Shown: piece after piece, positions 1 to 40,251 of the stretch
Layout: each line of letters opens with the position of its first letter
Numbering within the stretch: position 1 is the stretch's first letter
Assembly (NCBI GenBank): GCA_965233585.1
Contig: CBDDTI010000207.1
Coordinates: forward strand, 1-40,251
Origin: a bacterium
GTDB taxonomy: Bacteria > SAR324 > NAC60-12
DNA: 40,251 nt
Direction: 5' to 3'
Position numbers and translations under genes: made by a program
Notes under the pieces: generated by a model
Seen by the model: only the letters and a program-made list of their open reading frames with translations
Databases searched by the model: none
What the model was told of the DNA's origin: nothing

Positions 1-1427
1 GATTGCCCTATTCAAGATTTGGCTTTCCAAGTCTTGATTTTTTTTTGACGGTATAGAATTTCTTCAGTATAAGTAAGATTTACTGTATGTCTTTCATGAC
101 TTTGTCTTCCAAGACATGAACACAAGTGAAAATGATTGTCAAGACTTGGCAGCCACAGGTCTGAAACCAAGTCTTTTTCTCTCAAGACTTGGTATCCCAA
201 GTTTTGAACTGCTACATTTTTGCAACTCCATGTCCTCAAGTCTTGACAATGATTGCACTATTTGAGACTTGGCTTTCCAAGTCTTGAAACTTTTTGCTGT
301 ATAGACTTTCAACAGTATAACAAAGACTTATGTCTTTCATGACTTGGTCTTCCAAGACATGAACACAAGTGAAAATGATTGTCAAGACTTGGCAGCTGCA
401 GGTCTGAAATCCTGCACCTTTTTTTCACGACTTGGCATGCCAAGTTTTTAAACGCTGCATTGTTGCAACTCCTTGTCCCCAAGTCTTGACAATGGTTGCA
501 CTATTCAAGACTTGGCTTTCCCAAGTCTTCAAAACTTTTCGGGGTAAAGAATTTGAACATTAGACCTCAAATAAGAACTTTCATGACTTGGTTTTCCAAG
601 ACGTGACCACAAGTGAACATGATTGTCAAGACTTGGCAGCAACAGGTCTGAAATCTTACATTTTTCTTTCAAGACCTGGTTTGCCAAGTCTTGAAACGTT
701 ACGTTTTTTGGCAACTCCATGTCCCCAAGTCTTGACAATGATTGCCCTACTCAAGACTTGGCTTTCCAAGTCTTGATTTTTTGGCGATATAGAATTTCAA
801 CAGTATAAGTAAGATTTATGTCTTTCATGACTTTGTCTTCCAAGACATGAACCCAAGTGAAAATGATTGTCAAGACTTGGCAGCCACATGTCTGAAACCA
901 AGTCTTGAACTGCGACATCTTTTTGCAACTCCATGTCCCGAAGTCTTGACAATGATTGCACTATTCAAGACTTGGCTTTCCAAGTCTTGAATCCTTTTGG
1001 GGCAAATAATTTCAACATTAGACCCTTGGCAAGAATTATGTCTTTCATGACTTGGCCTTCCAAGACGTGAACACAAGTGAACATGATTGTCAAGACTTGG
1101 CAGCCACCACAGTTCTGAAATCTTACATTTCTCTTGAGACCTTGGCAATATCCCATGTCTTGACATGTTACATTTTTTGGCAACTCCATGCCCCCAAGTC
1201 TTGGCAATGATTGCACTAGATATTCAAGACTTGGCTTTTCCAAGTCTTGAAACTTTTTGGGGCAAAGAATTTCAACATTTGACCCTTGCCAAGAATATGT
1301 CTTTCATGACTTGGTCTTCCAAGACGTGACCACAAGTGAACATGATTGTCAAGACTTGGCAGCCACAGGTCTGAAATCTTACATTTTTCTTTGCTACAAT
1401 TTTGCAACTCCATGTCCTCAAGTCTTG
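1..1427 (+). repeat. ~245-bp satellite array (about 6 units), near-identical direct copy of 7146-8567
   Basis: Begins gattgccctattcaagatttgg as at 7146 and follows that copy to catgtcctcaagtcttg (1427 / 8567). The 5-nt length difference is accounted for by five single-base homopolymer insertions. Units carry the TTCAAGACTTGG-CTTT-CCAAGTCTTGAA palindrome. Confidence 0.93.
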
Positions 1428-1431
1428 CTAG

Positions 1432-1806
1432 GACACTTCGACGGAGGCTGCTGTGATGCTTCACCGTTTGGGAGGTGCTGCAAAGCTGGAGTTTCACGCT
1501 TTCAGAATGGATGGCCCTGTAGAGCTTGGCGATGTATTTGGTAAACACATTGACGTGTGGATGGACGTCGGGTCGCGTGAGATGCTGATATATGACCTAG
1601 TAAGAAGGGTTGATGTTGATCCAGAAAGAAGAGAAATCATACACCAAGTATTGTTCGGCCACTGTATTTTGGACTGGGCAACTCCTGTCGACTTGAATCC
1701 CTATCTGTACGTGGTAATGGATCAATTTTACAACGACGACGGTAACACTCTCACAGTGTTAGTTTTCAACGACCAGCGCCAAATTCGAAGCAACAGGTGG
1801 TCATAA
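1432..1806 (+). CDS. Putative exon / ORF of unknown function outside the outer inverted repeat
   Basis: Non-repetitive, coding-like stretch. The frame of ORF 1453-1806 is open from 1432, right after a candidate TAG|G acceptor (DTSTEAAVMLHRLGG...). No domain recognised. Confidence 0.35.
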   Translation, partial: DTSTEAAVMLHRLGGAAKLEFHAFRMDGPVELGDVFGKHIDVWMDVGSREMLIYDLVRRVDVDPERREIIHQVLFGHCILDWATPVDLNPYLYVVMDQFYNDDGNTLTVLVFNDQRQIRSNRWS

Positions 1807-1827
1807 CCAGGACTGGTTTAGGGGTGA

Positions 1828-1930
1828 AAAAAAATGACAACAGTGTTGAGTTCCAAAGTTTTTCCAATGTTTTTGAAGGTTTTTAAGGGAAAAGAGGTTC
1901 CAACTTACCGACGCCCCCCTCGGTAAGTTG
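1828..1930 (+). repeat. Left inverted repeat of outer element, ending in palindrome CAACTTACCGA-cgcccccc-TCGGTAAGTTG (1901-1930)
   Basis: Base-by-base match to the reverse complement of 40149-40251; similarity stops at the inner edge of the palindrome. Confidence 0.92.
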
Positions 1931-2032
1931 CCGGGGTGCCACCCTGTCAGGACTGGCGTCTCCAACGCTGTGGGCATTGAAGCTAAGGTTTCGGAGGAAA
2001 TGGGCAGATTTCCATCTAGAGAACCCACCAGG

Positions 2033-2115
2033 CCTGGTGGTCTTACCCCGGACTATCCTGGTATAGTTTGTACAGATTACCAGTCCTGGTGGTCTTACCC
2101 CGGACTACCCTGGTG
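2033..2115 (+). repeat. Direct repeat pair cctggtggtcttaccccggacta, 52 bp apart
   Basis: Two copies of the extended GGTCTTACC motif (cores at 2039 and 2091) just inside the left inverted repeat. Confidence 0.85.
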
Positions 2116-2549
2116 TACAAAACGGTCCTGTTATCTAGTTTTGTATAGATTTTAATTTTATGCGCTGAAGAACAAGAAGGCCGAACAAAAAAACAACAGC
2201 GCATTGGGGATAGTCATTGGGCAAGGGGGTTGGTTTTCTTTGGTTCGGAACAACATTTGACCATGTGGCATAGATGACACGGTTGTTTTTTTAAAACGTT
2301 ATTTGCACCGACATGGCTGAAACTGCGAGTGTTTCATGCGTGGTAGTTTGGGCTCGTTCATGCTTCATGTGTTTGACTTTGAGTTGAGAAAATAACAGTA
2401 GCATGGGCAGACATAAGCAAACACATACATGGACTGGAGCACCGTTTTAGTTTAGCACATACCATGTACCCTGAGCATTTCACTATTATAATGCCCGCTT
2501 ATGATAGTCGAAAATAACCTCCAGCACAGAATCCAGTGTTCGTCGCGCC

Positions 2550-3678
2550 ATGTCGTGGTGGTCGTCCTCCTGTTCCTGGTCCGAGAGCCCGTGGCGTGGC
2601 CAGGATTGGGATGATGGTTACAGTCGTCAACAGTGGGGCGAGGGCAGCGGGTCTTGGCAGTCCTGGTGGTCTTACTCCGGATGGGCCTCCGGATCCGCGG
2701 GTAGCGCCGGAAAAGGCAAAGGGAAGGAGGAGTCACAACCGAAGAGGCTTCGTCATGAGCAGGCCCCGACCATTGGATTTGACATAGAAAAGGAGGACGA
2801 AGAGTACGTGTATGCGTCTGTCCCTTGGGTCATGAGCGACTACAAGAACCAATGTTTGAGGCCAGTCATCGCGGAAATTGAAGAAATGGGTTGCGTTTTC
2901 AAGATGAAGGTCAGAGTGGCCCAGAAATGCTCCAGGGTGAGCATTAGAGGCAAAGAAGCAAGGAATGCTTGGAAATATTTCTTGGATAGCACGAGGAAAC
3001 TTTTGCCAGAGAAATTGCCTGAGTTTCCAAAAATGTCACATGTTCAAATTCGCCCATATGGTCAAAGACGACGACGACGTGAAAGACGAGGGGGGAACAG
3101 AAGTGAAGGCCGGCCGGGGCGGTGACTGAAGTTCTTATCACAGCGTTCGTAGTCAGTGCCCTGTCAAACTTGCATGTGTTCTGGGGATGCCAAATCTTGG
3201 CATAATGATTCATTTTTGTTTTTTTTTTTTCGCAGTTTGTGCATCTGATCCTTTTTTTTGGGTTATCGTTAAAACAAATACATCTGTATATCATGCATTC
3301 ATGTGTATATCATGTTTGTCACGTGGATTGTCTGCCTGCCAGGACGAACCCGATTGGGACGCAGATGATGACAAGGACGAAGACGAGGACTTGCCAGCGG
3401 CTTCGGGGCAGGCAGCTCCGGTCACCACACCCCGCCGGTCGCCGAAAACGTTCACAGGCAAAAGCAAGTGGCAAAAAAAAAGCGATGGCTGTGATGATGC
3501 ACTGGAGGCTGAAACAGAACCCAATTTAAGTGTGTCCACTGATAAGACCGGGTGCCTGCTGGTCACAGATCAGACAGGCAGAATCATCACAAGGCTCATG
3601 CCTGAAGCACAAAACGAGTCCATGGGCCAAGAAATGGAGGGGTCAAAAATGTATCGTTTGGCTCAAAAAATTGCAAAA
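2550..3678 (+). pseudogene. 5' part of the interrupted cargo gene: W/S/G-rich N-terminus, possible KH-like segment, acidic linker; probable GC-AG intron 3109-3342
   Basis: ORF 2550-3125 (MSWWSSS...IAEIEEMGCVFKMKV...RVSIRG). The exon from 3343 (DEPDWDADDD...MYRLAQKIAK) joins in frame to 30506 once the insert is removed. AAG|GC donor and CCAG|G acceptor; joining exon 1 needs a 1-nt frameshift near 3050-3060. Confidence 0.65.
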
Positions 3679-4410
3679 AACCTCTGTTCTTTGATTGTGA
3701 TAGTTTGGTTTTTGAAAATGATAGTTTCATTTTGGGTGAAACAATGCAGTTGTTTTTTGCTTTTCAATTTGGGGATGGCTTTCCAACATGTTTCTTTTCA
3801 TTTTCTAGGGATAAGTTTTCATGCTAAAATTGAAACCTGGAGAGGTGGGGGCAAGTCAGAACAAAAAGACATGCTGTAATTCAAACAACAAGTATCATGA
3901 TTACTGAACCAAACACACGCACATACACAAAGTTGTCATGCTTAAATTGAAACCTGAAGGGGTGGGGGCAGGTCAGAACAAAAAACATGCTGTAATTCAA
4001 ACAACAAGTATCATGATTATGAACCAAACACACGCACATACACAGACACACTGCCAATGACCATCAAGTATCATGAAAATATAAATATATACATACATGT
4101 ATTTATATATATACTTAATCAATGGTCATGCACATATGATACCAATATAGTGTCACCAAGAGTCATGCACATATGTCACCATCACAAATCATAATATACC
4201 ATCCAGTGTCCCCCAGTTGTCATCCACTTGTGATACCACCATGCACACATGTCATGAACATAAATATGAGACCATTAAATTGTACCTGCAGGTTTCCTGG
4301 ACAGGTGATGCCGTTGCAGCAGCCTTCAGCTGGGGATGGTGGGGATAACGTCCCTGAACAAGGGACTAGCCCTGAACAAGGGCATCATAACCCCTAAAAT
4401 AATGGGCTTC

Positions 4411-4610
4411 AATTCCAAGACTTGGCATTCCAGGCCTTGGCAATTGAATTAAGACATCAAATTCAATTCCAAGACTTGGCGTTCCACGCCTTGGCAATTG
4501 AATTAAGACATCAAATTCAATTCCAAGACTTGGCGTTCCAGGCCTTGGCAATTGAATTAAGACATCAACTTCAATTCCAAGACTTGGCATTCCAGGCCTT
4601 GGCAATTGAA
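4411..4610 (+). repeat. 54-bp tandem repeat, about 4 copies (mirror at ~29378-29580)
   Basis: aattccaagacttggc(a/g)ttcca(g/c)gccttggcaattgaatt at 4411, 4465, 4519, 4573. Confidence 0.9.
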
Positions 4611-6659
4611 TTCGTATCCGTTCCAAGAAAAGGGTTAAACAAAATCTGTCCCGTAGCTGGCAAATACATACATACACCTCCCTTTCATTTTCAAAGTTGT
4701 GAGAATTCATCAGGAATAATTCCAGTCTAGATTTTTTCATATTCTTATTTTCACAAATGAGTTGGATGACTATATGCATAGTTCCTTTTTTTGTCTGGTG
4801 CGTGGCATTTTTGAGGCTTGGTGTGATCTACAGGTGTTCAATGCATATACATGACTATACTCATACACTTCTAGTGGATTGCATGCTCCAACCATCAGGT
4901 TCCCAAATGTGGTTGTAGGAATGGAGCTGCATAGGAACCTAAATACCGACTGATTTGACATTAGGATTTCAAATGGCAGACCTTCAACCAAATTAAACAA
5001 AAACACACTGTTTTTGAAGACATGATTAGATATGAATAGTTGTGACTAGTGTAACGATGGAACAGTTTGAATTTGCTTACTATGGTCTTTGCACCAAAAG
5101 GTGTCGAACTTTAGCTGCTCTTGACAGAAAACACATTGTACCAACAGGGCACTGTTACTCTTCTAGATAAACCATACTCTTAGAGGGACATTCCATCATG
5201 CCTCCCTTGGGGATTTCCATTCAAGGTTCCAAATGCCCAAGAGGAACAGAATTGCTTGTTTGCTTCTCTTGGGCTTCAATTTCAATATGATGTTGTTATT
5301 GATGATGATTATTAAATGTGGAAGCTGAACATGAAATTCAGACTTGGTCATTTTCCAAGTCTGCATAATCTCTATGGTTCGGTCTCCCAGAAATAGTGAA
5401 TCTTAAATGCACTTCAAGACTTGGCCTCTCAAGTCTTGCACTGACAAACGTGATCACTGAGACTTTAAGGTTTTTCTCGATGTGATGCAAATGAGTTCTT
5501 CAAAAGTTCAAGGCTTGAATCCAAGTCCAACCACTCATGTTTGTCTCAATTGGCTACACTTCCCAGGTCTTTCACATATGGTTGATTCAGGGTAGTTACC
5601 ATTAACATGGTTCAGAACTTGGCTGTATCAGTATTACTTTTTTGTCCTTTCATGACCTGGTCTTTCAAGACATGAACACATTTTTCAAGACTTGGCATCC
5701 CAAGTTTTGAAACAAAAAGGTAAGAGTTCACCCTTAACTTGTCCAAATGCATTGCACCAAGTTCTGGATTTGATTGGACTTGGCATTCCAAGTCTGGAAC
5801 TCAACTTGACCCATCTTGTTAACTATTTGACCTTCCAAGTCTTCAAGCTCAAGACTTGGGTTTTTGTTGCAAGGTTTTTTGCCTTGGCTCACCAATGAAG
5901 TTAGTCTTTGCGACTTTTGAAAAATCATAGGTTTCAACACTTGCTACCGCCCCGAGCCTGAAAACTTGCAAACAAGCTGTTCTGTAGTTTGATACTTGTT
6001 ATGTTTCCTGTTGGGTGTCCAGAGTGGTAAAGATTGGTCTTGTGCTCACGACTTGGAACTCCAAGTCTGGAGCCCAAGAATGATATATTGAAGTGTTCGA
6101 AATGATGTTTTTCCACTTCCAATTTTTAACCCCTCCTAACATTTTACAACCATGTACTAAACTGTGTAACGAGCGGAAACTTTATACCTGTTTTTTTTCT
6201 GCCGTATGTGGGGCTGTGCCCGCATGATTCTTTACACATGATGCCATCTTAAAACTTGGCTTCTCAAATTTTGAAACCATTTGGTGTTGTATGCTTGCAC
6301 ATGCCTTTTACAAAAGACACAATGTGGAACTTCATGACATCATGCCATCTTCAAGACTTGGCTTCCCCAGTCTTGAAACTGTTTGCAGCTAGTTTTTGCT
6401 AACAATAGACTGTGGACATCCAAGGCATGAACACGATGGGTTGTTTTTCAAGACTTGGCATCCCAAGTTCTGAAACGTGACAATTTTTCAACTCATGCCC
6501 CTAACTTGACAACGGTACCAAGTGTAACACCCATCCAGATTTGGCAGTCCAAAGCGGTAGGGATGGGCATTGTGCAGCTTAAGAATGGTGCATTGCAAAA
6601 TTTGGCCTCAAAGTGTGAAAATGAGGTTCCTGAGAAAATGGTTTAGAAACTTGCCACTC

Positions 6660-8876
6660 TTGCCTTCCCAAGTCTTGAATCCTTTTGGGGCAAAGAATTT
6701 CAACATTAGACCCTTGCCACGAATTATGTCTTTCATGATTTGGTCTCCCAAGACATGAACACAAGTGAACATGATTGTCAAGACTTGACAGCCGCAGGTC
6801 TGAAATCTTACACCTTTTGTTTGAAGACTTGGCATGCCAAGTTTTGAAATGTTACATTTTTGCAACTCCATGTCCCCAAGTCTTGACAATGACTGCACTA
6901 TTCAAGACGTGGCTTTCCAAGTCTTCAAACTTGTCGGGGTAACGAATTTCAACATTAGACCCTTGCCGAGAATTATGTCTTTCATGACTTGGCCTTCCAA
7001 GACATGAACACAATTGGAAAAAGTTTTTCAAGACTTGGCAGCCACATTTCTGAAATCTAACACCTTGTGTTCAAGACTTGGCATGCCAAGCTTTGTTATG
7101 TTGTTACATTTTTTTTGCAACTCCATGTCCCCAAGCCTTGACAATGATTGCCCTATTCAAGATTTGGCTTTCCAAGTCTTGATTTTTTTTTGACGGTATA
7201 GAATTTCTTCAGTATAAGTAAGATTTACTGTATGTCTTTCATGACTTTGTCTTCCAAGACATGAACACAAGTGAAAATGATTGTCAAGACTTGGCAGCCA
7301 CAGGTCTGAAACCAAGTCTTTTTCTCTCAAGACTTGGTATCCCAAGTTTTGAACTGCTACATTTTTGCAACTCCATGTCCTCAAGTCTTGACAATGATTG
7401 CACTATTTGAGACTTGGCTTTCCAAGTCTTGAAACTTTTTGCTGTATAGACTTTCAACAGTATAACAAAGACTTATGTCTTTCATGACTTGGTCTTCCAA
7501 GACATGAACACAAGTGAAAATGATTGTCAAGACTTGGCAGCTGCAGGTCTGAAATCCTGCACCTTTTTTTCACGACTTGGCATGCCAAGTTTTTAAACGC
7601 TGCATTGTTGCAACTCCTTGTCCCCAAGTCTTGACAATGGTTGCACTATTCAAGACTTGGCTTTCCAAGTCTTCAAACTTTTCGGGGTAAAGAATTTGAA
7701 CATTAGACTCAAATAAGAACTTTCATGACTTGGTTTTCCAAGACGTGACCACAAGTGAACATGATTGTCAAGACTTGGCAGCAACAGGTCTGAAATCTTA
7801 CATTTTTCTTTCAAGACCTGGTTTGCCAAGTCTTGAAACGTTACGTTTTTTGGCAACTCCATGTCCCCAAGTCTTGACAATGATTGCCCTACTCAAGACT
7901 TGGCTTTCCAAGTCTTGATTTTTTGGCGATATAGAATTTCAACAGTATAAGTAAGATTTATGTCTTTCATGACTTTGTCTTCCAAGACATGAACCCAAGT
8001 GAAAATGATTGTCAAGACTTGGCAGCCACATGTCTGAAACCAAGTCTTGAACTGCGACATCTTTTTGCAACTCCATGTCCCGAAGTCTTGACAATGATTG
8101 CACTATTCAAGACTTGGCTTTCCAAGTCTTGAATCCTTTTGGGGCAAATAATTTCAACATTAGACCCTTGGCAAGAATTATGTCTTTCATGACTTGGCCT
8201 TCCAAGACGTGAACACAAGTGAACATGATTGTCAAGACTTGGCAGCCACCACAGTTCTGAAATCTTACATTTCTCTTGAGACTTGGCAATATCCCATGTC
8301 TTGACATGTTACATTTTTTGGCAACTCCATGCCCCCAAGTCTTGGCAATGATTGCACTAGATATTCAAGACTTGGCTTTCCAAGTCTTGAAACTTTTTGG
8401 GGCAAAGAATTTCAACATTTGACCCTTGCCAAGAATATGTCTTTCATGACTTGGTCTTCCAAGACGTGACCACAAGTGAACATGATTGTCAAGACTTGGC
8501 AGCCACAGGTCTGAAATCTTACATTTTTCTTTGCTACAATTTTGCAACTCCATGTCCTCAAGTCTTGACAAAGATTGCACTATTCAAGACTTGGCTTTCC
8601 AAGTCTTGAAACTTTTTGCTGTATAGACTTGCAGCAGTATAACAAAGGTTTATGTATTTCATGACTTGGTCTTCCAAGACATGAACACAAGTGAAAATAT
8701 TTGCCAAGACTTGGCTGCCACAGGTCTGAAATCTTACATAGTTCTTTTAAGACTTGGCATGCCAAGTTTTAAAATGTTACATGTTTGCAACTCAGTGTCC
8801 CCAGGTCTTGACAAATAACTGCACTATTCAAGACTTGGCTTTCCAAGTCTTGAAACTATTTGCAGGAAACAGTTTG
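6660..8876 (+). repeat. ~245-bp satellite, about 9 diverged units rich in CAAGACTTGG/CCAAGTCTTG
   Basis: Recurring unit ...gcaactccatgtccccaagtcttgacaatgattgcactattcaagacttggctttccaagtcttgaa... Confidence 0.92.
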
Positions 8877-10941
8877 ATAATGTTTGGCTTGCGCTTGTTG
8901 GTGCTTGTAGCCGCTGCTGCTGCTGCCCCTGATGATTCACCCTCAGCTCGGTATGCATTGCCCTCCTTGTTGAGAGCAGCATTGTGCTGCTGAAGCACCT
9001 TCATCCATTCATCCCGCACTTCTGGAATGGTGAGTTTCTCCTCCATCGCATCCAGGAAGGCGGCTCTGAGAGGAAGTTCATTCGATGCACTTGGAAATGT
9101 GCATGTGAAATCAGCAGAATTCAAACTGGGCATGATAAGATTTTCTGCGTAAGTCGACAATGGCTCCCAATTTGGAACGACTGTGATGCCTTCTGTGGCT
9201 AGCCTGAAGCCGCCTCTTCAGGGCGACACAAAGCCAATTCGCAACTTTCGCCGCATCGACCTTCCTGTTGGCGCCATTTGGATCACGAGTATTGGCCTCG
9301 GCCCAACAAGGCCGACACAAAGCATTGAAGGCCACTTTGTGTTGGAGGACAGCCGCATGATGGCTTCAGCCATGCTGTGGTCATAGGCAAAGGTGTCAAT
9401 GATGCAGCAGCCCACTGAGCCATCAAGGCCAAGACCAAGCAAAAGGCCCTGTAGCCATGCAGATGGCAAAGAAAAGCCTGACAGCCATTGCTTTCGCCTG
9501 CTGGCTCTGGACAAATCCATGACTCCTGCAGAAGTCTTGAAGTCACGCCGAGGGTCGACGTAATTCCTCACTGAATTCATCTGCACCGTGATGTCCTTGG
9601 AGGATGGAGTCAACTGTCGTTTCCAAGCTGCAGACTTGGCAAACACACTGACATAATCACCTTCTTCCTGCAAGTCACTAATGATTGCACATGAAAAACT
9701 TGTGTACACCAGGTCGGTATGACTGTGGTGGATAACTTGAATGGTCAAACATCACAGTGACTTCACGCAGCACGAGTCGGTGCTCTGGCATCTTCAAAAG
9801 TTCCATCATCTTGGCAGCTGTATTCGCAATTTCACCCTCATCACATGCGTTGCCATATCCACCAACAGTCGGGCATGCAAGGACCAAGCATGTGTTTGCT
9901 GGTGATGCTGCGATCAAACCAGCATACTCCTTCACAGCTGTCACTGTGTTCTTCCAGCCATCATACCCCAAGGTTGAAAAATTGAGCCAGTAGATCTTGA
10001 GAAACTTGTTCTCAGCCAGACCCTTCTCAGCTGCAAAGCGATGGATTGATGCCTCATAGAATGTCGTTCCATGGCCACATTCTGAAAGATCTCGGACTGG
10101 GAAGTTGCACTCTTGCATGGCATTGATTGCAGCACGTTGAGCCTCACGCTGTTTCTCAAGCATTTCTGCACGTAGACCCAGACCGACCTTCTGAAAGTTT
10201 TCAACGCCAAGCTGTTACTCCTTGAACTTGGTCTCTTCTTTTTGGAGCTTTGCAACGGCCTTGACCATCTCAGCTTTCTGTAGATCCAAGTTGGCTTTCT
10301 GCAGGTCCAAGTTGGGCCCCAGGATCCCCTCTGCAACACCATAGTCAGCCAAGAATCGGAAGTCGCCAACTTGCAGGGCTGGGGACTGGATCCGGATCTC
10401 CTCCATCATCTCAGTGTCCAGGTAACTGCGGACAAACGTCAACTCACAAGCTTCCAGCTGTGCATCTGTGAGCACCTTCTCGAATGCCGGGCGAAAGTGT
10501 GCAAACAAGCAGCACATTTCCCTGAGTCTCCGGAATTAGTAAATTTAGGTCGAGCTAAATTTACGTAAATGGGAGCAGTTTAGGTAAAACATTTACTAAT
10601 TTATTTTTCCACCTAAATAAAAAATCAAATTTAGGTTACGACCTAAATTAATTTACTGATCGACCTGAATTAATTTACTAATCGACCTAAATTTTTGGAT
10701 GTTGCATTTTTACTTAAAACTAGTTAGTTTTGTTAGCATTTTGCATGTGGGGTTGTTACAGAATCATCAAATTTTGCTGTGATTTTGCATGCGTTGCCCT
10801 AAGTCTGCAAACCTAGTAACTTTACTAATTTAGTAAACTTACTAATCGGGAGGAGACTGCGATTCTTTTTTGGCCAAGTCATCCAATATTAGTAGATTGT
10901 GTGAACAATGAAAAATGCACCAAAGGTGCATCAAACATGCC

Positions 10942-11010
10942 TGTTGTTGTTGTTGTTGCTGTTGCTGTTGTTGTTGTGGTCGTCGTCGTCGTCGTTGTTG
11001 TTGTTGTTGT
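10942..11010 (+). repeat. (GTT/GCT/GTC)n microsatellite, longer than its counterpart in copy 2 (18753-18780)
   Basis: Direct reading; explains the poly-Thr ORF 10879-11106. Confidence 0.9.
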
Positions 11011-12749
11011 TCTATCTATATAGTTGCCATGCATCTGATACATGGGGAAGAATCTGCTAACAACATTTTGCAAATTTAGTATATGCTGTTTGTTGAGAAT
11101 GTTCACAAGTAAGCCTCTGTCAAAAACACATGATTTTTGCTAAACTGTATTACGTGTAAGCTAGATTGATGCGATAAAGAAGGCCAGAATCTTAGCAAGT
11201 GACCACTCAAGTTAAAAAACCAACTATTTGGGGGAACCTACATTGGGATTTACATGAGGTATCTGTATTATATCAAGTGTGATTTTTCTAGTGAAATTTA
11301 CATAAGATAATTACATTGGAATTTACACGAGTGACTGCGGAGCATTCCAGTTTGGGATGAAAAACATGTAGATTGCAATCACATTAAAACAAATCATATA
11401 TCAAAGCAGGAAGAACTAAACCATAGCTATGAAAGCTATGCTTTTTGATAAAGAACAAATATAGGGGGGTATTGTTCGTTTTGTTTTTCAGCCTGGTTTC
11501 TTGGTTTGTGTGGTTTTTCTGATTTGGTCTCTTGGCTTTAGTGGCTTTTGGTTTTTATGACTCATAAAGTGTGCTGCAATTGCTTTTGCGGTTTTTGTGT
11601 TTTTTCGGATTTTGTAGTTTTTGTAGCTGTTGTGATTTTTATGGTGTGTGGCTCTTGTGGCTCTTGGTTTCTTCGCCCTTTGGGGTTGTTTTGGTTCGTT
11701 GGCTTTTGCGGTTTCTTGGTTTTTGTGCTTTTCCCTCTCTGAATTTATATGCATGTGTTTGCGAAAGGGATTAACACATGTTTTCAACAAGTGTCCTAAC
11801 TTGCCCTTTTCCAAGTTCTGAAAACAGTATTTCAGGACACTTGTTGAAATTTATTGTCCAACTATTTCTACTTGATTTGTGTTTCACAACAAATAATCTG
11901 TGGGGAAAAAGGGGTGCTCAGTTCTTCATTTGAACTTACATGGGACCAATAGGAAAACCAAAACAAATGAACGGTATTTCAGAAGAGATTCAATTTCACA
12001 TTGCCTTCATTTGGGTTTACTTGAGCTAGCATTCAGTTTACATGGCATGAGTGTTTGCACAGTGGACTCTATTTATTTGAGACTGCTTTTAGGGACCCTG
12101 CATTCACTTAACTTTACTTCAGACTGCGCTGGTGGCTGCACTTGGACTTTATACTTGAGAACAATTACAATGAGTTTGCTTTTGAAAACAACTCCAATGA
12201 ACTTTACCCAAGAGGAAATCCAGTGAACTTTACTTGGGAACAACTCCAATGAACTTTACATATCTGAACAAAAAGAACTTTACCTGAGAACCCTTTTTAA
12301 GACTGCTCAAGATGATATTGGGGTCACGTCCAGTTAACTTGGTTTGAAACCATTTCCGTTGAACTTTTGGTCAATCCTATCTTACAGAAACAGTTTTCTT
12401 TTTAGATTCAACACGCCACCTGAATCTTCATGAGATGCCTCATCTCATCATCAAATGCATTCAGCCTGTCATCTTGTCTACATGTTTCTTTTGGAATTCA
12501 ATGTCATTACTTGTGAAAAACATTAGAACTATACTATACAAGGTTGCTTGCGACTTTCATTCTTAAGACTCATGTATTCCACCGCAGTTCAAATTGCAAA
12601 AACATATGAAAACTATTTGGAGTTATCTTGAATACAGGTTTTGATGTATTTTTATATTTACGTTATGGTTTCACGTATAGACTCTTGTTTTTTTTTGTGG
12701 GGGTCACAACACATGGTTCTTGTACACCAGGCCTTCAGGAAATCCCTTT

Positions 12750-13250
12750 TGAATTTCTTATGAATTTTTTGTGACATTTCATGATCTTATTTTGCATTTT
12801 CAAGAAATCTTTATGCATTTCTTATGCTTTTCTTATGCAGTTCTTATGCATTTCTTATGCATTTCTTATGCAATTCTTTTGCATTTCTTATGCAATTCTT
12901 TTGCATTTCTTATGCAATTCTTTTGCAATTCTTATGCATTTCTTATGCAGTTCTTATGCAGTTTTAAAAACTTCATACACTTTTGCCAAAACTGCATACA
13001 CTTTTGCCCTATGAAGTTGTAAAAACTGCATAAGAATTGCATAAGAAATGCATAAGAAATGCGTAAGAAATTCATAAGAAATGCATAAGACATGCATAAG
13101 AAATTCATAAGAAATTCCTTTAAACAAATCAGAAATGCATAAAAACTGCAAACAAAAATGCAAAAGAAGTAAAAGGAATTCAGAAGAATTTCAATAGACA
13201 TACAAAAGGAATGCATCAGAATTTCAGAAGAAATTCACAAGAAAATATTG
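12750..13250. repeat. Head-to-head array of an 11-bp unit (ttcttatgcat / atgcataagaa) forming a central quasi-palindrome; counterpart at ~20520-20990
   Basis: T-rich units 12810-12962, then reverse-complement units 13026-13115, around a ~30-bp centre at 12978-13009. Confidence 0.88.
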
Positions 13251-16200
13251 CCATTGTGTCCAAAAAATGATGAAAAATAGAATGCCTCAGGAATTTCTTT
13301 TGAAATATTTGTTGCTGTTCCTTTGCACTCTTCATGCAGTTTCTACCGCATAGAAATTTCTCCAAAATTAATTCAAACCTCATCAAACATCGAAAAACGT
13401 TCATCATATGTTTATCATTTTTCCTCTAACCAGCTCCCTTCTTTTGCACAACACTGACTTCAACTGAATCTGAATTTGCCAAAACAGATTCCAGGATATT
13501 TTGACCCAGCTACTCCAGTAAAACCAAGCCCAACCCATGTAAACCCTTCAAGGTCTTATATAAGTATGCAACAAATAAATGCGATTATACTTATAATATG
13601 TTATTATGTTACTATAGCTTTAGGCCTCCCCACCTTCAACCCTAATGCTCAAACAACATCAAGAAAAAAACCAGGTTTGAACTACCTTTTATGATCACAC
13701 ATAGATCTTAAAATAAGCTCATGTAAACCTTCAGGTGGGGATGTCTCAACATGAGGTGTCCTTTTTTCTTCTTTAAAGTGACATTTTATGGGATAAAAAG
13801 GACACCTTATTTTTTTGATGTTTTTTTTTTGAGTTAAAGTGTTTAGCTTTCAATTTTACCAGGAACGTGGTCACTTGCTAGGATCCTGGTTGTACTTTAA
13901 CATGTACATTAAGCGTCCAGATTACAGAAAAAATGGCCTGCGGTCTACAAAACGGAAGGGGACAGCCTGAGAGTGTTTTTTTGTGTTTTCTACACCTGCA
14001 ATGGATTAATTTGTTCTTCGCAGTCTCGCCTTTGCATGGTCTTTCCTTTTTGCAGAATACAACACCCCAAAAAGAACAAAAACAAACAAACAAGAAACCC
14101 AGAAATTCCACCAAAAAAGAGAGCACCAACCCAAGAAACCAAAAAACAAAGAAACAAAACAAATTGCACACCCAAAACGGGGGAAGATGCAGAGAGTTGG
14201 GTCCCGTCATGTTTTTTGTTTTGTTTGTTTTTTTGGTTTATTGTCTTTTTGGTTCCTTGTTTCTTTTGAAGGGCTGGCAGAACAAAAAAACTGGCAGGAC
14301 CTAACCTTCTGCTCCTTCTCCAAGCTTAGGGTTTGCAAATTTGTTTTTTGTTATTGTTTGCTGTGGGTCTGTGGTTTCATGACAAAACTACGACAAAACC
14401 ACAGAAAAATGTAGGTATCATCGTGGGAACTTTGTGGGTTTGGGGCATGGATTGGGCAATTTTATGTCCGATTCAGTTTTGAAAATATGCCAAAAGATTA
14501 TGCAAAACATAGGCAGCCAATCAATTTGTAGGATTGACTTTGATATTGGCACTTTTCAGTCAAAACCTTAGGTCAACAACACCTGAAATTAGTCCATTAA
14601 ATGTGAAAAAAACTAATCACAGTTTTTGACCTACCCATGGAACACTTTAAAAAATGTTCAACATCCAATACAGACAACAAATTTCCAAAACATCTACATA
14701 TCAAAGCAGATGCATACAAACACTTATACAAAGTCACAATTTCTCATCAGAAATTACATTGATTTTTAGATATTCCAACATAAAAACGTTAGTAAGTGTT
14801 TTTCTAACATAAGTGAATTTTGGTACATACGTAGATTTTACTAACAAGGAAAATTCTTGAATTTACGGTAGTAAGTCCCACAGTTTAAATAATTTTGTGC
14901 GCACCTAAATTCACTAGCATTATGGTGGTTGCTGGTGCATCTATGTTTGGCCTAATGGTTTTCACTTGTGTGGGAAGATTTAGGAGAAAGGATGAGAGCT
15001 ATGACTCCTGCAGTTGAAACACAGCTTACCTCAAACTAGCCTTGTTTCTTGATGTTACTTATGCCATTGTTTTTGAGTTTGATTGACTTTGCAGCTTGTC
15101 ACTTTGCTTGATTTACTTGTGATGGCTTCTGTTACTTCACATCAAACCACTTGTTCTTTTGAACAGCCAACCGCACACACACACAAGTGATATTTTTGAA
15201 AACAGCACAATATTTATAGAGAAACTCGTCAGATCAAGACACATAGCTGACTTGAGAACATCATGTGAATATACCGAAAACAACAGAAATTTAAGCAAAA
15301 AAACGTCACTATGAAATTTAGGTTACGACCTAAATTAATTTAGGTCGTAAAAAAAATAGGTCAATTTTTGCACCTAATTTTTTTGGATTACCTAAATCAA
15401 GGCCCTAAGTAAAATTACTAATTCCGGAGACTCAGGGTTGCCATGAGTCTGCATCATCTCGAACATCACGAAAACTCTTGGCATTGCTGTGCAGATTGAT
15501 CTTTTTCCGGAGACGCTTTGCTTCTGCCAGCCTGTGGACAAAGTAGCGCACCTTCCTGCTGATCCACATGTGTCGCTTGTCATTGTTTGGAGCCAGGATT
15601 TCCTTGCACAGGTCAGAGTCCACTTTGGGTTTTGCACCATTCCCTTGGTCAGTGTCAGTGAAAAAACTGTTCAAAATTCATACGCAGCAAAGTTTCTGGA
15701 CCTGAAAAGAAAATATACCATCAAGAATTGCCAAGGGACGCAGAACCTCAGAGCCAATGATCTTCAAGGTGAGGGCTGAAGTCTTGGACTGGAAGTTCGG
15801 CCAGTGATATGCCACTAAGTCCTGTGTTGCTTGGTGCAACGTGGGGCACATCTTAATCACAGAGGCCTCCAAGGCTGAAACCTTCTTGTGTTCCCCGCCA
15901 CTGCCACCATTGAACTCCTGGATAAGCTCACCAATCCCCTCATTCCAAGTTTTACCCGTCTCATCTGGCGAAACATGAACGCACACTGAATTGGGTCTGG
16001 TCTTGGCCTTGATGATTCACTGAACTTCTCTGCAAGGCAATTGAACTGGTCAGCCTTAGCATCACCTGAAGTCTTATGAACACACCTGAACCCGTAGCAT
16101 GCTGCGAGGAAAGGGTAAAGAGATTTCAGCTCAGCGTCTGTCAGAGACACATCGATGGCAGCAACCAGGATGAGCTTCATGGCGATGATTTTGGTGTACC

Positions 16201-17189
16201 CATTTGTGATGGTCACTGAGAACGGGTCGATGTTGGACCCAGGGTTCAGATTCTTGAAGCTGACACCAATGGGATTTTTGACTGAGTGGTATGGGACTTC
16301 AAGGAACTCTTGCACGAGCCTGAGCACATACACACTCTTCGAGGTCCTTTGAAGCTGAAATCTGGTCCAAAGCCCAGCATCCAGGGTTGTAAGACAATCT
16401 CCTCTGTACTCCCTTCTTCTGGTGGCACCGGCACAGCCAGAGCTGCTGCACGTCGCTCAAACTGAAAAGAAGGCTGCACCCTCTCAATGCAAATCATCGG
16501 GTCATGAAGGGCACTGCGAAAAGCTCCATGGTTCTGCCCGAACTGGTTCACCAGGTAGGTACCTTCAGTGAATCGACTGACACTGTCACTCAGGTGAAAA
16601 TGCAATTTGACCACTCGAACACACACACACAGACATATTTCTATACTGGGGCCTCAACTGCAGTCCACTGCATCATCCATTTCTGGGTTGCCAGATCCAC
16701 TGAACATCCCAGTGGACCAGTTGATGAGCTTCTGGGCTGCAGCTTTTGCCTCAGGGCTTGCCCTCCACGCCATGGCAAGTTCCAAAATTGGGATGTCCTG
16801 AAAAATTCTGAGCCAAAAGTGCTGAAAGTCATCATTGTCAAATGACTTCAGATGATAGTGCCAAAACCTCCTGGTCCTGTGCCAATGCTCAAGAACTGGC
16901 ACTGGCCACCCCCACCAGTGCCATTTCTCATGAATTGCTACATGAAGTGCTACCAAAAGTTATCCACCATCAGTTAGAGTTCAAGAAAAGGCAGCTGAAG
17001 ATAACTCAATAAAGAGAAATGGCACTAGCGGTGGTGGGCAGTGCCATTTCTCAGCTGTGGAAACTGAATCCTGAGATTGGGCACAATCAATTGACATCAC
17101 TAAGTATCTCCTCAGTTTCAGACAAACCTCTATTGGGACATCACTGAAGGCGGTGAAGCCATTTGAGCCTCAGGGTTGTAGATTGTCAT

Positions 17190-18343
17190 TACTAATGATG
17201 TCCTCAGAAATGGCACTGGCCAGGGTGGCTAGTGCCATTTCTCCAGATGTCAATAGTGTAGTGACTTTGGAAATCGGGGGCTGATACCTTACAGGCCACT
17301 GGAAAGAAACTTTAAGACCAAATAGGCAATGTCATTAAGATAATGATGTCCTGAGAAATGGCACTGGCCAGGGTGGCTAGTGCCATTTCTCCAGATGTCA
17401 TTATTGTAGTGACTTTGGAAATCGGGAGCTGAAAAATGACAAAGAAACTTCAAAGACCAAAAAGGCAATGTCATTAAGATAATGATATCCTGAGAAATGG
17501 CACTGGCCAGGGTGGCTAGTGCCATTTCTCCAGATGTCATTATTGTAGTGACTTTGGAAATCGGGAGCTGAAAAATGACAAAGAAACTTCAAAGACCAAA
17601 AAGGCAATGTCATTTAGATAATGATGTCCTGAGAAATGGCACTGGCCAGGGTGGCTAGTGCCATTTCTCCAGATGTCACTATAGTAGTGACTTTGGAAAT
17701 CGGGAGCTGAAAAATGACAAAGAAACTTCAAAGACCAAAAAGGCAATGTCATTTAGATAATGATGTCCTGAGAAATGGCACTGGCCAGGGTGGCTAGTGC
17801 CATTTCTCCAGATGTCACTATAGTAGTGACTTTGGAAATCGGGAGCTGAAAAATGACAAAGAAACTTCAAAGACCAAAAAGGCAATGTCATTTAGATAAT
17901 GATGTCCTGAGAAATGGCACTGGCCAGGGTGGCTAGTGCCATTTCTCCAGATGTCATTATAGTAGTGACTTTGGAAATCGGGAGCTGAAAAATGACAAAG
18001 AAACTTCAAAAACCAAAAAGGCAATGTCATTAAGATAATGATGTCCTGAGAAATGGCACTGGCCAGGGTGGCTAGTGCCATTTCTCCAGATGTCATTATT
18101 GTAGTGACTTTGGAAATCGGGAGCTGAAAAATGACAAAGAAACTTCAAAGACCAAAAAGGCAATGTCATTTAGATAATGATGTCCTGAGAAATGGCACTG
18201 GCCAGGGTGGCTAGTGCCATTTCTCCAGATGTCACTATAGTAGTGACTTTGGAAATCGGGAGCTGAAAAATGACAAAGAAACTTCAAAGACCAAAAAGGC
18301 AATGTCATTTAGATAATGATGTCCTGAGAAATGGCACTAGCCA
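17190..18343 (+). repeat. 139-bp tandem array, 8 full units plus a partial, each with GAGAAATGGCACT-N13-AGTGCCATTTCTC
   Basis: 139-bp period visible in the ORF track (17401, 17540, 17679, 17818, 17957, 18096); units nearly identical. Confidence 0.95.
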
Positions 18344-21300
18344 CCCTGAGTCTTCGGAATTAGTAAATTTAGGTCGAGCTAAATTTACGTAAATGGGAGC
18401 TGTTTAGGTAAAACATTTACTAATTTATTTTTTCCACTTAAATAAAACATCAAATTTAGGTTACGACCTAAATTAATTTACTGATCAACCTGAATTAATT
18501 TACTAATCGACCTAAATTTTTGGATGTTGCATTTTTACTTAAAACTATTTAGTTGTGTTAGCATTGTGCATGTGGGGTTGGTTACAGAATCATCAAAATT
18601 TGCTGTGATTTTGCACTGCAAACCTAGTAACTTTACTAATTTAGTAAACTTACTAATCGGGAGGAGACTGCGATTCTTTTTTGGCCAAGTCATCCAATAT
18701 TAGTAGATTGTGTGAACAATGAAAAGTGCACCAAAGGTGCATCAAACATGCCTGTTGTTGTTGTTGCTTTTGTTGTTGTTCTATCTATATAGTTGCCATG
18801 CATCTGATACATGGGGAAGAATTTGCTAACAAATTTTTACAGATTTAGTATATGCTGTTTGTTGAGAATGTTCACAAGTAAGCCTCTGTCAAAAACACAT
18901 GATTTTTGCTAAACTGTATTACGTGTAAGCTAGATTGATGCAAAAAAAGGCCAGAATCTTAGCAAGTGACCACTCAAGTAAAAAAAACAACTATTTAGGG
19001 AAACCTACATTGGGATTTACATGAGGTATCTGTATTATATCAAGTGTGATTTTTCTAGTGAAATTTACATAAGATAATTACATTGGAATTTACACGAGTG
19101 ACTGCGGAGCATTTCAGTTTGGAATGAAACACATGTTAGGTAGATTGCAATCACATTAAAACAAATCATATATCAAAGCAGGAAGAACTAAACCATAGCT
19201 ATGAAAGCTATGCTTTTTGATAAAGAACAAATATAGAGGGGTATTGTTCGTTTTGTTTTTCAGCCTGGTTTCTTGGTTTGTGTGGTTTTTCTGATTTGGT
19301 CTCTTGGCTTTAGTGGCTTTTGGTTTTTATGACTCATAAAGTGTGCTGCAATTGCTTTTGCGGTTTTTGTGTTTTTTCGGATTTTGTAGTTTTTGTAGCT
19401 GTTGTGGTTTTTATGGTGTGTGGCTCTTGTGGCTCTTGGTTTCTTCGCCTTTTGGGGTTGTTTTGGTTCGTTGGCTTTTGCGGTTTCTTGGTTTTTGTGC
19501 TTTTCCCTCTCTGAGTTTATATGCATGTGTTTGCGAAAGGGATTAACACATGTTTTCAACAAGTGTCCTAACTTGCCCTTTTCCAAGTTCTGAAAACAGT
19601 ATTTCAGGACACTTGTTGAAATTTATTGTCCAACTATTTCTACTTGAATGTGTTTCACAACAAATAATCTGTGGGGAAAACGGGGTGCTCAGTTCTTCAT
19701 TTGAACTTGCATGGGACCAATAGGAAAACCAAAACAAATGAACGGTATTTCAGAAGAGATTCAATTTCACATTGCCTTCATTTGGGTTTACTTGAGTTAG
19801 CATTCAGTTTACATGGCATGAGTGTTTGCACAGTGGACTCTATTTATTTGAGACTGCTTTTAGGGACCCTGCATTCACTTAACTTTACTTCAGACTGCGC
19901 TGGTGGCTGCACTTGGACTTTATACTTGAGAACAATTCCAATGAGTTTGCTTTTGAAAACAACTCCAATGAACTTTACCCGAGAGGGAATCCAGTGAACT
20001 TTACTTGGGAACAACTCCAATGAACTTTACATATCTGAAAAAAAGAACTTTACCTGAGAACCCTTTTTTAAGGCTGCTCAAGATGATATTGGGGTCACGT
20101 CCAGTTAACTTGGTTTGAAACCATTTCCTTCGAACTTTTGGTCAATCCTATCTTACAGAAACAGTTTTCTTTTTAGATTCAACACGCCACCTGAATCTTC
20201 ATGAGATGCCTCATCTCATCATCAAATGCATTCAGCTTGTCATCTTGTCTACATGTTTCTTTTGGAATTCAATGTCATTACTTGTGAAAAACATTAGAAC
20301 TATACTATACAAGGTTGCTTGCGACTTTCATTCTTAAGACTCATGTATTCCACCGCAGTTCAAATTGCAAAACCATATGAAAACTATTTGGAGTTATCTT
20401 GAATACAGGTTTTGATGTATTTTTATATTTACGTTATGGTTTCACGTATAGACTCTTGTTTTTTTTTTGGGGGGGTCACAACACATGGTTCTTGTACACC
20501 AGGCCTTCAGGAAATCCCTTTTGAATTTCTTATGAACTTCTTGTGACATTTCATGATTTTCTTTTGTATTTTTAAGAAGTCTTTATGCATTTCTTACGCA
20601 TTTCTTATGCAGTTCTTTTGCATTTCTTATGCATGTCCTATGCAATTCTTTTGCATTTCTTATGCAATTCTTTTGCATTTCTTATGCAGTTCTTATGCAG
20701 TTTTAAAAACTTCATACACTTTTGCCAAAACTGCATACACTTTTGCCCAAAACGTATGAAGTTGTAAAAACTGCACAAGAATTGCATAAGAAATGCATAA
20801 GAATTGCGTAAGAAATTCATAAGAAATGCATAAGACATGCATAAGAAATTCATAAGAAATTCCTTAAAAAATCAGAAATGCATAAAAACTGCAAACAAAA
20901 ATGCAAAAGAAGTAAACGGAATTCAGAAGAATTTCAATAGACATGCAAAAGGAATGCATCAGAATTTCAGAAGAAATTCACACGAAAATATTGCCATTGT
21001 GTCCAAAAGAATGATGAAAAAATGGAATGCCTCAGCAATTTCTCTTAAAATTATGTTGCTGTTCCTTTGCACTCTTCATGCACTTTCTACCGCATAGAAA
21101 TTTTCTCCAAAATTAATTCAAACCTCATCAAACATCGAAAACGTGCATCACATGTTTATCATTTTTTCTCCAACCAGCTCCCTTCTTTTGCACAACACTG
21201 ATTTCAACTGAATCTGAATTTGCCAAAACAGATTCCAGGATATTTTGACCCAGCTGCTCAAGTAAAACCAAACCCAACCCATGTAAACCCTTCAAGGTCT

Positions 21301-23196
21301 TATATAAGTATGCAACAAATAAATGCGATTATACTTAAAATATGTTATTATGTTACTATAGCTTTAGGCCTCCCCACCTTCAACCCTAATGTTCAAACAA
21401 CATCAAGAAAAAACCCAAACAAAATGAACAGGTTTGAACTACCTTTTATGATCACAAATAGATCTTAAAATAAGCTCATGTAAACCTTCAGGTGGGGATG
21501 TCTCAACATGAGGTGTCCTTTTTTCTTCTTTAAAGTGACATTTTATGGGATAAAAAGGACACCTTATTTTGATGTTTTTTTAGAGTTAAAGTGTTTAGCT
21601 TTCAATTTTACCAGAAACGTGGTCACTTGCTAGGATCCTGGTTGTACTTTAACATGTACATTAAGGGTCCAGATTACAGAAAAAATGGCCTGCGGTCTAC
21701 AAAACGGAAGGGGACAGCCTGAGAGTGTTTTTTTGTGTTTTCTACACCTGCAATGGATTAATTTGTTCTTCGCAGTCTCGCCTTTGCATGGTCTTTCCTT
21801 TTTGCAGAATACAACACCCCAAAAAGAACAAAAACAAACAAACAAGAAACCCAGAAATTTGAAATTCCACCAAAAAAAGAGAGCACCAACCCAAGAAACC
21901 AAAAAACAAAGAAACAAAACAAATTGCACACCCAAAACGGGGGAAGATGCAGAGAATTGGGTCCCGTCATGTTTTTTGTTTTGTTTGTTTTTTTGGTTTA
22001 TTGTCTTTTTGGTTCCTTGTTTCCTTTGAAGGGCTGGCAGAACAAAAAAAGTGGCAGGACCTAACCTTCTGCTACTTCTCCCAGCTTAGGGTTTGCAATT
22101 TTTTTTTTGTTATTGTTTGCTGTGGGTCTGTGGTTTCATGACAAAACTACGACAAAACCACAGAAAAATGTAGGTATCATCGTGGGAACTTTGTGGGTTT
22201 GGGACATGGATTGGTCAATTTTATGTCCGATTCAGTTTTGAAAATATGCCAAAAGATTATGCAAAACATAGGCAGCCAATCAATTCGTAGGATTGACTTT
22301 GATATTGGCATTTTTCAGTCAAAACCTTAGGTCAACAACACCTGAAATTAGTCCATTAAATGTGAAAAAAACTAATCACAGTTTTTGACCTACCCATGGA
22401 ACACTTTAAAAAATGTTCAACATCCAATACAGACAACAAATTTCCAAAACATCTACATATCAAAGCAGATGCATACAAACACTTATACAAAGTCACAATT
22501 TCTCATCAGAAATTACATTGATTTTTAGATATTCCAACATAAAAACGTTAGTAAGTGTTTTTCTAACATAAGTGAATTTTGGTACATACGTAGATTTTAC
22601 TAACAAGGAAAATTCTTGAATTTACGGTAGTAAGTCCCACAGTTTAAATAATTTTGCGCGCACCTAAATTCACTAGCATTATGGTGGTTGCTGGTGCATC
22701 TATGTTTGGCCTAATGGTTTTCACTTGTGTGGGAAGATTTAGGAGAAAGGATGAGAGCTATGACTCCTGCAGTTGAAACACAGCTTACCTCAAACTAGCC
22801 TTGTTTCTTGATGTTACTTATGCCATTGTTTTTGAGTTTGATTGACTTTGCAGCTTGTCACTTTGCTTGATTTACTTGTGATGGCTTCTGTTACTTCACA
22901 TCAAACCACTTGTTCTTTTGAACAGCCAACCGCACACACACACACAAGTGATATTTTTGAAAACAGCACAATATTTATAGAGCAACTCGTCAGATCAAGA
23001 CACATAGCTGACTTGAGAACATCATGTGAATATACTGAGAACAACAGAAATTTAAGCAAAAAAAGTCACTATGAAATTTAGGTTACGACCTAAATTAAAT
23101 TAGGTCGTAAAAAAATAGGTCAATTTTTGCACCTAATTTTTTTGGATTACCTAAATCAAGGCCCCAAGTAAATTTACTAATTCCGGAGACTCAGGG
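18344..23196 (+). mobile_element. Non-autonomous TIR DNA transposon, copy 2 (4853 bp), same orientation as copy 1, 2-bp CA duplication
   Basis: ccctgagtcttcggaattagtaaattta ... taaatttactaattccggagactcaggg; CA at 18342-18343 and 23197-23198; colinear with 10520-15437 throughout. Confidence 0.92.
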
Positions 23197-23315
23197 CACC
23201 TTGGCAGACCAGAGTTGTCACGCAAAGAAACACAATGTAGTTATTTTGAATTTATGCTCCTTAAACTCTGATTCTGTTTGGGGATGACAGAGAACCACAC
23301 TGCATCATGGTACAA

Positions 23316-24242
23316 TCAAGAAAGTATAATCTTTTTCAAGCAACTGACACCATGGAATTCAAAGTTCTCACTGAACTGGAAATATTTCACGTATGTGGCA
23401 ATGGTTAGATGACACACCCAACCATTCATTGGATTGACATTTGAAACATGCAGCATAGAAATGTTGAACGCTTGAAGTAACAGTGTGGTATTTCCTGGCA
23501 ATGTCACGCACAAACAGCTCAACATGTTCCCATCCAAGCATTGCTCCCCATGCTGGACTGATTGCCTCTGCATCTTAGTCACAAGAGACCTTTGAAACCC
23601 TTTCTGCGTTGAATGGTCTTTAAGACCTTCCTTCGCAACGATGCCCCCATTAATGGCATCCCCTTGCCATGGTGACGAGCAAACTGAGCTGTCCACTTGC
23701 ATCGCCGACGTTCAGGCATGGTCCATGGAGCCTTTGAGTTTGTCATGAGTTGGTCCATCGCTCCCTGTTTCGGCTTCGTGAAACTCTCGTCCTTCACGGC
23801 GAGCTTGCCCAAGACCACACCACTCAGCGGCATCTGCATGGAGAACATCTTCTTGTGACAGACAGGCTGGACATGTGGGCTTCCAAGCTTCTTCACAAGC
23901 ACGATCCTGGCTGATGTTTGAGAGCAATTTCGGGGATGTGCGGTAGAAACAAACAAATTCAATCGGTAACTCACATGCTTTTTCGTTTAGTACATCCCAA
24001 GTTCACAGCAAAATTAATATTGAAACATGTTTTCTTCAACAGAGATGATGGCCCCCAAGTCCTTCCATACCCATTGTGGCGAAGAACCAGCTGATCTCCA
24101 AACTCGTTGAAAGCTGCCAGCCGGAACTGAGGGAACTTGTTGTTTTGAGCCGGTACTGCATTGCAGAGCCATCTCCTTCAAGCAAGCAATCTTCCAACCA
24201 GATCTCGTTGCCCTCTGTGATTTCCTGCAGCATGGCACACAA
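23316..24242 (-). pseudogene. Decayed coding fragments, possibly a transposase remnant (weak IS1595/Merlin-like resemblance)
   Basis: Non-repetitive, higher-GC blocks with overlapping minus ORFs (LEDCLLEGDGSAM; PHVQPVCHKKMF; AVKDESFTKPK; QCLDG). Motif resemblance by eye only. Confidence 0.25.
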
Positions 24243-25200
24243 GAGGCACTACAGTTTTGAACAAATCAAATCAACAAATAATAGTCATGCAAATCAATTC
24301 ACAAATTGTTAAGTCGTTCTTTTTTCGACTGCCCCACCTCCCAACCATCCTTGTCCAGAAATTCCTGGGCCATGACCGTTTGCCTTCTGTAATAGTGGTA
24401 GGCTGAGATTTCCTTCACTTGCCAGGCAGCCAGTGCACGAAACCAAGCCATGGCAACAATAGAGATTCAATAATAGAGACGCAAAAAACATGTGGTCAAG
24501 ACTGCACTACAAAGAGTAAGATGTGAGATGTACAAATGAGACATAACCAGCAGTCAAGCCATGGCACTTGATGCGAGATGTACAAAAAGCTGCTGCTGCA
24601 GTAAAAACTCACCGCAATAAGATCTGGAATGGGTCACAGAATCTGTTCATGCAATTCAAATTGACTGAATTGGCTGACCCAAGTCTTACTCATTATTTGT
24701 GTGCCATAATCAGATCTTGAACTTGAAATACACAAGGAAGAAAATGCGGCATGGCAAAGCTCGTGGCAGAGCCCAACTTAGAGGCACTGAAAATAGAACA
24801 TTTAAATTAGATGTTTTCATTGTCATGTGTTTCTGTTTTCTTCAACCAGCATTACTTTAAGATCAACCAGCTGTACTGAAATCCAGAAAGTGTACCACTA
24901 TGCTTACTTTTTTTCTGATTACACAGTAGCTTGTTCTCATAGTACCTACAGACAGACCCTTATCTTTGGGATATCGAATCTTGTGATACTACAATATGGT
25001 TCATACTGCTGTACACTCAAGATCCTTGATATGAAGGCTTATGTTTGAGATACATAGATTTGACTAATACTATATTTGGGTAGTAACCAGTACGCAGCAA
25101 GACCACATGCACAAGAGATGTCGTGAGAGCATTTTTGTTTGCATCAGTTTTGTGATTACTCAATGTTTTCGAAATCATACAAATGTAGTGACATATTTTT

Positions 25201-28200
25201 TGGCAAGGGTCTAATGGCTAGTGTTGAAACTGTTTGCCCTAAAAGGTTTCAAGGCTTGGAAAGCCAAGTCTTGAATAGTGCAATCATTGTCAAGACTTGG
25301 GGACATGGAATTGCAAAAAACGAATAACATTTCAAAACTTGGGATACCAAGTCTTGAAAGAGAAATGTAAGAATCAGACCTGTGGCTGCCAAGTCTTGAC
25401 AATCATGTTCACTTGTGTTCATGTCTTGGAAGAACATGTCATGAAAGTTCTTACTTGGGTCTAATGTTGAAATTATTTGGCTCAAAAGCCTTCAAGAGTT
25501 GGAAAGCCAAGTCTTGAATAGTGCAATCATTGTCAAGACTTGAGGACATGGAATTGCCAAAAAAACATTTCAAAACTTAGGATTCCAAGTCTTGAAAAAG
25601 TGTCAGATTTCATAACTGTGGCTGCCAAGTCTTGAAAAATATTTCCAAAAGAGTTCATGTCTTGGAAGACCAAGTCATGAAAGACATAATTCATGGCAAG
25701 GGTCTAATGTTGAAATGCTTTACCCCGAAAAGTTTCAAGACTTGGAAAGCCAAGTCTTGAATAGCGCAATCATTGTCAAGACTTGGGGACAGGGGGTTTA
25801 AAAAAATGTAACATTTCAAAACTTGGGTTCAAAGCCTTGAAAAAATGTAAGATTTCAGAACTGTGGCTGCCAAGTCTTGAAAAATATTTCCAAATGTGTT
25901 CATGTCTTGGAAGACCAAGTCATGAAAGACATAATTCATGGCAAGGGTCTAATGTTGAAAGTCTTTACCCGAAAGTTTCAAGACTTGGAAAGCCAAGTCT
26001 TGAATAGGGCAATCATTGTCAAGTCTTGGGGACATGGAGTTGCAAAAAAGTAACAGTTCAAGACATGGGATATTGCCAAGTCTTGAATGAAAAATGTAAG
26101 ATTTCAGAACTGTGGTGGCGGCCAAGTCTTGACAATCATGTTCACTTGTGTTCATGTCTTGGAAGACCAAGTCATGAAAGACATAATTCTTGGCAAGGGT
26201 CTATAATGTTGAAATGCTTTACCCCGAAAAGTTTCAAGACTTGGAAAGCCAAGTCTTGAATAGCGCAGTCATTGTCAAGACTTGGGGACATGGTGTTGCA
26301 AAAAATGTAACATTTCAAAACTTGGAATACCAAGTCTTGAAAAAAAAGATTTCCGAACTTGGTCTGCCAAGTCTTGAAAATATTTCCAGATGTGTTCATG
26401 TCTTGGAAGACAAAGGCAGAAAAGGCATAATTCTTACTTATACTGTTGAAATTCTTTGGCCCAAAAGGTTTCAAGAGTTGGAAAGCCAAGTCTTGAATAA
26501 TGCAATCATTGTCAAGACTTAAGGACATGGAATTGCCAAAAAAAACATTTCAAAACTTGGGATTCCAAGTCTTGAAAAAGTGTCAGATTTCATAACTGTG
26601 GATGCCAAGTCTTGAAAAAATAGTTCCAAATCTGTTCATGTCTTGGAAGACCAAGTCATGAAAGACATAATTCTTGGCAAGGGTCTATAATGTTGAAATG
26701 CTTTACCCCGAAAAGTTTCAAGACTTGGAAAGCCAAGTCTTGAATAGAGCAATCATTGTCAAGACTTAAGGACATGGAATTGCCAAAAAAAACATTTCAA
26801 AACTTGGGATTCCAAGTCTTGAAAAAGTGTCAGATTTCATAACTGTGGCTGCCAAGTCTTGAAAAATATTTCCAAATCTGTTCATGTCTTGGAAGACCAA
26901 GTCATGAAAGACATAATTCATGGCAAGGGTCTAATGTTGAAATGCTTTACCCCGAAAAGTTTCAAGACTTGGAAAGCCAAGTCTTGAATAGAGCAATCAT
27001 TGTCAAGACTTAAGGACATGGAATTGCCAAAAAAACATTTCAAAACTTGGGATTCCAAGTCTTGAAAAAGTGTCAGATTTCATAACTGTGGATGCCAAGT
27101 CTTGAAAAAATCGTTCCAAATCTGTTCATGTCTTGGAAGACCAAGTCATGCAAGACATAATTCTTACTTGGGTCTAATGTTGAAATTCTTTACCCCGAAA
27201 GGTTTCAAGACTTGGGAAGGGAAGTGTGGCAAGTTTCTGACTGTTAGATAATTTCATCCGCATGAGTCAATGCAAAGTCTTAAGAAGCTCAACCATTTTC
27301 TCAGGAACCTCATTTCCACACTTTGAGGCCAAGTATTGCAATGTACCATTCTTAAGCTGCACAATGGCCCATCTCTACCGCTTTGGAATGCCAAATCTGG
27401 ATGAATGTTACAATTGGTACCGTTGTCAAGACCTAGGGACATGAGTTGAAAAAATGTCACGTTTCAGAGCTTGGGATGCCAAGCCTTGAAAAGCAACCCA
27501 TCGTGTTCATGCCTTGGATGTCCACAGTCTATTGTTAGCAAAAACTAGCTGCAAACAGTTTCAAGACTGGGGAAGCCAAGTCTTGAAGATGGCATGATGC
27601 CATGAAATTCCACATTGTGTCTTTTGTAAAAGGCATGTGCAAGCATAAAAAAAATGGTTTCAAAAATTGAGACGCCAAGATTAAAAGATGGCATCATGTG
27701 TAAAGAATTATGCGGGCACAGCCCCACATACGGCAGAAAAAAAAAACAAACACAGGTATAAAGTTTCCGCTCGTTACACAGTTTAGTACATGGTTGTAAA
27801 ATGTTAGGAGGGGTTAAAAATTGGAAGTGGAAAAACATCATTTCGAACACTTGAAGGCCAAGTATTGCAATATCATTCTTGGGCTCCAGACTTGGAGTTC
27901 CAAGTCGTGAGCACAAGACCAATCTTTACCACTCTGGACACCCAACAGGAAACATAACAAGTATCAAACTACAGAACAGCTTGTTTGCAAGTTTTCAGGC
28001 TTGGGGCGGTAGCAAGTGTTGAAACCTATGATTTTTCAAAAGTCGCAAAGACTAACTTCATTGGTGAGCCAAGGCAGAAAACCTTGCAACAAAAACCCAA
28101 GTCTTGAGCTTGAAGACTTGGAAGGTCAAATAGTTACCAAGATGGGTCAAGTTAAGTTCCAGACTTGGAATGCCAAGTCCAATCAAATCCAGAACTTGGC

Positions 28201-30501
28201 GCAATGCATTTGGACAAGTTAAGGGTGAACTCTTACCTTTTTGTTTCAAAACTTGGGATGCCAAGTCTTGAAAAAATATGTTCATGTATTGAAAGACCAA
28301 GTCATGAAAGGACAAAAAAGTAATACTGATAAAGCCAAGTTCTGAACGATGATAATGGTAACTGCCATGAATCAATCATATTTGAAAGACCTGGGAGGCG
28401 AAGCCAATTGAGACAAACATGAGTGGTTGGACTTGGATTCAAGGCTTGAACTTTTGAAGAACTCATTTGCATCACATCGAGAACAACCTTAAAAGTCTCA
28501 GTGATCATGCTTGTCAGTGCAAGACTTGCGAGGCCAAGTCTTGAAGTGCATTTAAGATTCACTATTGTGCCAAAGCAATTTCTGGGAGACCAAGCCCAAA
28601 TAGATTTTGCAGACTTGGAAAATGACCAAGTCTGAATTTCATTTTCAACTTCCACATTTAAAAACCATCATCAAGAACAACATCATATTGAAATTGAAGC
28701 CCAAGAGAAACAAACAACCAATCATGTTCATCTTGGACATTTGGAACCTTGAACGGAAATCACCAAGAGAGGCATGATGGAATGTCCCTCCAAGAGTATG
28801 GTTTACCTAGAAGAGTAACAGTGCCCTGTTGGTACAATGTGTTTTCTGTCAAGAGCAGCTAAAGTTCGACACCTTTTGGCGCAAAGACCATAGTAAGCAA
28901 ATTCAAACAGTTCCATTGTTACACTAGTCACAACTATGCATATCTAATCATGCCTTCAAATCCATGAGTGAAACCGTGTGTTTTTGTTTAATTTGGTTGA
29001 AGGTCTGCCATTTGAAATCCTAATGTCAAATCAGTCGGTATTTAGGTTCCTATGCAGCTCCATTCCTACAACCACATTTGGGAACCTGATGGTTGGAGCA
29101 TGCAATCCACTAGAAGTGTATGAGTATAGTCATGTATATGCATTGAACACTTGTAGATCACACCAAGCCCCAAAAATGCCACGCACCAGACAAAAAAAAA
29201 CTATGCATATAGTCATCCAACTCTTTTGTGAAAATAAGAATATGAAAAAAATCACCTTCTAGATTGTAGTTATTCCTGATGAACTCTCACAACTTTGAAA
29301 ATGAAAGGGAGGTGTATGTATGTACTTGCCAGCTACGAGACAGATTTTTGTTTAACCCTTTTCTTGGAACGGATACGAATTCAATTGCCAAGGCCTGGAA
29401 TGCCAAGTCTTGGAATTGAAGTTGATGTCTTAATTCAATTGCCAAGGCCTGGAACGCCAAGTCTTGGAATTGAAGTTGATGTCTTAATTCAATTGCCAAG
29501 GCCTGGAACGCCAAGTCTTGGAGTTGAATTTTATGTAATTCAATTGCCAAGGCCTGGAATGCCAAGTCTTGGAATTGAAGCCCATTATTTCAGGGGTTAT
29601 GATGCCCTTGTTCAGGGCTAGTCCCTTGTTCAGGGACGTTATACCCACCATCCCCAGCTGAAGGCTGCTGCAACGGCATCACCTGTCCAGGAAACCTGCA
29701 GGTACAAATTAATGGTATCACATATATGTTCATGACTTGTGTGCATGGTGGTATCACAAGTGGGTGACAACTCGGGGACACTGGATGGTATTTTATGATT
29801 TTATGACTCTTGGTGACATTATATTGGTATCATATGTGCATGACCCTTGATTAAATATATATATATATATATTTATGTTCATGATGCTTGATGGTCATTG
29901 GCAGTCTGTGTGTGTATGTTTGTGTTTGGTTCAGTAATCATGAAACTTGTTGTTTGAATTACAACATGTTTTTTGTTCTGACCTGCCCCCCCTCCAGGTT
30001 AATTTAAGCATGAAAACTGTGTGTATGTGTGTGTGTTTGGTTCAGCAATCATGATTCTTGTTTTTTGAATTACAGCATGTTTTTTGTTCTGAACTGCCCC
30101 CACCCCTCCAGGTTTCAATTTAAGCATGACTACGGTGTGTATGTGTTTTGTTTGGTTCAATAATCATGATATTTGTTGCTTGAATTACAGCATGTTTTTT
30201 TGTTCTGAACTGCCCCCACCCCTCCAGGTTTCAATTTAAGCATGACTACTGTGTGTATGTGTTTTGTTTGGTTCTGTGATCATGATACTTGTTGTTGGAA
30301 TTACAGCATGTCTTTTTGGTTCTGACCTGCCCCCCCCCTCCAGGTTTCAATTTTAGCATGAAAACTTATCCCTAGAAAATGAAAAGAAACATGTTGGAAA
30401 ACCATCCCAAAATGGAAAAACAAAAAAATACTGCATTTTTTCAGCCAAAATGAAACTATCATTTTCAAAAACCAAACTATCACAATCAAAGAACAGAGGT
30501 T
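25201..30501 (-). repeat. Right arm of foldback element: ~243-bp satellite (25201-27220), semi-unique middle, 54-bp repeats, four ~120-bp repeats (29900-30360)
   Basis: Reverse complement of 3679-8876, with scattered substitutions and different repeat copy numbers. Confidence 0.92.
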
Positions 30502-30505
30502 AAAA

Positions 30506-32554
30506 GAAGCAATTGAGAAATGCGGTCTCTCCTCTGGACCGGAGCTCATGCTGAAGTCTCACGTCTCGATGTTGAAGAATTCTTCACGAGAGGACCTCAG
30601 CACGATGTTGACCTTCTGCACGTGCTGCTTTGGACGAGGGTGGCAACTAAGGATTTCCCTGCCAATCAACGTGGCCATCATGGAAAAGTATGAGATGACG
30701 ACGCGGTTTTGCATCAGCCTTTTCCGGCCAACGGAAGACCAATTATACAATGTTAGTGTTGGTCTTACCACCTTTCCATTGTCGAAGGAGTTGGTGCAGG
30801 AGGTGGAGAGGGATTTTCAAGAAACCAAAAAATGGATCTTGGAAAACTGCCAAGAAGAACTCAGATCTGTCAAGTTGGTCTGCAGCGTGCACAGGAGGCA
30901 GTTCTTCCACAGCTCCGTGTGCAAAAACACGTGCCATAAATTGGCCTTGTTGGAGGCTTGGCGCAGAGGCCGGGAGTCAGAAGGCGACGAAATTAGTGAA
31001 GATCTGGCGCCTCCACCGATAGCTCGGTTTGACGCTTTGTGGGCATTGAAGCAAAGGATCCCGCCCAGCTACATGCTCCGGGATGAATTCAAAGACAAGA
31101 AACACATCCTTTGCAACTTGGATGCTGACAACGTCTTGTCTGCAGATTTTGCCGCGCAAATTGATAGTCATTTTGGCAAAACCACCGGTCCTGGTGGTCT
31201 TACCCCGGGCTCTGGTAATTATGGAAACGCTCCTGTGTTCGGTGGCCGTTGCACTGGCGGAGACGACCTCGGATGCTGTGGCCGTGTCTTGATCAATGAC
31301 CGAGGGTTCCTTGAGTTGCAAGGATACGACGAATCATTTCATCCCACGGGTTTTCAAGATATTGATTTGTGGACAAGGACCAAGACCAAAGCAGGGCAAG
31401 CGCCAAAAATGAAGTTCTTTGCTGGATGGTCTGTGCCGAATTGCTCGGACAACGCCTTCAAGGCAGTAGCTATGGAAAAGAACAGGCTCACCGGCTGCAA
31501 CCTCAGGTGGGGACAGCAAGATACTGAAAATCAGGCTGATGCAGCCAGAAAACTTGCTGAGGGGAAGTGGTGGCGCAACAGCAGTGATGCAACAATTTCT
31601 TGCAGAGACATGTGGGAGTTGATGCTGAGCTTGGGAAATGCAGACCCGGAGGGCAAAACCCTGCTGCTGACAGCCAGAAAGCCTGAGCAGGATGATGGTC
31701 TTACCTCTACTGCGTTGAAACCACCGCCGCCGCCTCCAAAGGCAGCCCCGTCCGAAGCAGCCTCAGTTTCTCAGCAGCCGATGCCTCCCAGGCCTGCTCG
31801 ACCGGCACCTGCAAGCAAATATGGTAAAAAAAAGGAAATCGAGTCCAAGCTTCCTCCCTGCTTTGTGAGGGTGATCGCATGTGGAGCAGGCAACCTCGGC
31901 AAGGTACTCAAAAATGCCTGTCGCGTCAGAAACTTGCCAAGTCGGGTTTGGCAAGCAACCTTGGACTTGAGACATCAGTGCGACCAATTCGAAGCCGTGG
32001 AAGAGGAGTGCCTCAAAATGTGCCTGGACCACGTGGATGGCCTAATGATGGGCAGCCCAGGGCAGAGCAGTCACAGCATCATCTTCTGTGATTGCAGGGA
32101 CAAGGGCCTGCAAGGTTGGGATGACCCGGAAGTCATGGATGGGTCAGTGAAATACCACGTAGGAACATTCCCGGTGAACCTGAAGAACTTTGCGCGAGGC
32201 GAGGTATTCAAACGTGAGCTGCACAGGGTTCGACGGTACATCTTGTCCCGGTTTGCGTTGGACCCCAATGCTTCTCCAGGGGTGACAGTGGTTGCTTATT
32301 GCCGTGGAGGCAACCACCGCAGTGTAGCTTTCGCTTACCTGCTTCAACATGTCCTGAGTCAGCAGACACTGGTCACCTGCGCATCGAATGATGTGATTTG
32401 CTTGACCTAGTTGGCTGGGCACTGGTCGGATCGAAAATGTGGACGATGCAATTTTTGTCGCCACGAGAGGCTGCCTCCCAGAGAGGCAGCAATGGTTCAA
32501 GACGCATTCGGCTGCGCGCTTAGCGTGTGGCGCGAAGCGCCATTACACTTATGA
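30506..32554 (+). pseudogene. 3' part of cargo gene: GT-A fold glycosyltransferase (GT2/GT7C-like), Pro-rich linker, RapZ C-terminal-like domain, Cys-rich tail after an in-frame TAG (32408-32410)
   Basis: LTFCTCCFGR...FHSSVCKN...ILCNLDADN (DxD)...GCCGR...LQGYDESFHPTGFQDIDLWTR match GT-A/GT7C motifs. DCR...DP...HVG...VAYCRGGNHRSVAFAYLL resembles the RapZ-C CTGGxHRSV motif. The frame continues past TAG as LAGHWSDRKCGRCNFCRH... to TGA 32552-32554. Confidence 0.8.
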
Positions 32555-33102
32555 GTGGCTAGTGGTCTTACCCTGCACTTGACAGCCTAGTGGTCTTACC
32601 CTTCTGTTTGTGCAGGTGCCGCCCACAGTGGCTGCTGGCCTTCTTTTGATTGGCAATGACCAGTCCGATAGGCCAAAGACAGCTTCGAATAAAATGATTT
32701 GCGCCAAAAAATGGGTAGCTGGGGCGGTGAGTCCAGGTTGGACTTGACAGAGACTTATTTTTGTTGATTGTTTTGATTGTTTTCCATTTTTGGTCAATAT
32801 TATTTGTTATGATTCGTTTTTTGACACGTGTTACTTTGTCAATCTGCCGTCCATGTCGCATGTGATTGATGTCTATAGAGGGCTGAAGATAATGATAAGA
32901 ATCGTTTTGAAAGTATAGTTGGTGTAATACAAGATATTGATATCATATTATGCACTATACGGTCAATACCCCAGTCGGTCATGGCCATGACAGACATATG
33001 TAAATGTGCAGAAATTTTCGGCTCAATCAAATACGAGGCATAGCCGATGTTTACTGGGGTTGTAGTAACATCGTCTCGGGGATCAGACTGATGCCAAGCT
33101 GA

Positions 33103-33869
33103 ATGCCGAAACTCAATATTGACCAAGGCCTTCATCTTCTGTCGCCACGATCCTTGGAAAAACATTTTGGCCATTGCAAGAAAAGAAAATGTTCTTTGTG
33201 TTTCTGGGCGCAGAAGGGCCCCGAGTGTCAAAAAACAACGTTGTTTCCTCCGGGCAGTCAAAAAAAAGACCCTGGTTGGCATGCGCCCGTATGCAGACTT
33301 CAGCTGACAAGAAATGGAAAGTTCGTTGGGGTTGTGTGCTTTGCAATCATTTCCGAAATTCAGAAAAATATCAGTATCGCCCGATGGTCTTACCTCGACG
33401 ACAGCAGAAAAATCAAGCAAGCAGACAAAAAAGAGTCTGCCGTCCATCTCATGGGGTTCTTTTCAAATTCCAGTGATGTTGTTTAAAAGAAGGAAGACGC
33501 AAGGTGTGCAGCAACATGCAAAAACCAGATGTCATCAACGAGCGTTGATGCATTGGATTGATCAAGCGCCTTCAGCATCAAAATCATCTCAATGCGAGTC
33601 AGAGTCACAGGTAGGACCACCAAAAGAACAGTGGGACAAAATTTTGAAGGGACTGCGCACGGGGAAAAGTGCGCACTGACAAAACGGCCTGGATTGCCAT
33701 GGAGACCTGCAGACGTACGAGCTGCAGCTGCCAAAGCGGACGGAAACTAAGGCTTCTTCAAGAGCTTCAAAGTGATGCTCTTGAAAATTTTAATTTGAAA
33801 GAGGTTTTGGCGCATACGTCTGCGTTACCACCAGCTGCCATAATTAAATCTGAAATTAATGCTATTTGA
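33103..33869 (+). pseudogene. Frameshifted gene with TTF-type (hAT-associated) zinc-finger-like motif; no catalytic domain seen
   Basis: Across three frames: H...CKKRKCSLC; RPWL...WGCVLC; WGSFQI...QHAKTRCHQRAL. The first shift falls in an A-run near 33260. Confidence 0.55.
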
Positions 33870-33942
33870 CACATTGCTGACTGAGGTGGGGTAAAAGGGC
33901 ACGAGACTGCTTCCATGTTTTTAATTTTGCATAAGTTCAGTC

Positions 33943-34458
33943 AAAGTTCAGTCAACATGGTAACTACAACAAAAAAAATCGAAAATTGAGCGACGTTAAT
34001 TCATATGCCCAACTTTATGGCTCCCTTACGCATTGCCAGACCGGTCCGGGGCCGCGAAAGAGGGTAAAAGTTCAGTCAACATGGTAACTACAACAAAAAA
34101 AATCGAAAATTGAGCGACGTTAATTCATATGCCCAACTTTATGGCTCCCTTACGCATTGCCAGACCGGTCCGGGGCCGCGAAAGAGGGTAAAAGTTCAGT
34201 CAACATGGTAACTACAACAAAAAAAAATCGAAAATTGAGCGACGTTAATTCATATGCCCAACTTTATGGCTCCCTTAGGCATTGCCAGACCGGTCCGAGG
34301 GCGCGAAAGGGAGCCATAAAAACGCGTAAGGGAGCCATAAGTTGCAGCGCCGCTGCTACTTATGGCTCCCTTACGCATTTTTATGGCTCCCTTACGCATT
34401 GCCAGACGGGTCCGAGGGCGCGAAAGGGAGCCATAAATTTATGGCTCCCTTACGCATT
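33943..34458 (+). repeat. ~124-bp tandem repeat x3, followed by direct and inverted copies of tatggctcccttacgc
   Basis: Units start at 33943, 34067 and 34191; the inverted form aagggagccataa occurs at ~34307, 34328 and 34424. Confidence 0.9.
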
Positions 34459-34629
34459 GAGCGTTGGTACCGCTGTACCCTAGTCACATGTTTTCGTCCC
34501 GGTCCCGGTGAGTTAGGTGATTTCTGTTTCTGGTATCTAACTATGGGCAGTAGTAGGCGCGCAGTATTTGAGAGGGCAGTGGCACGCGCAGCCTTTTAGA
34601 AGCACCTTAGGTCATCTTGAACTTGGGCG

Positions 34630-36230
34630 GTGCCAAAAAAATCTGAGCCAAACAGCGTAAGGAAAAAACATGCACCTTATTTAAAAAGACAGTGGCCAAA
34701 AAAAATCGGAGCAAAACAGTTGAAGAAAAAATGGCACCCTAAAAACGTAAGATAAAAAACCAGCAATCTATAAATGACTGTTGCCAAAAAAATCGGAGCA
34801 AAACAGTTGAAAAACATGGCACCTTATAAAAATGACTGGCGAAAAAAATCTGAGCCAACCTAAGGATAAACAAACACACCTTATAAAAATGACTGCTGCG
34901 AAAAAAATCGGAGCAAAACAGTTGAACAAAAAATTCACCTTATAAAAATGACTGCGGCCCAAAAAATCTGAGCCAAACAGCGTAGGATAAAAAAAATGCG
35001 CCTTAAAAAAATGACTTGCCAAAAAAATCGGAGCAAAGCAGTTGAAAAAAATGGCACCTTATGAAAATGACTGTGCCAAAAAAAATCTGAACCAAACAGC
35101 GTAGGATAAAAAAATGCGCCTTATAAAAATGACTGTTGCCAACAAAAATCGGAGCAAATCAGTTGCAAAAAATGGCACCTTATACAAATGACTGTGCCCA
35201 AAAAAATTCTGAACCAAACAGCGTAGGATCAAAAAAAATGTGCCTTATAAAAATGTATGTTGCCAAAAAAAATCGGAGCAAAACAGTTGACAATAAAAAT
35301 TGGCACCTTATAAAAATGGTTGCGGCGAAAAAAATCTGAGCCAAACAGTGTAAGATAAAAAAATGCGCCTTATAAAAATGACTGTGGCCAAAAAAATCGG
35401 AGCAAAACAGTTGAAAAAAAAGGGACCTTATAAAAATGAAAGCGGCCAAAAAAAAATTAACCAAACAGTGTAGGACAAATAAAAAATGTGCCTTATAAAA
35501 ATGACTGTTGCCAAAAAAATCGGAGCAAAACAGTTGAAAAAAATTGCACCTTATAAAAATGACTGGGGCCAAAAAAATCTGAACCAAACAGTGTACGATA
35601 AAAAAAAATAAAAATCCGTATAAAAATGACTGTTGCCAAAAAAAATCGGAGCAAATCAGTTGCAAAAAATGGCAACTTATAAAAATGACTGTGCCCAAAA
35701 AAATCTGAACCAAACAGCATAGGTAAAAAAAAAATGCGCCTTATAAAAATGACAGTGGCCAAAAAAATCGGAACCAAACAGTTGAAGATAAAAAGTGGCA
35801 CCTTTGAAAAATGACTGTGGCGAAAAACATCTGAGCCAAACAGTGTAATTAAGATTAAAAAAATGCGCCTTAAAAAAATGATTGTTGCCAAAAAATTGGA
35901 GCAAAGCAGTTGAACAAAATGCGCCTTATAAAAATGACTGCGGCGAAAAAATCGGAGCAAAACAGTGTAAGATTAAAAATGCGCCTTATAAAAATGACTG
36001 TGGCCAAAAAAATCGGAGCAAAACAGTGGAAAAAAATGGGACCTTTTATAAGCGGCCAAAAAAAAATCAACCGAACAGTGTAGGATAACAAAAGGTGCGT
36101 TATAAAAATGACTGTTTCCCAAACAATCGGAGCAAAACAGTTGAAAAAAAATGGTACCTAAAAAAAAAACTGTGGCCAAAACAATCTGAACCAAACAGCG
36201 TAGGATTAAAAAAATGTGTCTTATAAATGT
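34630..36230 (+). repeat. A-rich minisatellite, ~58-60-bp monomers alternating as a ~118-bp dimer
   Basis: ccttataaaaatgactg...ccaaaaaaaatc followed alternately by ggagcaaaacagttg and tga(a/g)ccaaacag(c/t)gta. Confidence 0.92.
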
Positions 36231-36263
36231 GTCTTAGGTTCAATAGCAGGATTGTCAGGTAGA

Positions 36264-36350
36264 ATGCCGCCGAAGAAAGGTGAGAAGGAAACTCTTCCGG
36301 ATGGCGTTCCTGCCAATTGGAGTGCTTGGCGACTGTCACGAGATGAACAG
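36264..36350 (+). CDS. Possible short first exon (MPPKKGEKETLPDGVPANWSAWRLSRDEQ) of an unresolved gene
   Basis: Coding-like GC-richer stretch ending in CAG|GA, a donor class known in dinoflagellates; downstream exons not identified. Confidence 0.25.
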
Positions 36351-37030
36351 GACCGCAGGGAGTCAAGTAGCATAGACGTCAGTCACATGCATATGCATGT
36401 CAGATCACATGCATGCCAGATCACATGCATGCAGACACGTAAGAACAAAAAAAAAAGAACAAAAAACAAAAAACAAGAAGAATCTTCTGAGAACGGGTCT
36501 TGGTGAATTTTGAACGTGAAATCCGGACAGCTGAGCGAGACATATCACCAAGACCCTGATGGTCTTACCTCTGGTCAACTGAGGTGATGTTTTGATTTGT
36601 TGCTTTGCTCGATTGGACCCTGTGAGATTCAGATACGAGGTCTAATTGTTGCTGTGACCAGCGCCTTTGCCCTTTTCGTGTCAAATTTCGCTGCTCAACA
36701 GAAACAGCATTTTTGGAGCCGTGACCCTCTGATCTCTTGGCCAAAAAAAGGAATGTGGTGTGCGTGTGTGTGTGTGTGTGCGTGTGTTTGCGTGTGCGTG
36801 GGTGGTGAGGGAACCGCAACCTAAGTGACAAGGAGATGTCTTTGATTCATGAGTTGATGGATAAACTTTTTGATTCATGTGATTCATGTGTATATTTGGG
36901 TAATTTCAACATTGCAGGGTCATATGCATGTTTAAAACGTCCATGATCTGATGGTAGTGTTTTTTGTGACAGCAGTAGCTGCAAAGGCTCAAACTGTTTC
37001 AGGTCAAATTTGTGACTGCCGCGTTTCGCC

Positions 37031-37633
37031 ATGTCTGCGTACTCAGCATCGGGTCAGTCTCAAATGCCGGCATTGACGATGGCACATGATGATGACGCAA
37101 GCTCGAACAGAAGCTGGAGCCTGGTGGGTTCCAAACACGGCGCCACAGTGATCCCGGGGGACAGTTCCAATGTTGAAGTGAAGTATCATCAGCAGCAATG
37201 GGACCGATCAGAATATCCTGGTGGTCTTACCCCGGTTGGTCATCCTAAAGACTTCACCCCGGGATTCATGGTGTGCTACACCACGCGCGGCGGCTCGGAG
37301 AACGACTGCCACTGTCCAAATTTGATTGTGGAAATCACGGGCCTTCCACTTTCAGACCCGGACATGACGTTCCTCGTGGACACTCATAAGATTGAGAGGG
37401 TGGAGGATATCAAATCCATTGTGCAATGGTGGGTGAGTGAAGGGTGCGTGGACCACGGGCTGGAAGCCACCGAGTGGATACCCAAATCGCATTGGGCACT
37501 CCACAGCATTGAGCGGGCAACCCCGCACAACATGCCCACAAAATACCTGAAGAAGACGGACATGCCGCTCAAGTTTTCCTGGCACACCTGGAGCCCATCC
37601 TACAAGAAAAGTCACAGCAGCGTCGTGGTCTGA
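37031..37633 (+). CDS. Intact intronless 200-aa ORF of unknown function
   Basis: ATG-to-stop ORF with coding-like composition and a globular-looking C-terminal half; contains the GGTCTTACC motif (GGLTP). Confidence 0.65.
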   Translation: MSAYSASGQSQMPALTMAHDDDASSNRSWSLVGSKHGATVIPGDSSNVEVKYHQQQWDRSEYPGGLTPVGHPKDFTPGFMVCYTTRGGSENDCHCPNLIVEITGLPLSDPDMTFLVDTHKIERVEDIKSIVQWWVSEGCVDHGLEATEWIPKSHWALHSIERATPHNMPTKYLKKTDMPLKFSWHTWSPSYKKSHSSVVV

Positions 37634-38671
37634 CCCGCCCAGGATTAAATGGCCATAGCAGCAGGGCTGTGGTCTTACCCACCCTGGCCCTGGAACGTCT
37701 CACTTTTGTGGTTGGTGAAAAAAAGTCCAAAGTGAAATAGTTTTATGTGCAACTTTTTAAAAAAATGCCAGCCTATCAAATGCAATTTTTGTTTTTGTTT
37801 ATTGGGACAGAACCACCAACCCAAAAACCACGCATCTTACGTCCGGTCTGACCCCAATAGACCCTTTTTAAGATTGCGATGCTGGACTTGTCAGTCCTCT
37901 TCCTGCGCAGCGATGGCAAAAATGTGATTACCTGACTCTGGGCGGAACGGACTGTTGCAATTCCAAACCCCCGTTGAACCGTTACTTGGGGATGATATGA
38001 CAATGAAGGTGTTGATGGTCAAAAAATAAAACAATGTTCAAATGTCATCTGCACGATGAAAGTGGTTACCGATGATCATCATAGTTGTTGCCATCCTGGA
38101 TCACTGACCCTTTAGTTCATACATAGGACATTCCCTTTCCCGGGGGCATGAGACCTCATACTCACACAAGGGGCCAGAAGCCACAAACTTGTGGAGGGGC
38201 CTCATAACCTTCTGAACAACCGGGAAGTTATATAAGATAATTGTAGAATGGATAAGCAGGGGCCTCAGACCACAAAACTTACGAGGGGCTCTGCTGAACA
38301 GAACCAACTAACTCGCAAGGGGCCTTTTAGCCAACAAACAACCGGTTTTTCAGTAAGTTCATTCAGCATGTGAAGGTTCAATGTGTGAGAAGGATGATGA
38401 TAATAATCATTAACCAAGATTCCCTTGAAGCCGTTTTTGTTTGGCCTGTCGCCGCTGATGTTTTCTGAAAGCCTCAGTGGGTGTTATATGAAATCAAATG
38501 AGTCAAACGTGTAATTGAAAGAATGCATTGAGCATGTCGTATGGTTCGTACGATATCAGAAACACGAAACATGGTGCGAAAAATACATCAAGAAAACGAA
38601 AAAAACAAGAACAATTACAACAATCATAGTCATCATCATGGTTCCAAAACAAGTTTCAGTAAATCCTAGTG

Positions 38672-40066
38672 CTACTCAGCAACATTACGGCTCCTGAATG
38701 CATGTTGCTTTGGCTGGCACTGGCTTTCTTGGTCTTTGACGCTACCCGACCGAGCAGATCCAGCTTCCGCGCTTGAGGTTGGTCTTGGCTCAGGACCGGG
38801 GGCCAGGGAAGACGTGTCTGCTCTTTCAAAATTTGTGTTTTCTTCCCCTTTTGGTGGTATGTTTGATGTGCAGTTGGGTTCACTTTCTGTGCCTTTTGCA
38901 GGGGTAAGACCACCATGTTGAGATTTTTCTTTTGAGTTTTTTTCTGTTTTTTCCTCCTTCTTACTTCTTTTGAAAGGACTTGGGGCGGACCCAAACTCTA
39001 GAGCTTCCTTCACTTCGTCGTCATGTGCATGACAATAGTGCTTCCGCCAAGTTCTGGCATCTGCGCGTTGCTGCACTTCTAAAATTGTGGTTTCAGTTGG
39101 CCTCTGCATTGATGGTTTGTCTTTGTTAAAAAGCAGTAGTGCCGAGCCTGTATGCCTCGTGGCACCGTGAACTGTCACACGGCTACCCCTATATTGGTTG
39201 CTTGGGTTCCATCTTCGTTGATGTGTCAATGCCCACATGACATCCCGGATACGGGTCACTTCATCAGACACCGATTGTCGGGCCATGTTCGGCCGGCATT
39301 TTTTTCTGCTATTGCTTTGAAACAGAAATGTTTCTGATGTAACGTCCAACATAAAATCGTCTTTGCGCAGAGGCTTAACATTTTCAAAAACTTTGGGATG
39401 CGAAGATTTAAATGGTTCCAAAGTCATGGGGCACTCCCACTTGAGACCCGTTTCGATTAATTCCTTCAGACCCTCAATGCTTGACTCTGAAATTCTAGCG
39501 CTCAGGCTTTCAGCACCCAATTTCCCTTGCCCCCGAAGTTTTTTATCCTCTTGTCTTTTTTGAAATAACACATGCGGAGCATCGTGGTCTTCTCCTCCGG
39601 TCAGGCGTATGTCTGTGCCTCATAACAGTAGCGTCTCAGATATGCGTCGAGATGTTACCAAAGCTAGCCATAATACTACGCAGTAGATTGGCCCTGCAAA
39701 GAATTGGGCGACCGCAAAAAACAAGTGTAACTGCTCTCTAGGAATGAACACATGTTGCTTTGCAGTTTTACTGTGTTTGTGTCCTTGGTTCCACGGCTTT
39801 GCAGCGGCTCTTTCCTTTTCATGTTTGTCCTGGTCCTGAGTCGGCAACGCCTTTTGTTTTGGGCGCGTTGTTTTTTCTTTGTTGCTTCGGGCTGTCTTCT
39901 GGGTAACACCGCAAGACGACGACGATTTTCGTTTCATTACCCTGTCCGAAACCTTTCTTTTTTGGTGTCTTGCTTTTTCTATGTTTTCCGGGTAAGACCG
40001 CGAAAAAACGACGATTTTCCCTTCATTATACTGTCCGTGCCCGAACTGTTTCTCGATTTGGCGCAT
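38672..40066 (-). pseudogene. Tyrosine recombinase (phage-integrase family catalytic domain), about 464 codons with one in-frame TGA at 39620-39622
   Basis: ORFs 39620-40114 and 38672-39571 are in the same frame. Box I-like LWLALVTSRRISETLLL*GTDI, candidate Lys in GQGKLG, FLF patch, box II-like VTVHGATRHT, and nucleophile-like WRKHY. Basic low-complexity N-terminus. Confidence 0.8.
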
Positions 40067-40079
40067 GAGTTGCCCGAAT

Positions 40080-40100
40080 TTTGATCCAAAATGACTGCAG
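40080..40100 (-). other. Relic dinoflagellate spliced-leader-like sequence upstream of the recombinase ATG
   Basis: Minus strand CTGCAGTCATTTTGGATCAAA versus DinoSL CCGTAGCCATTTTGGCTCAAG, 16/21 identical, ending 14 nt before ATG 40066. Confidence 0.55.
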
Positions 40101-40148
40101 AAAGCCAGTTGCAAGGGGCAGATTTCGAACTTACCAATCGACCTGGGC

Positions 40149-40251
40149 CAACTTACCGAAGGGGGCGTCGGTAAGTTGGAACCTCTTTTCCCTTAAAAAC
40201 CTTCAAAAACATTGGAAAAACTTTGGAACTCAACACTGTTGTAATTTTTTT
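40149..40251 (-). repeat. Right inverted repeat of outer element, with palindrome CCAACTTACCGA-agggggcg-TCGGTAAGTTGG (40148-40179); runs off the window end
   Basis: Reverse complement of 1828-1930. Confidence 0.92.

Follow-up and report, generated by a model that had tools for sequence, protein, structure and literature searches.

The window (the whole stretch of DNA that was analysed, 40,251 nucleotides) is Cladocopium-like (Symbiodiniaceae) nuclear DNA and carries a tyrosine recombinase (YR) gene of a family for which we found no description and which belongs to coral-symbiont dinoflagellates. This new YR family is likely accompanied by its putative site, a 10-8-10 palindrome at the inner end of a long inverted repeat, referred to here as the leader (Table 1). 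The stretch is possibly a segment that can move or invert, and the present copy is decayed, with a TGA in the YR gene, and a TAG and a 26.8-kb insertion in the enclosed glycosyltransferase (GT)-like/RapZ-C gene. An initial annotation had proposed a new class of cargo element that fits no known type, which is overstated, since precedents for a YR together with inverted repeats exist among Tec elements, the 2-micron FLP system, DIRS elements, some Starships and polinton-like viruses.

Table 1. Coordinates of the features discussed in the text.
Feature	Position	Strand	Basis
Left leader copy, at least 103 bp	1828..1930	+	101/103 identity to reverse complement of 40149-40251
Palindrome (10-8-10) AACTTACCGA-CGCCCCCC-TCGGTAAGTT, candidate recombinase core site, inner end of left repeat	1902..1929	+	Read directly
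5' exons of glycosyltransferase-like/RapZ-C gene up to insertion point	2550..3678	+	tblastn of P0136, HMM of A4
26.8-kb TIR element in exon, outside YR unit	3679..30501		TIRs, AAAA duplication, empty site
Remainder of GT-like/RapZ-C gene: GT-like region, RapZ-C-like CRGGNHRSV region, Cys-rich tail	30506..32553	+	96% identity to P0136
Putative 121-aa ORF with in-frame DGLTS motif	33314..33679	+	ORF list; no Pfam family
Tandem arrays: 124-bp x3; about 120/248-bp A-rich array	33943..36227		Repeat analysis
200-aa ORF, genus-restricted	37031..37633	+	5 matches, all 85-99% identical; no Pfam family
Tyrosine recombinase pseudogene, in-frame TGA at 39620-39622	38672..40066	-	Fold, conserved columns, relatives
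Third half-site GGTAAGTT, between palindrome and YR start	40128..40135	-	8-mer search; matching peptide IGKF kept in P0038
Right leader copy	40149..40251	-	Match reaches last base of window
Palindrome AACTTACCGA-CGCCCCCT-TCGGTAAGTT, inner end of right repeat	40150..40177	-	Peptide NLPTPPSVS recurs in P0038

The YR gene starts, much as first described (about 80 bp inside one end, reading inward), with an ATG at 40066 that lies 83 nt inside the repeat, and its frame runs inward to a stop at 38672-38674. The in-frame TGA that breaks it falls in a column that is Arg in 14 and Lys in 3 of the 17 aligned relatives. An AF2 model (alignment A2) was made on P0001, an intact relative that is 97% identical to the window copy (pLDDT 76; 200 residues at 90 or above). 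Searching the PDB with this model using Foldseek gave five matches at E ≤ 0.001 (best E = 2.3e-5), and the ten best matches were all tyrosine recombinases, namely IntI, Tn1549 Int or XerA, in line with the integrase fold on which the initial annotation had relied. In BFVD seven matches reached E ≤ 0.001, all named ones being phage integrases, and no YR of a eukaryotic virus ranked among the top ones; the nearest Atlas clusters were integrases (score 0.97). The proteins of the family are stand-alone and about 400 aa long, with conserved blocks SRRISE (Arg), GKLG (Lys), HGATRHT (His..Arg) and HY (Tyr). R156/R157, K198, H316, R320, H359 and Y360 are invariant in alignment A1 and at least 90% conserved in A2; the His-Arg spacing is H-x3-R, not H-x2-R, and the residues are tentatively assigned to catalytic positions from sequence. 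As judged by its predicted fold, language-model features and the conserved R/K/H..R/Y columns, the product of 38672-40066 is a true tyrosine recombinase.

The suggested identification through Pfam PF00589 failed, as the window YR returned no family even at E ≤ 10, and of 47 relatives only P0052 gave PF00589, at 18.4 bits and thus below the cut-off of 27.1; sequence searches of the PDB likewise yielded no match. The family comprises 39 matches in the protein search, and 106 representatives at 50% identity, 43 of which have E ≤ 1e-30. All three matches labelled with an organism are from Symbiodinium, while 185,579 prokaryote genomes contained no YR relatives, and no DNA copies of the element were found in prokaryote genomes. 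Near-identical relatives bear different lesions (frameshifts in P0040, P0047 and P0061, a nonsense codon in the window copy), and such varied lesions are transposon-like decay. A Pfam scan of 103 stop-to-stop ORFs of at least 85 aa from the window (E ≤ 0.01) identified no RT, DDE transposase, polB, capsid or Rep family, in agreement with the initially claimed absence of RT, DNA polymerase, capsid and DDE genes.

The inverted repeat itself was described correctly: the two copies match with a BLAST E of 1e-50 and are the only ones in the window (the next-best match of the repeat is 20 nt), and they lie in inverted orientation 38.3 kb apart, or 11.6 kb without the 26.8-kb insertion and one copy of AAAA. 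Similarity runs up to the end of the window at 40251, so that the length of 103 bp is a lower bound. The inner limit is sharp (1930/1931 and 40149/40148), with similarity between the leaders ending one base past the palindrome. The 8-bp spacers, CGCCCCCC on the left and CGCCCCCT on the right, face each other, the 8-mers AACTTACC and GGTAAGTT are confined within the window to the two palindromes and one further half-site, and the left palindrome forms a DNA hairpin in the predicted fold. Sites of the lox/FRT type consist of 10-13-bp inverted arms and a 6-8-bp spacer (PMC3212892). The 10-8-10 layout, with an asymmetric spacer and a position beside the recombinase gene, agrees with a site of the FLP/FRT or Cre/lox type and makes the palindrome, from its sequence, a candidate site. 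An RNA-level role is also possible, because the arms are identical to GGTAAGT, the consensus of 5' splice sites, and to its complement.

Conservation of the site in relatives was read from read-through peptides, not from DNA. Among the 17 family proteins that extend at least 75 aa upstream of the FIPREQL box, four contain NLPT[TP]PSV, in the form of NLPTPPSVS in P0038, which belongs to the 50%-identical P0014 lineage, and of NLPTTPSVN in P0021, P0035 and P0072 (52-57% identical), so that the arm peptides are kept and the spacer peptide differs (TPP vs TTP). The read-through peptide of the palindrome thus recurs upstream of at least two diverged YR lineages, or three if the group of P0021 is counted separately, which links the repeat to the recombinase. 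The palindromic end is preceded in these peptides by part of the leader sequence, at odds with the possibility, raised at the outset, that the repeats are a dispersed repeat unlinked to YR genes.

The segment between the leaders holds fewer genes than first annotated: the 200-aa ORF is real, whereas the "Zn finger" (32411-32553) is the tail of the spliced GT-like/RapZ-C gene, of which the ORFs 2550-3125, 3187-3678, 30506-32407 and 32411-32553 are exons or pieces. The gene is 96% identical to the Cladocopium goreaui protein P0136, residues 1-168 and 188-294 of which align by tblastn with 2550-3053 and 3361-3681, respectively, and the HMM of A4 matches 2508-3122 and 3130-3876. PF22740 and PF10111 were each found in 9 of 14 members of the GT-like family. 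The gene is broken twice, by the insertion and by the in-frame TAG (32408-32410), beyond which homology to P0137 continues to 32536. Its relatives amount to 13 matches, those with 27-38% identity being in Effrenium and Symbiodinium, and a spliced gene with relatives across genera would, from its sequence, resemble an ordinary host gene family. An in-frame micro-motif, GGTCTTACC (GLT), occurs scattered, at non-homologous positions, in each of the three gene families in the segment as well as in their distant relatives, and has CTTACC in common with the site arm.

The 26.8-kb insertion, said initially to split a net element of about 11.6 kb, is indeed present. It has the ends AACCTCTG.../...CAGAGGTT, arms of about 3 kb at 92% identity and a flanking 4-bp target duplication, AAAA (3675-3678 and 30502-30505), while P0136 of C. 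goreaui represents the empty site and reads from ...AQKIAK straight across into EAIEKCG.... These are the TIRs, target-site duplication and empty site of a TIR DNA transposon; Pfam recognised no transposase in the insert.

Our tentative interpretation, to which we give slightly less than an even chance, is a dead YR-based element, with one inverted leader at either end of a single recombination unit and the GT-like/RapZ-C gene and the 200-aa ORF inside it. The YR gene is preceded by a leader of about 100 bp ending in a palindrome with lox/FRT-type core-site architecture, and the recombinase would bind the arms and exchange strands inside the 8-bp spacer. The simple reaction would be inversion of the segment, like that of 2-micron FLP/FRT, and inversion rather than excision is predicted because the facing spacers place the sites in inverted orientation. 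Excision of a circle and its re-insertion would require an exchange that tolerates spacer heterology, as that of Tn916-type integrases does. What speaks against the whole unit is that there is one repeat pair only, with ends visible on the inner side alone, and that a classical YR would not excise a segment between inverted sites. The likeness of the spliced GT-like/RapZ-C gene to host genes of an ordinary family and the failure of Pfam to recognise the YR also count against it. A wider proposal seems quite unlikely: that Symbiodiniaceae harbor chromosomal YR elements built like the 2-micron/lox module, with long inverted leaders each ending in a core site and a recombinase at one end, which flip or move multi-gene segments including spliced cellular-type genes and of which the GGTCTTACC (GLT) motif is a trace.

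Conceivable, if rather unlikely, is a small Crypton-like mobile unit of leader and YR. In this case another insertion, or site-specific recombination at a leader, would have left the copy on the left behind, solo or rearranged, and the GT-like/RapZ-C gene and 200-aa ORF would be neighbouring genes of an ordinary kind, present here as decaying paralogues. The introns of the GT-like gene and its deep relatives across genera would fit such a unit, as would the left leader, by which no YR remnant was found (the window has one YR locus only), and a stop of copy similarity at the palindrome is expected if exchange occurs there. Moreover, YR relatives far outnumber GT-like ones (106 representatives against 13 matches, from searches that are not like for like), and the GT-like gene is therefore not a constant partner of the YR. 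However, leaders facing each other at a net distance of 11.6 kb are improbable by chance unless insertions cluster, and both enclosed genes, the YR and the GT-like one, decay jointly. For another genome, the contig given for the YR P0014 and that given for the GT-like P0144 both measure 277,987 bases, a single coincidence among the 13 GT-like matches, and a YR-GT-like linkage elsewhere is possible.

We consider it improbable that the repeat lacks a recombination role and is a 5' leader shared by two convergent genes, comprising a promoter and a non-coding first exon that ends at the GGTAAGT donor, possibly hidden in a hairpin. Each copy is located upstream of a gene and faces it, at a distance of 620 nt from ATG 2550 on the left and of 83 nt from ATG 40066 on the right. 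Similarity ceases 8-9 nt after G/GTAAGT, and the YR side continues with another GGTAAGT and a pyrimidine-rich CAG acceptor. Yet a donor alone leaves the conserved complementary arm in diverged lineages unexplained, and dinoflagellate mRNAs are trans-spliced, so that an upstream cis donor is unexpected. In addition, the adjoining gene codes for the type of enzyme that uses 10-13-bp inverted arms and a 6-8-bp spacer (PMC3212892).

Instead of an element terminus, the 103 bp could also be all that can be seen of an inverted segmental duplication of much greater size, or of an assembly artefact at the contig end. The match does extend to the final base of the window, and the region is rich in duplications (1-1427 equals 7146-8567 at 99.65%), but the leader is tied to YR genes in other lineages, and the peptide similarity of P0038 seems, if weakly, to give out close to the A-run with which the repeat begins, so that we regard this origin as distinctly improbable. 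Another origin would be a DNA virus, polinton-like or of another kind, that had TIRs and a YR integrase and persists as an integrated remnant. It has a precedent in Oxyrrhis, a dinoflagellate in which polinton-like viruses with a YR and TIRs are endogenised (PMC12721341), but is highly improbable: the capsid, packaging ATPase and polB modules of polintons and polinton-like viruses, and other viral Pfam families, occur in 0/103 ORFs (by Pfam, which divergent capsids could escape), the BFVD matches are phage integrases, and the main enclosed gene is spliced.

By layout, the locus is comparable to the 2-micron FLP/FRT system, where a YR gene adjoins long inverted repeats with core sites: here, two long inverted repeats each contain a core site of inverted arms and an 8-bp spacer, the YR gene is next to one of them, and inversion is predicted. 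By contrast, 2-micron is an extrachromosomal yeast circle, while this is a chromosomal dinoflagellate locus with an apparently multi-copy, decaying family. Tec3 of Euplotes crassus has long inverted terminal repeats; Tec1 and Tec2 also carry a DDE transposase, and the Tec elements, compared by description, differ in their ciliate germline context. These YR-encoding alveolate elements are listed alongside the yeast 2-micron FLP system (PMC3212892). Cryptons of fungi, oomycetes, diatoms and animals are similar in that a stand-alone YR is the sole recognisable mobility enzyme, with no RT or DDE, and in the proposed action via a short recombination site. They are defined by the lack of TIRs and by 4-6-bp terminal direct repeats (PMC3212892, PMC13465315), and are set apart, by description and Pfam, by the inverted repeat of at least 103 bp found here; the GCR1_C and DUF3504 domains of some Crypton groups gave no Pfam match in the window YR or its relatives. 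Starships share a recombinase gene at one end that reads inward with unrelated genes (here putative cargo) behind it, and some of them have TIRs, as do DIRS elements in the form of inverted terminal repeats (PMC13465315). However, Starships are fungal and far larger, and their captain is a DUF3435 YR, whereas no Pfam family is recognised here. DIRS elements, which combine a YR with inverted terminal repeats, include SymbioDIRS of Symbiodinium, from the same algal family, whose YR is labelled PF00589 in a figure legend (PMC5890265), in contrast to the family missed by Pfam here; moreover, DIRS, Ngaro and VIPER elements require an RT/RNase H, none of which is found in the window.

Dinoflagellates have very large genomes, rich in repeats, whose DNA transposons have been catalogued only poorly. 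With a YR family that escapes Pfam and the DNA site that probably goes with it, coral-symbiont genomes would gain a further class of DNA able to move or invert, which would help to account for gene duplication and decay in them. Should the recombinase and the 28-bp site function together, the pair would constitute a native site-specific recombination system in organisms where genetic tools are scarce. If the leaders delimit a single unit, that unit would be an unusual example, among eukaryotes other than fungi, of a recombinase element with cellular-type genes.

The tyrosine recombinase (YR) gene is a minus-strand frame interrupted by an in-frame TGA, the column of which holds arginine in 14 and lysine in three of 17 aligned relatives; the simplest reading would be a CGA-to-TGA change at a CpG. 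Pfam assigned no family to the split protein or to the read-through version (stop as X), neither the single protein nor a profile matched anything in PDB sequence searches, and PF00589, to which the initial annotation had looked for confirmation, was touched by one of 47 relatives, below the cut-off. The family is nevertheless solid: it counts 39 matches in a database clustered at 90% and 106 representatives at 50% identity (43 with E<=1e-30), with the conserved blocks SRRISE, GKLG, HGATRHT and HY. An AlphaFold model of the intact protein P0001 (97% identical to the window YR; 47-sequence alignment) reached a pLDDT of 76, with the core above 90, and the top of its PDB list consists exclusively of tyrosine recombinases: IntI (2a3v) comes first with E=2.3e-5, followed by Tn1549 Int and XerA, while Cre, XerH and HP1 rank lower. 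In BFVD the model matches phage integrases. The integrase fold is thus present, as the recombinase call had implied, and language-model features likewise indicate a tyrosine recombinase/integrase (score 0.97). In prokaryote reference genomes, eight pattern matches to YR relatives were obtained, none of which was confirmed. In the basic N-terminal region of the YR, a segment of 56 bp is directly duplicated at 80% identity, and each copy has a GLT-type motif (RGLTRKT and CGVTQKT). Immediately upstream of the YR ATG, a CAG acceptor precedes a stretch like the 3' part of the dinoflagellate spliced leader (two mismatches in 14), perhaps a leader that an old retroposition left behind. By itself this stretch is not significant, since the 14-mer core with up to three mismatches has eight matches in the window against 9.5 expected; the 21-mer of the spliced leader has none at up to three mismatches.

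The window has about 42% G+C, many satellites and few long open reading frames (ORFs), and Rfam and tRNA scans of it gave no match. It is treated here as probable nuclear DNA of a Cladocopium-like dinoflagellate, on the strength of P0136 ("unnamed protein product", Cladocopium goreaui), which is 96% identical to the 620-aa ORF, of the farther relatives of this ORF in Effrenium voratum and Symbiodinium, and of the three of 39 YR relatives that carry an organism name, all Symbiodinium.

The inverted repeat, or leader, claimed to be at least 103 bp long with copies about 38 kb apart, is confirmed, with 101 of 103 positions identical between the left copy and the reverse complement of the right one (BLAST E=1e-50). 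A third copy is absent from the window, where the next best BLAST match is 20 nt, and a search of prokaryote genomes gave no match. The inner edge is sharp, the left and right sequences being unrelated past it, while the outer edge is out of view because the match reaches the final base of the window. Each copy ends in a 28-bp palindrome, which is AACTTACCGA-CGCCCCCC-TCGGTAAGTT in the left copy and has the spacer CGCCCCCT in the right one, and the 8-mers of its arms occur in the window in both palindromes and in a single extra half-site, but nowhere else. In the sites that YRs typically recognise, a spacer of 6-8 bp separates two inverted arms of 11-13 bp each (PMC3212892), and the 10-bp arms here fall slightly below that range.

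The frame entering the YR ORF is open from within the repeat, and the palindrome is read as GKRGSNLPTPPSVSW. The peptide NLPTPPSVS is present in the read-through model P0038 of the P0014 lineage (YR 50% identical), and NLPTTPSVN in P0021, P0035 and P0072 (YRs 52-57% identical). Among 17 family proteins reaching at least 75 aa upstream of the conserved FIPREQL box, these four have the site peptide, while the remaining proteins, 13 in number, either begin with a methionine downstream of the expected site or have different N-termini. The similarity of P0038 also spans some of the leader ahead of the palindrome (FQ.F) as well as the third half-site (IGKF), and the peptides of the arms are conserved while that of the spacer is variable. 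In the window the matching stretches are non-coding, as a stop lies in between, so that the kept peptides would imply conservation of the DNA itself. From these site peptides upstream of diverged YRs, the repeat appears to be a constant companion of this YR gene and not a random dispersed repeat, in agreement with the linkage that had been proposed.

The 26.8-kb insert that was said to split the locus is upheld by its perfect ends (AACCTCTG.../...CAGAGGTT), arms of about 3 kb with 92% identity, flanking AAAA on each side, and the empty site in P0136, which reads ...AQKIAK/EAIEKCG... across it. By these features it is best described as a separate terminal inverted repeat (TIR) transposon that sits in an exon and has duplicated a 4-bp target, AAAA, and it may have been mobile recently; no transposase was recognised within it. 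An intron was rejected, as none of five possible junction placements gives GT/GC/GA...AG ends. The arms contain 243-bp satellites in mirrored orientation, rich in palindromes of their own (e.g. CAAGACTTGG-N4-CCAAGTCTTG), and in the interior about 7.8 kb are duplicated in tandem at 93-96% identity; between the two copies lies a 139-bp array (7.5 units, 98% identity). Positions 1-1427, which lie outside the insert, match 7146-8567 with 99.65% identity, pointing either to a recent segmental duplication or to an error in the assembly.

Between the repeats, P0136 (821 aa) and the family HMM of the glycosyltransferase-like (GT-like) proteins each map on both sides of the insert, so that the flanking ORFs and the Cys-rich "Zn finger" are one spliced gene. 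The glycosyltransferase/RapZ-C assignment of the initial annotation is fairly well founded, with RapZ_C (PF22740; best E=7e-11) and Glyco_tranf_2_2 each in nine of 14 family members, whereas its separate Zn-finger gene is the tail of this one. Two lesions break the gene: the insert, and a TAG beyond which homology to the relative P0137 carries on in frame. The 200-aa ORF has close relatives only (five matches, 85-99% identity). As had been stated for reverse transcriptase (RT), DNA polymerase, capsid and DDE genes, none of 103 window ORFs of at least 85 aa matches a Pfam family of RTs, transposases, polymerases or capsids. Upstream of the left repeat, and ending 22 bp short of it, lies a 124-aa open frame without a Pfam family; an identical sequence is in the Atlas, where its model is poor (pLDDT 0.35), and the other matches are at chance level. 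In the region 33100-33480, four frames are open at once, three on the plus strand and one on the minus strand, also without a Pfam family.

Coordinates of features in the window
Feature	Position	Strand
124-aa open frame	1432-1806	+
Left repeat	1828-1930	
P0136 matches	2550-3053; 3361-3681; 30443 onward	
GT-like HMM pieces	2508-3122; 3130-3876; 30383-32407; 32411-32551	
Insert	3679-30501	
243-bp satellites	6645-8875; 25190-27238	
Tandem duplication	10520-15437; 18344-23196	
139-bp array	17184-18343	
620-aa ORF	30548-32410	
TAG in GT-like gene	32408-32410	
Overlapping ORFs	33103-33486; 33174-33476; 33314-33679; 32839-33447	
YR frame (ATG first)	40066-38672	-
TGA in YR	39620-39622	
Direct duplication	39893-39948; 39982-40037	
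Spliced-leader-like stretch before YR	40080-40106	-
Extra half-site	40128-40135	
Right repeat	40149-40251	-
GGTCTTAC sites	2039; 2091; 2668; 30761; 31196; 31697; 32564; 32592; 33386; 36561; 37223; 37671	+
GGTCTTAC sites	38911; 39999	-

There are 14 copies of the 8-mer GGTCTTAC (mostly GGTCTTACC; CCTGGTGGTCTTACCCCGG in its long form), each within 1828-3678 or 30502-40251 and in the sense direction of the ORF at that place, and none in the insert or in 1-1827. At up to one mismatch the 13-mer is found six times against 0.02 expected. In the long ORFs the 8-mer is read in frame as G-L-T (GGLTP or DGLTS), and GLT peptides recur at non-homologous positions in distant relatives (28 matches in 11 of 148 fetched proteins), with RDGLTSQV three times in tandem in the protein P0145. 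Codon bias as the source was ruled out by the identical DNA. The reverse complement of the motif resembles a splice donor, and motif and palindrome arm share CTTACC; a literature search for the motif or its DNA gave nothing relevant among the matches listed.

If the palindrome is taken as the core site of the recombinase, and if the leader belongs to the element, the two inverted leaders, 11.6 kb apart net of the insert, would most simply be the ends of one unit, in which the recombinase reads inward from one end. Since the sites face each other, the straightforward reaction would be inversion, as in the 2-micron plasmid, and transposition would need more. One unit bounded by the two leaders is a tentative reading, somewhat short of an even chance, to which three observations point weakly: both larger enclosed genes are decaying; the near-identical YR relatives P0040, P0047 and P0061 have different frameshifts, as expected for a family of dying copies; and, in another genome, a contig of 277,987 bases is given as the location of both the YR P0014 and the GT-like P0144. 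Close behind comes a small Crypton-like unit plus a solo leader; beside the left repeat, no YR remnant was found. The minority rivals are a shared 5' leader exon, in favour of which the palindrome arms equal GGTAAGT and its complement, and a larger inverted duplication.

Among known systems, Cryptons have a similar enzyme content but are defined by the lack of TIRs (PMC3212892, PMC13465315), and DIRS elements need the RT that is missing from the 103 ORFs. Symbiodinium does have DIRS elements, whose YR is labelled PF00589 in a figure legend of PMC5890265, and a literature search for a described Symbiodiniaceae YR DNA element returned DIRS-type elements and general papers only. The captain of Starships is a DUF3435 protein, whereas the window YR has no Pfam family, and the polinton-like viruses of Oxyrrhis combine a YR with TIRs (PMC12721341), but no viral gene was seen in the window. 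By analogy, the closest systems are the Tec elements of ciliates and FLP/FRT inside inverted repeats; PMC3212892 names both Tec and FLP/FRT. In the literature searched, no description of this YR family was found. The categorically new class of cargo-carrying element put forward by the initial annotation rests on a single decayed copy and is unproven, but the locus is real and of interest in that it reveals a YR family of coral symbionts that is invisible to Pfam and has a conserved lox-like site.

Follow-up and report, generated by a model that had tools for sequence, protein, structure and literature searches.

Introduction

Single-stranded RNA viruses carry dispersed packaging signals and operator hairpins such as MS2 TR, many small stem-loops in coding sequence that share a recognition motif and are read by a protein that the replicon itself encodes (PMC4751978, in excerpt; see also PMC6281560). 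The VANC motifs of Arabidopsis VANDAL elements are short, family-specific words, distinct even in related families, and some of their accumulation is by tandem duplication; in the excerpt of PMC5735166 they are non-coding, bound as double-stranded DNA and given no structure. The uptake sequences of Neisseriaceae serve transformation as duplex words spread over the whole genome, with dialects around a conserved core and copies in proteins in tolerated frames (PMC3630211, in excerpt). Integron attC sites are strand-specific hairpins with little stem conservation, read as folded strands with unpaired bases by the integron integrase, an adjoining tyrosine recombinase (PMC7439510, in excerpt). Mobile DNA of the Symbiodiniaceae includes tyrosine-recombinase elements such as SymbioDIRS-Dnmt3 (PMC5890265, in excerpt).

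Here we analyze a window of 40,251 nucleotides of Symbiodiniaceae DNA, from an alga of the coral-symbiont type, in which a polarised 9-mer had been noticed. The window holds an undescribed mobile element that combines a tyrosine recombinase and a ubiquitin-fold gene with inverted 11-8-11 sites, and neither the element nor its hairpin tags are described in the literature we searched.

Results

The element and its insert

The recombinase gene (38672..39937, minus strand) encodes only a catalytic domain, with the tyrosine recombinase catalytic fold and the R, HxxR-like and Y positions, and it contains a TGA at 39620-39622 that is absent in three other runs. The protein matches PHROG integrases and no Pfam family. 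Its best Foldseek match is an integron integrase (E 2e-3), which ranks fourth by VIA, where the protein is at least as near to Xer-type enzymes as to integron integrases, and the NCBIfam integron model does not match it. Two element proteins were assigned a fold. The small plus-strand gene at 37031..37633, conserved in the relatives L002, L003 and L010, encodes a C-terminal ubiquitin-like (beta-grasp) domain. Exon 1 of a large gene lies at 36264..36360 (plus); the gene extends over a long stretch in L002 and L003, but most of it is missing here, probably by deletion. The left genes (2550..3678, plus) are ORF 2550-3125 and a cargo gene interrupted by an insert, of which this side holds the 5' part and 30502..32555 (plus) the 3' part; the cargo matches, to glycosyltransferase GT2 and the RapZ C-terminal domain, are weak and both below cut-off.

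The insert itself (3679..30501) is an unrelated 26.8-kb inverted-repeat unit with a 4-bp target duplication, AAAA, and is absent from the same place in other runs. The likely recombinase site is an 11-8-11 palindrome at 1901..1930 (plus), the inner end of an inverted repeat at 1828-1930. A second, inverted site (40149-40178, minus) lies within 40128..40251, where the outer repeat runs to the contig end and an accessory half-site (40128-40136) sits on the recombinase side. Among the ORFs scanned in the window and its relatives, all partial, we saw no reverse transcriptase or RNase H gene, no split repeats and no capsid match.

The motif is confined to the element

The window contains 13 exact copies of GGTCTTACC against 0.11 expected, a count reached in 0 of 100 shuffles. 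Every copy of the original prediction was recovered at its position and strand, together with three variants (2668, 37627 and 37845), and we add five one-mismatch matches (3541 minus, 14038 plus, 21790 plus, 33610 minus and 39902 minus), among which only 39902 keeps the hairpin flanks. The exact word is absent, as first noticed, from the insert and also from the insert's second copy on contig C466. The other 746 contigs (~12 Mb) hold 26 exact copies, at most 4 per contig. The outer parts of the window carry 1.13 copies per kb, compared with 0.002 per kb elsewhere. In that other 12 Mb, part of a mixed bin that holds no full algal genome, the word ranks about 94,600 among 9-mers and shows none of the over-representation of an uptake sequence. 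The proposal that the motif marks the outer element thus holds as to restriction, but the left boundary is putative, since 1424-1900, outside the left site, has interior depth in three runs. Enrichment within one element family is VANC-like; confinement to non-coding tandem repeats is not, since 45 of 74 copies in the window and relatives lie inside genes.

Most coding copies read Gly-Leu-Thr, while the copy at 2668 reads Trp-Ser-Tyr in another frame and some copies are non-coding. In three genes the five Gly-Leu-Thr tripeptides are all spelled with an identical set of three codons (about 0.017 apiece from codon usage), which places the constraint on nucleic acid rather than protein, as had been suspected.

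The 9-mer is the tip of a predicted hairpin

The predicted hairpin extends on both sides of the 9-mer, which forms only its tip. Above a lower stem whose sequence is free as long as its two sides are complementary, it has a bulged base, a GG/CC stem and a loop of five bases, the last of them A. In all 13 exact copies the two bases 5' of the bulged T or C complement the two bases 3' of the core, with six different dinucleotide combinations; such pairing occurs in 0 of the 26 copies elsewhere in the assembly. Some of the copies are related by descent. Complementary flanks are found at 16 window copies, each predicted to fold as a small hairpin.

We give the lower-stem letters of each tag with its position; cores are exact unless noted. 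On the plus strand, two non-coding tags at 2033..2053 (core 2039-2047) and 2085..2105 (core 2091-2099), both GG/CC, are 52-bp tandem partners, and a variant at 2662..2682 (GG/CC), whose terminal T makes a G.U pair, lies in ORF 2550-3125. The cargo gene carries tags at 30755..30775 (core 30761, GT/AC, Gly-Leu-Thr), 31190..31210 (core 31196, GG/CC, GGLTP) and 31691..31711 (core 31697, GA/TC, DGLTS), and two more at 32558..32606 (cores 32564 and 32592, AG/CT) lie directly 3' of the TGA at 32553-32555, the cargo stop where position 32408 reads G. The tag at 33380..33400 (core 33386, GA/TC) reads DGLTS in ORF 33314-33679, probably the gene here rather than an overlapping minus-strand ORF. Further plus-strand tags are found at 36555..36575 (core 36561, GA/TC), at 37217..37237 (core 37223, GG/CC; GGLTP in the ubiquitin-fold gene, with a tag at the matching place in L002) and within 37621..37685, where the variant at 37627 (CG/CG) spans the stop codon and the exact copy at 37671 (TG/CA) lies just 3'. 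The variant core at 37845 (37839..37859) has no lower stem and is either broken or a chance match. On the minus strand, 38897..38917 (core 38903, GG/CC) encodes GGLTP in the recombinase tail, 39985..40005 (core 39991, CG/CG) has a C bulge and lies 54 nt upstream of the recombinase ATG, and a tag absent from the original prediction, 39896..39916 (core GGTGTTACC, C bulge, TG/CA), reads CGVTQ, compared with CGLTQ in L002.

Pairing extends beyond the lower-stem dinucleotides, past mismatches and bulges, while the uninterrupted stems, of 2 to 7 pairs, begin abruptly at the core. Many stem-loops with a common loop motif and covarying stems are what one finds in packaging signals. We infer that the hairpins form in RNA, although the first two lower pairs are almost purely Watson-Crick and compatible with DNA too. 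Sense and antisense folding do not differ significantly (p 0.09 and 0.39; 0.30 and 0.44), G.U at the third lower pair matches expectation (8 vs. 8.6), and a competing fold is predicted at 2039 and 37671.

Polarity follows the genes

All copies had been described as pointing inward and switching strand near 38 kb. The strands are as described, but tag polarity tracks gene direction and has no fixed centre: inside genes 44 copies are sense and 1 is antisense. Genes in the window converge near 38 kb, so that "inward" there means "coding strand," and the tag strand switches with convergent genes in L002, L003 and L010 as well. One homologous copy is on the plus strand in L008 and the minus strand in L009 relative to the recombinase, and in L008 it is sense to a methyltransferase ORF; polarity is not set by a replicon axis as for KOPS or Chi. 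Outside genes, 7 of 29 copies run opposite to the closest gene, including a cluster of four in L002; this counts against the reading we favor below. The sense bias could come partly from purging of the reverse word, which we take to resemble a splice donor.

Relatives carry dialects of the same hairpin

The element family shows five lineage dialects, that of the window and four other hairpin versions, in patterns picked out after inspection of the data; the palindromic site is kept in the relatives, and the GG/CC stem and loop-end A are common to the dialects, so that, as among uptake sequences, variation surrounds a conserved core. Between lineages that are already saturated, copies have persisted at corresponding positions, in the dialect of the respective lineage. 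The CTTACC that the motif shares with the terminal palindrome had been offered as a link between the two. This does not hold, because relatives keep the site while carrying other dialects: L002 and L003 have the same arms next to the recombinase gene, and L008/L013 near-identical ones together with a further motif. In the L008/L013 lineage a tag inside the recombinase core stands where Ser-His-Pro is usual, a replacement that involves no indel and requires several simultaneous changes. L003 and L008 also carry C5 methyltransferases. No hairpin family of the GG/CC type was found in the insert, in L004-L007 or in other contigs. The ORFs of contig C499, in the same assembly, contain hairpins with GNRA loops and stems that vary, 13 on the plus strand and 1 on the minus, and the contig matches none of ten query proteins, the recombinase and ubiquitin-fold protein included.

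Discussion

Self-recognition, one of the roles first suggested for the motif, is still its best reading, in a different form. Of the readings considered, the likeliest, at roughly 0.45, is that the hairpins are RNA self-tags on the element's messages, read by an element-encoded protein. GGTCTTACC would then be the fixed tip of a hairpin on the coding strand of element genes, and the protein would bind the tagged RNAs by recognizing loop and bulge, with no demand on the stem except that it pairs. Loop and reader may change together in each lineage, so that related elements would not cross-react. As reader, the best candidate is the recombinase's companion, the small ubiquitin-fold protein, and our guess at the purpose is stabilization, export or translation of messages in a host that silences mobile DNA. 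Beta-grasp folds are mostly protein binders, which counts against such a reader. In layout the MS2 operator is similar: its loop is short, its 5' bulge lies two pairs further down, and its lower stem is free. The resemblance to viral packaging signals stops at the replicon, a DNA element with a tyrosine recombinase and, in the window and its partial relatives, no capsid or reverse transcriptase gene seen. Tags on both strands, following convergent genes, also cannot all sit on one genomic RNA.

The hairpins of C499, of another type on an unrelated element, also fit a host protein or pathway as reader, with unrelated dinoflagellate elements converging on coding-strand hairpins to mimic host messages or dodge RNA-level silencing. 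The features common to all dialects agree with this, but one host reader hardly explains five lineage-specific loops and bulges in a single element family, the lack of a GG/CC-type family in the insert, L004-L007 and other contigs also counts against it, and we think it unlikely. Similarly improbable, in our estimation, is that the hairpins form in DNA, either cruciform or single-stranded (the non-template strand of a gene under transcription, for example), and that their reader is the recombinase or a DNA-modifying cargo enzyme, in the manner of attC or as an anti-silencing mark. Near-strict Watson-Crick stems that fold without measurable strand preference, the Foldseek match and the C5 methyltransferases speak for it, as does CpG observed/expected of 0.70-0.81 in outer genes vs. 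0.39-0.50 in three insert stretches, ratios that are suggestive only as to anti-silencing or methylation removal. The tags are far shorter than attC sites, lie inside genes rather than between cassettes and, when aligned, lack the R box (RYYYAAC/GTTRRRY) and L box in one long hairpin by which the excerpt of PMC7439510 defines attC.

A reader becomes unnecessary if the tags are scars, in which an element enzyme uses a fixed piece of ten bases to cap or patch breaks, and the right flank is copied from the left by fold-back synthesis. Perfect stems starting abruptly at the core and the indel-free replacement in the L008/L013 recombinase suit this account, which we nonetheless regard as quite improbable: pairing goes on past mismatches and bulges, matching-position copies persist in their own dialects, decay must be slight with 13 of 17 window copies exact, and no template or polymerase gene was seen. 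Least probable is a reading along the lines of the original prediction, in which the motif is a polarised double-stranded word comparable to KOPS, Chi, uptake sequences or VANC words, has kinship with the terminal palindrome and is recognized by the recombinase or a cargo protein. Density limited to the element, polarity, dialects like those of Neisseriaceae and tandem-duplicated copies like those of VANDAL elements all fit, but the flanks, which should be unconstrained for KOPS or Chi, covary as a hairpin stem and would be left without reason, polarity tracks genes, and the same palindrome arms accompany other motifs. The tags differ from VANC words in being mostly coding, strand-biased and of predicted structure, and from uptake sequences in being limited to one element family and covarying as hairpins.

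The element resembles SymbioDIRS-Dnmt3 in being Symbiodiniaceae mobile DNA with a tyrosine recombinase and, in some relatives, a C5 methyltransferase. From this element and from Crypton and Starship it differs in its catalytic-domain-only recombinase and its inverted 11-8-11 sites with accessory half-sites, and no reverse transcriptase or A-B-A-B repeats were seen.

How dinoflagellates select genes for expression, and how mobile DNA escapes silencing in them, is poorly understood. The tags bring to this question a short, defined and selected structure, dialects that nature supplies as controls of specificity, and a candidate reader of 100 residues, and so make it testable with oligonucleotides and one small protein. 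5hmU has been described as a silencing mark (PMC11572971). For annotation, recurrent GGLTP, TVGP, VLP and VAAP in Symbiodiniaceae proteins can be nucleic-acid signals rather than protein motifs. More tentatively, and with considerable doubt on our part, dinoflagellate mobile elements may run an RNA "passport" system, in which the messages from every gene of a lineage bear its own hairpin, dozens of copies in all, and the lineage also encodes a matching reader, here the ubiquitin-fold protein, while coevolution of tag and reader into dialects keeps related elements off each other's machinery. If true, this would be a structure-coded, RNA-level counterpart of plant VANC anti-silencing in a capsid-less DNA recombinase element, and a source of orthogonal hairpin-protein pairs comparable to MS2/PP7.

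Copy number and hairpin structure

The 13 exact copies of GGTCTTACC all lie where the original prediction had placed them, compared to an expectation of 0.11 and a count that no shuffle reached, and the absence claimed for the unrelated insert at 3679-30501 also holds, with zero exact copies there. The second copy of this insert, on contig C466, likewise has none, and the remaining 746 contigs (~12 Mb) contain 26 in total. In triplet shuffles of the outer region (n=20), 9-mers with all four bases reach at most 4 copies, so that post hoc choice of the best word cannot account for 13.

With numbering from the 9-mer, base -1 (T or C) is left unpaired, and both -2/+1 and -3/+2 are paired in 13/13 exact copies through six letter sets (GG/CC, GA/TC, AG/CT, GT/AC, TG/CA and CG/CG), giving permutation p values of 0.0009 and 0.0005 for the two pairs over 10 distinct flank sets. 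Comparable pairing is absent in other registers. As controls, flank pairing occurs in 0/26 GGTCTTACC copies elsewhere in the assembly, in 6.8% of 2726 GGTNNNACC sites and in 2/92 copies from 29 viral loci, and the window is alone among 747 contigs in carrying a repeated GG..CC bulged hairpin with at least three lower-stem types. The stem is intact in the variants at 2668 and 37627 and in 39902, which had been overlooked, and is missing at 37845, 3541, 14038, 21790 and 33610; sorting variants by this stem rule gives 16 intact tags in the window. That the motif is the tip of a hairpin, with structure backed by covariation, is well supported.

Dialects and selection

Fifteen related loci were compared, of which L001 is of the same lineage as the window. 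L002 has 17 GGTCTGACC and 4 GGTTTGACC within 6.5 kb, L003 has ~20 copies of a C-bulged GGT(T/G)GG(A/T)CC type, and L008, L009, L013 and L014 share a T-bulged GGCTG(C/T)ACC. L010 (three copies, two with stem) and L012 (one) have an A-bulged form whose loop is six bases long, and motif excess is absent in L004-L007, L011 and L015. Overlap is slight: the word of L002 occurs twice in the window and once in L001, and cross-counts between lineages found none of the other dialects. Both positions are paired in 35/42 flank clusters (62 copies) vs. 6.8 by permutation, and covariation is 0.48, as opposed to 0.15 after shuffling and no more than 0.17 after sliding, in an alignment of 50 of ~74 copies that omits tandem duplicates, the second type of L003, and L010. 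The GG and the first C after the loop are invariant across this alignment, and the loop-end A is retained even opposite C and is therefore probably a loop base. Among hand-picked representatives with intact stem, pairing resumes past the first mismatch in 26/36 (p 4e-5), extending the structures to irregular hairpins of ~25-35 bases.

Gly-Leu-Thr codons are identical in 5/5 tripeptides from three window genes (chance ~0.017 each), and across lineages tags are found in all three reading frames. Matching places between lineages are the recombinase N-terminus, directly before the PWNK motif, and the stop of the small ubiquitin-fold gene; stems there are retained though four-fold sites are saturated (window, L002, L003). 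The match of 36561 with L002 has few bases behind it and may be independent. A 25-row clade, together with P0009, has tag-matching peptides (GLT, VLP, TVGP, VAAP, GCT), and a 21-row clade has almost none, by a quick tree and a loose peptide test in which several rows of the 25-row clade have no such peptide. The tag is selected at the level of nucleic acid, structured and lineage-coded.

Two relatives of the element carry C5 cytosine methyltransferase genes (L003 7972-9192 and L008 3947-4600), and L010 has six minus-strand AGTAATCCT copies at 2432-5093 with no clear hairpin. At 33930-34490 the window has arrays, both tandem and inverted, that share CCCTTAC as their core, and L008 and L013 have similar arrays with GGTCCTTAC.

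Organization of the window

At the two ends (window 1424-1930 and 40149-40251), a single outer flank is joined at the spacer to the left interior as well as to the recombinase side in three sequencing runs. The flank is covered about as deeply as the left interior (8.8/9.4 in X1, 24/25 in X12, 57/58 in X3), with similar recombinase-side depth (9.9 in X1, 30 in X12). This is at odds with two identical arms, which would double the depth; it would be compatible with a middle that inverts and a far flank that varies. Window 1-1423 is 99.65% identical to 7146-8567, and left of 1424 all four runs continue differently, so the junction is either peculiar to this copy or an assembly error. Outside the left site, a 117-residue ORF (1453-1806), covered by a polyA-run contig, has a product that looks ubiquitin-like by eye.

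The 26.8-kb insert has inverted repeats of roughly 3 kb and 4-bp target duplications (AAAA in the window, TTGT in C466); no transposase was identified in it, and it carries a gene related to the 1073-residue ORF of L004. The cargo protein (30548-32555) has weak glycosyltransferase and RapZ C-terminal matches and is of interest since host DNA contains hydroxymethyluracil (PMC11572971). A high-copy repeat of ~60/120-bp units at 34547-36230 has a depth hundreds of times that of the element and is strong in a polyA run.

Strand, reader and rival readings

Our preferred reading, at a probability of roughly 0.45, is that the hairpins are RNA tags read by an element-encoded protein. A loop and bulge that are constant within a lineage and differ between lineages, on a stem of free sequence in the transcribed strand of each gene, would have the look of a protein-read RNA hairpin, and the tags would work message by message. 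Seven sequences (L001, L012 and L014 omitted as duplicates) contribute 74 copies, of which 44/45 inside genes are in sense orientation and 22/29 outside genes match the nearest gene. ORF lists and tblastn were the basis for the gene intervals, and the dialect patterns were picked after the data were seen. The predicted strand switch near 38 kb is borne out, and is explained by all 17 window copies (17/17) following the nearest gene. Against RNA reading count a sense-strand folding energy advantage that is not significant (p 0.09 to 0.44), the absence of G.U enrichment at the third pair, and four oppositely oriented L002 copies between two minus-strand genes. That the hairpins form in DNA seems unlikely to us. 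A plain duplex word, which would leave the covarying flanks unaccounted for, is very unlikely.

As to the reader of RNA tags, the lineage dialects suggest that it is element-encoded. The recombinase is a poor candidate since its likely site is constant, and the ubiquitin-fold protein is our lead candidate: its conservation goes along with that of the recombinase, and binding of a G-C-rich stem-loop by a domain of this kind is on record (PMC6795144). A host protein reading the RNA hairpins seems unlikely to us, and this possibility is strengthened by an unrelated element on contig C499. It has 31 hairpins on one GNRA-type core, with lower stems of seven types; most follow the coding strand and are translated as Leu-Glu-Lys in its ORFs. 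A similar pattern, 13 plus vs. 1 minus with varying stems, is seen there, so the phenomenon is wider.

Relation to known systems

In how they would work, the tags are closest to dispersed packaging or operator hairpins (PMC4751978). Because they follow convergent genes, they cannot serve to package a single genomic RNA. VANC motifs (PMC5735166), uptake-sequence dialects (PMC3630211) and attC (PMC7439510) have features in common with the tags, but, as far as the available text of these sources goes, the tags fail a defining feature of each. The available portions of PMC5890265, PMC12130899, PMC11572971 and 10.64898/2026.05.21.726589 describe neither element nor motif, and a literature search, with supplements and subscription papers outside its scope and a repeat-library entry conceivable, returned no paper that does; the exact 9-mer occurs in 207 papers, and among the matches listed, all are on other subjects by title. 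Within this scope, the dinoflagellate recombinase element is undescribed.

One tag stands in for the usual Ser-His-Pro of the recombinase core without an indel. This is the best point for regarding tags as scars, a reading that we judge improbable; the replacement is also a measure of the cost tolerated.
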